NCBI GenBank assembly: GCA_964499645.1
Contig: CAZCLV010000002.1
Span: forward strand, 1 to 34,633
From: an uncultured Mycoplasma sp.
GTDB lineage: Bacteria > Bacillota_I > Bacilli_A > RF39 > UBA660
Reading direction: 5' to 3'
Length of the DNA stretch: 34,633 nucleotides
In this document: positions 1 through 34,633 of the stretch, one piece after another
Position numbering within the stretch: the first letter of the stretch is position 1
Layout: each line of letters begins with the position of its first letter
Made by a program: the position numbers and the translations under genes
The notes under the pieces: model-generated
Told to the model about the DNA's origin: nothing
The model's database searches: none
What the model saw: only the letters and a program-made list of their open reading frames with translations

Positions 1-3
1 TCA

Positions 4-37
4 TAAAAAAACTTGATGAATTTAATTTTCATCAAGT
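4..37 (-). terminator. Rho-independent terminator of the ABC-F gene
   Basis: Perfect 10-bp inverted repeat ACTTGATGAA (11-20) / TTCATCAAGT (28-37) with a 7-nt loop. On the minus strand it is followed by a run of 6 T (plus-strand A 5-10). The stem overlaps the stop codon at 22-24. Confidence 0.7.
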
Positions 38-1620
38 CCTATTTTTTCAATATATTCTTCATAAGATATTTGTTTATCATTCTTTGTTCCATCTTTTTTA
101 ATTTCTATTAATCTATTTGAAACACTTTCTATTATTTGTCTATCATATGTAGATATAATTAATGCACTATTATATTTTATTAATCCTTCATTTAAAGATG
201 TAATAGATTCTATATCTAAATGATCTGTTGGTTCATCCATTAATAAAACATTACCCTTTTCTAACATTATTTTTGCAAACATACATCTTACTTTTTCTCC
301 ACCTGATAATACTTTTATTTTTTTAAATGTATCTTCTCCAGAAAATAGCATTCTTCCTAAAAAGCCTCTAACAAATGTATCATCTTTAATTGGAGAAAAA
401 TCTGTTAACCAATCTATTAAATCACAATCTTTTTTAAAATACTTGTCATGGTTTTTTTCATAATATGATAATTTAACAGTTGATCCATATTTTATAGTGC
501 CACTATCAGGAGTAAGCGTACCTGCTAAAATATTTAATAAGGCAGTTTTTGCTATTTCGTTAGTACCTATTAAACATATTTTATCATCTGGTTTTACTGT
601 AAGATTAATATTTTTTAAAATTACTTTTCCGTCTACACTGTAATTTATATTTTCTAAAGTAATTACTTCTTTTCCTAAACCTTTTTCATACTCAAAACTT
701 ATATATGGATATTTTCTACTTGAAGGTACTATTTCATCTAAATTTATTTTTTCTAATGACCTTTTTCTAGATGTTGCTTGTTTAGATTTAGATGCATTAG
801 CGCTAAATCTTCTAATAAAATCTTCTAATTCTTTTATTTTTTCTTCTTTCTTTTTATTTGATTGCTTCATTTGTTGTTGAAGTAATTGGCTTGTTTGATA
901 CCAAAAATCATAATTACCTATAAATAAAGTTATTTTTCCATAATCAATATCTACCATATGCGTACATACTTTATTTAAAAAATGTCTATCATGTGATACT
1001 ACTAAAACTGTATTTTTAAAATTAATTAAAAATTCTTCTAGCCACATTTTACTTTTAGCATCTAATCCATTAGTAGGTTCATCTAAAAGTAGAACATCTG
1101 GATCTCCAAATAAAGCTCGCGCTACTAACACTTTTACTTTATCACTATCTTTTAGTTCACTCATTTTTAAATCAAATATCTCATTTTTTAAACCAAGTCC
1201 TGAAAGTAATACTGCTGCATCACTTTCTGCTTGCCAACCATTCATATTTGCAAATTTTTCTTCAAGTTCACCCACTCTAATACCATCTTCATCAGAAAAA
1301 TCTTCTTTCATATATAAAGCATCTTTTTCTTTCATTATATTATATAGGACACTATTACCCATTATAACTGTATCTATAACAGTATAATCATTAAATTCAT
1401 TATGATTTTGTTTTAAAACTGACAATCTTTCACCTTTACCAAGAATTACATCTCCTTTAGTAGAGTCTAGTTCTCCACTTAATATCCTTAAAAATGTAGA
1501 TTTTCCTGCTCCGTTAGCACCAATTATTCCATAACAATTATCATCTTTAAATTCTAAGTTTACATCTTGAAATAATGATTTAGCATTAAAACTTATTCCT
1601 AAATTATTTACTTTTAACAT
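22..1620 (-). CDS. ABC-F family ATPase (YbiT/YkpA-like translation factor type), two ABC cassettes, no TM domain
   Basis: Two Walker A motifs (GANGAGKST; second one degenerate, GTNEIAKTA). Two signature/Walker B sets (LVARAL..LLLDEPTNGLD; LSGGEKVR..LLMDEPTDHLD). Lys/Arg-rich inter-domain linker. The N-terminus resembles E. coli YbiT as I recall it. GGTGAT-N3-ATG RBS. Confidence 0.85.
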   Translation of the reverse strand: MLKVNNLGISFNAKSLFQDVNLEFKDDNCYGIIGANGAGKSTFLRILSGELDSTKGDVILGKGERLSVLKQNHNEFNDYTVIDTVIMGNSVLYNIMKEKDALYMKEDFSDEDGIRVGELEEKFANMNGWQAESDAAVLLSGLGLKNEIFDLKMSELKDSDKVKVLVARALFGDPDVLLLDEPTNGLDAKSKMWLEEFLINFKNTVLVVSHDRHFLNKVCTHMVDIDYGKITLFIGNYDFWYQTSQLLQQQMKQSNKKKEEKIKELEDFIRRFSANASKSKQATSRKRSLEKINLDEIVPSSRKYPYISFEYEKGLGKEVITLENINYSVDGKVILKNINLTVKPDDKICLIGTNEIAKTALLNILAGTLTPDSGTIKYGSTVKLSYYEKNHDKYFKKDCDLIDWLTDFSPIKDDTFVRGFLGRMLFSGEDTFKKIKVLSGGEKVRCMFAKIMLEKGNVLLMDEPTDHLDIESITSLNEGLIKYNSALIISTYDRQIIESVSNRLIEIKKDGTKNDKQISYEEYIEKIGLDEN

Positions 1621-1667
1621 ATAATCACCAACTTGTAATATTTTAACATAGAAAAGTAAATAATTAA

Positions 1668-1699
1668 AGAAAAAGAATTAATTAAATTAATTCTTTTCT
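1668..1699 (-). terminator. Possible weak, AT-only terminator hairpin after the 113-aa membrane protein gene
   Basis: Inverted repeat AAAAGAATTAAT / ATTAATTCTTTT around a 3-nt loop, immediately 3' of the stop at 1701. T-rich tail on the minus strand. The stem has almost no G/C, so stability is doubtful. Confidence 0.35.
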
Positions 1700-1700
1700 A

Positions 1701-2042
1701 TTATTTGATAAAAAATGTATGTTTTGTTTGCCATTTTTTTAGTTTAATTCCAACCCAAAATCCATAAATACCTACTGTAATAATTGTTAATAGTAACCAT
1801 TTTATCCAGTTGCCAAGCAATTGACCACCCGTTCCATCGAAGTCTAATCTTTTTCCATTAATTACAGTGTGCTTTATTTCCCATCCATAAACCATACAAA
1901 CAGCCCAAGGATAACATATTCCTAATGTAATTGTAGTGATTAATCCTCCTAATAATTTCCATCCTATTAATTGTAATAGTCCTCCATCAAAATATGATTC
2001 TTGATTTAATGTTGAATCATTCGTTGGTGTTTTATTATTCAT
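1701..2042 (-). CDS. Small membrane protein, DUF898/YjgN-like single repeat
   Basis: Two hydrophobic hairpins with the motifs TLGICYPWA and TVGIYGFW separated by a soluble loop, as in the YjgN/DUF898 repeat. Good RBS (AAGGAAGGAAGG). Confidence 0.5.
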   Translation of the reverse strand: MNNKTPTNDSTLNQESYFDGGLLQLIGWKLLGGLITTITLGICYPWAVCMVYGWEIKHTVINGKRLDFDGTGGQLLGNWIKWLLLTIITVGIYGFWVGIKLKKWQTKHTFFIK

Positions 2043-2147
2043 AATTACCTTCCTTCCTTATTATAAGTGTATCATAAAAATTTAAAATGTAAATCAGAAT
2101 TTTTTATTGTTGTCGTTTTTTTGTTAAGGTAATAAAAAAAAAATCAC

Positions 2148-2699
2148 TTATGATTTTTTATTTTTTTTAGAAAATATTTCACTATGTCCTGCTACTCCAT
2201 ATTTATTAGTTATAGGATCTTTAAATATAATAGTTTTAATTGGAAATATTGTTCCTATAAAATATATACCAAATATTATTAATAAACCTATAACTGATAA
2301 ATATTTTATTAAATAACTAACCTCACTCATATTTATTATTAAATATGAAAAGTATTGTCCTAAAAGTATTGATATAAAAAATATAAATATATCAATAAAT
2401 AAAATAGACTTTTTTGTTATTGATTTATATCCATAAAACAATATTGGTATTAGTACTATTATTGATATTGCTCCTACAAATTTAGCAAAAAAATAGTTAG
2501 GATTACTTCCCAAAATATATCCATCTACTAATGACCATATAAGAAATGGAGTTAATGCCATCTTAATATGTTCCCAAGTACTTTCATTTACTGCTGCAAA
2601 TAAAGAGACTATTTTATTATGATTACTTATATCGTATACAAAATGAAATAAACTTCCACAAAGAAATATAAATATAAAACCTATTATAAATATTGACAT
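2148..2699 (-). CDS. Polytopic integral membrane protein (possibly DUF6512 family)
   Basis: About 5-6 hydrophobic segments. The NESTWEHIK motif after TM1 resembles DUF6512 proteins of Firmicutes (recalled, not verified). GGTGAT-N3-ATG RBS. Confidence 0.4.
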   Translation of the reverse strand: MSIFIIGFIFIFLCGSLFHFVYDISNHNKIVSLFAAVNESTWEHIKMALTPFLIWSLVDGYILGSNPNYFFAKFVGAISIIVLIPILFYGYKSITKKSILFIDIFIFFISILLGQYFSYLIINMSEVSYLIKYLSVIGLLIIFGIYFIGTIFPIKTIIFKDPITNKYGVAGHSEIFSKKNKKS

Positions 2700-2782
2700 A
2701 CAATCACCCTATATATAAATTTTACGTACTTTTTATTATAAATTTATTATATCATTAATATAAGTATTATTCTATCTTTATA

Positions 2783-3004
2783 TTATATTCTTACTAGAAT
2801 TACATCCTCTCCAATTGTTTCTATTTTATCCCAGCTTATTTCTTCTTCATTATTTTTATTGGAAATTTTAAATATGTTTTTTCCTCTTTCAATAACAAGT
2901 GCTATTAATTTCCCATCATTATCTAGTTTTACATCAATAATATTTCCTATTTTTCTGCCATTTAAATCCACTATATCTTTATGTTGTAACTCTGATAATC
3001 TCAT
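2783..3004 (-). CDS. ylmC: YlmC/YmxH family sporulation protein (PRC-barrel)
   Basis: 73 aa. The pattern L.DL..K.V.D..G..IG.I.D...D...G.I.ALV...... and the C-terminal W..I..IG.DVILV are typical of YlmC/YmxH. Lies directly downstream of sigG. Confidence 0.8.
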   Translation of the reverse strand: MRLSELQHKDIVDLNGRKIGNIIDVKLDNDGKLIALVIERGKNIFKISNKNNEEEISWDKIETIGEDVILVRI

Positions 3005-3039
3005 ATAATCACCTATTTAATTTTATGATTAAAAGTTTT

Positions 3040-3810
3040 TTATAACTGCTTTTTTATTCTTGTTAAAGCATTTTTTTCTAATCTTGATATTTGGGCTTGG
3101 CTAATTCCTATTTCTTCTGCTATTTCCATTTGTGTTTTTCCAATGAAAAATCTTTGATCTAAAATGTATTGTTCCCTTTCTGATAATCTATCAATAGCTT
3201 TTTCTAGTGATAAACTTGTATCTAAATCTGAATTATTCTTTTTATCTTCAACTTGATCAAATAAGTAAATTGTATCTCCACCATCATTATATATTGGTTC
3301 AAATAAACTTACTGGTGGTATTAATGAATCTAAAGCATTAATTACTTCAAACAAATCTACTTCTAATAGTTTTGATATTTCTTCTAGACTTGGTTCTACT
3401 CCATTTAAAGTTGTTAATTCTTCTTTAAGTTTTAATGTTTTATAAGCAATATCTTTTACACTTCTACTGACTCTAATACTATTATTATCTCTTAAATATC
3501 TTTTCACTTCTCCTAGAATCATAGGTACAGCATATGTGGAAAGTTTTACTTCAAGATTTATATCAAAATTATCAATGGCTTTTACTAAACCAATACATCC
3601 TACTTGAAATAAATCATCCATATTTTCTTCTCTTTTGTTAAATCTTTTTAGTATTGATAAAACTAATTTAAGATTTCCTTTTATTAAATCTTCTCTAGCA
3701 AATGGATCTCCATCTTTCATTTTTTTAAATAGTTCTATTGTTTCTTTACTTGTTAACACTTTAATATCACTTGTATTCATACCGCTTATTTCTACTTTGT
3801 GTTTTGCCAT
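3040..3810 (-). CDS. sigG: Sporulation sigma factor SigG (forespore, sigma-70 group 3)
   Basis: The N-terminus KVEISGMNTSDIKVL and the stretch GNLKLVLSILKRFNKREENMDDLFQVGCIGLVKAIDNFD..STYAVPMILGEVKRYLRDNNSIRVSRS closely parallel B. subtilis SigG as I recall it. Region 4 HTH is ISQAQISRLEK. SigF cannot be fully excluded. Confidence 0.8.
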   Translation of the reverse strand: MAKHKVEISGMNTSDIKVLTSKETIELFKKMKDGDPFAREDLIKGNLKLVLSILKRFNKREENMDDLFQVGCIGLVKAIDNFDINLEVKLSTYAVPMILGEVKRYLRDNNSIRVSRSVKDIAYKTLKLKEELTTLNGVEPSLEEISKLLEVDLFEVINALDSLIPPVSLFEPIYNDGGDTIYLFDQVEDKKNNSDLDTSLSLEKAIDRLSEREQYILDQRFFIGKTQMEIAEEIGISQAQISRLEKNALTRIKKQL

Positions 3811-3915
3811 ATTTCTCCTTTCATAATAATAGTGAACTTATAAAAGAAAAATTATTCAAAAAATATTATTTATCGATAATCTTTTTTATATGTTAAAATA
3901 TTATTGGTGATTTAT

Positions 3916-4800
3916 ATGGATTTAACTAAATGTAAACTTTGTCCACGCAATTGTGGGGTTGATAGAACAAAAACTATTGGATTTTGTGGTGCTAATAATA
4001 AAATGAAAATTGCAAGAGCAGATCTTCATTTTTGGGAAGAGCCTTGCATTTCAGGTGAATCTGGTAGTGGTACTATATTTTTTTCTTATTGTAATTTAAA
4101 ATGCATATTCTGCCAAAATTATAAAATATCAAGTGAACATATTGGTAAAGAAATAAGCATTGAAAAATTTAGTGAAATTTGTTTAGATCTTCAAAATAAA
4201 GGTGCTTTGAATATTAATTTGGTTACCCCTACCCATTATATTCCTTTGATTGTAGATGGTTTAAAACTTGCTAAAAAAAGTGGCCTTACTATTCCAATTG
4301 TTTACAATACAAGTTCTTATGAAAATGTTGAATCTTTAAAATTATTAGATGGGTTGATTGATATTTACTTACCTGATTTTAAATATTTTGATGATTTATA
4401 TGCTATTAAATATTCTAATGCAAATGATTATAAAAAATATGCAAGTTTAGCAATTACTGAAATGTATAGGCAAGTTGGTAAACCTATTTTTGAAAATGAT
4501 ATTATGAAAAAAGGTATTATTGTAAGACATTTATTGCTTCCTGGTCTTATTGATGATTCAAAAAAAATTATTAAATATCTATATGATACTTACAAAGATG
4601 ATATTTATATAAGTATTATGAATCAATATACTCCAATAAAAAAATTACAATATGAAGAACTAAATCATAGGATTAAAAATAGTATTTATGATGAAATAAT
4701 AGATTATGCCTATGATTTAGGAATTAGAAATGCTTTTGTTCAAGAAGGCGAAACACAAAAAAAGAGTTTTATTCCTGATTTTATTAATCAAGAATTTTAA
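3916..4800 (+). CDS. Radical SAM protein, PflX-like (homologue of pyruvate formate-lyase activating enzymes)
   Basis: CNLKCIFCQNY is a CxxxCxxC radical SAM cluster motif. An N-terminal Cys cluster (CKLCPRNCGVDR) is also present. Start moved from the track's TTG at 3904 to ATG 3916, which has a GGTGAT-N4 RBS. Confidence 0.75.
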   Translation: MDLTKCKLCPRNCGVDRTKTIGFCGANNKMKIARADLHFWEEPCISGESGSGTIFFSYCNLKCIFCQNYKISSEHIGKEISIEKFSEICLDLQNKGALNINLVTPTHYIPLIVDGLKLAKKSGLTIPIVYNTSSYENVESLKLLDGLIDIYLPDFKYFDDLYAIKYSNANDYKKYASLAITEMYRQVGKPIFENDIMKKGIIVRHLLLPGLIDDSKKIIKYLYDTYKDDIYISIMNQYTPIKKLQYEELNHRIKNSIYDEIIDYAYDLGIRNAFVQEGETQKKSFIPDFINQEF

Positions 4801-4873
4801 CTCTTTTTTTTGAAAGCTAAGGAGCTTCCATCTATATGAACGCTTATCACTAGCGATTAGCGTCTGATATATA

Positions 4874-6961
4874 TTATGGATAGTTATATTTAAATGTTCC
4901 TTTTTTTAAATAAAATGTTATACTTCCATATTTACTTGTTTCATAATAATTTAAATTTAATTTGTTTAGATTTAGAATTGTTTCTTTGCTTGGATGATTA
5001 AATCTATTATTTAATCCTACTGAGATAATGGAATATTTTGGGTTAAGTCTTTTTAAAAAATTCACATCACTACTTGTCTTTGATCCGTGATGTGCTAATT
5101 TTAGAATATGTATATTTTCTAAATTATATTCATTAATTATTTCTTTTTCAATTGTTTTTGAAATATCTCCAGTTAATAATATTTTATAACTATTAATATT
5201 AGTATATAAAACAACACTAGAATCATTTTCATTTTTTTGTTTTTTGTTTAAAGAATATAACTTTATTCCATTTAAGTTAATAATATCATTCTTTTTTAAA
5301 ATCTTTATAGTTACTTTTTTTATGCTTGAAAGGTTTATTATTTGTTGTTCTAAGTTATTAGTATTATTACTATTTAAATAAACATTTTTTACTTTAAAAT
5401 TATCTATTATATAATAACTTTCCAACATATGATCATTATCCCCATGAGTTAAAATAAGGTTATCTATTCTTTTTATTCCTCTTGATTTTAAATATGGTAT
5501 AATTTTATTTTTTGACAATTTATATGTATATTTACTGTCATTTAACATGACAATTCCACCTGTATCTATTAAACTATATGTGTCATTTACTGACAATAAC
5601 ATACAATCGCCTTGACCAACATCAATAAATGTCAAATAATCTTCTTTATTGCAAACCCATATATTATTTATAATTAAAAGTAATAGTAATGGTAAATAAT
5701 ATATAATTTTACACTTTTTAAAATTAATTATTATAACTATAATTAACAACCAATATAAGACATTTATTGACAAAGAAGGTTTACAATATATAAACTTAAA
5801 TATATTTATTTTTGATAAAAAAAGAGATAAATATTCTAGTAATGATATAAATAAATATAATAAATTATCACAAAATGGTAATAAATATCCTATCATGATA
5901 AGCGGCAATACTATTATAGAAACAAATGGTACAAATAAAATATTATAAATAATTGAAAGATAGTTTAATTGATAAAAATTATTTATTGTTATGGGAATAG
6001 ATATTATAAAAGATATTAATGAAATTGTTAATAACTTTTTTATTTGTTTTTCTTTTTCTAAATATGGTCCTATTATAATTAAACCTAAACTAATTAAAAA
6101 AGAATATTGCAAGCCTATATCATATATATTTAATGGATTAATAAATAGTATTATTGCTAATGTTAAAAAAAGCAAATTACTAGATTTAATATTAAAATAA
6201 TATATTTTATTTATAAATAGTAAAATAGTAAATATACTTGCTCTCATAACTGACATTGAAAAGTTTGTTAAAAACATATAAAAAATTAAAAATATTATTA
6301 TTATAAAATATCTCTTATTTTCTAAAACCTTTAATTTTTTTAATACAAAATCAAGAATAAATATAAATATTGCTAAATGTGTACCTGATATTGCAAATAA
6401 ATGACTTATACCATTCTCTCTAAAAGAGTCTAATACATCATTTTCTATATAACTATTATTACCAAATAATAATGTAGATATATATGGATAACTTTTTTTT
6501 AATTTAAAAGATCTATTTAATAAATAATTTTTTATTGAGTAAAAGATATTTTTATTCTTTTTAACTAATAATATTTGTTTTATTTCTATATTTTTATATA
6601 TTTGCTTATTATATAAATATTCTTTATTATTAAATGTATTATCTAGGGTATTGTTTGTAATAACTAACTTTTCGTAATTTATACTTACTTTATCTCCAAG
6701 GGAGTAATTATTAATAAAATTAGCAATTTCTTTACTATCAATATAATAATAAGCAAGAATTCTTTCTCTGTTAAATAATTCTAATTTTATTCCATAATCT
6801 TTTTTAACAATATTGGTTATTATACAATTATCTATTTTTTTATCTTCATAATAACTTTTATGTATAACAAAATTATTAACAATTAAAAAATATATTAATG
6901 CTATTCCTAATATAATATAGTATAAAAAATCATATAGTAATATAGTTCTTAATTTGATCAT
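4874..6961 (-). CDS. comEC: DNA internalisation competence protein ComEC/Rec2 with C-terminal metallo-beta-lactamase domain
   Basis: Polytopic competence domain (GISHLFAISGTHL). C-terminal MBL motifs: IDVGQGD, LTHGDNDH, KLAHHGS. The track start at 6973 is GTG. ATG 6961 is preceded by AGGTGAT. The gene overlaps the comEA 3' end. Confidence 0.85.
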   Translation of the reverse strand: MIKLRTILLYDFLYYIILGIALIYFLIVNNFVIHKSYYEDKKIDNCIITNIVKKDYGIKLELFNRERILAYYYIDSKEIANFINNYSLGDKVSINYEKLVITNNTLDNTFNNKEYLYNKQIYKNIEIKQILLVKKNKNIFYSIKNYLLNRSFKLKKSYPYISTLLFGNNSYIENDVLDSFRENGISHLFAISGTHLAIFIFILDFVLKKLKVLENKRYFIIIIFLIFYMFLTNFSMSVMRASIFTILLFINKIYYFNIKSSNLLFLTLAIILFINPLNIYDIGLQYSFLISLGLIIIGPYLEKEKQIKKLLTISLISFIISIPITINNFYQLNYLSIIYNILFVPFVSIIVLPLIMIGYLLPFCDNLLYLFISLLEYLSLFLSKINIFKFIYCKPSLSINVLYWLLIIVIIINFKKCKIIYYLPLLLLLIINNIWVCNKEDYLTFIDVGQGDCMLLSVNDTYSLIDTGGIVMLNDSKYTYKLSKNKIIPYLKSRGIKRIDNLILTHGDNDHMLESYYIIDNFKVKNVYLNSNNTNNLEQQIINLSSIKKVTIKILKKNDIINLNGIKLYSLNKKQKNENDSSVVLYTNINSYKILLTGDISKTIEKEIINEYNLENIHILKLAHHGSKTSSDVNFLKRLNPKYSIISVGLNNRFNHPSKETILNLNKLNLNYYETSKYGSITFYLKKGTFKYNYP

Positions 6962-7613
6962 AAAGTAAATCACCTATTCCTGTGACTTTTTTTATATCTT
7001 CAATTGTTGTAAATAAACCATTATTTTTTCTATATTCAATGATTGCAAGTGCCTTTGATGAGCCAATGCCAGGTAAGCTAATTAATTCTTCTTCAGAAGC
7101 AATATTTATTGAAACTAAATTACTATTTTTTTCTGTTTCTTTTTTATATGTTTCATTACAAATGCACCCATTATTACTAGATACACTTTTGTCATTACAA
7201 GCTTTTATTACTTCTTGTTCTTTATCCTTTACTGCAACAAAATTTTTAACTTCTTCTTTGCTATAAATATTAATTACCATTTCATCGGCTATATATTTGC
7301 TTAAATTATTAACACTTGTATCAGCATTTTTTGTTAGACCCTTGGCTAATTTAATTACATCTATTATTCTATTATCTGATGTAACCTCATATGTTCCAGG
7401 AGAATTAACCTCTCCTTTAATATCAACTATAAATTTTTCAATTACTTGGTCTTCTTTTTCCATAATAATAGATTCTGTTTTATTTGTATTTTTTAATTTA
7501 TTAAAAAAATAAAAAAAGATAAAAGTTTCACTAATAATTATTATTAAAAGTAGTATTCCAATGGAATAAAAAAATAATTGATTTTTTTTAATTTTTTCTA
7601 GTATTTTTTTCAT
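6930..7613 (-). CDS. comEA: ComEA family DNA-binding competence protein (TM anchor + SLBB + helix-hairpin-helix)
   Basis: N-terminal TM segment. SLBB-like VDIKGEVNSPGTYEV...RIIDVI. C-terminal tandem HhH LISLPGIGSSKALAIIEYR...IEDIKKVTGIG. Confidence 0.85.
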   Translation of the reverse strand: MKKILEKIKKNQLFFYSIGILLLIIIISETFIFFYFFNKLKNTNKTESIIMEKEDQVIEKFIVDIKGEVNSPGTYEVTSDNRIIDVIKLAKGLTKNADTSVNNLSKYIADEMVINIYSKEEVKNFVAVKDKEQEVIKACNDKSVSSNNGCICNETYKKETEKNSNLVSINIASEEELISLPGIGSSKALAIIEYRKNNGLFTTIEDIKKVTGIGDLLYDQIKNYITI

Positions 7614-7660
7614 AAAAAAACAACCTCCTATAAGATTGTTATTCTTTTTTTTACTTACAC

Positions 7661-8791
7661 CTAACTTTTTGTAATATTTGTTTCATAATTTACTCTTTGT
7701 ACTACCGTTAATATAGCCAATGTTGAACAAGCAAAACTACCTCCATAACTTACAAATGATAATGGTATTCCTGTTATTGGCATTAATCCTGTTACACCAC
7801 CAAGATTTATAACAATATGTAGAAAGATATATACCGCTGCTCCATAGCATATTAATGCTTGATCATTTCTTCTTGCTCTTTTTCCTATTAGAACTATTCG
7901 AGTTATAACAAATATATAAAATAAGATTAATACTATTCCGCCAATTAGCCCTAACTCTTCTACTACAATTGCATAAATAAAATCCGTATGCGCTTCTGGT
8001 AAATATAAATATTTTTGTGTACTATTTCCTAACCCTTTACCAAAAACACCACCATTATTTATAGCAATATAACTATTACAAACTTGATTTCCTTCATTTA
8101 TAAACCTACTGCAAGGATCTAAAAAATTAATTCTTGCTAACTTATCTGACGAAATCATTGAAACTTTGCCACTTACTATTAATAAACCAATTGTTGCCAC
8201 TAAAATTGCTCCTGTTATTACAACATAATTTTTCATTTTTTTTGAAACAGGTGCCAAAATAAAAATAAATAATGATATTGCTAAATATATTGCTGCAGTT
8301 CCATAATCATTTTGCATCATAATTATAGCAGTTATTATTCCTACAATAAATAAAGGTAAAAAAACTTTAAACTTATCATCTAAATCTTCTTTCTTTAAAT
8401 TTCCATAATAAGCTCCTAACCATACTATTGATACTACTTTAGCAAATTCACTTGGTTGGATTCCTAAAGTTCCTACTCCTATCCATCCACTTGTAGCATT
8501 TATTGCTGTTGAATAAATAAGTGTAACTAATAATGACCCTATTATTAGTAGTAATGCTAGCCAAGAAAGCTTCCTATAGTTAATAATAGGAATTTTTATT
8601 ATAAAAATAATGCATAATATAAAAGTTATTGCTAAAAAAATAGCCTGTCTCCTAAAATATATTCCCGGATCATTTCCAAACATAAATGCTTTTACGTTAG
8701 ACGCTGAAAAAATCATTATTAACCCAAAAGCAAATAAGATTATTGTTGAAAAAAATAATTTTTTATCAATGTTTTTAAATATATTTTTCAT
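7661..8791 (-). CDS. SEDS family peptidoglycan glycosyltransferase (FtsW/RodA/SpoVE)
   Basis: About 10 TM segments. Conserved SEDS stretches QPSEFAK, LPEAHTDFI, GL.P.TG.PLSF.SYGGS. Which paralogue this is cannot be decided from sequence alone. Confidence 0.85.
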   Translation of the reverse strand: MKNIFKNIDKKLFFSTIILFAFGLIMIFSASNVKAFMFGNDPGIYFRRQAIFLAITFILCIIFIIKIPIINYRKLSWLALLLIIGSLLVTLIYSTAINATSGWIGVGTLGIQPSEFAKVVSIVWLGAYYGNLKKEDLDDKFKVFLPLFIVGIITAIIMMQNDYGTAAIYLAISLFIFILAPVSKKMKNYVVITGAILVATIGLLIVSGKVSMISSDKLARINFLDPCSRFINEGNQVCNSYIAINNGGVFGKGLGNSTQKYLYLPEAHTDFIYAIVVEELGLIGGIVLILFYIFVITRIVLIGKRARRNDQALICYGAAVYIFLHIVINLGGVTGLMPITGIPLSFVSYGGSFACSTLAILTVVQRVNYETNITKS

Positions 8792-8920
8792 ATCATCCTC
8801 AATTATATAATAACATAAATTTTCTCATTATAAAACTTTATTTAAAAAAATGGTTTTTTATAATGTCAAAAAACTTACTATTATAATAAACTATACTAGA
8901 TAAATAAAAGGAGGATGTCT

Positions 8921-9094
8921 ATGTATTATGGTAATTCATATGGAGGATATGGTAACCCAGGAGGTTGCTGTGGTGCTCCAGTATACCCTAGTAGTTGTGG
9001 CTGCGGCGGAGGATATGGCAGTAATTATGCAATAATTTTAGTATTATTTATTTTATTAATAATTATTCTTGGTTGCAGAAATTGGAATAATTAA
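8921..9094 (+). CDS. YjcZ-family tiny Gly/Cys/Tyr-rich sporulation membrane protein (57 aa, not in the ORF track)
   Basis: My translation: [57 protein letters not shown]. Strong RBS AAAGGAGGA 6 nt upstream, and a terminator directly downstream. The tail [16 protein letters not shown] matches the [15 protein letters not shown]-type motif of the tiny_TM/YjcZ family (recalled). Confidence 0.6.
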
Positions 9095-9107
9095 TATTTT
9101 TATAAAT

Positions 9108-9135
9108 GGAAATAGTTTGCTATTTCCTTTTTTTT
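9108..9135 (+). terminator. Rho-independent terminator of the YjcZ-like ORF
   Basis: GGAAATAG (9108-9115) / CTATTTCC (9120-9127), loop TTTG, followed by 8 T. Confidence 0.75.
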
Positions 9136-9177
9136 ATTTTTATGGTAAAATATAACTGATTTTGGTGGTGATAATAT

Positions 9178-9729
9178 ATGTTATTAAATAAAGATATTTT
9201 AGATGAAAAAAATAGTATTCTTAGAAAAGTAAGTAAAGAAGTTAAATTTCCATTGACAGAAGAAGATAAAAAAAATATAGATCTTATGATTGAATACTTA
9301 ACAAATAGTCAAATTGAAGAACTTGCAAAAAAATATGATTTAAGGCCAGGAATGGGTTTATCTGCTGTTCAACTTGGTGTATTAAAAAGATATATTGTTG
9401 TAGTTCATGAACAAGAAATAAAAGAAACCTTTAGAACTTATGTTATTATTAATCCTAGAATTACTAGTAATTCAGAAGAAATAATATATGTTGATGAAGG
9501 TGAAGGTTGTTTAAGTGTTAATCGTGAAGTAGATGGTATAGTAACAAGATATGCCAGAATTACTGTTGAAGGATTTGATTTTGATGGTAATCCAATTAAA
9601 GTAAGAGCAAGAGAAGAATTAGCAATAGCTTTTCAGCATGAAATAGATCATTTAAATGGAATCTTATTTATTGATAAAATTAATAAAAATGATCCATTTA
9701 AGGATGCCGATAAATACAGATCAATTTAA
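9178..9729 (+). CDS. def: Peptide deformylase
   Basis: All three catalytic motifs are present: GLSAVQLG, EGCLSV, HEIDHLNG. RBS GGTGGTGA. Confidence 0.95.
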   Translation: MLLNKDILDEKNSILRKVSKEVKFPLTEEDKKNIDLMIEYLTNSQIEELAKKYDLRPGMGLSAVQLGVLKRYIVVVHEQEIKETFRTYVIINPRITSNSEEIIYVDEGEGCLSVNREVDGIVTRYARITVEGFDFDGNPIKVRAREELAIAFQHEIDHLNGILFIDKINKNDPFKDADKYRSI

Positions 9730-9730
9730 A

Positions 9731-9752
9731 AAGGAAGAAAATCTTCTTCCTT
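9731..9752. terminator. Bidirectional hairpin between convergent def and the 304-aa ORF
   Basis: AAGGAAGA (9731-9738) / TCTTCCTT (9745-9752), flanked by an A-run upstream and a T-run downstream. Confidence 0.6.
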
Positions 9753-9753
9753 T

Positions 9754-10668
9754 TTACTTTATTGTTTTTCTAGTTAATGTTGTAGCATTGCCATTTTCAT
9801 CGTAATTTGTAGTTTTAAAATATATTTCTCTTTTTTCTTGATTATTTTTTTCTCTAAGAGCATTTTCTCCAATAATATATTTATTAATCTTTTCATTATA
9901 AATTGCTATATTACTATCATATTCCATTAATCTAATAATTAGTTCATCATATAATTCATAATTATATTGACCATTTTCATCTAAAAATAATTGTTCCATT
10001 GAAAAATAATCGTTTTCTTCCATATAAACATTTGCTAAATTTTTCTTATCTATATCTTCTTCTCTGTCTAAATATAATTGTTGCATTTTTAGATTATAAT
10101 AATCTACAAGTATTCTATATGTCTCTATTTGATAATTTATATAGTAAGTTGTATCTATTGCTTGTTCCTCTGTTTGTAATTTTCCTAGTTCATCGTAAGT
10201 ATAAATAGTAATAAAGTTTGATGTATCCTTTTGATCAGTTGAATCGCAATAAATCTCTTCTAGTTGATTAGGAATCTCTGATTTATATTTATAATGTATT
10301 GTTTTGATGTTTTTTAACTTTGATTTTAAAAATTCATCTTCTTCTTGATTACTTAGATCTTCATCTACATAAAACTCTATGTTTTTATAGATTTCAAAAC
10401 TATTTTCCTCTTTAATAAAGAAAATACTAACACTTTTTTTAAGCTCATCATCATTACAAAAGTTTAGTATTTCTCCATATTGATCATAAGAAATATCTTT
10501 TGAATTAATTTCTTTTATTATTTCATATACTTTATTTATAATACCATGGTTAAAATATCCTATTAAATGAAATGCGTTTTTTACTAACTCATAATTATCA
10601 TCTTTATAGTTTTCTTTGTATTCTCCTATTATTTTCCTCATGCATATTGAAAAACTACTATTTTCCAT
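9754..10668 (-). CDS. Hypothetical acidic cytoplasmic protein, translationally coupled to smc
   Basis: 304 aa, rich in D/E/Y/N, with no TM segment or signal peptide and no motif I recognise. Its GGTGAT RBS overlaps the smc stop (TAAAGGTGATATTATG). Confidence 0.6.
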   Translation of the reverse strand: MENSSFSICMRKIIGEYKENYKDDNYELVKNAFHLIGYFNHGIINKVYEIIKEINSKDISYDQYGEILNFCNDDELKKSVSIFFIKEENSFEIYKNIEFYVDEDLSNQEEDEFLKSKLKNIKTIHYKYKSEIPNQLEEIYCDSTDQKDTSNFITIYTYDELGKLQTEEQAIDTTYYINYQIETYRILVDYYNLKMQQLYLDREEDIDKKNLANVYMEENDYFSMEQLFLDENGQYNYELYDELIIRLMEYDSNIAIYNEKINKYIIGENALREKNNQEKREIYFKTTNYDENGNATTLTRKTIK

Positions 10669-10678
10669 AATATCACCT

Positions 10679-13615
10679 TTAATCTACTAACTTAACGCTA
10701 ACTAATTTTGATACACCAGATTCTTGCATTGTTATTCCATATAATGTATTAGCATATTCCATCGTTTTTTTCTTATGTGTAATTACTATCAATTGTGTTT
10801 TTCCTACATATTTATTAAAATAATTACCTACTTTATCAACATTCACTTCATCCAACGCTGCTTCTATTTCATCAAATAAACAGAATGGTATTTTTTTAAT
10901 ATTTAATATTGCAAATAATAGACTTATTGCTGTCAAAGTTTTTTCTCCACCTGATAATAGTGATATGGCAGAAACTTTCTTTCCTGGTGGAGTTACACTA
11001 ATATCTATTCCTGTTTCTAAAATATTATTTGCATCAGTTAAACTTAATTTAGCAGTTCCACCTTCAAATAAATCTCTAAACACTTTATTAAACTCTGCTT
11101 CTATTTCTTTAAATGTCTTAAAAAATTCATCTTTCATAACAACATCTAATTCATCAATAATTGATAATAAGGTTTTAATAGCATTTTCTAAATCTTCATT
11201 TTGTTTTATTAAAAAATCATAGCGTTTATTAATTCTTTCATATTCTTCAATAGCACCCAAGTTTACTGTACCTATATTTTTTAATTCTCTTCGATAATCA
11301 TTTACATTTTTTCTAGCAATACTTTCTTCAATTTCCAATATATAATTTGATTTTGCTTTTTCAAAAGTCATTTCATAGTTTTCACTTAATATATTAAGTA
11401 AATTATCCATTTTTACACTTCTACTTGTATTTTTAATTTCTAATTCTTTTAAAGTGTTTTCTAGTTCTCTTATTGTAGAGTTGTTTACTCTAAAGCTAGC
11501 TTGTAGTTCTTCAATCTCAGATGTAAGATCTTCTTTTTCTTTTGTTATTAATACTACTTTTTTACCAAGTAATTCTTTTTTATTTAGTACATCGTAATAC
11601 TTGTTAACAATTTTTTCTTCTTCTTGTGAAATATTTTCATTAATTAAATCATTTAAGTTATCTAATTCTAGTTCTTTTTCTTCATATTCTTTTTTTATCA
11701 TTTCATAAGAATTATTTTTATTATTTAAATCTTCTTGAATTAATAATTTTTCTTTTTCTAAATCTAATAATACTTGTTGTTCTTCTTTAATTTTTCTAGA
11801 TTCTTCATCTATTTTATTTTCTAATTCAATTACTTCTTTTTCTAAAATATGTTGCCTTGTAATTAAGCTTTGTAATTCATATTTTTCATTAATAATACTT
11901 CTTTGTTTAATGGAACCTCCTGTAATTGATCCACCAACATTAATAATTTCTCCTTGTAATGTAACAATTTTAAAACGATTATTAATCTTTTTACTAATAC
12001 TATTTGCATTATCAATGTTATCTACTAATAAAACATTTCCTAATTGATTAAATATAATATTATAGTATGTTGAATCATAATGTACTAACGATGCAAAAAC
12101 ATCTATAAATCCTGGTTCCTTTTTTAATAAATTTAATATCTCATTTTCTATTGTTCTAGGTTTTATAACATCAAGTGGAAAAAAAGTTACTCTTCCATAG
12201 TTATTTTCTTTCAAATAATTAATACACATTTTGGCAATACTTGGATTATCCACAACAACATAGTCTTTAGCACCACCTAAGGCAATATCTAGCGCTAATG
12301 CATAATTATCATCTGTTTCAATTAATCTTGAAATAGTATTATGAATACCTTTAATTCTTGGATTTGATAAAATCTTTTTAACACTTGGGCTTGTATTTCC
12401 ACCCTCTTCAATATAATCATTTAAATATTTTATTTTATATTCTAAATCAGTTATATCTTTTTTCTTATTAAGTAAATTATTATCAAGAATGTTTTTTGAT
12501 GATACAAGTGCTTTAAATTTTTCTGTTTTTAGGAATAACTTATTTGTTGTTTCTTTTCCTTGTTTTATTAAAATATCTATATCAGTTTTTAACGATAAAA
12601 TTTTATTATTAATAATAAGTTGTTGTTCTTTTAAATGAGAAACATTATCATGAATTTTTAAATCTTCACTATCATATTTGCTTCTCTCTTTAATAATGTT
12701 TTTTTCACCATTTATTTTTTCTTCTTCTTTTGTTAATTCTATATACTCTTTATTAAATGAAGTAATTTCTTCATTTAACTTTATTAATTTTTCCTTTTTA
12801 TGTTCTATATCTATATCATTATTGGTAGTATTAGTACTTAGATCAACAATTTTATTTTGTAGATCTTCAATAGTTTTCTTTCCTTCATGAAAAGAGAAAT
12901 TTAGTTTTTCTAAATCATTAGCAATTAAGGCTATTTCTATACTTTCTAGTTTTTCTTTGTTATCTAAATACTTTTTTGCCTGAATGCTTTGTTCTTTTAA
13001 TGGTTCAATTTGTCCTTCAATTTCACTTATAATATCATGAACTCTATTTAAGTTTTCATTTGTTTTTTCTAGTTTTTTTAATGCTTCTTCTTTTCTTTTT
13101 TTATATTTTAATACACCCGCAGCTTCTTCAAAAATAATTCTTCTATCAGTTGGAGAATCACTAATAATCTTATTTATTTCTCCTTGTGAAATTATATTAA
13201 AAGCATATTTTCCCATTCCACTATCAATAAATAAATCGTTTATATCTTTCAATCGACATTTTTCATTGTTTAAATAATATTCTGTTTCTCCACTACGATA
13301 AACTTTTCTTGTTACAGATATTTCTGAATATGGAACCTTTATATAAGAGTCACTATTATCAAATATTAGTGAAACACTTGCTAAGTTTAAAGGATTTCTA
13401 CTTTTGCTACCTGAAAATATAACATCTGTCATATTATTTGTACCACGAAGTGATTTAATTGATTGTTCACCAAGTACCCATCTAACAGCATCTATTATAT
13501 TACTTTTTCCAGAACCATTTGGTCCAACAATACAAGTAATTTCATTATCTAAGTTTATATTAATCTTATCTGCAAATGATTTAAACCCTGAAATTTTTAT
13601 TTCTTTTAAATACAT
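10679..13615 (-). CDS. smc: Chromosome condensation/segregation ATPase SMC (short form, 978 aa)
   Basis: N-terminal Walker A GPNGSGKSN. Long coiled-coil arms. Hinge-like G-rich centre (GGSITGGS). C-terminal signature LSGGEKT and Walker B CLFDEIEAALD. Confidence 0.95.
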   Translation of the reverse strand: MYLKEIKISGFKSFADKININLDNEITCIVGPNGSGKSNIIDAVRWVLGEQSIKSLRGTNNMTDVIFSGSKSRNPLNLASVSLIFDNSDSYIKVPYSEISVTRKVYRSGETEYYLNNEKCRLKDINDLFIDSGMGKYAFNIISQGEINKIISDSPTDRRIIFEEAAGVLKYKKRKEEALKKLEKTNENLNRVHDIISEIEGQIEPLKEQSIQAKKYLDNKEKLESIEIALIANDLEKLNFSFHEGKKTIEDLQNKIVDLSTNTTNNDIDIEHKKEKLIKLNEEITSFNKEYIELTKEEEKINGEKNIIKERSKYDSEDLKIHDNVSHLKEQQLIINNKILSLKTDIDILIKQGKETTNKLFLKTEKFKALVSSKNILDNNLLNKKKDITDLEYKIKYLNDYIEEGGNTSPSVKKILSNPRIKGIHNTISRLIETDDNYALALDIALGGAKDYVVVDNPSIAKMCINYLKENNYGRVTFFPLDVIKPRTIENEILNLLKKEPGFIDVFASLVHYDSTYYNIIFNQLGNVLLVDNIDNANSISKKINNRFKIVTLQGEIINVGGSITGGSIKQRSIINEKYELQSLITRQHILEKEVIELENKIDEESRKIKEEQQVLLDLEKEKLLIQEDLNNKNNSYEMIKKEYEEKELELDNLNDLINENISQEEEKIVNKYYDVLNKKELLGKKVVLITKEKEDLTSEIEELQASFRVNNSTIRELENTLKELEIKNTSRSVKMDNLLNILSENYEMTFEKAKSNYILEIEESIARKNVNDYRRELKNIGTVNLGAIEEYERINKRYDFLIKQNEDLENAIKTLLSIIDELDVVMKDEFFKTFKEIEAEFNKVFRDLFEGGTAKLSLTDANNILETGIDISVTPPGKKVSAISLLSGGEKTLTAISLLFAILNIKKIPFCLFDEIEAALDEVNVDKVGNYFNKYVGKTQLIVITHKKKTMEYANTLYGITMQESGVSKLVSVKLVD

Positions 13616-13709
13616 ATTTTCACCTTCTACAATTCTTATTTAATTATACCAAAAAAATAGAAAAGAAAAAACCTTTTTTGGTAGTTTATATAAATGTTAT
13701 GGTATTTTT

Positions 13710-13741
13710 ATTTACATTTGTGTTTTACGTAAAATTTACAT
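13710..13741. promoter_or_regulatory. Candidate operator: perfect 12-bp palindrome flanked by direct repeats
   Basis: TTTTACGTAAAA (13723-13734) lies between two copies of ATTTACAT (13710-13717 and 13734-13741), about 75 bp upstream of the plus-strand TasA-like gene. Confidence 0.35.
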
Positions 13742-13758
13742 ATTTGTTGGTATTTGTA

Positions 13759-13787
13759 TTAAAAAAATGTGTAAAATAACTTATAAT
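13759..13787 (+). promoter_or_regulatory. Possible sigma-A promoter of the plus-strand TasA-like gene
   Basis: TTAAAA (13759-13764), 17-bp spacer, TATAAT (13782-13787), 25 nt upstream of ATG 13813. AT-rich context makes chance matches likely. Confidence 0.3.
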
Positions 13788-13812
13788 TATATTAGAGAAA
13801 GGGGTCTTTTAT

Positions 13813-14505
13813 ATGCTCAAAAAACTAAAGATTATTTTGGTGTTTATCTCATTGTCAGTAGCTCTTTGTTTGATGAGCAATACTTATTCAAGATATGTCT
13901 CAGATGCAACTGGTAATGTTAACTTATCTTTTGCAAATTGGCAAATTCTCGTAAATAGCAATGATATAACTAGTAATTCATCTACTGAATTAACTTTTAT
14001 TCCAGTAATTGAACAAAATAGTAATGTTAAATCAGGAGTTGTTGCTCCTTCTTCAAAAGGTTATTTTGATATTCAGATTAATCCATCAAATGTTGATGTT
14101 TCATTTACTTACTCAATTACATTGGGTGTTACAAATGAAAATATGCCTGATTTAATGATTACAAAGTATTCAATAGTTCCGGATGGATATATTGAAGGTA
14201 ATGCCTTAGAAGTAATAGAATTACAAGATAATAATATTACTAACACCTTGAATTATAATAAAAATATAAACAACTTTAGATTTAGTCCATTCACTATAAG
14301 AGTTTATTTTGAATGGTATGAAGGAAGCAATGAAACAATGGACGATGCAGCAGATACACTAGTAGGAGAAACCGCTGTAAGTGACAACACTACATTTACT
14401 ATAAATGCAAATATAAGTTTTGAACAGGTTATAACACAATCTCAAGCACAAACACAAAATAATGAAGAAAATCCTGTAGTTGAAGAAGAAGCCCCAAATG
14501 AATAA
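13813..14505 (+). CDS. Secreted TasA/camelysin-class protein with SipW-type signal motif (small class)
   Basis: Signal peptide ending ...LMSNTYSRYVSDATG (compare TasA/camelysin GT(W/Y)A.F.D). Beta-rich body. Penultimate strand FTINANISFEQ is typical of the family's terminal ...a.Q strand. Acidic tail. Confidence 0.6.
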   Translation: MLKKLKIILVFISLSVALCLMSNTYSRYVSDATGNVNLSFANWQILVNSNDITSNSSTELTFIPVIEQNSNVKSGVVAPSSKGYFDIQINPSNVDVSFTYSITLGVTNENMPDLMITKYSIVPDGYIEGNALEVIELQDNNITNTLNYNKNINNFRFSPFTIRVYFEWYEGSNETMDDAADTLVGETAVSDNTTFTINANISFEQVITQSQAQTQNNEENPVVEEEAPNE

Positions 14506-14527
14506 AAAGCCATTATGGCTTTTTTTA
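14504..14527. terminator. Bidirectional rho-independent terminator between convergent fibre-locus genes
   Basis: AAAAAGCCA (14504-14512) / TGGCTTTTT (14516-14524), loop TTA, T-run to 14527. The A-run on the left provides the T-tail for the minus strand. Confidence 0.75.
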
Positions 14528-14597
14528 TTTATAAAATGTTTAATTTTATAAAAGCATTAACTATTTTTATACTGGTTGAAGTTAAAACTTTTATTTA

Positions 14598-15818
14598 TTA
14601 CTTTATATATTCTATTACTGGAATAACCTTACATAATGAAGTTTTACTATTCCCAAATATTTTAGAATTTACATTGTCAATCTTTTCATATGAAAAGACT
14701 TTTTCATTATTATAACCTGTATTTATCCAATAACATGTATCTGATAATAAATAAGTAAATTTTTCATTAATAAACTTGTAATATCCATTTGAATTAATTG
14801 CTTTAGTAATTTCTGTATTAATTCTATCATTATAATTAAGATTTCCTATAAGTGAATCTGATATATTATCTCTTACTAAAAGTGAATTTGTAATATCTTT
14901 GGAAACTATTTTTAATATATCATTTACTGTTAATGGACGTTTATTTACTTCCCATCCATTTGTTAAGTTTAACATTGTAGAGTTATAATTCTCATAGTTT
15001 GAGGTTAAATAATTAGAAGTTGGATCTGGTAATAAAGTTACTTTTTCATCTTCAAGTTTATTATTTATATCTATAACATAAGTTTTTATGCATGTGTTAC
15101 TTATTTCTTGACATATTTGGTTATTTACAACATCAAATAATATTTCTTCCCCTAAGTTATAATTTGGATCACTGGCAATATCATTTTCAATATATTGTTC
15201 CGCCGTAACACTTATTACTATTTGTAGAGATGATCTAATTTCATAGTTTGAATCTGCAGTTTTTTGTTCATTTTCATGTTTTTTAAAATTATATGCATCA
15301 GAACCCCAAATACTATCACTATTGTTATTGCCTGAATCTAATGGCCATGATATAGATACTTCAAAACTACTTTGATCATTTTTTGCCAAAATATAATTTT
15401 TACTTAAATTCATATTAATATGAAAAGGATAATTGTGTGATAATAGATCTTCAACATATTCAGAAGTAATAGTATTATCATCAATTAAAAAGTTGTTTTC
15501 TTCTTTATCTAAAAGTCTAGCAGATATTATTGAATACTTTAAAGTAGCATCTGAATCTCCTAAGTTCTTAATATTAATTAACTCATGGACTGTTTCCATA
15601 CCTGGATATATATTATCTAATGAAATAACTATATCATTTGATACTTTTTTTCCATTTTTATCTAACTCAATATGCCAAGATTTTACTCCTATTTCAGTAT
15701 TAACATTTGATAATCCTGTATATGCAAACCATGCAAAAGTTACTGATATAAGTGAAACTACTATAAAAATTACAGGCATTATATTAATACGTAAATACTT
15801 TTTATACTTGTTCTTCAT
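14598..15818 (-). CDS. Secreted TasA-class protein (FAWF signal motif) with a C-terminal extension of about 190 aa
   Basis: Signal anchor ...LISVTFAWFAYTG. Core strands VHELINIKNLGDSDATLKY and LQIVISVTAEQ fit the TasA-like sandwich pattern. An extra Cys-containing domain follows. GGTGAT-N4-ATG RBS. Confidence 0.6.
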   Translation of the reverse strand: MKNKYKKYLRINIMPVIFIVVSLISVTFAWFAYTGLSNVNTEIGVKSWHIELDKNGKKVSNDIVISLDNIYPGMETVHELINIKNLGDSDATLKYSIISARLLDKEENNFLIDDNTITSEYVEDLLSHNYPFHINMNLSKNYILAKNDQSSFEVSISWPLDSGNNNSDSIWGSDAYNFKKHENEQKTADSNYEIRSSLQIVISVTAEQYIENDIASDPNYNLGEEILFDVVNNQICQEISNTCIKTYVIDINNKLEDEKVTLLPDPTSNYLTSNYENYNSTMLNLTNGWEVNKRPLTVNDILKIVSKDITNSLLVRDNISDSLIGNLNYNDRINTEITKAINSNGYYKFINEKFTYLLSDTCYWINTGYNNEKVFSYEKIDNVNSKIFGNSKTSLCKVIPVIEYIK

Positions 15819-15849
15819 TTATATCACCTACCTTGCATTTACAATATTT

Positions 15850-16428
15850 TTATTCTTCTTTTAGTTTATTTCTTCTTTTTTCTTCTCTTTCCAACATAGT
15901 TGAAATAATTTCTGCCCCAATAATTATTACAATTGGAATTACTATAAATAAAAAGAATCCTATTTTTGTACCTACTATTTTATAAACTAATGATAATAAG
16001 AATACTCTATATATTACTTTTCCATATAATTGTTCTTCATATATAGTTGGATCTTCAACTAAATTAGCTAATCCTCTAGCACGAAAAATATATCTACCAT
16101 TTTCATCTTGTTTAATATTTGTAACTTGATGGGTAATAACTTTCCCATTAAAGTCCCCTTGTTCTCCTAAGTAGCTAATTGTATCGCCAACTCTAATTTT
16201 ACTAGCATCAATCTTTTTAGATATTAATACATCCCCTATTGAGTACTTTGGTTCCATTGAACCAGAAACGACTGTAAACATTCTTAAATTAAAGAATGAT
16301 ATTTTATTACCACTAAATCTTTGTAAACATACTGCTAATATAAATACCACCAATAATATAAAGAACAAAGTACTAAATACTTTCTTAATTATACTAAACG
16401 TTTTATGTTCTTTTTTTTCTTTTTCCAT
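15850..16428 (-). CDS. sipW: Signal peptidase I, SipW (archaeal/ER S26B) type
   Basis: N- and C-terminal TM segments. Motifs VVSGSMEPKYSIGDVLI (catalytic Ser), VGDTISY, VITHQV (His). The track's GTG start at 16437 lies inside the AGGTGAT RBS, so ATG 16428 was chosen. Confidence 0.8.
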   Translation of the reverse strand: MEKEKKEHKTFSIIKKVFSTLFFILLVVFILAVCLQRFSGNKISFFNLRMFTVVSGSMEPKYSIGDVLISKKIDASKIRVGDTISYLGEQGDFNGKVITHQVTNIKQDENGRYIFRARGLANLVEDPTIYEEQLYGKVIYRVFLLSLVYKIVGTKIGFFLFIVIPIVIIIGAEIISTMLEREEKRRNKLKEE

Positions 16429-16437
16429 TTTTATCAC

Positions 16438-17571
16438 CTATAAATAATCTTTTGTCCTTTCTAAATAATCATCCATTGCACTTTTAAATTTATTTTTTAC
16501 ATCGTTACTTCCTATCAATGTATTATTCTTTGCTCTTTTTATTTCTGATGTTACCATACTAAGTATTTCTTCTTCTGTTATCTTTATTCCACTATTTAAC
16601 AATAATGAAACTATTTTTTGTAATTGTTGTGTTATCATCATAATTGCATACTTTGACAGTTTTTCTTTCTGCGCTTTTTTGGTAGAGCAAACAGAGTCCA
16701 ATACATAATAGTCCATTAAGAAAGATTGATCTAAAATTTCTTTTAGAGTATCATTTCCTTCTGTTTCTAATCCCTCATTAAAATTATCATTTCCTTTGTT
16801 ATCATATGTTTGTAGGAACGTCCATAATTTCATAGCAACTTGAAAGTTAGGATTTTTTAAAATAACATTAGTTCTTTTTATTGGAGGAGTTACTGGTGCT
16901 ACATGTATTTTATCCAACGCTTTTGCAAGTTCACTTCTTTTCCAACTTGATATATAATCTTTAATTCTTTTAACTCTTTCTTTTAGTGATTCCATCTCAT
17001 TACCAAAATCATCTTTATTACCATCTTTTGGCAACTCACTTGTTCCTATTTTTAATTCTATTGTTACTTTTTCATTATTAGTTACAGTAGAAGACATATA
17101 TTCTAATGATTTGTTGTTCTTTGTCTCAATTGAATCTAGTTGTGCTTCTTTTTGAAATACAAATCTCACTAAATTATTTAATAAAGTATAAAGAAATCTA
17201 TTTTCATAAGTGTTATATGTTTCTTCACTACGTACATCCAATATTTTTGATGGTTGTACTTCTTCTGTAATAGGATCTATTTTTTCTATAAAGTGTGTGT
17301 TTCTAGATAAATTTTTTACACTGGCCACCGTTATTTTTCTGGCTTTTTCTATTTTTACAATGTTCTCTTCACTAATTAATGCCAGTTTAGGTGCTTTAAA
17401 AATGTTATCAAGGTATTGACAGGCATGTTCAATTTCATCTACCCAATCAAGTACCATATTATCACTAGACAGTTCTGATTTATATTGCATTTTAGAATTA
17501 TTTTTTTCCATAAACAAATCACATTTTTGTTTTAATCCTTCATCAACTAATGAATTGATGTTTTTTGCCAT
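16438..17571 (-). CDS. McrC N-terminal-domain-like protein (DUF2357-like), no convincing nuclease motif
   Basis: EETYNTYENRFLYTLLNNLV resembles the E. coli McrC stretch NEDTLANRIIKSTLAILI (recalled). 377 aa, cytoplasmic. Only a weak E-x-K candidate (EKVTIELK), with no matching upstream Asp. Start lies 13 nt after the stop of the McrB-like gene. Confidence 0.45.
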   Translation of the reverse strand: MAKNINSLVDEGLKQKCDLFMEKNNSKMQYKSELSSDNMVLDWVDEIEHACQYLDNIFKAPKLALISEENIVKIEKARKITVASVKNLSRNTHFIEKIDPITEEVQPSKILDVRSEETYNTYENRFLYTLLNNLVRFVFQKEAQLDSIETKNNKSLEYMSSTVTNNEKVTIELKIGTSELPKDGNKDDFGNEMESLKERVKRIKDYISSWKRSELAKALDKIHVAPVTPPIKRTNVILKNPNFQVAMKLWTFLQTYDNKGNDNFNEGLETEGNDTLKEILDQSFLMDYYVLDSVCSTKKAQKEKLSKYAIMMITQQLQKIVSLLLNSGIKITEEEILSMVTSEIKRAKNNTLIGSNDVKNKFKSAMDDYLERTKDYL

Positions 17572-17584
17572 ATATAATCACTTC

Positions 17585-19114
17585 CTATACTGATTTTTTA
17601 ATTCTTTGTAAGTATTCAATACATTCTTTCATAGCGCCTTTTCCAAAATTTGTATCTAAATATGTAATAAATGGATCTATTTCATCACGTATAAATGAAA
17701 TATTTAATTGTTCAAATTTACGGAATATTTTTTTGGCGATAAAGTAATCTATTGCTGCTATTTCATTTCCACCACATGCTACATATACCGGAACAAATGT
17801 CCTCAATTGTTTCATAATACGATTCCCAAATGCTATTCTAAAATGTTTTATAACATAATCATCCATTTCTTTTATTTTATCTAAGTTTGAATCTAAAACA
17901 GGATGTTCTTCAATAGCTGTTTTGAATAATGATTCTAAATAAGTGGAATTAATATCCATTGCTTCTTGTTCTCTACATTTAAATGGATCTATTTTACTAT
18001 TTATATCTATTGGCATTGCACGGTCATATACTTTATCTGTAACCATAAATGTTGAATCATCGTTATTGATTGTACCAATATACCATAAGTTACCTGGTAA
18101 TTTTAATTTTCCACCAATAATTCCTTTGGGATCACTTGCCCAAGAGTTAGTAACAAGTTCGATAATCCATTCATCTCTTGAAGGCATTTCCAGAATTGAT
18201 AGCATTTCTGCAAAGTAATATTCTACACGAGCAATATTCATTTCATCTAGAATTATTGTATGGACATCATCATCGTAATTTGAACGATATAATTCTGCTA
18301 AAACATCTGATTCATTAAACTTTTTAGTAAATTCATTGAAGTATCCTAATAATTCTGTTTTATCTCTCCATGAAGGTTCTACTGATGCTATACATGAGTT
18401 ATTTTTAACAAATTTACCCCAAGCATATGCTAGTGAAGTTTTCCCAGTTCCAGATATACCTTGTAAGATAATTAACTTACCACAAGCAAGAGCCGCAATA
18501 AATGGTCTTAATAATTCAGGATCATAATATAAATGTAATTGCCCTGCTGAATAGCATCTAAAATTATCCATCAATTCTTCTAAAGAGAAGTTATTACCAT
18601 AATTTTTAACTTTATATTCTTCATAATCTTTATCAATCTTTGTAAGTTTAGAAAATCTAATATTTGGATCTTCTTTTGTAGCATCTTCTGGTTTTTCTTC
18701 TGTTGCTTCATCTTGTTCTTCTTCATCAGGTTTTAATCCTAAATGAGATACTTTCATTGCCATAATCTCATTTTTTTCTTTTAGTAACTTTTTTACTTGT
18801 CCATTTAATCCAGCTATTTCATCTAATAGTTCTTCTTGATTTAATTTACCTTTTCTTGATCTTAGGATTCTTTTAATTCCAAAAATTATTAGTAGAATAA
18901 TTAATCCTACAATAATTACTAGTGTTAAAACTGATAATCCAACAAATAACCATTCTGGTCCATTAAAGCTACCTTTATAATTATTAATTATTGATAAATA
19001 GTCATTATAATTAACCATTTGAGTTATTCCTACTCCTATTCCTTTGAAGATTACCATTACTCCATCAAAGAATATAGAAATAAATTCATAAAAAAATCTT
19101 AAAAATGTATTCAT
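17585..19114 (-). CDS. Membrane-anchored McrB-family AAA+ NTPase (GTPase-type)
   Basis: Two N-terminal TM segments, then a coiled coil and acidic linker, then the AAA+ core. Core motifs: Walker A LILQGISGTGKTSLA; HTIILDEMNIARVEYYFAEMLSILE (compare McrB IIDEINRANLSKVFGEVMMLME); NLWYIGTINNDDS..VTDKVYDRA (compare NVYIIGLMNTADRSLAVVDYALRRRF). McrB sequence recalled from memory. Confidence 0.7.
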   Translation of the reverse strand: MNTFLRFFYEFISIFFDGVMVIFKGIGVGITQMVNYNDYLSIINNYKGSFNGPEWLFVGLSVLTLVIIVGLIILLIIFGIKRILRSRKGKLNQEELLDEIAGLNGQVKKLLKEKNEIMAMKVSHLGLKPDEEEQDEATEEKPEDATKEDPNIRFSKLTKIDKDYEEYKVKNYGNNFSLEELMDNFRCYSAGQLHLYYDPELLRPFIAALACGKLIILQGISGTGKTSLAYAWGKFVKNNSCIASVEPSWRDKTELLGYFNEFTKKFNESDVLAELYRSNYDDDVHTIILDEMNIARVEYYFAEMLSILEMPSRDEWIIELVTNSWASDPKGIIGGKLKLPGNLWYIGTINNDDSTFMVTDKVYDRAMPIDINSKIDPFKCREQEAMDINSTYLESLFKTAIEEHPVLDSNLDKIKEMDDYVIKHFRIAFGNRIMKQLRTFVPVYVACGGNEIAAIDYFIAKKIFRKFEQLNISFIRDEIDPFITYLDTNFGKGAMKECIEYLQRIKKSV

Positions 19115-19117
19115 ATA

Positions 19118-21250
19118 CTACTCTCCTCCAAAATCCCTAATTTTATCTGTAATATTTTCACAAATAACTTTATCATATAGTTCTTTTGGTATTTGTGAAA
19201 GGTCATTTTCTTTATTAGTACTATCAACAAATATATAATCTGTTATATATAAATCTTTACGATATTCTTTTGGTACTTCAATATTTGTATTTAATACTAA
19301 TGCAAATTTATATCCAACTTTTTTATATTTTTTTATATTTTGTAAATTTTTTAATAAGTCTTTTAATGTAATTAATATAATAACATTATTTTTTGCATAA
19401 ATATTTTCTATAGTTTTTAATAAACTTTCTAATTTCTTTGTTTTTGTATATATACTTGTTGGAATATATACAAAATATTTTCTATCAAAGTTAGATAAGT
19501 TCATATCATTTATTAATTGAATAGATAATAATGTAGTTAATACTGTCATCTTATCTTCTGCTACTATTCCTTCATTATAGGTTTTATCAATAATGTAATC
19601 ACTGTAGACTTTGCTAAATGAAAGGTTATGTTCTAAATCTACTGCAAACATATCTTTTTTTGGTAACTCAATTAGATTTAAATTAAACATATTTGTTTCT
19701 AATTTTTTTAATAAATAATCTGTCACTTCAAAATAGTGCTTTTGTATTTTCATTATTTCATCAACAATATAATTAACTTTTTCTTTATCCCAATCCAGTT
19801 CTTTTGAATATTTTATTAATTCTTTTTTATAAAATTCAAATTTTGCTTTGGCATCAGTAATTGAGCTGTTTCCTTGTTCAATATTTGCAATTAAAATAAA
19901 TATTTTAGCAAACTTTTCAACTTTATCTTTATACTTTTTATCAGATTCTTTATAATTTTTTACTAATTCATCACTTATTTTTTTAATTATTTTTTCAATT
20001 TTTAAAAATAGTTTTTTTACTACAAATTCATTATTCTTATCATAATAAGTATTATAGTATTTAACACTAATATAAGTATTTTTAAATGTGTCTTTTATTG
20101 AAGATTCATTAACCAATAGCTTTTTATTTTCCATTATAGTATTTATTAGTTCTTCTAACTCATCTTCTTTTATTTGAATTACTTTATCAATAATATTTTT
20201 GCTTTTTTTATTTGATTTGCTATTTTTTAGCATTTCTAAATTAATAGTAGATTCTGCTTCAGTAGAAGTTTCTTCTTGTTCTTCTAATATTTCTACTTCT
20301 TCTATATCTTCTTTATCAACTTTTTTAGGACTTTTAATTTCATTTTTTGCTATTTCAAGAAATGTATCATCTATTTCAGATAAATCAACTGGAATAACTC
20401 TATACATAGATGTTTTTTCTAATTCATCCTCAGTAAGTTCTACTTCATTTTCTTCTATTGAATCTACTGATTTGTTTTCATTATTTAAATTATCAATTAA
20501 TTCATCTTTGGCTTTTTTAATAAATTCATTATCCATATCAACTGGAATTGTCCTATAAATAGCAGTTTTTTCTAGTTCTTCATTTTCTTCTTTAACTGGT
20601 GTTTCTATTTTAACTGCAATAACTTCCTCTTTTTTTTGTTCTTCATCATCAAAGAAGTAATTCTTTTTTTGTTTTTTATTTTTAGTTTTATTTTTTGGAA
20701 ATAATTTATCTACATATTTGTTTATTGATAAAAAATAATTTTTTTGATCTTGCTTTTTTCTAAATAATAAATTAAATATAAATAATGTAACAATAAGTGC
20801 TACTAAAACGCTTGGATTAAATAATGTTCTTCGGAATATGCCAAAGTTATGTAGAACTTTTACAACTTTTCCTATAATTTGGTCTTCTGTTATAGGGGCA
20901 TCTTTTGCATTATTAGCATCACCACGTGTTACATATTTCCCTTTATATACTTCTATAATTCTATGTGTTATATAATCTCCATTTAGTTTATAAGTAACAA
21001 CATCATTTAGTTTAGGGTTTGATGTTGATTTTACTATTATCCAATCACCAGCATTTATGGCATCTGCCATACTACCAGTTTGAACTTCAAATATTGAATA
21101 TCCAAAGAAATCAGCATAATCATTATGAAAAATTCTTATTTGAATACTTGTATATATTGAGATTAATAAAATAATACTAAATATAAATATTAATATATTT
21201 AATAAAAAGTTAATAATTTTTTCTATAATATTCTTTTTATTTGACTTCAT
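19118..21250 (-). CDS. SipW-type signal peptidase fused to a cytoplasmic extension of about 545 aa
   Basis: TM1, then the full S26B set VQTGSMADAINAGDWIIV, VVTY, YITHRI, TRGDANNAKD, then TM2 (LVALIVTLFIFNLLF). After TM2 comes a long K/E-rich region and an alpha/beta C-terminal domain. The track start at 21265 is TTG with no RBS. ATG 21250 has GGAAGGG upstream. Confidence 0.8.
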   Translation of the reverse strand: MKSNKKNIIEKIINFLLNILIFIFSIILLISIYTSIQIRIFHNDYADFFGYSIFEVQTGSMADAINAGDWIIVKSTSNPKLNDVVTYKLNGDYITHRIIEVYKGKYVTRGDANNAKDAPITEDQIIGKVVKVLHNFGIFRRTLFNPSVLVALIVTLFIFNLLFRKKQDQKNYFLSINKYVDKLFPKNKTKNKKQKKNYFFDDEEQKKEEVIAVKIETPVKEENEELEKTAIYRTIPVDMDNEFIKKAKDELIDNLNNENKSVDSIEENEVELTEDELEKTSMYRVIPVDLSEIDDTFLEIAKNEIKSPKKVDKEDIEEVEILEEQEETSTEAESTINLEMLKNSKSNKKSKNIIDKVIQIKEDELEELINTIMENKKLLVNESSIKDTFKNTYISVKYYNTYYDKNNEFVVKKLFLKIEKIIKKISDELVKNYKESDKKYKDKVEKFAKIFILIANIEQGNSSITDAKAKFEFYKKELIKYSKELDWDKEKVNYIVDEIMKIQKHYFEVTDYLLKKLETNMFNLNLIELPKKDMFAVDLEHNLSFSKVYSDYIIDKTYNEGIVAEDKMTVLTTLLSIQLINDMNLSNFDRKYFVYIPTSIYTKTKKLESLLKTIENIYAKNNVIILITLKDLLKNLQNIKKYKKVGYKFALVLNTNIEVPKEYRKDLYITDYIFVDSTNKENDLSQIPKELYDKVICENITDKIRDFGGE

Positions 21251-21287
21251 ATTTACCCTTCCCAATCATATCTTTATTCTATTATTA

Positions 21288-21316
21288 ATTTTATCATAAT
21301 AAACGACTATTTACAA
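21288..21316 (-). promoter_or_regulatory. Possible internal sigma-A promoter ahead of the SipW-fusion gene
   Basis: Minus strand: TTGTAA (21316-21311), 17-bp spacer, TGA-TAAAAT (extended -10, hexamer 21293-21288). Confidence 0.35.
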
Positions 21317-21332
21317 CATTATAAAATTTTTT

Positions 21333-21369
21333 TAACAAAAAAAATTAACCCAATTTTTGGATTAATTTT
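21333..21369 (-). terminator. Rho-independent terminator after the inactive SipW-like gene
   Basis: Minus strand AAAATTAATCC / GGGTTAATTTT (one G-U pair), 7-nt loop, followed by TTTTGTT. Lies 12 nt beyond the stop at 21381. Confidence 0.55.
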
Positions 21370-21380
21370 ATTAATTATTT

Positions 21381-21992
21381 CTATTTTAGAAAGTCTTTTT
21401 CGTCTTCTTTTATATTATCTTTTGGTTGATCATTTGAGTCTGCTTTTTGTTTTTTTTCAAATTCTTCTTCATCTTTACTATATTTTATTTCAACTATTAA
21501 CGAATATATTTCATAAATAAAAATCATAAAGCTTGGTACAAGGATCATAAATAAAAAGCCCCATTGTGATTCTACTATTCCTAAATAAGTTCCTATTTTT
21601 TCATATACTTTTGTGGCACTACCTATAATAAATTCTGCATCATAGAATGAACCATTTTCATATGAAAAAGCATTGTCATCAGGAAAAACTTTTCCAACAG
21701 TTCCAAAATCTACTGTTACCTTGCTCTTACTATCTACTTTATAAGCAAACAATTCATCACCAGGATTAATTTCACTTAATTCTTTACTTTTTACTAAAAT
21801 AAGATCTCCTTTTTTATACTTATCAGATGAAACTTCATGTTTTAATATTATTAATGAAGTATCATTTATTTGTGTAACTCCATACTTATTAAAATTCCAT
21901 AGCAATATTGTCATTCCTATTGCAAATGAAAAGAATGCTACTGCTAAAATTCCTATAATAATTTTTTTTATTGCCTTACCTATTTTTTTCAT
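21381..21992 (-). CDS. SipW-like pseudo-peptidase (same topology, catalytic Ser/His motifs absent)
   Basis: N- and C-terminal TM segments. Scaffold motifs KKGDLILVKS and PGDELFAY are retained. The position of SGSM reads HEVSSDKY, and there is no THR(I/V) or GD.N..D motif. Confidence 0.5.
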   Translation of the reverse strand: MKKIGKAIKKIIIGILAVAFFSFAIGMTILLWNFNKYGVTQINDTSLIILKHEVSSDKYKKGDLILVKSKELSEINPGDELFAYKVDSKSKVTVDFGTVGKVFPDDNAFSYENGSFYDAEFIIGSATKVYEKIGTYLGIVESQWGFLFMILVPSFMIFIYEIYSLIVEIKYSKDEEEFEKKQKADSNDQPKDNIKEDEKDFLK

Positions 21993-22061
21993 ACTACCAC
22001 CTTATTCATAATATCATACATAATTTTTTATATCAATAATATTGAGAAAAAAAGACTTTAC

Positions 22062-22967
22062 TTAACACCCTGTTGTGTCTGAATATGTAAACTCTGTTAC
22101 ATCATAAACTTCTTCAAAGTTTATTTTATAGAACATGTAACTAATACTTTTTTTAGGATTAATACTTAATGTTATTTCTTTTATATATCCATCTTCATCT
22201 TCTATATATGAATTAAATTGATTACTTTTTGTGTCAATTTTGAATTTACTTGAATCCCAAGCTATTTTTATACATTTTGCAGTTTTATAGGAATTTGATA
22301 TTACTAATTCTCCATATTCTGAATTATCTTTATAGAATAAATTAACTTTTTCTTCTTTTGAATTAATTTTATGAAGCAAAAAGTTTCCACTTAGTGTTTT
22401 ATGATATGGTGCTGTAGTATTTACTTCAATATTTATGGTTAAATCCTTTATTTCATAGTTTTCATCAGTCAAAACAATATCAAAATGTAAATCATTTACT
22501 GATACCTGACTTATATAATCATATTGATTTGTCTCACATTCGTTTTTATCCATTTTAGATGTATCCACACCATCATTAGTATTATTAATACATATTTTTT
22601 TACTTAATAGCACTCCTTCATATTGATTTGTTCCTGTATCAAATAAATTACATGTCGTATGATTTGCAGCTTCTCCATTTATTGTACAAGTAACATTATA
22701 ATTAATATCATAATCACTTATTACAGTAGGATTTAAGCTATTATTTATGCTAAAATTAACACTACCACCATTCCATAAGTTATTAACATTTTTGGTAGTA
22801 CCTATGTTTAACTGTTCACTTGAAAAATAAAAACCTTGAGACTTTAAATAGTAATTCCAAATTGAATTAGATACATATTTTGCATAAGTTATTCCATATC
22901 CTATTACTAGTGCAATAGCAATAACTAATCCTGCTAAAAGTATATATCTTTTAGTCCTTTTTCTCAT
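22062..22967 (-). CDS. Secreted TasA/camelysin-class protein (small-class signal motif), Cys-containing
   Basis: MRKRTKRYILLAGLVIAIALVIGYGITYAKYVSNS is a basic N-region, H-region and SipW-type motif. Start moved from 22997 to ATG 22967, which has a GGTGAT-N3 RBS that overlaps the TAG stop of the upstream gene. Confidence 0.6.
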   Translation of the reverse strand: MRKRTKRYILLAGLVIAIALVIGYGITYAKYVSNSIWNYYLKSQGFYFSSEQLNIGTTKNVNNLWNGGSVNFSINNSLNPTVISDYDINYNVTCTINGEAANHTTCNLFDTGTNQYEGVLLSKKICINNTNDGVDTSKMDKNECETNQYDYISQVSVNDLHFDIVLTDENYEIKDLTINIEVNTTAPYHKTLSGNFLLHKINSKEEKVNLFYKDNSEYGELVISNSYKTAKCIKIAWDSSKFKIDTKSNQFNSYIEDEDGYIKEITLSINPKKSISYMFYKINFEEVYDVTEFTYSDTTGC

Positions 22968-22975
22968 AAAATCAC

Positions 22976-23521
22976 CTATTTTCCTATATTTTGCCAACTC
23001 TTTATTTCTATATTAATGTAATCTACTAAATTAGAATATAAATCACTTGAATATTCACTATCAAATTCAACTTTTAGTTTATAATTATCAAGTTCTTGAT
23101 CAGAGTATCCCATTTCTAAAATTGGAGAATTGCACACTAATTCATTTTCAGAATTGCGTGTATATGTTTCATCACAAGTCATAATTAAATCTTCCTCGTT
23201 TCCATCTATATAATATAGTCTAATTATTAAGGGTACAAAATGATATGTTTTAATCGTCATTTGATATTTTACTGAAACATTACTTACGGTACCAGAAATA
23301 TTATTACTTACAGAAAATGGGTATTCTTTTTGTACCCCTGGCGTTAAATCTACCAACGAGAAATGAAGTTGATCTAACTTCTTTGCATCAAATATGAATT
23401 TGGCAATATTTTGATTTGCAGACATATTGCTAGAACTTGTAAAAAGGGAATATGTTATTCCAAAACCAAATATTAAAAATACTAATACTATTAAAATAAT
23501 TAAAATTTTTTGTTTTTTCAT
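22976..23521 (-). CDS. Secreted TasA/camelysin-class protein (small class, 181 aa)
   Basis: Signal ...FGFGITYSLFTSSS. Strands EYPFSVSNNISGTVSNVSVKYQ and the terminal YINIEIKSWQ fit the TasA-like pattern. RBS GGGAGGA. Confidence 0.6.
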   Translation of the reverse strand: MKKQKILIILIVLVFLIFGFGITYSLFTSSSNMSANQNIAKFIFDAKKLDQLHFSLVDLTPGVQKEYPFSVSNNISGTVSNVSVKYQMTIKTYHFVPLIIRLYYIDGNEEDLIMTCDETYTRNSENELVCNSPILEMGYSDQELDNYKLKVEFDSEYSSDLYSNLVDYINIEIKSWQNIGK

Positions 23522-23535
23522 ATTATCCTCCCTTT

Positions 23536-26500
23536 TTATTTTACAATAAATAATTTTTCTAATGTTCCTACTTTTTTTGTATCATTATATAATTCAAAGA
23601 CAAATTTATAACCATTGTTCTCAAAATTTTGCGGTATAAGATTTAAACTAAATGTATTTTCACTTCCATCAAAATTAAGATTTGAAATATAATATAAATT
23701 TGTTGAAGATGCTTCTAAATCATCAGAAATATAATTTTTTAAATCTTCTACTGAATAATTTTGATTAAAAGCAGTTAATTGATCTTTTTTATATAAAGAA
23801 ACTCTCAAACTTGGATTTGTAAAATTGCCATCTGCTACTACTTTAAATTGAATATTTTGTTGTTCAGAACTCTTATCTATTATTCTATTTGTATCATCCA
23901 TGCTTATATTAAAACTATGTTCTGTAGTTAAGTATGTGCTTACTATATTAATTGGAATACTTACTTCTACGTCACTTAAATTATCATAATATATACCATC
24001 ATTTGAAACATAGCTTGATATTTTTAAATAGTATAACCCTTCTTTCAAATTTGCATTGTTCTCTTTCGTAATTATTGTAATTGTTTTAGTAGTATCTTCT
24101 ATTCCATTATTTAAATCTATATGAACTTTATTATCATTTTCTGGATAATATTCATTTGTTCCCACTTTTACAATAATATTTTTTAAATAGTCATCATTTA
24201 CTGTTAAACCATGATTATCTACAATTTTTAATACTATTCCAACTTCTTTATTTTCATAAGTTGTATCATTTATTTTTGAATCATTTAAATATTTGTAATT
24301 TATACTACTTGTTATATTTACATTTGTTGTTGAATTACTATTAAATTGAATATTACCACCTACATAATCAGTAGTAATATTTAAAGAAGCCGATGAACTA
24401 TTACCATTAACGGTAGAGTAAATATTAAATGGTTTTATTGTATTATATAATGTTGGTCTTATATTTATATTATTTGAATTATGTAATTCTAAATACATTA
24501 AAACATTTTCATAATTTTTTGTAATATTTGTATTTGATAAATCTACAACAATAGTAAAACTTTCTATAATTGTTCCATTATCATAATAATTGCTTTCTGT
24601 ATAATTTTTTTTTGTTGATCCTGTACCTTTTTCATTAAATAAAGTAAATGGATAAGTTGCTTTTTTTATACAATTTGTATCTTCAATAGAACAACTATTA
24701 TTAAAATTAAATTCATCATTTTCTGTTATTACTTCATATTCATATACTTTTGAGGTAATTTTATCTATTAATGTTAATTTTGTTCCTAATGGCAATAATA
24801 TATTTGAAACAAAATTATGGGTGTTTCCATTAATTTCATCAGAATTTTTTGAATAACTTACATTTAATGTAATAGTGGATTTATTTGTAATATTATTATT
24901 GGCATTCAAATAATTGTTTTCATTTCTACCTATTGTTAGTTTAGTCTCTGTATATCCATCATAAATAATATAATTAGTATTTACAAATGTAACATAATCA
25001 CTATTATCAATTACTTTTGCATAAATTATATATTTTTGATATTGATTTATAACAAATGGGTCAACATAATCTATCCAATTATTATCTGAAAGTTGATTTA
25101 ATGCATTATTACTTAATACTTCAGTAGTAATATAATATCCCACACTCTTTATTCCTGATAAATTATCTTCCGCTTCAATTGTTATTGTTTGAGTTCTATC
25201 TATGTAAGTATAACCCGGTGTTAAACTTAATGTTTGGTATTCCTTATCATTAACTTTTATTGCTATAGAGGCACCTGTTAAGTCTAAAACTAATATATCA
25301 GTATTTAATATTTTTGCTTCATCATTTATATCATTGGTAGCTTTAACTTTTACATAAATAATATAGGACCCTTCATCTGTTATTTGAACTATATCACTAT
25401 ATGGCTCCCAACTAGTTATTCCTTCAATTTCTAAATTTGTTAGTTTTCTATCACTGATATAATACTCTTTTTCTATTAATGGATTTAATGCATCCATTTC
25501 TTCTATACTAAAAGTAATATTATTTTTAAGTTTAACTGTTTTTAGTTCATCACTTAAATTATTCCATGAATATGTTCCTACATGAATACTAGCAATAGGA
25601 TCATTACTATCATCTATAAATAATATTGGTAATGAATTTTCGTCATAAACCCAAACATTATTTTCATTTATTAATAGATCATTAAAACTAACAAATTCAC
25701 TATATAATAAATTACTAGTTACGTAATTTTTTGTTTTTAAATTATTTATTGTAGTAATATTAAATGATTCATTATAAGTTTCATCATCTATTGGATTTAA
25801 GCTTGTTGAATATGTATTGGTAAATGTCACCGCAGTATTTGCTATTACTCCTATAGCGGTGCTATTATTTATATCAAAAACATTATTTATTGAAATAGAG
25901 CCGGTATTATCATTAATTATTCCAATAAAACCGCCAATATAAGAACTATTTATTGTCCCTGTATTATAGCATTTTGATATTAATATATCATCTTCACTTT
26001 TTTCTATTGTTCCTACCAATCCACCACTTGTATGAGAGCTATTTATATTTCCTGTGTTATAACTTTGGTTTATACTTAATAAGTTAGTTGTTGTTCCTAC
26101 TAAACCTCCGCTTATTTTTTGTCCATATATATTAGCTTTATTTATCACATTTTCTAAAAGCGTATTATTGCTTTTTCCTATTATTCCACCTGTAACAGAA
26201 TAATTATATGAAATGTGATATTTTACATTAGTAAAAGTTACTGATGCATTTTCTGATGTTGAAGATGCTAGAATATCAATATCATCAGCAATAGTAGTTC
26301 CTAAATCAATATCAAAACTACCATTTGTAACTACTACTCCATTTATTTCTATTAAAGTGTTTTCATCGGTAGCATTATTTAAAGTATAAGTTCCTGTTAA
26401 TGAAGTGCTTAAAATCTCACTTCCAATAAATGGAATATTATTAGTTAAATTAACATTGCTTGTAGAACTAATTTCATTTAATTCAATTGGTAAAATATTA

Positions 26501-27228
26501 GCAGTTAATTCAATATTTTTTGTGATATTTGTTTTCCCAATTACATATCCCTTAAATAAAGTATTTTTAATATTAGCATTTGTAGTACTTGATGCAATAC
26601 CTCCAGTAATAATTCCACCATTAATAACTGAATTTTCAACATATAAGTCTGTAATTTCACCTTGTAAAGAAGTGAATAAACCTAGTTCTTCTTTTTCCTC
26701 ATCTGTAATATATAATCCAAGTATTCTATATGATCTTCCATCAAATTTTCCTTTAAATCCATTTAAAGTTTGAAATAAGTTTATTGATCCAACTTCTGGT
26801 TCTGTTTTTAAACTATCTGCATAGTATTTTCCAGTATAATCATCAACAAAATATGTTGTGTCATTTAATAAATAAGTTACTTTATCTGTTGCATCATAAG
26901 AGAATACACCATTATTAATGATGATATCATTTCCTAAAACAAAATAATTGTTTTCATAATTATTTTCTTGGAGTTGTTCAGCAAAATATGCAAGTTCTGC
27001 TCCATTTGATATTACATATGGATTATTACTTGCTCCAGTTCCTCTTTTATAGCCAGTAGCAATACTTCCATCCCAAGGTAAAACTGTATCTAATACATTT
27101 CTGTTTTTATATCTTGATAAAGTCGGTATAGCAATTGGCAAAGCACATAATAAAAACAAAGCTATTATTGAATAAGCTATCTTTTGAAATCTTGATAAAT
27201 TGTTAATAAATTTTCTCATTCTTATCAT
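23536..27228 (-). CDS. Giant (1230 aa) surface protein with GLUG-motif repeats and multiple beta-rich domains
   Basis: N-terminal anchor/signal ...ALPIAIPTLSRYKNRN (small-class motif). NPYVISNGAELAYFAEQ precedes repeated G-G-(L/I)-(V/I)-G motifs (TGGIASS, TGGIIGKS, SGGLVGTT, SGGLVGTI, IGGFIGII). About 800 aa of N/T/S-rich beta sequence follow. No C-terminal LPXTG. Confidence 0.7.
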   Translation of the reverse strand: MIRMRKFINNLSRFQKIAYSIIALFLLCALPIAIPTLSRYKNRNVLDTVLPWDGSIATGYKRGTGASNNPYVISNGAELAYFAEQLQENNYENNYFVLGNDIIINNGVFSYDATDKVTYLLNDTTYFVDDYTGKYYADSLKTEPEVGSINLFQTLNGFKGKFDGRSYRILGLYITDEEKEELGLFTSLQGEITDLYVENSVINGGIITGGIASSTTNANIKNTLFKGYVIGKTNITKNIELTANILPIELNEISSTSNVNLTNNIPFIGSEILSTSLTGTYTLNNATDENTLIEINGVVVTNGSFDIDLGTTIADDIDILASSTSENASVTFTNVKYHISYNYSVTGGIIGKSNNTLLENVINKANIYGQKISGGLVGTTTNLLSINQSYNTGNINSSHTSGGLVGTIEKSEDDILISKCYNTGTINSSYIGGFIGIINDNTGSISINNVFDINNSTAIGVIANTAVTFTNTYSTSLNPIDDETYNESFNITTINNLKTKNYVTSNLLYSEFVSFNDLLINENNVWVYDENSLPILFIDDSNDPIASIHVGTYSWNNLSDELKTVKLKNNITFSIEEMDALNPLIEKEYYISDRKLTNLEIEGITSWEPYSDIVQITDEGSYIIYVKVKATNDINDEAKILNTDILVLDLTGASIAIKVNDKEYQTLSLTPGYTYIDRTQTITIEAEDNLSGIKSVGYYITTEVLSNNALNQLSDNNWIDYVDPFVINQYQKYIIYAKVIDNSDYVTFVNTNYIIYDGYTETKLTIGRNENNYLNANNNITNKSTITLNVSYSKNSDEINGNTHNFVSNILLPLGTKLTLIDKITSKVYEYEVITENDEFNFNNSCSIEDTNCIKKATYPFTLFNEKGTGSTKKNYTESNYYDNGTIIESFTIVVDLSNTNITKNYENVLMYLELHNSNNINIRPTLYNTIKPFNIYSTVNGNSSSASLNITTDYVGGNIQFNSNSTTNVNITSSINYKYLNDSKINDTTYENKEVGIVLKIVDNHGLTVNDDYLKNIIVKVGTNEYYPENDNKVHIDLNNGIEDTTKTITIITKENNANLKEGLYYLKISSYVSNDGIYYDNLSDVEVSIPINIVSTYLTTEHSFNISMDDTNRIIDKSSEQQNIQFKVVADGNFTNPSLRVSLYKKDQLTAFNQNYSVEDLKNYISDDLEASSTNLYYISNLNFDGSENTFSLNLIPQNFENNGYKFVFELYNDTKKVGTLEKLFIVK

Positions 27229-27323
27229 ATTTACTTTTCCTTCTTAAACTTTATTATGGCATAACACCCTATCATACTATGAAATTAGTATAACATAATT
27301 TGACATATTTTGCATTATAATTG

Positions 27324-27352
27324 CAAGAAAAAACCTCCTTTTTTGGAAGTTA
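27324..27352 (-). terminator. Terminator/attenuator hairpin overlapping the stop of the 542-aa gene
   Basis: Minus strand AACTTCC / GGAGGTT (one G-U pair), loop AAAAAA, followed by TTTTTCTT. Confidence 0.5.
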
Positions 27353-28978
27353 TTCTTTTTTATTTTCTGCTTTATCAATTTTTTCAACTTGACTCATAAA
27401 CCATATTTTTTCAACAGTTGTTGGGCTATCTTCTATTTCTTTAATTCTTAATAATAATTGAATTTTACTTATTAATTCATTTAAATTTTCAGCACTTAAT
27501 GATTCTTCTGTTAAATTAATATTATCTAATCTATATTTATTCATTATAATTCTTGCTAAATTTGAATCTTCAAATATAGCTATTCCATTTAATATTATAT
27601 TAGTAGGATTCATTGCAAATAAATCAAAATTATCACTATACTTAATTAATTCATCATATTTTGTTATTTCAAATACTCTTTTTAATCCTAATTTTTTATA
27701 GTAATCAAAGCTATAATATAAATGTAATACTTCTGACATTGTTAAAGAAGCACTTAATATTGGAGAAATCTTATTTTTTATATATTCTTCATCAAAAGCC
27801 TTATATAGTTCATATATTTCGTTTGCTAAACGTACAGAATCAATTTTTGCTTGTCTTAAATCAGTAGAATTTTTTATTCCAAATAATCCTAGTTTGCCAG
27901 TAAATATTCTTTTATTTAGCTTTTCTAATTTTGCTTCTTTATCTTCAATTTTTTTCTCAACATTGGATAATTCTTTATTTGTTTCTTTTGTATTTCCTGT
28001 TGGAATTAGCTTTTCATATTTTGATTTAAAGTCATTAATTAATGGTAAAAATTCTAAGTAATTACTGTATTCTTCTACATTTGTTTTTAATTTAGCTAAA
28101 CTTTCATAAAATTTATCCATTTGAATTTTATCATCTAAGTCAATATTTTCAATCATAAGACTATTATAAGTTGAAGTTCTTACCTTGCTATCTTGAAAGT
28201 AATTTGTAATATCTATTTCACCTCGTTTAGCAAAATCAATAATATCACAAATATTTTCCTTATCTGCTAAGTTAAGTTTTTTATATACCTCGGCTAATTT
28301 TCTTAAGCAGTCATCATAATTAGATATATTATTTTTAAACATTTCTTCATTTTTTAGTTTTAAAATATAATTATTAAATCTATTTTTATATTTATTAATT
28401 AACTTCCTAAAGTTTAATTCAATATGCCTAATTATTTCAGGATTAACCCAATATATTTTTTCAAACACTTTTGATACATTATCATAATTTTTATTTTTAC
28501 TATTTCTTGCTGCCAAAAATGAAGTCATATATTCATTAACATAACAGGTATAATCAAAATCTGACTCAACAAGGTTTATTCCTGCTGATTCAAATTTGTT
28601 TAAAAATTCATTTATTATGTCATTTAAAGAATTAAAATTAAAATCATAATAATGAAGAATTTGATATATTAAAGTATCAAATCCCATCTTTTCAATATAA
28701 ATATTTGATGGGTTCAATATAAATTTAATATGTTCTAATGCATTAAGTTCTTCATTTAATTTAGCTACATCTTTTTGAGAATTTTTTATATTAAAAGATT
28801 TACTTTTTGTATCTATATATTTTTTTACACTTTTTTGATATTCACTATATTTTCCAATTATTGTATCTATTTTTTCATTATATTTCTTTATATTTGATTT
28901 AGTATTAGTTGGTAAAACTGAAATTAGTGTTTTCTTTGCTTCAATATCCTCATTGATAAAGTCTGAAAAATTAGTCAT
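27350..28978 (-). CDS. Hypothetical cytoplasmic, predominantly helical/coiled-coil protein (542 aa)
   Basis: No TM segment, signal peptide or P-loop. K/E/N-rich heptad-like stretches. ATG lies 1 nt after the stop of the 47-aa ORF, whose last codons supply AAGGAGGAAAA as the RBS. Confidence 0.7.
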   Translation of the reverse strand: MTNFSDFINEDIEAKKTLISVLPTNTKSNIKKYNEKIDTIIGKYSEYQKSVKKYIDTKSKSFNIKNSQKDVAKLNEELNALEHIKFILNPSNIYIEKMGFDTLIYQILHYYDFNFNSLNDIINEFLNKFESAGINLVESDFDYTCYVNEYMTSFLAARNSKNKNYDNVSKVFEKIYWVNPEIIRHIELNFRKLINKYKNRFNNYILKLKNEEMFKNNISNYDDCLRKLAEVYKKLNLADKENICDIIDFAKRGEIDITNYFQDSKVRTSTYNSLMIENIDLDDKIQMDKFYESLAKLKTNVEEYSNYLEFLPLINDFKSKYEKLIPTGNTKETNKELSNVEKKIEDKEAKLEKLNKRIFTGKLGLFGIKNSTDLRQAKIDSVRLANEIYELYKAFDEEYIKNKISPILSASLTMSEVLHLYYSFDYYKKLGLKRVFEITKYDELIKYSDNFDLFAMNPTNIILNGIAIFEDSNLARIIMNKYRLDNINLTEESLSAENLNELISKIQLLLRIKEIEDSPTTVEKIWFMSQVEKIDKAENKKE

Positions 28979-28979
28979 A

Positions 28980-29123
28980 TTAATTTTCCTCCTTTTCTTC
29001 TTGAGATATTTTCTTTTCTTCTAAAAATTCAAGAAAGCCCACAATATCTTCATAAACTTTAATTAATTCTTTTAAACTAAGAAGAGACATGTCAAAATTT
29101 ACTTTATTTTCTTCTTTTTTCAT
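28980..29123 (-). CDS. Small acidic protein, 47 aa (not in the ORF track), translationally coupled to the 542-aa gene
   Basis: My translation: MKKEENKVNFDMSLLSLKELIKVYEDIVGFLEFLEEKKISQEEKEEN. RBS AAAGGTGAT-N3-ATG. Starts 20 nt after the stop of the upstream subunit gene. Confidence 0.55.
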   Translation of the reverse strand: MKKEENKVNFDMSLLSLKELIKVYEDIVGFLEFLEEKKISQEEKEEN

Positions 29124-29143
29124 GAAATCACCTTTTTTTCTTT

Positions 29144-30229
29144 TTATTCATAACCCGCTAAATCTTTAAAGAACTGAATTGAAATATCAATAACAGCACC
29201 CTTTGAGTTAGTTACTAAGCTATCCATATCTTGTCCTTCTATCCAAACATAAACCCTTACTTTTGTTATACCATTTGGTATTTGAAATAGTGGTTTATCA
29301 AAATCTGTAATATTTTCTTGCATTTTAAAGTGTTCTAAGTCTGTTGGAACCCCACTACCAGCATGACCATTTGCAATTTCCAAAAATTCTCCTTCTTTTA
29401 TAACTGCAAATGTCGGAGTATAGATTCCATCTATCAGCTTTACTCCATATTTTAGAGCTCTTTCTATTGATGATTGAGAATGATTTCTACTATTAGGTTC
29501 ATAAATAATCATTTCACAATTATTATTGCATTTAATATTTTGAATCATACTTAAATCTGATTTAATAGGAACACTTCCTATCTTTACAAATCCAAGTCTT
29601 ATTGAATTTATTGATCCATCTGCATCATCAAATATTTCTTTATCAAATGTAATTGCAGTTTCTTTTGTTAAATATAAATTATCACTATATGGTGAACCAC
29701 TTGCATTTTTTAAGAAAATATCAAATGCAATAAATGAATTTCCATCACTTGCTTTATCTTCATCTAACAATTTAGTTGAAAGAAGTTTTCTTCTTGTAGT
29801 CTTACTAGCATTAACCTCAATATTAGAAGCAGCAAATACATCAAATTTATAATTATCTTTTGATGATATTCCATTTGTAGAAACGGTATATAATCCTCTT
29901 GAAGCCCATTGATTTGTATGATTTGGATAAGTATTATTTAAGTTATATATTAAATTGTCTCTCGAAATTTCAACTTTACTTCCAAAACCTTTTCCATCAA
30001 ATGATATATATAAACCACTTTCATTAGATACTATCATGTTGAAGAAGTTTACTTTTACATTTAAAGAAGCATAAAACCATGCATATGTTGCTGAAATTAA
30101 CAAAACTCCTACTAAGAAAGTAAATATTAAATTACGATTAAAATTATTTTTTTCTTTATATTTATAATTTACAAAATAATTTTTTAATTGTACTAACTTA
30201 GATTTGACCTTATTAATATCTTTTTTCAC
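29144..30229 (-). CDS. TasA-class fibre subunit paralogue 3 (YAWF class, 361 aa, no Cys-loop tail)
   Basis: ...LLISATYAWFYASLNVKVNFFNM, FIAFDIFLKNASGSPY, IKCNNNCEMIIYEPN and ITKVRVYVWIEGQDMD align with the two larger paralogues. GTG start with AGGTG 8 nt upstream and no in-frame ATG nearby. Confidence 0.65.
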   Translation of the reverse strand: MKKDINKVKSKLVQLKNYFVNYKYKEKNNFNRNLIFTFLVGVLLISATYAWFYASLNVKVNFFNMIVSNESGLYISFDGKGFGSKVEISRDNLIYNLNNTYPNHTNQWASRGLYTVSTNGISSKDNYKFDVFAASNIEVNASKTTRRKLLSTKLLDEDKASDGNSFIAFDIFLKNASGSPYSDNLYLTKETAITFDKEIFDDADGSINSIRLGFVKIGSVPIKSDLSMIQNIKCNNNCEMIIYEPNSRNHSQSSIERALKYGVKLIDGIYTPTFAVIKEGEFLEIANGHAGSGVPTDLEHFKMQENITDFDKPLFQIPNGITKVRVYVWIEGQDMDSLVTNSKGAVIDISIQFFKDLAGYE

Positions 30230-30256
30230 AGTTTCTACACCTACTTTATAAATGAT

Positions 30257-30285
30257 AAAGAGTAACCTAACTTTGATTACTCTTT
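30257..30285 (-). promoter_or_regulatory. Intercistronic stem-loop between subunit paralogues 2 and 3
   Basis: Minus strand AAAGAGTAATC / GGTTACTCTTT is an 11-bp stem including one G-U pair, with a 7-nt loop. The T-tail is poor, so this is more likely a processing/stability element or weak attenuator. Confidence 0.45.
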
Positions 30286-30344
30286 ATTGTTTTTTATAAT
30301 AATCAATACCAATTAATCATTAGTCAGTATTATTTAAATTATTG

Positions 30345-31916
30345 TTAGTCTCCAGCTGGCTCTGGTATTGAAAATACTCCACCAATTATATCACAATATC
30401 TTTTTGTTATTCCAGTAGTGGCACATGCTGATGATTCCCATTTACCAAATGAAGTTGTACATGTTATTTCTGACGTTGGCACTGTACCTCCAGTACAAGT
30501 TCCTGTTGTTACTGTTTCAGTAAATATTCCACCAATTGATTCGCAGTATGTTTGTGTTGTAGCAGATGCAGTAATTGCACAAGTTCCTAATCCATCAGGT
30601 TCTCCATCTCCATTAGTGTCCCCAGATGGTGTCCAACTTCCTAATGCTACTTCACATGCATATTTTGTTGTTGGAACATTTTCAGTGTTTCCACCTGCAC
30701 ATGATCCTAATGTTAATGCTGGTCCATCGTATTCTATATCTGCTTCTTTAAATCTTTCTTTTGTAAATCCAAATTTAATAGATATTTTTTTACCTATTGA
30801 AGCAAAATCATAGTTATCAATATCTTGTCCTTCAATATAAACATATACTCTTACTTTTGTAATACTGCTTGGTGCTAATGTCATAAAGTCTGGACGATTA
30901 GTTCCTGTATATTTTTTTTCAGTATCAGTAAAGAATTGATAAGCATTTAATTTCCAAGTATTTCCTGCTCCAAGTGTTTCTTGTGTAGGTATATAAGTAT
31001 TATAATATCCATCATACACATCAATATTATCTGATGATGCAATTGCATCTTTTACTGCATATGTGTTATATGTAGTTCCATCGCTTACTGAACTACAAGC
31101 ACCACTATATGAAGCAATCTTAGTAACATCAAGTCCTGTTTCTAATCTTTTTAAACAAGATGTATTGTACCAACCGATTGCATTGCTTTCATGTTTATCA
31201 TCGTTTGGTTCCCAAATTTGTGCTGTTCTACAAATTCCTGTTACATCTGAATTACTAGTACAAGTAATACCTGTAATTTTACTTACATCAGTAGTAGTTC
31301 CATCTACACGTCCAATTTGTGCAAAAGCAACTCTTACTGAATTTTCTATTCCTGTATTAGCTACACCATCAGATGCTACTGTAACTGCTGAGTCAGTAGT
31401 TAAGAAAATTGCTTCCTCATCTTTTGGTTCAAGTTCAGTAATATATTTTGAACCTGTCGTATTTCTAATAAATAAATCGAATGCCACATATCCTTTATGT
31501 TCTGTTCCATTACTTGAAGCATTATCAATCTTACTAGCTAAAAGTCTATAGCCACCAGGTGTTGGTGTAAGACTGGCTTTTTCAAATAAGATCATTCTTG
31601 AAGAATCTGCATCCATTTGTCCATTTGATGACATTGGAAGCAATCCTTCTCCACCCCAACTATTCTTATGGCCTGTATATGAAACAGTATCTAAATTAGC
31701 TTTACTAATTGTAATGTCTGTTCCCCACTTACTACCATTTAATGATAATAATAAACTTTCTGTTGATGCTATTTCTACATCAAAACTATTTACATTAACA
31801 TTTTGCAGACCAATAAACCATGCATATGTTGCTGCTACTAAAAGTATTGTGCTAAATAAGCAAGTTAATATTAGTCTTTTGATACGCTTTGAACGCTTTG
31901 TTTCTTTTCTTTCCAT
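30345..31916 (-). CDS. TasA-class major fibre subunit paralogue 2 (YAWF class) with C-terminal cysteine-loop module array
   Basis: Signal ...LLVAATYAWFIGLQ. The core is highly similar to paralogue 1. The C-terminal ~120 aa holds repeated C..GG..VPT...C....G.W and C......YC...GG.F modules, plus a TSP3-like loop DTNGDGEPDG. Confidence 0.7.
   Translation of the reverse strand: MERKETKRSKRIKRLILTCLFSTILLVAATYAWFIGLQNVNVNSFDVEIASTESLLLSLNGSKWGTDITISKANLDTVSYTGHKNSWGGEGLLPMSSNGQMDADSSRMILFEKASLTPTPGGYRLLASKIDNASSNGTEHKGYVAFDLFIRNTTGSKYITELEPKDEEAIFLTTDSAVTVASDGVANTGIENSVRVAFAQIGRVDGTTTDVSKITGITCTSNSDVTGICRTAQIWEPNDDKHESNAIGWYNTSCLKRLETGLDVTKIASYSGACSSVSDGTTYNTYAVKDAIASSDNIDVYDGYYNTYIPTQETLGAGNTWKLNAYQFFTDTEKKYTGTNRPDFMTLAPSSITKVRVYVYIEGQDIDNYDFASIGKKISIKFGFTKERFKEADIEYDGPALTLGSCAGGNTENVPTTKYACEVALGSWTPSGDTNGDGEPDGLGTCAITASATTQTYCESIGGIFTETVTTGTCTGGTVPTSEITCTTSFGKWESSACATTGITKRYCDIIGGVFSIPEPAGD
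30781..30841. repeat. 61-nt tract identical to 32379-32439 (paralogue 2 copy)
   Basis: The string gatatttttttacctattgaagcaaaatcatagttatcaatatcttgtccttcaatataaa is present at both positions. Flanking sequence diverges. Confidence 0.9.
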
Positions 31917-32045
31917 AAATACATCCTTCTTTCAAAAAATTACGATTAACAATAAAGATTTTTTTAATTGTTATTAAATTAGAAAATACCAAGAATAAAA
32001 GAAATAGTATATCATCAATATGGTACTCTCTATATTATCAATATA

Positions 32046-32073
32046 ATTGTATCATAAATATATTTAATGTCAA
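32046..32073 (-). promoter_or_regulatory. Strong sigma-A-type promoter for paralogue 2
   Basis: Minus strand TTGACA (32073-32068), 16-bp spacer, TGA-TACAAT (extended -10, hexamer 32051-32046). Lies about 130 nt upstream of ATG 31916. Confidence 0.55.
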
Positions 32074-32123
32074 TATAATTTGTCTCATTTTGTCGAAATT
32101 TATTTTAGTTTTTATTGCAAAGA

Positions 32124-32146
32124 AAAAGGTAATTTAATTACCTTTT
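32124..32146 (-). terminator. Rho-independent terminator/attenuator after paralogue 1
   Basis: Minus strand AAAAGGTAAT / ATTACCTTTT, loop TAA, followed by TCTTT. Lies 13 nt after the stop at 32159. Confidence 0.6.
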
Positions 32147-32158
32147 ATTATTTTATTA

Positions 32159-33748
32159 TTATTGTTCAATTATACTCCAAGTGCCGCCTGCTGCTGTACA
32201 ATATGCTTTTGTATTTCCAGCACAAGTTCCACCTTCTCCATTAGTTGTCCAAACTCCACCTGCTGTTTCACAAGTTGATTTTGAGTCAAATGTAATTGTT
32301 GTATCCTTACATACTCCTGGTCCTGTATAATTAATATCTGTATCAGTAAGTCTTTCTTTAGTAAATCCAAAATTAACTGATATTTTTTTACCTATTGAAG
32401 CAAAATCATAGTTATCAATATCTTGTCCTTCAATATAAATGTATATTCTTACTTTAGTAATACTATTTGGAGCTAATGTCATAAATTGTGGACGATTAGT
32501 TCCTGTTAAAAATTTCATTGTATCTGTAAAATATGGATAAGCACTTAAGTAACCGCTTGTTTCTGTGTAAGTACCATCTATTGTATCGCAATAGTCTTTA
32601 TTAAATCCTTCACATTTAGCAGGAGTTGTTACTGTATCACCATCCATAACTGCTGGTGTCCAAATACCATAAGCTGATAAGCATTTTTCTTTGCTAGTTG
32701 GAACAGATCCACCGGTACATGTACCATTTATTGTTGTTCCAGTATAGCCATTATAATCTGTACCATCATAAATATCTACATTATGTCCATTAGAAATATC
32801 TTTATTTACAGCATATGTTCTATATGTTGCATCATTAGTAATTGTATTGCAAGATCCACTATATGAAGCAATCTTTGTTACATCGCTTCCTGTTCTTTTT
32901 AAGCAAGAAGTATCATACCAACTAATTGCGTTTGCTTCATGTGCTTTATCATTTGGTTCCCAAATTTGTGCTGTTCTACAAATTCCAGTTACTCCACCAT
33001 CATTAATTGTAGTAACTTCATCTTCTCCTGAACCTGTTGTTGTAGTGTCAGATTTACATGTAATACCTGTAATTGTTGATGCAGTTGCAGTTGTTCCTAT
33101 TACACGACCTATTTGTGCAAAAGCAACTCTTACTGAATTTTCAATACCTGTATTAGCTACGCCATCTGATGCCACTGTGACTGCTGAATTATTTGTTAAG
33201 AAAATTGCTTCTTCATCTTTTTCATTTAATTCTTTAATATATTGAGTACCAGAAGAATTTTTTATAAATAAATCAAATGCCACATATCCTTTTCTTTCAG
33301 GATCCACTGTTGAAACTTCTTCTCCGTCTACTGTTTCAGTAGTAATATTATAATTTTTAATACGACTAGCCAAAAGTCTATATCCACCTGATGTGTTAGT
33401 TAAACTAGCTTTTTCATATAGTTTCATTCTTGAGGCAGTTGTGTCCATATCACCAATTGTTGACATTGGTATTAGTCCTTCTCCACCCCAACTATTTGTA
33501 TGTCCACTATATGATACGTCGTTTAATGTTGATTTAGAAATATCAACACTTGTATCCCAATCTGCACCATTTAATGACAATAATAAGTCTTCTGTTGTTG
33601 CAATATTAACATCAAAACTTGAAACACGGACAGTTTGTAGTCCGATGAACCATGCATATGTTGCTGCTACTAATATAACTGCACTAAATGCACAAATCGC
33701 AATAAGTTTTTTTACACGTTTTCCACGCTTTTCATTTTGTTTTTGCAT
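32159..33748 (-). CDS. TasA-class major fibre subunit paralogue 1 (YAWF class) with internal and C-terminal cysteine-loop modules
   Basis: Signal ...ILVAATYAWFIGLQ. Core motifs: GYVAFDLFIKNSSGTQY, GICRTAQIWEPN, ITKVRIYIYIEGQDIDNYDF. One module pair is inserted at residues ~341-397 and one is appended at residues 478-529. RBS AAGGAGAA. Confidence 0.7.
   Translation of the reverse strand: MQKQNEKRGKRVKKLIAICAFSAVILVAATYAWFIGLQTVRVSSFDVNIATTEDLLLSLNGADWDTSVDISKSTLNDVSYSGHTNSWGGEGLIPMSTIGDMDTTASRMKLYEKASLTNTSGGYRLLASRIKNYNITTETVDGEEVSTVDPERKGYVAFDLFIKNSSGTQYIKELNEKDEEAIFLTNNSAVTVASDGVANTGIENSVRVAFAQIGRVIGTTATASTITGITCKSDTTTTGSGEDEVTTINDGGVTGICRTAQIWEPNDKAHEANAISWYDTSCLKRTGSDVTKIASYSGSCNTITNDATYRTYAVNKDISNGHNVDIYDGTDYNGYTGTTINGTCTGGSVPTSKEKCLSAYGIWTPAVMDGDTVTTPAKCEGFNKDYCDTIDGTYTETSGYLSAYPYFTDTMKFLTGTNRPQFMTLAPNSITKVRIYIYIEGQDIDNYDFASIGKKISVNFGFTKERLTDTDINYTGPGVCKDTTITFDSKSTCETAGGVWTTNGEGGTCAGNTKAYCTAAGGTWSIIEQ
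32379..32439. repeat. 61-nt tract identical to 30781-30841 (paralogue 1 copy)
   Basis: See the partner feature. Further identical runs of about 35, 32 and 25 nt occur elsewhere in the two genes. Confidence 0.9.
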
Positions 33749-33761
33749 ATTTTTTCTCCTT

Positions 33762-34463
33762 CTATTTTTCTACAAATTCTGAATTAAAATTCATGTGAAT
33801 TTTAATTTCTCCACCCAAAATATTATCATTACATTCTGGATCGTTTCCTTCTAGCCATAAGACAATTGTATATTTTTTTATGTCACCAGGTCTGAATTTT
33901 TCTACATGGTCAAGTACAACCATTTCATCAGATTCAAATGCTACTGTATCTTTTTCTGGTTTCCCACTTGCAGATTTTTTAGCATATGTAACATATTCTT
34001 TGTCTTTGTAAACTCTGATTCTTACAGCCTCATCAACATTTTTTATAACATCATCAATTACTATTTCAGACCAGTAGTCAGATACGTCCTTGCCTTGATT
34101 TTCAATATAAAATGTATAAGCTAAATAGTTTTCACCATTATGTGAGCCATTATGTTCTGTAATATCCTTTGGCAACCACTTATACGAAATATTATCAAAA
34201 TAATCGACAGTTTTCGCATATAACTCAGATCGAAATAATTTGTAATCAGGATTATCATAAATAATAATTCCACGATCTAAATATAAATTTCTGTCTAATG
34301 TTATACTAAAATTACCACCATTATAAATAATACCAACTACTACATATAAAATGAAAAGTAATAATATAAAGATTAGTAATGCTAACTTAATGATTTTAGT
34401 CGTTCTTTTTTTTCGTTTTACTTTGTTAGCGCTTGTTAAAATCTTACTATCCTTGATATCCAT
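33762..34463 (-). CDS. Membrane-anchored TasA-fold-like protein without a SipW cleavage motif (candidate fibre anchor/initiator)
   Basis: Basic N-tail (KVKRKKRTTK) plus one TM segment. No (T)YAWF motif: the sequence after the TM reads GIIYNGGNF. The ectodomain shares YLAYTFYIENQGKDVSDY and YTIVLWLEGNDPECND with the subunit paralogues. First gene of the operon. Confidence 0.55.
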   Translation of the reverse strand: MDIKDSKILTSANKVKRKKRTTKIIKLALLIFILLLFILYVVVGIIYNGGNFSITLDRNLYLDRGIIIYDNPDYKLFRSELYAKTVDYFDNISYKWLPKDITEHNGSHNGENYLAYTFYIENQGKDVSDYWSEIVIDDVIKNVDEAVRIRVYKDKEYVTYAKKSASGKPEKDTVAFESDEMVVLDHVEKFRPGDIKKYTIVLWLEGNDPECNDNILGGEIKIHMNFNSEFVEK

Positions 34464-34522
34464 TTGCCTACCTTTACCCTTTTATGTGCTATACCTAATA
34501 CCTTCTATAATAATATAATTAA

Positions 34523-34550
34523 ATTATAACACTAGTAAAATAATTGTCAA
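34523..34550 (-). promoter_or_regulatory. Strong sigma-A-type promoter of the fibre operon
   Basis: Minus strand TTGACA (34550-34545), 16-bp spacer, TGT-TATAAT (extended -10, hexamer 34528-34523). Lies about 60 nt upstream of ATG 34463. Confidence 0.6.
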
Positions 34551-34594
34551 TATATTTTTAAATTCTTTGTAATTTTTAGTGAATTTTCATTTGA

Positions 34595-34623
34595 AATTCC
34601 GTTTTTTATATAAAAGCGGAATT
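34595..34623. terminator. Inverted repeat upstream of the locus promoter (insulating terminator of the neighbouring gene, or an operator)
   Basis: AATTCCG....CGGAATT with an A/T palindromic interior (AATTCCGTTTTTTATATAAAAGCGGAATT). No clean T-tail on either strand. Confidence 0.3.
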
Positions 34624-34633
34624 AAATATGATT

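Follow-up and report, generated by a model that had tools for sequence, protein, structure and literature searches.

Dedicated signal peptidases of the S26B (SipW) type are encoded beside their substrates in tapA-sipW-tasA of Bacillus subtilis and sipW-bsaA-bsaB-bsaC of Clostridium perfringens, loci of 3–4 genes whose substrates are cleaved at sites with T (P3), an aromatic residue (P2), a small residue (P1) and F/Y (P2′); BsaA oligomers are tethered to the membrane and set free by SipW (PMC11580942). The multi-gene loci of the haloarchaeal Tafi pili and those of AbpX type, both of the TasA superfamily, encode major and minor subunits, a tip, an anchor, a signal peptidase and an accessory protein (PMC12337348; bioRxiv 10.64898/2026.01.04.697558). 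An association of McrB, McrC and a signal peptidase was named CoCoPALM in 2024, placed in the McrB tree as a neighbour of the defence systems called CoCoNuT, and left unexplored (PMC11090510); the pairing of a McrB-like GTPase with a signal peptidase has thus been named in the literature and never described in detail. With Tafi, AbpX and CoCoPALM published, the view of an earlier note on the present DNA that known operons are tiny and that this locus is more elaborate than any described has to be dropped. The locus itself is uncharacterised and of a barely known kind.

The window, i.e., the whole stretch of DNA analysed, is 34,633 nt long, and its 20.7-kb block from 13813 to 34550 is a real 16-gene module of uncultured gut and digester Bacilli. 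Fifteen proteins were lettered A to O, and a 47-aa gene between D and E brings the gene count to 16; all open reading frames listed in the earlier note were found where it had placed them. Motifs, homologies, the state of catalytic residues and synteny were all established computationally. Among 185,579 species representatives, 132 relatives were found, and the 80 genome loci taken from these keep the gene order; so do 80 additional loci from metagenomes. The genome loci were retrieved with D and the metagenome loci with K as query, and presence in the clade was counted only among such loci. Within the K-seeded set (n = 80), J was located upstream of K in 50 of 54 testable loci, while L and M followed downstream in 66 of 68 and 62 of 62, respectively. 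A block syntenic in no relative is therefore not what was found. Species-level genomes with the module number at least 132, at 45–75% identity (loci retrieved by homology to D), and its base composition is that of its flanks except in the B and C genes, so the proposed lineage-specific accessory island does not fit and the module is clade-wide. It is flanked by genes with housekeeping functions, namely smc, ftsW, def and comEC.

Upstream of gene A, the near-consensus sigma-70-type promoter noted earlier (TTGACA-16 nt-TGtTATAAT; 34523..34550, −) was recovered; over the 20 kb scanned, no other 12/12 match has the TG extension. A second promoter-like site (TTGACA-16 nt-TACAAT with TG; 32046..32073, −) lies in the 242-nt spacer between B and C and is a consensus match only (11/12 with TG). 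A terminator-like hairpin overlaps the stop codon of E (27332..27351, −) as a pattern match only, the total number of such hairpins found not exceeding shuffled expectation. Spacings had been put at 1–30 nt, which is wrong for 5 of 14 gene junctions (69–242 nt); J and K are separated by 3 nt, K and L by 13 nt, and L and M by 0 nt.

Eight open reading frames had been reported to combine an N-terminal hydrophobic segment with a SipW-type motif, and this was borne out: the regular expression T[YFLW][AS].[FYW] matched exactly once in each of B, C, D, N, H, G, O and F, always at the C-terminal border of the only hydrophobic segment in the N-terminal region, and was found nowhere else in the 15 proteins. 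The motif reads TYAWF in B, C and D, TFAWF in N, TYAKY in H, TYSLF in G, TYSRY in O and TLSRY in F; it is kept in orthologues, with Y49, A50 and W51 invariant in the D family. The site matches the SipW site of TasA (T-W-A|A-F) with an identical pattern from P3 to P2′, the mature N-terminus of TasA being A28 after GGTWA, as checked on the fibre structure 8aur_A. Cleavage at the motif is predicted. The SipW-signal profile TIGR04088 matched D alone and there below its cut-off (14.6 versus 19 bits; the sole NCBIfam match of the D N-terminus), with no match in the other seven exported proteins. None of the Pfam/NCBIfam models for TasA, camelysin, TapA or BsaA matched any protein of this locus.

B (529 aa; 32159..33748, −; motif at residue 30), C (523 aa; 30345..31916, −) and D (361 aa; 29144..30229, −) are exported paralogues, of which B and C (blastp 2e-160) carry Cys-rich modules, C-terminal in C, and D represents the core. 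B is a candidate major or variable subunit, and the copy number of B/C differs between genomes (1 to 6). D was single-copy in 80 of 80 genome loci, which had been retrieved with D as query. Among 519 D homologues found, the best 120 share 46–60% identity, two near-identical ones apart, and none of these 120 has a functional name or a Pfam domain. The AF2 model of D (pLDDT 85, pTM 0.81) is all-beta after the signal helix and had no significant match among PDB folds, the TasA fibre 8aur_A reaching E 0.09 at a probability of 0.11; the profile–profile comparison of the B/C/D/A family with TasA gave 0.7%, i.e., no link. Neither a known family nor a solved fold corresponds to B, C or D, and unlike the substrates of the Bacillus and Clostridium loci these major paralogues are not detectably TasA-like. 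The ninth related open reading frame with an uncleaved anchor is A (233 aa; 33762..34463, −), a membrane-anchored homologue of B/C/D (hhalign 71–81%; A–D 81%, A–C 71%) with a strong transmembrane segment at 28–46 and no cleavage motif. A greedy alignment, of low confidence at the N-terminus, shows A devoid of the TYA|WF site and also of D's first mature strand. A is a candidate basal anchor or terminator, and its orthologues share 51–74% identity. Both core-strand motifs described before, F-x-[IL]-x-N-x-G and Y-x-[WY]-[IL]-E-G-[QN]-D, were read directly in A to D, and O has a looser W-Y-E-G version of the second in which the Q/N position is not kept.

A relationship to TasA is seen in G (181 aa; 22976..23521, −), an exported TasA-like small subunit whose family aligned with the TasA/PF12389 family at 92.1% (hhalign, E 6.3e-7); the signal peptide contributes part of this score, and so does a hairpin found to match DUF11/TIGR01451 repeat proteins as well. 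Cleavage site and hairpin (L-x-x-L-x-P-G-D...F-x-V-x-N) fall in register between the two families, and the greedy alignment is colinear end to end, with IEIKSWQ and FEATQW as last strands. Some of 71 remote G relatives match Peptidase_M73 (3), TapA (4) or BsaA (1), and one is a natural SipW–G fusion. In the AF2 model of G, a disordered N-terminus (residues 24–41) is followed by a beta-sandwich, the Foldseek matches of which are generic jelly-roll or TNF-like folds, TasA not being among the top 50. H (311 aa; 22062..22997, −) is an exported paralogue of G (hhalign 95%), and O (230 aa; 13813..14505, +) is an exported protein encoded in divergent orientation, with a G/H-like N-terminus (G–O 72%, H–O 74%) and the A–D-like WYEG motif; its position and orientation are kept in 16 genome loci. 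By profile comparison, the direct link to TasA is confined to G, with H and O linked via G, so the designation of the whole locus as TasA-class holds for these three and finds no support in B, C, D and A.

The largest exported protein is F (1230 aa; 23536..27228, −; motif at residue 36), a candidate tip or adhesin. It had been called a giant GLUG protein, which Pfam does not support, as no domain was recognised in F even at E ≤ 5, GLUG included; GG[LI]xG repeats are seen by eye, and an OmpL47-type domain matched weakly below cut-off (2e-4). F orthologues share 27–53% identity. N (406 aa; 14598..15818, −) matched nothing in Pfam and joins a D-like N-terminus to a different body, the D–N similarity (hhalign 90%) being confined to the first 56 columns. 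E (542 aa; 27350..28978, −) is a cytoplasmic protein with no transmembrane segment that had no match in Pfam, NCBIfam, PADLOC or PDB and was found in 79 of 81 loci.

Of the three SipW homologues counted earlier, two are intact and one has lost its catalytic residues. M (195 aa; 15850..16437, −) matched TIGR02228 at 81.5 bits (cut-off 51.85) with SGSM and ITH kept, and J (715 aa; 19118..21265, −) at 65 bits with the TGSM serine, the ITH histidine and GDAN kept; Ser, His and the GDAN residues are all present in both. The second transmembrane segment of J (148–166) is followed by basic residues, and the cytoplasmic domain fused to the peptidase measures about 550 aa. I (203 aa; 21381..21992, −) is a pseudo-peptidase of SipW fold (I–M hhalign 96%; SipW match limited to the C-terminal part, 20.6 bits) that keeps both transmembrane segments and lacks the catalytic Ser and His. 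The Bacillus and Clostridium loci thus differ from this one, which has two peptidases predicted from their residues to be active, one of them with the cytoplasmic fusion, a dead third and, in addition, a GTPase module.

That module consists of K (509 aa; 17585..19114, −) and L (377 aa; 16438..17571, −). K, previously an AAA+ NTPase, is more exactly a McrB-family GTPase with two transmembrane segments and a heptad-rich helix: its family profile matched E. coli McrB 6hz4_A (E 2.4e-5, residues 194–403) over about 210 residues covering the Walker A, Walker B and signature motifs, and N350-N351-D352 is invariant. AAA_5 was sub-threshold in 11 of 13 K orthologues, and homology of the K N-terminus to FtsB was not confirmed. 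Of all the proteins encoded here, K is conserved best (orthologues at 58–76% identity), and in the best 80 of at least 557 confirmed metagenome relatives it was never found outside the module. L, one of three supposed cytoplasmic unknowns, proved to be a McrC N-domain (DUF2357) protein (PF09823, 43.9 bits, cut-off 23.3) in which no further domain, nuclease included, was detected. The pair recalls type IV restriction by McrBC (E. coli; PDB 6hz4), but here transmembrane segments replace the DNA-binding domain, no PD-(D/E)xK nuclease was detected and the genes are embedded within an export and assembly operon. In architecture, the module corresponds to CoCoPALM: a McrB-like GTPase with N-x-D(D) signature and N-terminal transmembrane/helical region, a neighbouring McrC/DUF2357 homologue with no detectable nuclease (L), and directly adjacent signal-peptidase-family genes (J, M). 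The paragraph devoted to it (PMC11090510) contains no substrates, anchor, dead peptidase, E or 47-aa gene.

We consider it moderately likely that the product of the locus is a surface polymer of several subunits, probably fibrous, which is processed by SipW-type peptidases, anchored in the membrane and served by a nucleotide-dependent cytoplasmic module. B, C, D, N, F, G, H and O would exit via Sec and be tethered by the segment ending in T-aromatic-[A/S]|x-[F/Y]; M and J, of archaeal/ER type, would cut at the motif together with the dead paralogue I. The released N-terminal strand could then complete the beta-sandwich of a neighbour, as in TasA, BsaA and Tafi. A, with a B/C/D body and neither site nor first strand, would remain in the membrane as base or terminator, F and N may be tip or adaptor subunits, and G, H and O TasA-like minor subunits. 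The nucleotide-dependent module that controls or powers processing and assembly would be made up of the J tail, K, L, E and the 47-aa protein, any part played by GTP hydrolysis being putative. Against this reading, no donor-strand fibre is, to our knowledge, known to require a cytoplasmic NTPase. The previous reading is supported in that the locus is dedicated to SipW-type export and assembly, with numerous exported cognates, a homologue retained as uncleaved anchor and, in F, a giant candidate for the tip. Tafi and AbpX loci are laid out in the same way: pilin-like subunits occur in several kinds beside a large tip protein and a membrane anchor, and the dedicated signal peptidase is accompanied by an accessory membrane protein. 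The present locus, however, is bacterial (monoderm Bacilli) with Sec-type signals, the dead SipW paralogue stands as accessory protein in place of DUF5305 (not detected here), and no NTPase is reported there, the word ATPase being absent from both texts (PMC12337348; bioRxiv 10.64898/2026.01.04.697558).

Alternatively, B/C/D anchored via A could form a two-dimensional envelope lattice, an S-layer-like coat, for which the peptidases merely mature abundant proteins. The identity of A, D and K across species (45–76%) is unusually high for surface appendage proteins, promoters that are strong by sequence match precede A and C, the D fold resembles no known pilin and the paralogues are several and variable in copy number. 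We nevertheless regard such a coat as unlikely: TasA has relatives in G, H and O, the first strand is missing from the anchor homologue, the locus proteins showed neither SLH nor any other domain for cell-wall binding, and the giant tip-like F together with the precedent of multi-subunit TasA-superfamily pili better suits a linear polymer. Independent, non-polymerising SipW-dependent exoproteins or adhesins with a common dedicated peptidase set would account for the at least three unrelated body types among the eight substrates (B/C/D; G/H/O; F and N; hhalign), yet the anchored paralogue A, the strictly kept co-occurrence and order of subunits and the N-terminal strand classes in common (D~N; G~H~O) point to a joint structure, leaving this explanation quite doubtful.

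More improbable is that the whole module serves conflict or defence as a member of the CoCoNuT-related NxD McrB lineage, e.g., as a GTPase-switched surface barrier or sensor instead of an adhesion or biofilm organelle. K matched the PADLOC candidate defence protein PDC-M26A (6e-37) and belongs to the McrB family, in whose tree CoCoPALM adjoins the CoCoNuT systems; however, L, E and J had no match in the PADLOC scan (K, L, E and J only), neither L nor any other protein showed a nuclease or a different effector domain, housekeeping genes flank the module, and identity is high in every locus recovered via D or K, unlike patchy defence islands. The extremely unlikely composite, a fibre operon with an unrelated inserted McrBC-type restriction cassette, accommodates the homology of K and L to McrB and McrC but is already contradicted by synteny, K–L lying between J and M (3 and 0 nt) with L and M in place in nearly all testable loci and K, never outside the module in its best 80 relatives, carrying transmembrane segments for a DNA-binding domain beside an L in which no nuclease was detected.

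The 47-aa open reading frame (28980..29123, −), which is acidic, non-membrane and missing from the list in the earlier note, travels with E. It was detected by tblastn (E ≤ 1e-6) in 78 of 81 loci searched at 45–78% identity, as a fragment in one locus (L057) where the contig end cuts it, and it lies directly upstream of E wherever checked, loci with relocated E included. In one locus (L001), its counterpart is called as a 48-aa gene.

The minus strand between 14598 and 34463 carries 14 head-to-tail open reading frames (ORFs) of 181–1230 aa, lettered A to N from 34463 downwards, and the plus strand carries one more (O, 13813–14505). A 47-aa ORF encoding an acidic protein, MKKEENKVNFDMSLLSLKELIKVYEDIVGFLEFLEEKKISQEEKEEN, lies between D and E (28980–29123, minus strand), with a GGTGA ribosome-binding site upstream. 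Measured junctions on the minus strand were 13 nt (A-B), 242 nt (B-C), 115 nt (C-D), 20 nt (D to the 47-aa ORF), 1 nt (47-aa ORF to E), 121 nt (E-F), 14 nt (F-G), an overlap of 22 nt (G-H), 69 nt (H-I), 115 nt (I-J), 3 nt (J-K), 13 nt (K-L), 0 nt (L-M), and 31 nt (M-N), so that the spacing of 1–30 nt given in the earlier note holds for nine of the 14 junctions and fails for the other five. The promoter described there as near-consensus TTGACA/TGnTATAAT proved to be exact (TTGACA, 16 nt, TGtTATAAT; 34550–34523, minus strand) and was the sole 12/12 match in the region. A second promoter-like site (11/12 with TG; 32046–32073, minus strand) is situated in the 242-nt spacer between B and C, and, going by this match to the consensus, a separate strong promoter may drive C (and D). 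Since promoter-like sites overall were no more numerous than the shuffled expectation, only these two stand out. Just upstream of the first promoter, an inverted repeat (aattccgc...aacggaatt; 34590–34625, minus strand) may be the terminator of a preceding gene beyond the window. The window is AT-rich (GC of ~0.22–0.26), with a GC of ~0.31 across 30–34 kb, over genes B and C, compared with ~0.24 in the rest of it, and Rfam, tRNA, and tandem-repeat scans of it returned nothing relevant.

By a simple hydropathy scan, E and L have no hydrophobic segment, I, J, K, and M have two apiece, and the other nine proteins (A, B, C, D, F, G, H, N, and O) have a single N-terminal one. The eight exported proteins (B, C, D, F, G, H, N, and O) each contain the pattern T[YFLW][AS].[FYW] exactly once, in every case at the C-terminal end of that segment, and no further occurrence was seen in the 15 proteins. 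The orthologue consensus was STYAWF for B/C/D, TLAWF for N, ITYSxF for G, TxAKY for H, NTYSRY for O, and PTLARF for F; across 45 D-family sequences, Y49, A50, and W51 were invariant. The TasA fibre chain 8aur_A begins at A28, which verifies the TasA cut as G-T-W-A/A-F (T25-W26-A27/A28-F29, the slash marking the cut), and on this basis P3 Thr, P2 aromatic, P1 Ala/Ser, and P2' Phe/Tyr are common to all eight proteins and TasA. According to PMC10269814, it is the P2' Phe that directs TasA to SipW and not to LepB. TIGR04088, the curated NCBIfam HMM for the SipW-cognate signal (cut-off 19 bits), gave 14.6 bits for the N-terminus of D, 41.1 bits for the TasA control, and no match for the N-termini of the other seven exported proteins. 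That the model saw only D, and below its cut-off, points to divergence: by their sequence, the eight signals are a variant of the SipW signal that is caught by the pattern and missed by the HMM. The SipW-cognate motif proposed previously thus stands as a pattern in all eight proteins, none of which reaches the TIGR04088 cut-off.

Two of the three SipW-type proteins appear competent to cut such sites. TIGR02228, the model for archaeal/ER-type signal peptidase I (S26B) with SipW included (cut-off 51.85 bits), matched M with 81.5 bits and J with 65 bits, and the Ser (SGSM/TGSM), His (ITH), and GDAN boxes are conserved in both in the orthologue alignment. The third, I, is homologous to M (hhalign 96%) and retains both transmembrane segments, but none of the aligned orthologues has kept the Ser and the His, and with only a C-terminal match to the SipW model it was not scored as a peptidase; of the three SipW homologues listed before, J and M hence keep the catalytic residues and I does not. 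J extends for ~550 residues beyond its second transmembrane segment, a tail which is predicted to be cytoplasmic from the positive-inside rule. A natural fusion of the N-terminal part of a SipW-type peptidase to a G-like domain (residues 195–373) in another Bacilli MAG (MBR4672156.1) provides a Rosetta-stone link of the peptidase with a G-type substrate.

Across all 15 proteins, Pfam and NCBIfam recognised nothing except the peptidases and DUF2357. TasA/camelysin models (PF12389 Peptidase_M73; NCBIfam TasA/CalY) matched none of the 15 at E ≤ 0.01 (Pfam) or E ≤ 1 (NCBIfam); as a control, TasA family members all carry PF12389. In profile-profile comparison, the exported proteins G, H, and O proved to be mutually related (G-H 95%, G-O 72%, H-O 74%). 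The G family (37 sequences) matched the TasA/PF12389 alignment (28 sequences) at 92.1% (E 6.3e-7) over 78 columns, the hairpin part of which is generic, in register at the cleavage site and along L-x-d-L-x-P-G-D-x-x-e-y-x-F-s-v-s-N; the greedy alignment stayed colinear up to the last strand (IEIKSWQ vs FEATQW). The hairpin motif was regarded as generic because a DUF11/TIGR01451 repeat protein matched it 19 times. O itself reached 3.6% against the TasA family profile. An exhaustive profile search showed the G superfamily to be large and almost unannotated (1052 clusters at 50% identity); among 71 remote G relatives, Peptidase_M73 occurred in three, TapA in four, and BsaA in one, and one of the 71 is a natural fusion of SipW to G that bears the annotation “signal peptidase I [Bacilli bacterium].” In the AF2 model of G (pLDDT 80), a disordered mature N-terminus (24–41) precedes a nine-strand sandwich, whose best Foldseek matches were generic jelly-roll or TNF-like domains (TM 0.3–0.5), TasA not being among the top 50.

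B, C, and D are plainly paralogous to one another (blastp 2e-160 and 2e-37). Profile-profile comparison adds A as a membrane-anchored homologue, matching D at 81% and C at 71% via the motifs F-x-I-E-N-x-G and W-L-E-G-N-D-P-E-C. The greedy alignment, with low local confidence, sets the transmembrane segment of A opposite the signal of D, and in the same low-confidence alignment A lacks the TYA/WF site and the next ~12 aligned columns (~20 residues counted directly), resuming at GNFSITLD vs SGLFISLDG of D (likewise of low local confidence). The missing stretch corresponds to the first beta-strand (58–67) of the D model, which is confident (AF2, pLDDT 85, pTM 0.81). Foldseek of this model against the PDB gave no significant match; the TasA fibre 8aur_A appeared at E 0.09 with a probability of 0.11, and the Sulfolobus thread also fell within E 0.09–0.2. 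D reached 0.7% against the TasA profile. From the profile match of G and the non-match of D, G is probably a remote TasA-superfamily protein, to which H and O are linked, while B/C/D/A are a separate, new all-beta family whose sole tie to TasA is the signal. The TasA-class label formerly applied to the whole locus would thereby be confined to G, with H and O through it; in Foldseek searches, the TasA fold was reached from D without significance and was not among the top 50 matches of G.

N resembles D in the N-terminus only (signal and first strands; 90% over 56 columns). For F, previously called a GLUG protein, PF07581 was not matched and no Pfam match was obtained at E ≤ 5; GG[LI]xG repeats are discernible by eye only. 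Family profiles of D, G, O, A, L, and E gave nothing meaningful against PDB sequences, a match of the O profile to dTor being rejected as a repeat artefact. Cys-rich modules (C-x8-12-C-x3-4-G-x-W ... C-x6-9-C-x3-GG-x-[FWY]) are repeated in C (30345–30800) and B (32159–32700) as C-terminal and inserted parts, are duplicated within and between the two proteins (blastp), and are not present in D.

K, earlier described as an AAA+ NTPase, gave AAA_5 only below threshold (in 11 of 13 orthologues) and is better placed in the McrB family of GTPases: the K-family profile matched E. coli McrB (6hz4_A; E 2.4e-5) over the whole GTPase domain (residues 194–403), with Walker A (GISGTGKT), Walker B (ILDEMN), and the signature (GTINNDDS) all aligned. 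N350, N351, and D352 show no variation and conservation of D353 reaches at least 90%, in agreement with “NxD usually followed by D/E”; the ungapped HMMER alignment equally permits an NxxD reading (N350...D353). K has no McrB-type N-terminal DNA-binding domain; in its place are two very conserved transmembrane segments (12–30 and 62–80) followed by a conserved heptad-rich helix (~90–125). At E ≤ 5, no DivIC/FtsB match was present for the 13 K orthologues among the 25 of 71 Pfam families listed. L is a DUF2357 protein (McrC N-terminal domain; 43.9 bits) in which Pfam, NCBIfam, PADLOC, and PDB sequence searches detected no further domain and no PD-(D/E)xK nuclease. By hhalign, no similarity emerged among E, K, L, and the C-terminal tail of J.

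This arrangement was compared with a large clade of McrB-like GTPases with an NxD motif described in one paragraph by Bell et al. (eLife 2024, PMC11090510), who reported fusions to an FtsB-like transmembrane and coiled-coil domain, named the clade CoCoPALM, and put off its treatment to a later paper. A literature search found no such later paper and, for PADLOC “PDC-M26” or “SipW+McrB,” nothing beyond the CoCoNuT paper. The likeness consists in a McrB-like GTPase with an NxD signature (K), whose N-terminus of transmembrane segments and heptad-rich helix had no FtsB match among the families listed, and in a McrC homologue (L) accompanied by the signal peptidases J (3 nt upstream of K) and M (0 nt past L). 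By its architecture, K-L flanked by J and M would thus fit CoCoPALM, and the locus is most suitably placed within this named but uncharacterised kind; it is not categorically new.

The same gene order recurs widely. D has 519 homologues in a database clustered at 90% identity; the best 120 of these are 46–60% identical apart from two near-identical ones, and none of the 120 bears a functional name. A genome scan with D (one genome per species, 185,579 species) gave 132 relatives, of which 80 loci were returned, all from uncultured genomes mostly labelled Bacilli, Mollicutes, Tenericutes, or Bacillota; a 1.49-Mb chromosome is among them, as is a genome of Candidatus Coprovivens. With the 15 proteins as tblastn queries, the order A-(B/C)n-D-E-F-G-H-I-J-K-L-M-N-O' (O' being the counterpart of O) was recovered wherever the contig was long enough, and the neighbourhood conservation for which the earlier note proposed a check was thereby borne out. 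Identities were 51–74% for A, 44–60% for D, 32–61% for E, 27–53% for F, 48–85% for K (the extremes being short, truncated matches), 44–57% for L, 51–62% for M orthologues, 44–52% for N, and 46–61% for O. The 47-aa ORF had a tblastn match (E ≤ 1e-6) in 78 of 81 loci searched, lay directly upstream of E wherever checked, and moves with E. The number of B/C copies (1–6), an occasional second E, and the position of F-G-H-I vary among genomes, this block being relocated in a few (it precedes O'-A-C-B-D-E-J-K-L-M-N in L064, L068, and L069), as would be expected of sub-modules that can be separated. Eleven loci (L002–L004, L010, L016, L018, L019, L022, L025, L047, and L076) come from records labelled Muribaculaceae, Ignavibacteriales, Actinomycetes, or Christensenella and carry the Bacilli-type module at 45–60% identity; mislabelled or contaminated bins are the likely cause.

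A second, independent sampling seeded with K yielded at least 557 metagenome relatives (rumen, human gut, digesters). Among the testable cases in the best 80 of these loci, K is preceded by J in 50 of 54 and followed by L in 66 of 68 and by M in 62 of 62, and in two of the four apparent misses of J the gene order still shows J adjoining K. The flanking genes are not the same from genome to genome (smc, def, ftsW, comEA/EC, and a sigma factor here; nadE, a radical-SAM gene, and a NUDIX gene in the related locus L001), and the conserved unit is therefore the module, not the neighbourhood. This contradicts both an inserted restriction cassette and the lineage-specific accessory island suggested before; an island particular to this genome was ruled out by the clade-wide synteny.

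Operons of the TasA superfamily, formerly taken to be tiny as in tapA-sipW-tasA and sipW-bsaA-bsaB-bsaC (3–4 genes), are now known to have larger counterparts. Haloarchaeal Tafi loci encode pilins together with a tip and an anchor, TafD as the signal peptidase, and TafG as a DUF5305 accessory protein (PMC12337348). AbpX-type loci combine minor subunits and tip proteins with a signal peptidase and with DUF5305, fusions of the last two being found at times (bioRxiv 10.64898/2026.01.04.697558); the word “ATPase” is absent from both texts. The present locus overlaps this known logic of multi-subunit loci. It differs in that the DUF5305 accessory protein found there was not detected in any of the 15 proteins by Pfam; a comparable role may fall to I, the dead SipW paralogue, and to the cytoplasmic J tail.

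Taken together, the reading favoured on balance, if by no means firmly, is a SipW-dependent multi-subunit surface polymer with a CoCoPALM module; the observation behind the surface-fibre proposal of the earlier note was confirmed and its interpretation supported in part. Subunits would be exported by Sec and held in the membrane through their signal segments, as in the model proposed for BsaA, where oligomers would be tethered by the signal of the newest subunit until SipW cuts (PMC11580942). M and J, whose competence is known from sequence only, would cut after T-ar-[AS], and the new N-terminal strand would enter the next, still tethered subunit; the disorder of residues 24–41 in the monomer model of G and the first strand missing from A are indirect hints of such donor-strand exchange. 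Incorporation of A, a body without site or first strand, would end growth and anchor the polymer, and F and N, with matching N-termini and unrelated bodies, could occupy tip or adaptor positions. The N-termini fall into two classes, a WF type (B/C/D/N) and a [KRL][YF] type (F/G/H/O), which together with two active peptidases hints at two sub-assemblies. K, L, E, the 47-aa protein, and the J tail would form a cytoplasmic set regulating or energising the process. A bolder version, entertained only tentatively, is that a membrane-tethered motor derived from McrBC (a K hexamer with L) and coupled to J/M/I gates or powers “cleave-and-insert” assembly or release of a fibre with at least nine subunits. 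If true, it would be the first nucleotide-driven strand-exchange pilus machine and a clear case of a restriction-enzyme motor recruited to build a cell-surface organelle.

Among the alternatives to such a polymer, an arrangement of the exported proteins as an envelope lattice is unlikely, and their being exoproteins that do not polymerise slightly more so. The match of K to the PADLOC candidate PDC-M26A (6e-37) speaks for a defence system, a reading that is improbable overall. The pair differs from McrBC in that K is without the N-terminal DNA-binding domain and L without a detected nuclease. A composite locus into which K-L was inserted as a restriction cassette can be dismissed almost entirely, as the J-K-L-M block is invariant in testable loci.

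For CoCoPALM, named in 2024 in a single paragraph, the locus would give one complete and conserved parts list: substrates with SipW-type sites, a homologue as putative anchor, minor subunits resembling TasA, a new family of putative major subunits without known fold relative, a long-tailed peptidase and a dead paralogue, and the GTPase pair K-L. The reason for wiring a McrB-type GTPase to signal peptidases thereby becomes testable. The locus is experimentally untouched and widespread in gut Bacilli, and brings a new family of putative major subunits (B/C/D). The module occurs in many uncultured Bacilli of human gut, rumen, chicken gut, and digesters, and it likely furnishes them with a major surface structure, hence its relevance to host interaction and isolation attempts.

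Outside the locus, a 304-aa ORF between def and smc (9754–10668, minus strand) had no Pfam match at E ≤ 0.001. The flank at 4874–8791 encodes ComEC (Competence and Lactamase_B domains), ComEA (SLBB and HHH), and a FtsW/RodA-family protein; the gene for the latter makes a wall-less host unlikely, and from these genes the host probably possesses DNA-uptake genes and a peptidoglycan wall.

Follow-up and report, generated by a model that had tools for sequence, protein, structure and literature searches.

Three SipW-type signal peptidase paralogues, one without its catalytic set, in a conserved gene cluster of uncultured Bacilli

The window analysed here, a stretch of 34,633 nucleotides, encodes between positions 15850 and 21992 of its minus strand three paralogues of the ER/archaeal-type signal peptidase I family (S26B; SipW/SEC11). 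That all three are paralogues and that the third has lost the catalytic set we regard as close to certain. The trio is embedded in a conserved cluster of approximately 14 genes, whose hosts are uncultured low-GC Bacilli of the gut and rumen, together with eight proteins that carry a TasA-like motif, a membrane-anchored McrB-like GTPase and its DUF2357 partner. The best explanation of the cluster as a whole, which we hold to be reasonably probable, would comprise two active peptidases, one dead helper and eight substrates. The dead copy, widespread and devoid of all three catalytic residues, suggests an as yet undescribed, non-catalytic helper that would take part in processing the eight surface proteins.

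Two apparently active copies and one dead copy

When all open reading frames of the window were scanned with three family profiles, exactly three SipW-type genes emerged, each where the initial annotation had placed it on the minus strand:

15850..16437, minus strand: small SipW-type signal peptidase, 192/195 aa, with SGSMEP, ITHQV and GLANLVED (TIGR02228)
20741..21265, minus strand: giant SipW, peptidase module, aa 1 to ~175, with TM1, TGSMAD, ITHRI, GDANNAKD and TM2 (TIGR02228)
20276..20740, minus strand: giant SipW, low-complexity cytoplasmic linker with KTxx[YF]Rx[IV]x[VI]D twice (aa 233-243 and 284-294)
19118..20275, minus strand: giant SipW, C-terminal cytoplasmic module, aa 331-715, a helical bundle and then a predicted degenerate EAL-like alpha/beta domain
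21381..21992, minus strand: catalytically dead SipW-like protein, 203 aa (hhalign and Foldseek)

The small copy, 195 aa from a GTG start or 192 aa from an ATG at 16428, has the SGSMEP and THQV motifs and the C-terminal TM segment first described for it (TM segments at ~13-44 and ~145-184). It scores 81.5 bits against TIGR02228, the archaeal-type signal peptidase I family with a curated cut-off of 51.85, and its profile (A3) matches SEC11C (E 2e-10) and SEC11A (E 5.8e-10) with Ser, His and distal Asp aligned; S57, H100 and D126 are invariant. It reads GLANLVED where GDxNxxxD is expected, retaining only the distal Asp, which in the alignment falls on the second Asp of the VDD stretch in human SEC11C. 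The Ser-His-Asp set suggests that the small copy is apparently active, an activity that is assumed and not certain, since the copy lacks the proximal Asp of GDxN. The GLANLVED variant had been overlooked in the initial annotation.

The giant open reading frame (19118-21265; 715 aa from TTG or 710 aa from an ATG at 21250) likewise agrees with its earlier description, with QTGSMAD, ITHRI and GDANNAKD lying between TM segments at ~12-46 and ~146-171. It scores 65.0 bits against TIGR02228 (cut-off 51.85), and its profile (A4) matches human SEC11A (E 4.5e-4) and SEC11C (E 5.7e-4), the catalytic residues falling in register. Among the aligned orthologues Ser, His and both Asp reach a conservation of 90% or more, and on this intact set the N-terminal module is apparently active. 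The linker motif recurs in 46 of 74 giant orthologues and is absent from every other cluster protein.

An AlphaFold model of the giant tail (pLDDT 81.8, pTM 0.81) finds EAL domains as its best Foldseek matches (6hq7_B, E 5e-3, then 8arv, 5m1t and FimX, 4fou), with TM-scores of merely 0.25-0.39. Unlike EAL domains, the tail has no Pfam match and no canonical EAL motifs, catalytic ones included, recognisable by eye in its sequence, and we call it EAL-like at the level of fold only. The EAL domain of FimX is non-catalytic and regulates pilus biogenesis; LapD is another degenerate EAL receptor. A sister lineage encodes the tail by itself, as a protein of ~330 aa whose gene adjoins that of the McrB-like GTPase, and the giant fusion is specific to the present lineage. 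Both the EAL-like tail and this lineage-specific fusion had escaped the initial annotation.

The 203-aa protein consists of an N-terminal TM segment, a beta-rich ecto-domain, a C-terminal TM segment and an acidic/basic tail (TM segments at ~4-34 and ~142-169). It contains HEVSSDKYKKGDLILVK and PGDELFAY and has neither an SxSM nor a THR box. Profile alignments put V52 at the position of the catalytic Ser, G97/T98 at that of His and G114 at that of Asp, and no shifted but intact Ser/His pair appears. Motifs and alignments thus bear out the original description of a copy that keeps topology and scaffold motifs without the catalytic ones. The family profile matches 939 clusters at 50% identity, and a genuine SGSM box occurs in none of the best 150 representatives, where the single regex match (in P0247) falls outside the Ser-box position; the gene is therefore, as far as its sequences tell, that of a widespread family and not one in decay. 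A relative is encoded in 115 species-level genomes.

Homology of the dead copy to SipW is seen by profile methods. Full-length family profiles align with SipW profiles at E 7e-17 (hhalign), reciprocal HMM matches between the dead and active copies inside the window reach 4e-14 and 3e-6, and the small SipW of the window matches many distant dead-family members over their full length by phmmer, down to E 5e-12. The protein falls below the TIGR02228 curated cut-off. A resemblance due to chance, or to two TM helices and biased composition, would fit the weak pairwise BLASTP match (a 24-aa stretch, E 0.016) and the outcome of Pfam and NCBIfam searches, in which S26 was matched at the C-terminal TM segment only and not in the catalytic part. 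We consider it extremely improbable, since the ecto-domain by itself still aligns with the small type at E 3.6e-9 and with the giant type at 1.5e-7, where the reversed-sequence controls reach 0.06 and 0.47, and since an independent fold comparison leads to the same family. Human SEC11A (7p2p_A) is the best PDB match of the AlphaFold model, in keeping with an S26 fold (Foldseek E 1.5e-3, a marginal value, prob 1.00). The model itself is moderately good (pLDDT 78.8), and the match has low TM-scores of 0.35/0.45, in part on account of the two TM helices. A protease relying on other residues is scarcely more probable. Its candidates would be S46, K61 and D63, at least 90% conserved among close orthologues, but none of them aligns with a catalytic position and the wider family has lost all three, N35 and G134 being the sole invariant residues among 56 diverse members.

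The surrounding cluster and its predicted substrates

The remaining cluster genes are as follows; a slash inside a motif marks the predicted cleavage point, so that ATYA/WF is cut between ATYA and WF:

13813..14505, plus strand: predicted substrate, class 2, 230 aa, NTYS/RY (motif)
14598..15818, minus strand: predicted substrate, class 1, 406 aa, VTFA/WF (motif after a hydrophobic N-terminal segment)
16438..17571, minus strand: DUF2357 protein, 377 aa, no TM segment (Pfam DUF2357, 2.3e-11, residues 53-155)
17585..19114, minus strand: membrane-anchored McrB-like AAA+ GTPase, 509 aa (McrB profile match)
22062..22997, minus strand: predicted substrate, class 2, 311 aa, ITYA/KY (motif, synteny)
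22976..23521, minus strand: predicted substrate, class 2, 181 aa, ITYS/LF (motif; the A8 alignment consensus keeps GxTYS)
23536..27228, minus strand: predicted substrate, class 2, 1230 aa, PTLS/RY (motif, synteny)
27350..28978, minus strand: conserved cluster protein of unknown function, 542 aa (syntenic in most loci)
29144..30229, minus strand: predicted substrate, class 1, 361 aa, ATYA/WF (motif)
30345..31916, minus strand: predicted substrate, class 1, 523 aa, ATYA/WF, paralogue of the 529-aa protein (motif, synteny)
32159..33748, minus strand: predicted substrate, class 1, 529 aa, ATYA/WF (motif, synteny)

Gene order is conserved in the species genomes and loci with enough flanking sequence. 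In the sister lineage the trio is represented by the same orthologous groups, though its giant is split, and some loci of that lineage contain a second adjacent pair, made up of one active and one dead copy. From 21992 down to 14598 the intergenic gaps measure 115, 3, 13, 0 and 31 nt, and the only terminator-like site flanking genes lies past the last of them, at 14504-14524, in a scan that listed 3 sites against 1.5 expected by chance; a weak hairpin at 20829-20846, also listed, is inside the giant coding sequence. Because the gaps are small and no such site separates the genes, a single transcription unit is plausible. The 230-aa substrate gene is convergent with this putative operon and shares the hairpin at 14504-14524 with it, its position and strand being conserved in most loci that extend so far. 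The 542-aa protein has no Pfam match, hydrophobic segment, TM segment or signal peptide.

The GTPase and DUF2357 genes that separate the paralogues had been passed over in the initial annotation and are conserved parts of the same system. With 75% mean column identity, and E ~1e-245 in the sister lineage, the GTPase gene is the most conserved of the cluster. Its product has hydrophobic segments at 10-30 and 50-86, a Walker A motif (GISGTGKT) and a DEMN box, and its profile (A5) matches the McrB AAA+ domain in the PDB over residues 195-402 (E 7.8e-6). The DUF2357 gene directly follows it in loci long enough to show it, and its product, which bears what we take from the established family annotation to be a McrC-associated domain, is the presumed McrC-like partner of the GTPase. 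Like McrBC, the pair joins a McrB-type AAA+ domain to a DUF2357 protein; unlike in McrBC, the GTPase bears a membrane anchor in place of the DNA-binding domain, and searches with the DUF2357 protein found no nuclease domain and no significant PADLOC or PDB match.

All eight predicted substrates carry, after a hydrophobic N-terminus, the motif T-(Y/F/L)-(A/S), cleavage, x-(F/Y). It is present in eight of the 33 open reading frames of at least 100 aa, every one of them inside the cluster. The predicted P2 residue is aromatic in seven and Leu in one, and P2' is aromatic. The pattern resembles the T-W-A, cleavage, A-F site of B. subtilis TasA, for which the effect of the surrounding aromatic residues has been described (PMC10269814). 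The label TasA-like refers solely to this motif. Sequence searches link none of the eight proteins to TasA, to camelysin or to a PDB or NCBIfam family. Two classes can be distinguished, TYA, cleavage, WF (class 1) and TY(A/S), cleavage, (K/R/L)(Y/F) (class 2). The 406-aa class 1 gene directly follows the small SipW gene, an adjacency conserved in both lineages.

Proposed roles and comparison with known systems

We propose that the active copies cleave the signal peptides from the eight cluster-encoded proteins, as their motifs suggest, with the small peptidase perhaps serving class 1 and the giant type class 2, as adjacency would have it. Because the neighbourhood pairs each active peptidase type with one motif class, a division of labour between the two, as first put forward from the sequence, is likely; the motif classes and their placement lend it some support, and its functional part we infer. 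The giant fusion probably tethers one peptidase to the cytoplasmic GTPase/DUF2357 module, which might, more speculatively, control or power processing. The dead copy may be a non-catalytic helper, a role whose chances we consider evenly balanced and which we suggest because of the analogy with SipA of Streptococcus pyogenes and with the BsaA/SipW model, in which docking of the subunit must precede cleavage by SipW (PMC11580942). It would bind the precursor while this is still uncleaved and tethered to the membrane, or else the active peptidase, and could retain subunits at the membrane so that their assembly is ordered or their release timed.

The known sipW systems compared (B. subtilis SipW/TapA/TasA, C. 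perfringens sipW-bsaABC and B. cereus sipW-tasA-calY) share with the cluster a Ser-His peptidase of ER/archaeal type, anchored by N- and C-terminal TM segments and encoded beside dedicated, here predicted, substrates. They differ from it in having one paralogue rather than three with one dead, and in lacking the GTPase, the DUF2357 protein and the EAL-like module. None of the eight predicted substrates here is detectably homologous to TasA, and the peptidases score 70.9 and 49.4 bits where the NCBIfam equivalog cut-off for Bacillus SipW is 190.

By analogy, the dead copy is most likely the S26B counterpart of streptococcal SipA, which also offers a precedent for the chaperone or docking function first suggested for this copy from the sequence (PMC4049620). 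SipA is of the bacterial P-type branch (S26A, Ser-Lys) and works with sortase-assembled pili. The 203-aa protein, in contrast, comes from the S26B (Ser-His-Asp) branch and has a second, C-terminal TM segment; its fold is closer to SEC11A than to SipA (4n31_A, Foldseek rank 5, prob 0.90, E 0.17), and we noticed neither a sortase nor an LPXTG protein among the cluster genes. Common to both are a dead signal-peptidase fold and a gene placed among those for surface or fibre proteins, and in the FCT pilus islands of S. pyogenes the signal-peptidase-like SipA (LepA), its catalytic residues lost, is needed for assembly (PMC4049620). The proposal also parallels the eukaryotic signal peptidase complex, in which a SEC11-type catalytic subunit operates alongside non-catalytic partners anchored in the membrane; in both sequence and fold the paralogues match SEC11A/C best. 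To our knowledge the accessory subunits of that complex are not SEC11 paralogues, whereas the candidate partner here is a dead paralogue.

Retained fold and topology, lost catalytic residues and strict co-conservation with the peptidases would equally suit a negative regulator or decoy that competes for the signal-anchor and delays cleavage, leaving proteins membrane-tethered, and according to the BsaA model the moment at which SipW cleaves is important (PMC11580942). Nothing separates such a decoy from a helper, but SipA, the known precedent, is required for assembly and is not inhibitory (PMC4049620), and we judge a decoy rather unlikely. A little less likely still is that the dead copy has abandoned signal peptides and is a structural membrane subunit of a GTPase/DUF2357/EAL-like machine, its peptidase fold a mere scaffold. 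This would explain why dead N-terminal modules are fused to the cytoplasmic domain of the giant in other lineages (P0153, P0154, P0194 and P0203; E 1e-14 to 1e-23) and why the strongly conserved ESKWGFLF motif sits at the start of TM2 and not in the ecto-domain groove. However, ecto-domain motifs are conserved too (including NKYGVT, KKGDL, GDE-F-Y and ENG), and the dead-copy gene of the sister lineage lies among substrate genes and does not adjoin the GTPase gene.

It is also conceivable, and in our view quite improbable, that the GTPase and DUF2357 genes are a McrBC-like defence island inserted between two sipW genes, the operon being a mosaic and the paralogues not one unit. The GTPase does match McrB and a PADLOC candidate defence model (PDC-M26A, 6e-37), and its partner's domain is by annotation McrC-associated. 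Yet the pair keeps its position in sufficiently long loci of both lineages, no other part of the cluster is as well conserved, and the membrane anchor and the undetected nuclease domain noted above also speak against defence.

Three SipW-type genes in one minus-strand run

The initial annotation had described three SipW-family ORFs in a single operon. Inspection of the window's ORFs located all three exactly as described, within a run of minus-strand genes that extends from 33748 down to 14598 in DNA of ~24% GC:

15850-16437, minus strand: small SipW copy, 195 aa from a GTG start or 192 aa from the ATG at 16428, with SGSMEP and ITHQV
19118-21265, minus strand: giant SipW copy, 715 aa from TTG or 710 aa from ATG, with TGSMAD, ITHRI and GDANNAKD
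21381-21992, minus strand: dead copy, 203 aa, with HEVSSDKYKKGDLILVK and PGDELFAY, and with neither a Ser box nor a His box

Each of the three copies has a hydrophobic segment at its N-terminus and another near residues 145-170 (hydropathy), and profiles of the three types searched against all ORFs of the window matched exactly these three genes. The small and giant types share 31% identity across 108 residues. Against NF046067, the Bacillus SipW equivalog model with a cut-off of 190 bits, the three copies scored only 70.9, 49.4 and 20.6 bits, so by NCBI's standard B. subtilis SipW has no orthologue among them.

Peptidases of the S26B family use a Ser nucleophile within an S-x-S-M box, a His general base within T-H-(R/Q)-(V/I), and a triad Asp. 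The small and giant copies matched the archaeal-type signal peptidase I model TIGR02228 at 81.5 and 65.0 bits, respectively (cut-off 51.85). A profile of the small type together with three giant N-termini (A3) matched human SEC11C (E 2e-10) and SEC11A (E 5.8e-10), with SGSM, the His box and the distal Asp all in register in the SEC11C alignment, and the giant's profile matched both of these chains as well, at about 5e-4. A3 shows no variation at Ser, His or the distal Asp; among the giant's orthologues (A4), Ser, His and both Asp residues are at least 90% conserved. The distal Asp of GLANLVED in the small copy and of GDANNAKD in the giant aligns with the second Asp in the VDD stretch of SEC11C; because the small copy reads GLANLVED, the proximal Asp is absent there. 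The motifs listed in the initial annotation (SGSMEP/THQV and TGSMAD/THRI/GDANNAKD) were thus borne out, with the added detail that the small copy keeps the distal Asp only.

A conserved homologue without the catalytic set

The 203-aa protein gave no match to TIGR02228, no Pfam or NCBIfam model detected its ecto-domain, and a PDB sequence search with the profile of its family returned nothing meaningful (the top match was a urease subunit, E 0.034). Pairwise BLASTP of the dead copy against both active copies produced a 24-aa match alone (E 0.016). Since this was too weak, the comparison was moved to profiles, which settle homology. Using hhalign, an alignment of 56 diverse relatives of the dead copy (A2) matched A3 over 161 columns with a probability of 98.8% and an E-value of 7e-17. 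Without the two TM helices the E-value was 3.6e-9 for the small type and 1.5e-7 for the giant type, and reversed-sequence controls of the ecto-domain comparison gave 0.06 and 0.47. Moreover, phmmer with the window's small SipW matched many distant dead-family members over their full length, down to E 5e-12.

An AlphaFold model of the dead copy (33 orthologues; pLDDT 78.8), together with a hydropathy profile that agrees with those of the two active copies, provides moderate evidence of an SPase I beta-fold held between N- and C-terminal TM helices. Foldseek ranked human SEC11A as the best PDB match of the model (E 1.5e-3, probability 1.00) and S. pyogenes SipA fifth; the TM-scores are low (0.35/0.45), so that the fold is supportive and not decisive alone. 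The dead copy is a homologue of the S26B family, and the place among SipW paralogues that the initial annotation had given it is confirmed by the ecto-domain profiles, with SEC11A as the model's top match.

The catalytic residues are missing from the aligned positions. In every alignment the Ser position corresponds to V52, which lies in a V/I/L column; the His position corresponds to G97 or T98; and the triad Asp position corresponds to G114, inside an NG that is invariant among close orthologues. The claim that this ORF lacks Ser, His and Asp motifs therefore stands, and it makes the 203-aa protein a homologue of the family and not a peptidase member of it. We considered whether a Ser/His pair had merely shifted and rejected this, as none was found in the alignments. 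The sole His of the window's dead copy, H51, is not conserved, and N35 and G134 are the only positions shared by all 56 diverse members, with no conserved alternative nucleophile or base and no invariant polar residue in the ecto-domain. The reading of the gene as a decaying pseudogene was rejected because of the breadth of the family: searched against 1.84 billion cluster representatives, its profile recovered 939 at E <= 1e-3 and 356 at E <= 1e-10. Judged from its sequence relatives, the dead copy is under selection. A genuine SGSM box occurs in none of the best 150 of the 939 representatives, and the one match to an SGSM regular expression (P0247) sits after a GD-type strand, off the Ser-box position. 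Taken together, the trio of paralogues and the lack of a catalytic set in the third copy are established.

Another protein from the profile search, P0265 (147 aa), begins like a dead-family member, after which comes an active-type segment (TYKSKDGATITHKIV); either recombination or misassembly would account for it.

The surrounding cluster and its predicted substrates

A scan of species-representative genomes identified 115 that encode a relative. The 80 loci fetched from this set all belong to uncultured MAGs, mostly from gut and rumen. Their labels are Bacilli, Mollicutes, Tenericutes or Bacillota, except for some bins that are evidently mislabelled. Nearly every locus with sufficient flank has a common gene order (proteins are named by length, p406 being the 406-aa protein): p523/p529, p361, a 47-aa ORF, p542, p1230, p181, p311, the dead copy, the giant, an AAA+ protein, a DUF2357 protein, the small SipW, p406, and then p230 on the opposite strand. 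The flanks vary among genomes, those of the window being housekeeping genes (SMC, FtsW, deformylase, ComEC, ComEA). Two of the shared genes lie between the giant and small copies:

17585-19114, minus strand: McrB-type AAA+ GTPase, 509 aa, with two N-terminal hydrophobic segments
16438-17571, minus strand: DUF2357 protein, 377 aa, with a partial DUF2357 match

The motifs GISGTGKTS (an intact Walker A) and ILDEMN are invariant in the GTPase alignment (A5), the profile of which matched McrB in the PDB at E 7.8e-6 across about 210 residues; this match needed the profile, as the single sequence found none. For the DUF2357 protein the PDB yielded one insignificant match with the single sequence (E 0.66) and no structural match with the profile. 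In McrBC systems McrB has an N-terminal DNA-binding domain, whereas the GTPase here has two hydrophobic segments in its place (a membrane anchor); likewise McrC has a nuclease domain, whereas none was detected in the DUF2357 partner by Pfam, PADLOC or PDB profile search. Insertion of the pair as a defence island was considered and rejected: within the cluster no gene is better conserved than the GTPase (E about 1e-245 between lineages) and no part better than the pair, which we accordingly regard as one of the system's components. From these sequence features, the pair apparently represents an unusual, non-restriction use of the McrBC module.

Of the 33 window ORFs that reach 100 aa, eight have the motif T-[YFWL]-[AS]-x-[FYW], placed right after an N-terminal hydrophobic stretch. 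Every one of them belongs to the cluster, and their orthologues show the motif again, from which we infer that they encode signal-peptidase substrates. They fall into two classes, with TYA↓WF in class 1 (p529, p523, p361, p406) and TY(A/S)↓(K/R/L)(Y/F) in class 2 (p181, p311, p230, p1230). The small SipW always adjoins a class 1 gene, and in a sister lineage of related clusters the giant-type peptidase is located among class 2 genes. SipW cleaves TasA at TWA↓AF, a site where the aromatic P2 and P2' residues impede LepB-type enzymes (PMC10269814). The TasA site has the same shape as the motif found here, a likeness confined to the cleavage motif. That the substrates are TasA homologues was considered and dropped, because no sequence match to TasA, camelysin, TapA or solved structures was obtained: NCBIfam gave no match at E <= 0.1 for the 406-, 230-, 311- and 181-aa proteins, a check of the A8 family against NCBIfam gave trace TapA matches only (E 0.05, 2 of 23 members), and the substrate profiles A8 and A9 matched nothing in the PDB.

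The tail of the giant (residues 331-715) occurs in 183 proteins and in this lineage is nearly always fused to the peptidase module. In its model (pLDDT 81.8, pTM 0.81) a helical bundle precedes an alpha/beta domain, whose top PDB matches are EAL domains, FimX among them (probability 0.99-1.00, with TM-scores of just 0.25-0.39). Pfam matched nothing in the giant's C-terminus even at E 10, EAL (PF00563) included, and the EAL, N, ExxE, DDFG and K motifs of EAL domains were not recognisable in the tail by eye. The cytoplasmic linker carries the motif KTxx[YF]Rx[IV]x[VI]D at 20537-20569 and 20384-20416 (minus strand; giant aa 233-243 and 284-294). This motif, present in one to three copies in 46 of 74 giant orthologues and absent from all other cluster proteins, may serve in docking. 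The most conserved stretch of the tail, HNxxFSKVYSDYIIDKTYxEGIxAEDK (19550-19630, minus strand; giant aa 546-572), largely overlaps a low-confidence region of the model (pLDDT <50, fragment residues 220-238) and could be a ligand- or partner-binding loop.

A distant subgroup of the dead family served as query for the sister-lineage loci, which all come from metagenomes (L084-L163). There the order is dead copy, p230-like, a standalone giant-type active peptidase (about 168 aa), p181-like, p311-like, a standalone tail protein of about 330 aa, GTPase, DUF2357 protein, small SipW and p406-like. By profile scores the sister trio falls into the same three orthologous groups, indicating that the trio predates the giant fusion. 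Some sister loci carry an extra adjacent pair, one member with Ser and His boxes and one without (for example L094 7554-8679, L107 7791-8931, L134 7888-8989), and clusters contain up to five family members. Four proteins from the profile search (P0153, P0154, P0194 and P0203; 616-741 aa), belonging to other lineages, join the giant's tail domain (E 1e-14 to 1e-23) to a dead SipW-like N-terminus; a metagenome scan with P0154 found no relative.

Possible roles of the paralogues

The small and giant-type peptidases would probably split the two substrate classes between them. For the dead paralogue, analogy with a known pseudo-enzyme suggests, as the most likely role, non-cleaving binding either to precursors or to an active paralogue. 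SipA combines an SPase fold and a peptide-binding cleft with the loss of Ser and Lys, and pili cannot polymerise without it (PMC4049620). Like the dead copy, this pilus-associated pseudo signal peptidase (SipA/LepA) combines the SPase fold with replaced catalytic residues. SipA descends from P-type Ser-Lys (S26A) enzymes and belongs to a sortase-pilus context, whereas the closest sequence and fold relatives of the dead copy are S26B, and no cluster protein had a Pfam or NCBIfam match to a sortase; the dead copy is therefore an analogue of SipA and not a member of its family. The proposed binding role is also compatible with the model for BsaA of C. perfringens, in which the signal peptide tethers the subunit until it is docked and SipW cuts afterwards (PMC11580942). 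In addition, the recurrence of active/dead pairs makes a heterodimer attractive.

A wider scheme, which we consider rather doubtful as a whole, is a hitherto undescribed envelope machine of uncultured gut Bacilli in which the membrane McrB-like GTPase, the DUF2357 protein and the EAL-like module would be physically coupled to the signal peptidases (here by fusion), gating cleavage and release, or ordered assembly, of eight surface proteins with TasA-type signals. In such a machine the gene fusion would couple the peptidase to the cytoplasmic module in this lineage, and active/dead peptidase heterodimers would make the membrane core. Of all the elements, the tie to the GTPase module is at once the most novel and the one with the least support. 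The passages of PMC11580942 consulted draw no link between McrB and SipW. Our literature search turned up neither a dead SipW-type paralogue nor this cluster.

Within one cluster the S26B family has expanded, and one branch of it has become a conserved pseudo-enzyme; to our knowledge, dedicated SipW-type peptidases have been described as single genes serving one or two matrix proteins. The dead branch is without annotation anywhere, its members being titled hypothetical proteins at NCBI and JGI and covered by no Pfam or NCBIfam model. It would be the S26B counterpart of SipA, which suggests that on at least two independent occasions the signal-peptidase fold came to serve as a non-catalytic assembly factor. 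Among never-cultured gut and rumen Bacilli the cluster is widespread, and its product is probably a major surface structure of these bacteria. Because the other cluster proteins lack Pfam families (the DUF2357 match being partial), the trio is the only handle on that product. The fusion of a peptidase to an EAL-like domain beside a membrane-bound McrB-type GTPase hints at cytoplasmic control over signal-peptide cleavage, for which we know of no described precedent, and the overall design of the cluster may be new.

Cluster boundaries and irregular loci

Two small features of the window belong to the cluster's layout:

28980-29123, minus strand: 47-aa ORF (MKKEENKVNFDMSLLSLKELIKVYEDIVGFLEFLEEKKISQEEKEEN), between p361 and p542
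14504-14524: hairpin AAAAAGCCAT-TAT-GGCTTTTT, perfect over 9 bp, with flanking T runs on both strands, between convergent p230 and p406

The 47-aa ORF lacks a TM segment and recurs, conserved in both sequence and position, in two other loci (L001, 2856-3002; L002, 3639-3779). The hairpin is probably a bidirectional terminator that closes the cluster. A promoter scan (72 sites against 88 expected) was uninformative owing to the 24% GC content. Two flanking ORFs, 9754-10668 (minus strand, 304 aa) and 33762-34463 (minus strand, 233 aa), had no Pfam match at E <= 0.01.

At four loci (L025, L038, L071 and L072) no gene was recognised downstream of the dead copy within a flank of up to 10 kb, which may reflect masked sequence, rearrangement or real loss. 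At two others the small SipW and the p406-like protein form a single ORF of 412 or 447 aa (L099 16829-18067, L100 16971-18314), either through a true fusion of peptidase and substrate or because a stop codon was lost or the assembly is wrong. Finally, L004, L009, L023, L026, L057, L062 and others are titled Muribaculaceae, Actinomycetes, Ignavibacteriales or Clostridium despite a Bacilli-type cluster; in these public records the binning or the labelling is probably wrong.

What the first reader, a model, noticed from the sequence alone, without database searches (positions are those of the whole stretch)
16438..19114. Membrane-tethered McrB-type AAA+ NTPase with an apparently nuclease-less McrC-like partner, embedded between two signal peptidase genes
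Seen, in the 509-aa ORF:
- The McrB-family core is present: Walker A GISGTGKT, LDEMNIARVEYYFAEMLSILE, and IGTINNDDS...DKVYDRA.
- In place of a DNA-binding N-domain it has two TM segments, a coiled coil and an acidic linker.

Seen, in the 377-aa ORF downstream:
- It carries the McrC N-domain signature (TYNTYENRFLYTLL, compare McrC DTLANRIIKSTL).
- I find no credible PD-(D/E)xK motif. The only candidate is a weak EKVTIELK.

Seen, in the spacing:
- The upstream SipW-fusion stops at TAG 19118-19120 and the NTPase starts at ATG 19114.
- The NTPase stops at 17585 and its partner starts at ATG 17571.
- The partner's TAG overlaps the RBS of the next SipW gene.

Established knowledge: McrB hexamers are activated by McrC inserting into the ring, and the family is known almost exclusively from restriction and defence.

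Inference: either the McrBC motor has been exapted as the energy source or quality-control engine of a fibre secretion/assembly pathway, or it is an envelope-coupled defence/abortive module wired to a phage-receptor-like surface structure. I am not aware of either having been described.
Basis: partly seen in the sequence, partly recalled or inferred. Interest (0 to 1): 0.92.

Follow-up and report, generated by a model that had tools for sequence, protein, structure and literature searches.

The report
Pilus-linked membrane McrBC-like GTPase pair
Two tightly coupled genes encode a membrane-anchored relative of the McrB restriction GTPase and a partner that keeps only the activator half of McrC and has no nuclease. 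They form the most conserved core of a large surface-fibre gene cluster in uncultured low-GC gut Firmicutes, an arrangement already named CoCoPALM in a 2024 genomic census but never studied experimentally.

Summary
Window 17585-19114 (-) encodes a 509-aa protein with a hydrophobic N-terminus, a heptad coiled coil, an acidic linker and a McrB-type AAA+ core. The core matches E. coli McrB (hhalign probability 96.7%). Walker A, Walker B, an NxD sensor motif and Arg365 are all invariant.

Window 16438-17571 (-) encodes a 377-aa protein with the McrC N-terminal domain (Pfam DUF2357, E 2e-11). Its remainder is predicted all-helical and has no conserved D...(D/E)xK.

The pairing is not accidental:
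- In 81 of 81 related loci (about 80 species, Bacilli and Clostridia) the two genes are adjacent.
- 68 of 71 long loci also carry SipW-type signal peptidases.
- 69 of 71 carry homologues of the secreted proteins.
- The GTPase is the most conserved gene of the cluster.

The claim that this is undescribed is wrong. Bell et al. [quoted passage not shown]

The pair is most likely the cytoplasmic GTP-driven module of a SipW-dependent fibre assembly machine. A defence role is less likely but not excluded.

It is a new member of a named, uncharacterised class.

The parts
17585..19114 (-). 509-aa membrane-tethered McrB-like (NxD-clade) AAA+ GTPase
   Evidence: ORF. McrB match. More than 8000 homologues of about 509 aa at 67-76% identity.
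18875..19108 (-). N-terminal hydrophobic region (aa 3-80): nearly invariant helix 3-33, strong TM 56-80, then KRILRSRKGK
   Evidence: Hydropathy, invariant residues, AF2 helices with pLDDT about 70-76.
18743..18847 (-). Coiled-coil segment (aa 90-124), followed by the acidic linker (aa 125-150)
   Evidence: Invariant heptad positions L96, I100, L103, V107 and L110. Predicted helix 94-124.
17909..18550 (-). AAA+ core alignable with E. coli McrB (aa 189-402), including Walker A 219-227, Walker B 286-293, NxD(D) 350-353 and R365
16438..17571 (-). 377-aa McrC-N-terminal-domain (DUF2357) partner without a nuclease
17107..17415 (-). DUF2357 match (aa 53-155), including the 100%-conserved YENR 122-125
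16939..17208 (-). Predicted stalk (aa 122-211): two long helices (122-151, 186-211) carrying a beta-hairpin (154-174) that holds the 'EKVTIELK' segment
   Evidence: AF2 model (pLDDT 50-93 in this stretch).
20756..21265 (-). SipW-type signal peptidase domain (aa 1-170) of the 715-aa fusion protein
   Evidence: NCBIfam TIGR02228 at 65 bits against a cut-off of 51.85. Pfam Peptidase_S24.
19121..20215 (-). 'X domain': cytoplasmic C-terminal ~365 aa of the SipW fusion. In other lineages it is a separate ~326-360-aa gene directly upstream of the GTPase.
   Evidence: No Pfam or PDB match.
15850..16437 (-). SipW-type signal peptidase (192-195 aa), translationally coupled to the partner gene
   Evidence: TIGR02228 at 81.5 bits against a cut-off of 51.85. 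Junction. Directly downstream of the partner in 62 of 75 loci.
21381..21992 (-). 203-aa SipW-like protein lacking the His-bearing segment (probable pseudo-peptidase)
   Evidence: Homologues in most related loci.
22062..23521 (-). Two small secreted proteins (181 aa and 311 aa) with an h-region followed by a T-Y-[SA]|[LK]-[FY] cleavage-type motif
23536..27228 (-). 1230-aa secreted giant protein of the cluster
   Evidence: Syntenic in close relatives.
14598..15818 (-). 406-aa secreted protein (motif VTFAWFAY), last gene of the minus-strand operon
   Evidence: Terminator-like hairpin at 14504-14524.
13813..14505 (+). 230-aa secreted protein (motif SNTYSRYV), convergent with the operon
27350..33748 (-). 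Upstream extension of the locus: a 542-aa protein without a signal peptide, and the paralogues of 361, 523 and 529 aa with the ATYAWF motif

Best explanation
The two genes are the McrB-like GTPase and the McrC-N-domain activator of a CoCoPALM system. This is a McrBC-derived module that has lost both DNA recognition and the nuclease. It is built into a SipW-dependent surface-fibre (pilus-like) locus of uncultured low-GC Bacillota.

Proposed working:
1. The GTPase assembles as a McrB-type ring on the cytoplasmic face of the membrane. It is held there by its N-terminal hydrophobic region and coiled coil.
2. The DUF2357 partner docks into the ring through its helical stalk, as McrC does, and triggers GTP hydrolysis.
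3. The resulting conformational work is passed on to membrane partners instead of driving DNA cleavage. The partners are the SipW paralogues, the pseudo-SipW and the cytoplasmic X domain, which is fused to SipW here and free elsewhere.
4. This powers or gates the ordered processing and polymerisation of at least eight secreted subunits whose signal peptides end in a T-Y-[AS] cleavage motif.

Shown here: domain identities, intact catalytic motifs, absence of a nuclease, gene coupling, conserved synteny and relative conservation.

Inferred: ring formation, activation by the partner, GTP use, the physical link to SipW and X, and the role in fibre assembly.
For: - McrB-type core: PDB profile hit to 6hz4 at E 2.4e-6; hhalign 96.7%.
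- The family motif G-T-x-N-x-D-[DE]-S-T equals the NxD variant followed by D/E that defines the CoCoNuT/CoCoPALM branch (Bell et al. 2024).
- Partner: DUF2357. The AF2 model is helical with a stalk hairpin and no 4-stranded sheet. No conserved acidic triad in 76 sequences.
- Synteny: adjacent pair in 81 of 81 loci; SipW directly downstream in 62 of 75; a SipW-like gene in 68 of 71 long loci; secreted-subunit homologues in 69 of 71.
- Flanking genes differ between genomes (SMC, FtsW and ComEC here; ABC-F, amidase and integrase in L001). The cluster therefore moves or persists as a unit.
- The GTPase is the most conserved gene of the cluster: median 67/59/53% identity in three divergence tiers, against 23-56% for every other gene. 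This is the pattern of a motor among fast-evolving exposed subunits.
- Identity falls from Bacilli (58-76%) to Clostridia (52-55%), in step with taxonomy.
- The X domain is fused to SipW here but is a separate gene next to the GTPase elsewhere. This is a Rosetta-stone-type link between peptidase and GTPase module.
- No nuclease, HEPN or other effector family was found in any cluster protein.
- Other TM-bearing relatives sit beside giant surface proteins (L083, L087).
Against: - There is no experimental or structural evidence for any step.
- The AF2 model of the GTPase failed (pLDDT 45). The partner model is only moderate (pLDDT 66) and finds nothing in the PDB.
- Known TasA/SipW and archaeal TasA-like fibres assemble by donor-strand exchange, and the papers consulted describe no dedicated NTPase (PMC9674648, listed but not read; PMC9245690, read, does not contain the word 'ATPase'). 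An energy requirement is therefore not obvious.
- The secreted proteins are not demonstrably TasA-like.
- The closest non-membrane relatives are predicted conflict systems (L089; PADLOC PDC-M26A at 6e-37).
- Some membrane-tethered relatives occur as bare pairs without SipW (L084, L088).
Confidence: 0.6

Rival explanations
1. Envelope-coupled defence or abortive-infection module. The McrBC-derived GTPase senses a signal linked to the fibre, for example phage adsorption or DNA entry at a pilus used as receptor. It then kills or arrests the cell through its membrane segment or by blocking fibre export.
For: The family's nearest branches are predicted conflict systems. The TM-less relative P0280 sits with VWA, Ser/Thr kinase, PP2C and an SF1 helicase. 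PADLOC candidate PDC-M26A matches at 6e-37. Bell et al. place CoCoPALM among CoCoNuT-like type IV restriction relatives.
Against: - No nuclease, HEPN or other effector in the cluster.
- The GTPase is far more conserved than typical fast-evolving defence genes and more than all its neighbours.
- Gene order is fixed across about 80 species, with identity tracking taxonomy.
- Neighbours outside the cluster are housekeeping genes here.
Confidence: 0.15
2. Membrane protein quality control. The ring acts as an extractor or checkpoint that removes uncleaved or jammed precursor signal anchors, or regulates SipW access. It does not drive polymerisation.
For: The evidence is the same as for the main explanation: membrane tether, nearly invariant N-terminal intramembrane or juxtamembrane peptide, coupling to two active SipWs and one pseudo-SipW, and many substrates with one shared cleavage motif.
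Against: In solved McrBC complexes the central pore of the McrB ring is occupied by McrC (established knowledge from the complexes under 6hz4 and 6ut6). Substrate threading like Cdc48 or FtsH is therefore not expected. No protease or degradation partner is encoded.
Confidence: 0.18
3. An ordinary McrBC restriction variant that landed by chance between two signal-peptidase genes.
For: The core is McrB-type, and the partner has the McrC N-terminal domain.
Against: 81 of 81 loci from different species keep the same neighbours. There is no DNA-binding domain and no nuclease. Start and stop signals are interlocked with both SipW genes.
Confidence: 0.01
4. A cell-division or envelope-growth factor, suggested by the FtsB-like TM and coiled coil, that merely shares an operon with fibre genes.
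For: Bell et al. call the N-terminal domain FtsB-homologous. In this window the cluster lies next to smc and near ftsW.
Against: - FtsB homology is not reproducible here (Pfam; hhalign probability 0.4%).
- The positive patch after the TM puts the coiled coil in the cytoplasm, opposite to FtsB.
- The smc/ftsW neighbourhood is not conserved, whereas the SipW/fibre neighbourhood is.
Confidence: 0.04

Closest known systems
[quoted passage not shown] 2024, eLife 13:RP94800)
   Same: NxD-type McrB GTPase with an N-terminal TM and coiled coil; a McrC homologue reduced to DUF2357 plus helical or coiled-coil parts; genomic association with signal-peptidase-family genes; found in Bacillota.
   Different: Nothing that conflicts. 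The published description is two sentences. FtsB homology could not be reproduced here. This work adds the X domain, the pseudo-SipW, the set of at least eight substrates with a shared T-Y-[AS] motif, the conservation ranking and the distribution in about 600 species genomes.
E. coli McrBC type IV restriction enzyme (PDB 6hz4, 6ut6)
   Same: AAA+ core with Walker A/B, a sensor Asn in an Nx(x)D loop and a conserved Arg after it. The partner shares the McrC N-terminal motif (xxxNRxxxxTL) and the adjacent gene order B then C.
   Different: No N-terminal DNA-binding domain; it is replaced by membrane and coiled-coil segments. The motif is NxD(D) rather than NTAD. The partner has no PD-(D/E)xK domain and no detectable sequence similarity to E. 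coli McrC by hhalign. It is not in a restriction or defence neighbourhood.
CoCoNuT systems (CnuB/CnuC)
   Same: Same NxD branch of McrB GTPases (alignment; representative hits of 250-350 bits). The partners often lack an active nuclease.
   Different: CoCoNuT GTPases have long soluble coiled coils and no TM. They are always accompanied by HEPN or other nucleases, helicases and kinases (Bell et al.; L089). None of these is present here.
tapA-sipW-tasA fibre operon of Bacillus subtilis and archaeal bundling pili
   Same: A dedicated ER/archaeal-type signal peptidase (SipW) encoded among secreted subunits whose signal peptides end in a shared aromatic-rich cleavage motif.
   Different: Neither the papers consulted nor my own knowledge of these systems indicates a dedicated NTPase. 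Here there are two or three SipW paralogues, at least eight substrates including a 1230-aa protein, and a GTPase module. Subunit homology to TasA was not detected by sequence.
Type IV pilus / archaellum assembly ATPases (PilB, FlaI)
   Same: Functional analogy only: a hexameric cytoplasmic NTPase at the membrane, encoded with a dedicated signal or prepilin peptidase and several fibre subunits, and much more conserved than the subunits.
   Different: Unrelated fold family (secretion ATPase versus McrB-type AAA+). The signal peptides here are class I (cleaved after the h-region), not class III. There is no PilC-like platform protein.

Membership tests
McrB-like AAA+ GTPases | AAA+ core with Walker A and Walker B alignable to McrB | tested here: met
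   Profile against PDB: 6hz4/6ut6/7vsr at E 2-5e-6 over residues 187-402. hhalign against E. coli McrB: probability 96.7%, E 3.5e-10. Note that Pfam AAA_5 does not reach E 0.1 for this sequence.
McrB-like AAA+ GTPases | Nx(x)D signature loop after the sensor strand, followed by a conserved Arg | tested here: met
   G-T-I-N350-N-D352-D353-S-T and D-K-V-Y-D-R365-A are invariant. They align with MNTADRS and ALRRR of E. coli McrB and with GTANxD[DE]ST of relatives.
McrB-like AAA+ GTPases | Hexamer formation and McrC-stimulated GTP hydrolysis | not testable with these tools
   Needs biochemistry or complex prediction. The monomer AF2 model failed.
McrC (canonical) | N-terminal DUF2357 / McrB-activating domain | tested here: met
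   Pfam PF09823 at E 2.3e-11, 43.9 bits against a cut-off of 23.3. All 120 listed homologues carry PF09823 only.
McrC (canonical) | C-terminal PD-(D/E)xK endonuclease | tested here: not met
   No nuclease family in Pfam. AF2 predicts residues 186-376 as all-helical. No conserved D...(D/E)xK in 76 sequences, and no column conserved at 90% or more after residue 250. Foldseek finds no nuclease.
CoCoPALM (Bell et al. 2024) | GTPase belongs to the NxD branch (NxD usually followed by D/E) | tested here: met
   N350-x-D352-D353. Relatives have NxD followed by D or E. Definition quoted.
CoCoPALM (Bell et al. 2024) | GTPase fused to an FtsB-homologous TM and coiled-coil domain | tested here: inconclusive
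   The architecture is present: TM 62-80, heptad coiled coil 90-124. Homology to FtsB was not detected: no DivIC/FtsB Pfam hit, and hhalign against E. coli FtsB gives probability 0.4%.
CoCoPALM (Bell et al. 2024) | Association with signal-peptidase-family genes | tested here: met
   Two SipW-type genes flank the pair, both above the TIGR02228 cut-off. 62 of 75 loci have SipW directly downstream and 68 of 71 have one in the locus.
CoCoPALM (Bell et al. 2024) | Coiled coil also on the McrC homologue | tested here: inconclusive
   Long paired helices 122-151 and 186-211 in the AF2 model. Clostridial orthologues carry tails of 350-450 aa rich in K, E and A. No dedicated coiled-coil predictor was run.
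CoCoNuT | Accompanying HEPN or other nuclease and a long soluble coiled coil on the GTPase | tested here: not met
   No nuclease or HEPN family in any cluster protein. The GTPase is membrane-anchored with a short coiled coil.
TasA/SipW fibre systems | Dedicated SipW-type (ER/archaeal) signal peptidase I | tested here: met
   TIGR02228 at 81.5 and 65.0 bits (cut-off 51.85). The Bacillus SipW model scores 70.9 and 49.4 bits, below its equivalog cut-off of 190.
TasA/SipW fibre systems | Subunits of the TasA/camelysin (Peptidase_M73) family | tested here: not met
   No Pfam, NCBIfam or PDB-sequence hit for single proteins or for a 25-member profile. 1062 homologues, of which the 120 listed carry no Pfam annotation.

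The most novel reading that the evidence does not exclude
The McrB-like GTPase ring with its nuclease-less McrC-like activator is the cytoplasmic motor of a distinct, so far unstudied class of Gram-positive surface-fibre machinery. In this class SipW-cleaved subunits are polymerised under NTP control through a SipW / pseudo-SipW / X-domain membrane platform. A restriction-enzyme motor would thus have been converted from acting on DNA to building a protein fibre.
Probability: 0.35. Interest if true: 0.85.

Novelty: new member of a known kind. Interest (0 to 1): 0.5.

Why it matters
McrBC is the textbook GTP-dependent restriction motor. A branch that has shed DNA binding and cleavage and become the most conserved part of a surface-fibre locus would be a clear case of a defence machine recruited for cell-surface construction.

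It would also add an NTP-dependent route to the known ways Gram-positive bacteria build fibres (sortase pili, type IV pili, TasA-type donor-strand fibres).

The carriers are abundant, mostly uncultured gut and rumen Bacillota with small genomes, so the fibre may be central to how they attach to hosts or partners.

The class is named in the literature but unexplored. The locus map given here offers concrete targets for the first experiments: the GTPase, its partner, the X domain, two SipWs, the pseudo-SipW and at least eight substrates with a common cleavage motif.

Tried and rejected
- AF2 of the GTPase with a 20-sequence alignment gave pLDDT 45, unusable, so no fold search was run on it.
- Foldseek of the partner model against the PDB: best E 2.0, no McrC and no nuclease.
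- phmmer or profile of the partner against PDB sequences: nothing.
- hhalign of the partner profile against E. coli McrC: probability 0.3%. The McrC link therefore rests on Pfam DUF2357 and the literature, not on direct similarity to E. coli McrC.
- The X domain looked EAL-like by eye. This was not supported by Pfam on 20 members, a PDB profile search or hhalign against an EAL-like ORF of L075. Rejected.
- FtsB homology of the N-terminus: not reproduced.
- TasA/camelysin or SipW-cognate signal models for the secreted proteins: no hits. A resemblance of 'APGSxGYFDI' and the C-terminal 'ISFEQ' to TasA motifs is from memory only.
- Supplementary files of Bell et al. held as text contain no CoCoPALM entries. 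No later paper uses the term.
- The promoter scan is uninformative in this AT-rich DNA: 133 sites found against 153 expected.
Full report
**1. The observation**

The window is about 24% G+C. On the minus strand, the ORF listing gives these genes:
- a 715-aa ORF at 19118-21265;
- a 509-aa ORF at 17585-19114;
- a 377-aa ORF at 16438-17571;
- a 195-aa ORF at 15850-16437.

- The 715-aa gene ends ...GGAGGAGAG TAG, and the next ATG follows 3 nt later.
- The 509-aa gene's TAG is followed after 13 nt by the ATG of the 377-aa gene.
- That gene's TAG sits inside TAGGTGAT, 6 nt before the ATG at 16428 of the next gene.

The four genes are thus translationally interlocked. A terminator-like hairpin at 14504-14524 closes the operon after the next gene downstream.

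**2. The 509-aa protein**

- Pfam alone does not recognise it. There is only a sub-threshold AAA_18 hit and no AAA_5 hit.
- PADLOC's candidate model PDC-M26A matches at 6e-37.
- A profile built from 20 homologues (alignment A1) hits the AAA+ domain of E. coli McrB in the PDB (6hz4, 6ut6, 7vsr) at E 2-5e-6 over residues 187-402.
- hhalign against E. coli McrB, taken from NC_000913, gives probability 96.7%, E 3.5e-10.
- All catalytic elements are invariant in A1: Walker A G219-S227, Walker B L289-D-E-M-N293, N350-N-D-D353 and R365.
- Aligned with divergent relatives and with E. coli McrB, the family motif is G-T-x-N-x-D-[DE]-S-T. This is the 'NxD, usually followed by E or a second D' variant that Bell et al. 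2024 use to define the CoCoNuT/CoCoPALM branch of McrB GTPases.

The N-terminus has these features:
- one strongly hydrophobic segment (62-80);
- a weaker but almost invariant first helix, MNTFLRFFYEFISIFFDG;
- a basic patch, KRILRSRKGK;
- about five heptads with invariant a/d positions (L96, I100, L103, V107, L110);
- an acidic linker.

The basic patch places the coiled coil and the GTPase in the cytoplasm. Whether residues 1-55 form a hairpin or lie outside the cell is open. The AF2 model was too poor to use (pLDDT 45).

**3. The 377-aa partner**

- Pfam DUF2357 matches residues 53-155 (E 2.3e-11, above the gathering score). Bell et al. equate DUF2357 with the McrC N-terminal, McrB-activating domain.
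- All 120 listed homologues are about 377 aa and carry only PF09823.
- In 76 orthologues from Bacilli and Clostridia, Y122-E-N-R125 is 100% conserved. A second block (P230...N235...K239-N240...W250) is also conserved.
- No column after residue 250 reaches 90% conservation. Beyond residue 130 the only conserved charges are [DE]167, [KR]199 and [KR]239.
- The AF2 model (pLDDT 66) shows two long helices (122-151, 186-211) carrying a beta-hairpin (154-174), and an all-helical C-terminal half. This leaves no room for the alpha-beta sandwich of a PD-(D/E)xK nuclease.
- Foldseek against the PDB returns nothing (best E 2). Sequence and profile searches of the PDB return nothing. hhalign against E. coli McrC finds nothing.

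The partner is therefore a McrC-N-domain protein without a nuclease. Its link to McrC rests on the Pfam family and the shared xxxNRxxxxTL motif.

**4. Surroundings**

- Both flanking peptidases pass NCBIfam's archaeal/ER-type signal peptidase I model. The scores are 81.5 and 65.0 bits against a cut-off of 51.85, and the Bacillus SipW model is the next best hit.
- A third relative (203 aa, 21381-21992) keeps the fold and the aligned Ser but lacks the His-bearing segment.
- Eight proteins have a basic N-terminus, an h-region and then T-Y-[SA] followed by an aromatic-rich stretch. They are the 181-, 311-, 1230-, 406-, 230-, 361-, 523- and 529-aa proteins, with examples GITYS|LF, GITYA|KY, SNTYS|RY, VTFA|WF and AATYA|WF. 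This fits a signal-peptidase-I site (small residues at -1 and -3).
- None of these proteins matches TasA/camelysin or any other family by sequence.
- No cluster protein matches a nuclease, HEPN or toxin family.

**5. Is the association real?**

- The GTPase has more than 8000 database homologues of about 509 aa at 67-76% identity.
- I called ORFs in 81 loci (80 from that collection plus one) and searched them with the window's proteins. The results were:
  - the DUF2357 partner is adjacent in 81 of 81 loci;
  - a SipW gene follows directly in 62 of 75 loci that have enough flank;
  - 68 of 71 loci of at least 12 kb contain a SipW-like gene;
  - 69 of 71 contain a homologue of the secreted proteins.
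- Genes outside the cluster differ between genomes.
- Median identity to the window in three divergence tiers is 67/59/53% for the GTPase. For the other genes it is 47/35/34% for the partner, 56/38/37% for SipW, and 23-54% for the remaining genes.
- The C-terminal ~365 residues of the 715-aa SipW fusion occur as a separate gene of 326-360 aa directly upstream of the GTPase in other lineages. I call this the X domain. It has no known family.
- In Clostridia the partner carries a tail of 350-450 aa rich in K, E and A.

**6. The wider family**

- A profile search of 1.8 billion representatives finds 8731 clusters at E of 1e-3 or better, and 874 at 1e-30 or better.
- Among the best 150, one group has N-terminal TM segments and the other is longer and TM-less.
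- A TM-less member sits with VWA, Ser/Thr kinase, PP2C and an SF1 helicase, which is a CoCoNuT-like conflict context.
- Distant TM-bearing members occur in two settings. Some are bare pairs. Others are two GTPases flanking one partner, next to GH3-Fn3, LRR and membrane or surface proteins of more than 1000 aa, with no SipW.
- Every one of these distant GTPases is followed by a DUF2357-like gene.

**7. What is known**

Bell et al. 2024 (eLife) state the following:
[quoted passage not shown] - The authors name them CoCoPALM and defer them to a forthcoming publication.

No later paper in the library uses the name or links DUF2357 or McrB to SipW.

The window's pair meets the testable CoCoPALM criteria. 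The exception is FtsB homology, which I could not reproduce. The orientation also differs, since FtsB's coiled coil is periplasmic. TasA-type and archaeal TasA-like fibres show no dedicated NTPase in the papers consulted (only PMC9245690 was read in full text).

**8. Interpretation**

I rate 'GTP-driven module of SipW-dependent fibre biogenesis' at about 0.6. This covers motor or checkpoint roles, and the quality-control variant overlaps with it. I rate a defence role at about 0.15 and chance insertion at about 0.01.

Function remains inferred throughout. The decisive work is complex prediction, topology mapping, GTPase assays and genetics with fibre and phage read-outs.

Noticed in passing
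window 21381-21992 (-): The 203-aa SipW-like protein has two TM segments and the aligned Ser, but the His-bearing 'ITHR' segment is deleted. It is probably a catalytically dead signal-peptidase homologue. It is conserved in most related loci.
   Followed up: partly
window 19121-20215 (-); L030:4604-5581, L061:2136-3116 and others: The cytoplasmic C-terminal ~365 aa of the 715-aa SipW fusion is a stand-alone gene directly upstream of the GTPase in other lineages. It has no Pfam or PDB match. An EAL-like appearance was not supported.
   Followed up: yes
window 29144-33748 (-): Three paralogous proteins (361, 523 and 529 aa; the 523- and 529-aa proteins are 54% identical) carry the same 'ATYAWF' motif after their h-region. 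The fibre locus therefore extends at least 14 kb upstream of the finding and covers about 20 kb in all.
   Followed up: partly
window 27332-27351 and 14504-14524: A terminator-like hairpin lies immediately after the 542-aa gene, inside the cluster. A bidirectional hairpin lies between the convergent 230-aa and 406-aa genes and marks the operon end.
   Followed up: no
L083:4907-9452 and L087:4692-9482: In a distant high-GC lineage, two TM-anchored McrB-like GTPases flank a single ~600-aa DUF2357 partner. They sit next to GH3-Fn3, LRR and membrane or surface proteins of more than 1000 aa, without SipW. This is a different membrane-linked McrBC variant.
   Followed up: partly
L075:11569-13743 (Ruminococcus sp. 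CAG:488) and L073-L081: Clostridial orthologues of the partner are 713-825 aa because of a long K/E/A-rich repeat tail (KEKERIAKEKA...). In L075 the gene is followed by a 2391-aa secreted protein.
   Followed up: partly
window 17585-19114, residues 1-18: The first 18 residues of the GTPase (MNTFLRFFYEFISIFFDG) are almost invariant although only weakly hydrophobic. This suggests a specific interaction surface rather than a simple anchor.
   Followed up: no
window 4874-13615: The neighbours below the cluster are housekeeping genes: ComEC-like competence protein (4874-6973), FtsW/RodA family (7661-8791), peptide deformylase (9178-9729) and SMC (10679-13615). This neighbourhood is not conserved in L001.
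   Followed up: no

Follow-up and report, generated by a model that had tools for sequence, protein, structure and literature searches.

A four-cysteine mini-domain borne by tandem paralogues in a conserved gene cluster of uncultured Bacilli

What might be built from a pair of tandem genes whose products combine an export-type signal, a large conserved core and short cysteine-rich segments placed differently in each copy? The question is raised by a 34,633-nt stretch of DNA from a very AT-rich, uncultured bacterium of gut or digester type (hereafter the window, to which all coordinates refer; every feature described below lies on its reverse strand). A first-pass annotation had remarked that extracellular disulfide-rich proteins are unusual in Firmicutes, which agrees with the published account of cysteine-rich exported proteins as atypical of this group (Daniels et al. 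2010, PMC2823432). The two adjacent ORFs on which it centred are both present: P1 (32159..33748, 529 aa) carries an N-terminal signal/transmembrane segment, a conserved core of ~400 aa, and two four-Cys units, the first internal and the second at the C-terminus, and P2 (30345..31916, 523 aa) has a P1-type core with no internal unit and two four-Cys units at its C-terminus.

The cores had been described as near-identical, which overstates their likeness. Identity is only ~65% (64–67% across aligned columns of the core, 54% overall by BLASTP), and P2 is no nearer to P1 (64%) than homologues from other genomes are (55–68%); the two are tandem paralogues that diverged long ago. Both belong to a family of uncultured Bacilli, defined in this analysis as the STYAWF-core family by a [ST][YF][AS]W[FY] signal motif, a ~400-aa core with four invariant cysteines and the C-terminal motif Y-x-Y-I-E-G-Q-D-x-D-N-Y ... 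F-G-F-T-K-E, and they score 713 (P1) and 711 bits (P2) against the core profile. At least 1999 matches from metagenome-assembled genomes of uncultured Bacilli make up this unannotated family, and related loci carry one to six tandem core copies, most commonly two. The four conserved core cysteines noted at first pass (C231, C257, C282 and C300 of P1) are invariant across 121 sequences and bound two loops. Loop A of P1 (C231 to C257; 32978..33058) holds a 25-aa Cys-free variable insertion modelled at low confidence (pLDDT 57–62), and loop B runs from C282 to C300 (32849..32905); in P2 loop A is of a short form (C219 to C229; 31230..31262) and loop B spans C254 to C274 (31095..31157). A 361-aa paralogue downstream (29144..30229; core HMM E 8.6e-41; ATYAWF signal) has loop A shrunk to C-N-N-N-C between Cys1 and Cys2 and is missing both Cys3 and Cys4. 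A distant 233-aa paralogue (33762..34463), the first gene of the cluster, belongs to the same superfamily, and jackhmmer reaches the same 288 matches from it as from the 361-aa protein. None of these four proteins has a Pfam match at E<=1, and the core has none in Pfam, NCBIfam or PDB. AlphaFold models P1 with pLDDT 86 and pTM 0.80, and a Foldseek search of this model against PDB gave no match at E<=1e-3 (best probability 0.03, TasA not listed). As had been judged by eye, the P1 and P2 genes are richer in G+C (0.33) than the other genes of the window (0.18–0.30); the excess stems from amino-acid composition and not from foreign DNA (GC2 0.48, GC3 0.11).

All eight module peptides listed at first pass were recovered at their positions, and the cysteine modules of P1 and P2 lie where they had been placed; what changes is how they are divided. 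Segments treated as separate a and b modules alternate strictly in all 32 units examined, and the unit is therefore the a+b pair. An alignment of these 32 units, drawn from 14 proteins, defines a domain of 44–64 aa with invariant C3, C15, G20, W22, C27, Y36, C37 and G42 and cysteine spacings of 11–14, at least 11, and 8–11 residues. Loss of this spacing in homologues had been named beforehand as an observation that would count against the module; the spacing is conserved throughout the alignment. Each window paralogue has exactly two units. The internal unit of P1 (32561..32725; aa 342–396; GTCTGGSVPTSKEKCLSAYGIW...KCEGFNKDYCDTIDGTYTE; i-E 5.6e-17; pLDDT 84–92) occupies a position termed core site C, and is missing from P2, as the first reading of an insertion inside the core had it. 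The C-terminal unit of P1 (32174..32317; aa 478–525; i-E 2.6e-11) has a degenerate a-half, its a-position being occupied by VCKDTTITFDSKSTCETAGGVW, which had been classed as a b module. P2 does carry its pairs at the C-terminus and none internally, but the estimate of "about 2.5 pairs" reduces to exactly two: unit 1 (30519..30707; aa 404–466; i-E 1.1e-09), with an extended linker between the Trp and the third Cys, and the near-consensus unit 2 (30369..30503; aa 472–516; i-E 2.6e-16). A profile built from 28 units, all from other genomes, recovered the four window units at full length (i-E 5.6e-17 to 1.1e-09) and nothing further in the window at E<=10. The module DNA of P1 and P2 contains no repeats, the four units are not one another's nearest relatives, and there has been no recent module shuffling between the two genes. 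AlphaFold predicts the unit to be an autonomously folded mini-domain (alone, pLDDT 90 and pTM 0.63; within P1, pLDDT 84–92) of topology b1-a1-b2-b3-a2-b4, that is, twice beta-alpha-beta. Searches of Pfam, NCBIfam and PDB yielded no match and Foldseek no known fold; the four-Cys unit is a small domain without earlier description.

The portrayal of the module as small and portable is borne out among homologues, in which the unit sits in three core loops or forms C-terminal arrays of one to four copies. Loop A hosts it in P0002 and P0009, and loop B in P0009; P0032 and P0105 have another kind of Cys-rich insert in loop B. Site C is its position in P0007, P0031 and, with two units, P0011. Alternative domains concentrate at the C-terminus: of the 120 best homologues, 89 carry PF16403 (DUF5011 or Bact_surface_Ig-like) there, others have PF09479 or LRR tails, and for 28 no Pfam domain is recorded, some of these being tail-less at ~400 aa. 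PF16403, found in homologue P0014 at 5.7e-19, is missing from P1 and P2 in a Pfam search. It shares the C-terminal position of the unit and is functionally an alternative decoration, but its sequence is unrelated and its Ig fold is devoid of the Cys pattern. NCBI names the homologues DUF5011 surface Ig-like domain proteins.

Both paralogues begin with a hydrophobic segment at aa 12–34 (P1, 33647..33715, VKKLIAICAFSAVILVAATYAWF; P2, 31815..31883), which ends in the family-wide S/A-T-Y-A-W-F motif (ATYAWF in P2). The pattern [ST][YF][AS]W[FY] is found in 268 of 277 family members, most commonly as VSTYAWFIGM, and the strand directly past it is strongly conserved. Cleavage of P1 after T-Y-A is putative and modelled on TasA (T-W-A↓A-F), whose mature N-terminus agrees with PDB entry 8AUR; the resemblance to SipW-cognate signals is at the level of the motif only, with no NCBIfam match for P1 or P2 (model TIGR04088) at E<=0.1. 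A candidate processing enzyme is encoded in the same cluster, namely a signal peptidase I of the archaeal/SipW type (19118..21265; Peptidase_S24) comprising ~165 N-terminal residues and an extension of ~540 aa, which matches TIGR02228 at 6.7e-18 with 65 bits, above the curated cutoff of 51.85. A second, stand-alone SipW-like peptidase of 195 aa (15850..16437) has a weak S26 match, and 41 of the 76 related loci contain peptidase ORFs akin to these. Between 21381 and 28978 lie the co-conserved genes for a 542-aa protein with no evident signal, a secreted giant of 1230 aa, two proteins of 181 and 311 aa whose signals bear TYS/TYA motifs, and a membrane protein of 203 aa. The cluster genes are kept together in 41–57 of the 76 loci, many of which are interrupted by contig ends, and the cluster has turned up only in uncultured low-GC Bacilli of guts and anaerobic digesters. 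Pattern matching alone places a consensus sigma-70-like promoter upstream of the cluster (34523..34550; 12/12, extended -10) and a second strong promoter-like site in the 242 nt between P1 and P2 (32046..32073; 11/12, TG).

The explanation we favour, at a probability of roughly 55%, is that P1 and P2 are the main secreted structural subunits of this conserved cluster, forming a scaffold that bears grafted variable parts, the four-Cys mini-domain among them. The proteins would be exported and then cleaved behind T-Y-A by the SipW-type signal peptidase of the cluster. Their conserved beta-rich core of ~400 aa would provide the scaffold, which most likely polymerises, with two invariant Cys pairs closing two variable core loops, and onto it variable "display" parts would be grafted, a C-terminal DUF5011 Ig domain in most relatives and the mini-domain in P1 and P2. 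A fibre role and surface exposure of the modules are what the gene context suggests. Somewhat unlikely, by our estimate, is that P1 and P2 instead form a monomeric or S-layer-like two-dimensional surface coat, held by an uncleaved signal-anchor or by the wall, in which the Cys units, like the Ig, LRR and Flg_new tails seen in relatives, would serve just for ligand binding or as spacers. AlphaFold renders aa 6–34, including ATYAWF, as one unbroken helix, the P1 model matches no known fibre subunit in fold, NCBIfam returns no SipW-cognate signal, and some relatives end in LRR or Flg_new domains, as surface adhesins typically do. Against such a coat, one or two SipW-type peptidases are co-conserved with small paralogues bearing the same motif, a hallmark of processed, assembled systems, and tandem "major" copies accompanied by minor paralogues recall pilus or fibre loci.

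A two-Cys element, C-x3/4-G-G-x-W-x3-6-C, is found alone in other, unrelated proteins, and as C-x4-GG-x-W-x4-5-C it stands alone within a loop of the Ig domain (DUF5011) of L022, L049 and L051. This self-standing element spans the a/b junction, so the Cys-bounded a and b loops of the first-pass annotation were probably mis-phased; its solitary occurrence suggests nested disulfides, C15–C27 and C3–C37, as the likeliest cross-links of the unit. The mini-domain would then be a tandem duplication of a ~20-aa element consisting of a short Cys-bearing helix, G-G-x-W/F on a strand, a turn and a Cys-bearing return strand. Nested pairing would place the two ends of the unit side by side, and this would account for its being tolerated both in loops and in end-to-end arrays; its likely role is that of a rigid, protease-resistant, outward-facing part serving adhesion or surface variation. 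In 266 of 268 members the mature protein has an even number of cysteines, usually a multiple of four, which favours disulfides and fits the earlier proposal of disulfide or Cys-pair stabilisation. Some proteins with the two-Cys element resemble phage head-assembly proteins, which probably act in the cytoplasm, so disulfides would not form there. The habitat appears anoxic. A search for thiol-disulfide oxidoreductases, suggested at first pass, found none in the window, and a crude CxxC screen of related loci totalling ~1.2 Mb found none either. All three observations weigh against the favoured explanation.

It is rather improbable that the four-Cys units instead bind metal through a Cys4 zinc or iron site, an arrangement that would suit a reducing, anaerobic habitat. 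Four invariant cysteines per unit, counts that are mostly multiples of four, the failure to find a Dsb-like gene nearby, the general avoidance of exported disulfides by Firmicutes (PMC2823432) and the two-Cys element in probable cytoplasmic phage proteins are all in line with metal binding. The unit, however, has no CxxC/CxxH knuckles and its cysteines are widely spaced (11–14, at least 11, and 8–11 residues), the element works with two cysteines alone in L022, L049 and many unrelated proteins, and core cysteines also occur as simple pairs, as in the 361-aa paralogue. The view that the modules reflect composition only, as low-complexity tails that are rich in Cys, Gly and Thr by chance and have no defined fold, is effectively refuted: G, T, S and A are indeed abundant in the tails and Foldseek finds no known fold, but eight positions are invariant over 32 units from 14 proteins, independent-profile E-values reach 5.6e-17, the unit is confidently folded by AlphaFold and cysteine parity holds in 266 of 268 members.

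It is tempting to speculate, tentatively, that the ~20-aa "helix-Cys, G-G-x-W, turn, Cys" element is an unrecognised, widely dispersed one-disulfide mini-fold, and that its duplicated four-Cys form serves, alongside other exchangeable parts, to decorate the surface of a hitherto undescribed extracellular polymer that depends on SipW in uncultured gut Bacilli. The element would be able to slot into loops of unrelated hosts, namely Ig domains, the fibre-like core of P1 and P2, phage proteins and giant secreted proteins. If so, these presumably anaerobic Firmicutes would own an unrecognised route to extracellular disulfides. The conserved, even-numbered cysteines of these exported low-GC Firmicutes proteins go against the "cysteine exclusion" rule, and therefore indicate a testable gap in knowledge of oxidative folding in these organisms. 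The four-Cys domain itself is genuine, though it enlarges the set of known protein building blocks only modestly; it would give the protein-module repertoire a compact, loop-insertable, cross-linked mini-domain and a possible grafting scaffold. The analysis also flags a large unannotated secreted-protein family (at least 1999 relatives) and a gene cluster that, in the uncultured Bacilli of guts and digesters, probably constitutes a major surface structure.

Among known small domains, the unit recalls EGF-like domains, knottins and thrombospondin type 3 repeats in its size, invariant Cys framework, tandem arrays and extracellular setting, and differs from them in having four cysteines and not six, a twice beta-alpha-beta topology and no database matches. 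With exactly four invariant cysteines and a predicted b-a-b-b-a-b order, it cannot be a cystine knot, which has six cysteines in three disulfides; a Cys4 zinc ribbon or zinc knuckle was rejected since the unit has no CxxC (or CxxH). The thrombospondin-type-3-like loop reported earlier exists as a motif, DTNGDGEPD (D-x-N-x-D-G-x-x-D; 30594..30620; P2 aa 433–441), which lies in the linker of P2 unit 1 and resembles the calcium loops of TSP3 or dockerin. The motif arose in 117 of 100000 shuffles. It is a single, one-off copy, found in P2 and in 0 of ~280 other family members, and with no TSP_3 match in Pfam assignment to that repeat was rejected.

The closest known systems are TasA/SipW of Bacillus subtilis, in which the tapA-sipW-tasA genes specify biofilm fibres (fibre structure PDB 8AUR; PMC9674648), and the archaeal TasA-like bundling pili (PMC9245690). 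As in TasA/SipW, a dedicated archaeal-type (SipW) signal peptidase (ORF 19118-21265) is encoded alongside its presumed substrates, multiple secreted beta-rich paralogues, major and minor, are present, and the signal terminates with T-aromatic-A, after which come F and a conserved first mature strand; the 181-aa cluster protein also weakly matches the TasA motif L-x-PGD-x5-F-x-V-x-N (hhalign probability 17.8%). The likeness stops short of the core, in whose sequence and fold hhalign and Foldseek find no resemblance to TasA or to any fibre subunit of known structure, a point against the favoured explanation: membership of the TasA/camelysin family (Peptidase_M73, PF12389; 5OF1, 8AUR) was rejected with no Pfam match and an hhalign probability of 0.09% for the family against TasA, and a TasA-like jelly roll for P1 with no Foldseek match in PDB at E<=1e-3. 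The P1/P2 core is, moreover, about twice the size of TasA, with four invariant cysteines and grafted domains, and the TasA operon is devoid of counterparts of the conserved 542-aa, 1230-aa and 203-aa genes.

Modular pilins, such as the type IV pilins PilB and PilC of Streptococcus sanguinis, are polymerising subunits that bear grafted functional modules. They differ from P1 and P2 in machinery, signal class and fold, and the add-on of P1 and P2 is a Cys unit of ~45 aa that occurs at several positions and in arrays; what they have in common is a conserved assembly scaffold whose swappable add-ons sit in loops or C-terminally, together with several paralogous subunits per locus.

The Cys-bounded peptides of the two tandem secreted paralogues, P1 (32159-33748, minus strand, 529 aa) and P2 (30345-31916, minus strand, 523 aa), are the halves of a single repeating unit. 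The observation made in the first-pass annotation is confirmed, with corrections: both ORFs are real, and all eight of its peptides (8/8), sorted there into 'a' and 'b' mini-modules, lie at the coordinates reported. P1 and P2 can be aligned end to end, with 54% identity when gaps are counted (BLASTP) and 64-67% over aligned columns; aa 342-396 of P1 form an insertion without counterpart in P2, and each protein carries a Cys-rich tail beyond a conserved FGFTKER motif. The four Cys said to be conserved in the core (C231, C257, C282 and C300 in P1 numbering) are indeed invariant in an alignment of 121 sequences.

In P1, P2 and 12 homologues, 'a' and 'b' modules alternate strictly, separated by linkers of 3-17 residues, and 32 a+b pairs can be aligned as one four-Cys unit with the consensus G-T-C-T-G-G-x-x-P-T-x4-C-x2-A-x-G-T-W-(linker)-C-S-G-x-T-x2-Y-C-x2-I-x-G-T-F, in which C3, C15, G20, W22, C27, Y36, C37 and G42 are invariant. 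Profile matches place an internal unit at aa 342-396 of P1 and a C-terminal one at aa 478-525; P2 has exactly two, at aa 404-466 and 472-516, rather than the 'about 2.5 pairs' first proposed, and VCKDTTITFDSKSTCETAGGVW, listed as a b module, is in fact a degenerate a-half. Chance is excluded as the source of these matches, because a profile made from 28 units of other genomes only, with the window units left out, recovered all four at full length (i-E 5.6e-17, 2.6e-11, 1.1e-09 and 2.6e-16) and had no match at E<=10 in the remaining ORFs of the window. An exhaustive search of 1.84 billion representatives with the unit profile gave only 55 matches at E<=1e-3, and full units were confined to the P1/P2 family.

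Structure prediction, the check proposed for the module, returned a folded unit. Modeled alone from a 32-row alignment, it reached a pLDDT of 90.0 and a pTM of 0.63, with the order b1(2-5)-a1(12-17)-b2(21-23)-b3(26-28)-a2(34-39)-b4(42-45); the prediction describes a mini-fold that stands on its own, rather than a disordered segment or a simple loop. Within a model of P1 built from the 121-sequence alignment (pLDDT 86.3, pTM 0.80), the internal unit scored 84-92 and the C-terminal unit lower, at 68-84, and a Cys-free insertion in loop A, the loop that runs from Cys1 to Cys2 of the core, was poorly predicted (57-62). Foldseek found no match to full P1 in the PDB at E<=1e-3 (best probability 0.03), none to the unit in the PDB even at E<=10, and none to the unit in BFVD at E<=1e-3, where seven rows were at chance level. 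A profile-to-PDB sequence search matched only the C-terminal DUF5011 Ig domains of homologues and nothing in the unit.

The module is portable, as had been suggested. Mapped onto P0010, a 404-aa member without modules, units occupy loop A in the homologues P0002 and P0009, loop B (the Cys3-Cys4 loop of the core) in P0009, and site C, which follows a Y-D-G-x2-Y-N-x-Y motif, in P1, P0007 and P0031, with two at this site in P0011; C-terminal arrays hold 1-4 units. A different, apparently helical Cys-rich insert of ~60 aa (…CKAACGAEDTSCPTTCEGVTTTCNTACDAETDPALKKACLRAC…) sits in loop B of P0032 and P0105, so this loop can host Cys-rich modules of different kinds. That P1 and P2 recently shuffled modules at the DNA level is ruled out: examination of module DNA repeats and of unit kinship revealed no sign of it in the window, DNA repeats shared by the two genes being limited to core segments (70-83% nucleotide identity) with the module DNA non-repeated, and the nearest relatives of the four window units not being one another. 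In P0002, the unit in loop A shares 69% identity with the second C-terminal unit, and intragenic transfer within this protein is possible, although the sequences are short and the indication weak.

The number of Cys downstream of the signal motif is even in 266 of 268 members (4, 6, 8, 12, 16, 20 or 28), which strongly indicates that no Cys is unpaired and agrees with the earlier notion of a Cys-paired module. For the core, a 361-aa paralogue in which Cys1 and Cys2 are only N-N-N apart, and from which Cys3 and Cys4 are jointly absent, fits the pairs C231-C257 and C282-C300; each pair would close a variable loop, the first at insertion site A and the second at B. In the unit, the division into 'a' and 'b' modules implies the pairs C3-C15 and C27-C37, a phasing that is probably wrong. 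A two-Cys element, C-x3/4-G-G-x-W-x3-6-C, recurs in unrelated proteins and corresponds to the stretch of the unit from C15 to C27, across the a/b junction. It occurs alone, with two Cys only, in a loop of the C-terminal DUF5011 domain of family members at three related loci, in one copy in L022 (8372-9985) and L049 (8332-9939) and in two in L051 (8230-9936), and is thus portable at a smaller scale than the four-Cys unit. A separate secreted family (P0127, P0141, P0143, P0148, P0162, P0169 and P0171), not covered by any Pfam family, carries the element in doubled form, fused to a further Cys-rich segment (C-x3-GG-x-W-x6-C-E-G-I-x4-C-x3-GG-x-F-x2-C-A-S-A-C-R-x-D-P-D-A-x2-C...), and here the second half has its own Cys after it (GGxF-x2-C). 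Since the element spans C15-C27 and occurs alone, and since the GGxF half can have its own Cys, we infer a nested pairing, C15-C27 within C3-C37. Under this nested scheme, b1 would replace the missing return strand beside b4, placing the two ends of the unit next to each other. Metal binding through the Cys is less likely, as CxxC knuckles are missing from the unit and versions with two Cys are functional.

The phage-like proteins P0126, P0129 and P0132 also carry the two-Cys element (VPTTKEECEAAGGTWNAETKTC), repeated three times close to the C-terminus. One of them has a ClpP-type protease domain (PF00574, 5.7e-41), so they resemble fusions of a prohead protease and scaffold; a motif of the disulfide type has no ready explanation in assembly proteins that are presumably cytoplasmic. 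Cys tends to be kept out of the exported proteins of Firmicutes (Daniels et al. 2010, PMC2823432); the major subunits studied here and a neighboring 181-aa protein (C116 and C130 invariant) have conserved Cys pairs. The search for a thiol-disulfide oxidoreductase called for earlier yielded no such gene or other thioredoxin fold in the window by Pfam, and no thioredoxin motif in the 76 related loci by a crude screen that constitutes weak negative evidence.

At E<=1e-3, the relatives of P1 number at least 1999, and those named among the matches listed are called 'hypothetical' or after the C-terminal DUF5011 alone. Among the best 120 of these at least 1999, 89 end in DUF5011 (PF16403), 2 carry PF09479 (Flg_new) and 1 has LRR-type repeats; the other 28, for which no Pfam domain is recorded, include tail-less members of ~400 aa and carriers of Cys units, the latter found in 13 of the 120. 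When one genome per species was scanned, 237 relatives were identified, all from uncultured MAGs labeled mostly as Bacilli, Mollicutes, Tenericutes or Bacillota, with a few others, and originating from human (Hadza), rumen, chicken and rabbit guts and from anaerobic digesters. The 76 sequences of the locus set (75 fetched loci and the window) hold 168 strong family members, with 1-6 copies each and two in tandem as the commonest arrangement. Just 8 of the 168 have Cys units, which makes the unit a minority alternative at a generally variable C-terminal 'display' position.

Two further features of P1 and P2 were reinterpreted. Both genes are richer in G+C (0.33-0.34) than the other genes (0.18-0.30), as noted by eye, but the argument drawn from this was wrong: their GC3 (0.106-0.109) equals that found elsewhere in the window and the excess lies in GC2 (0.48-0.49), so it is an effect of amino acid composition (G/A/T/S/P/V residues make up 47%), and horizontal transfer as its source is ruled out. 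The window, whose genes also encode ComEC, ComEA, FtsW/RodA, SMC, peptide deformylase and a sigma factor, is chromosomal. The DTNGDGEPD loop of P2 (aa 433-441), which sits where unit 1 has an extended linker between b2 and b3, fits D-x-[DN]-x-D-G-x-x-D and may bind calcium; of 100000 shuffled versions of P2, 117 contained such a motif. The loop does not belong to the module as such, and the comparison with thrombospondin-type loops is not supported, as there is no Pfam match to TSP_3 and the motif is absent from all of ~280 other family members.

P1 and P2 belong to a gene cluster whose order is the same in the window and in the related loci L002 and L076, and whose genes co-occur in 41-57 of the 76 loci by iterative searches, many loci being cut by contig ends. 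Led by a distant paralogue of 233 aa, it includes the 361-aa paralogue (core HMM E 8.6e-41), a 542-aa protein whose signal is not evident, a 1230-aa secreted protein, the 181-aa protein (22976-23521, minus strand) and a 311-aa protein, both with a G-I-T-Y-S/A signal motif, a 203-aa membrane protein, and an archaeal/SipW-type signal peptidase fused to a long extension (19118-21265, minus strand; TIGR02228, 6.7e-18, over the curated cutoff). This extension, of ~540 aa, is Lys/Glu-rich, apparently cytoplasmic and conserved in 18 of the 76 loci. Between the 361-aa and 542-aa genes, an acidic 47-aa ORF without evident signal (28980-29123, minus strand) is probably a real small cluster gene, as gene calling places it likewise in L002 and L076. 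Another peptidase of the SipW-like kind is encoded in a mini-cluster at 13813-16437, together with two proteins whose N-terminal signal motifs, TFAWF and TYSRY, are similar to those above. An McrBC-like pair lies between the two clusters (16438-19114, minus strand), comprising a protein of 509 aa, whose only match, to an AAA domain, is weak, and a 377-aa DUF2357 protein, and looks like a defence island within or beside the surface-structure locus. Promoter-like sites as a whole are no more numerous than expected by chance. Two near-perfect sigma-70-like ones with an extended -10 lie on the minus strand upstream of the leading 233-aa gene (34523-34550, 12/12) and in the 242-nt gap before P2 (32046-32073, 11/12), the latter suggesting that independent transcription of P2 is possible. 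Annotation of the cluster through the 181-aa protein failed: the protein represents a separate conserved family, its 480 matches being all hypothetical and without Pfam domain.

The core and the unit have no Pfam or NCBIfam match in P1, P2, the paralogues or the module-rich homologues, and a literature search on this family and on SipW clusters in uncultured Bacilli returned nothing relevant; thus, neither the unit nor its host family is described in the libraries and literature covered. The first-pass interpretation is supported in part: it holds for a portable, folded and Cys-paired module, is wrong on the G+C argument and probably wrong on the phasing, and finds no support for the thrombospondin comparison; P1 and P2 as a fibre shaft with adhesive modules is a hypothesis. 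One of the closest known systems is that of TasA. The family signal S-T-Y-A-W-F resembles the TasA cleavage site, T-W-A|A-F, and the mature TasA N-terminus, AFNDIKS, agrees with 8AUR. Homology of the P1/P2 core to TasA is rejected at the level testable here, no similarity between the two being detectable; the one weak hint is a TasA-like DL-x-PGD-x-KEY-x-FSVSN motif in the 181-aa neighbor (hhalign probability 17.8%). Given the resemblance of the signal to the TasA site and the SipW-type peptidases in the cluster, the locus most likely encodes an extracellular assembly that undergoes SipW processing and whose major subunits would bear exchangeable, outward-facing domains. Conceptually, swappable surface modules on a conserved assembly scaffold are a familiar theme.
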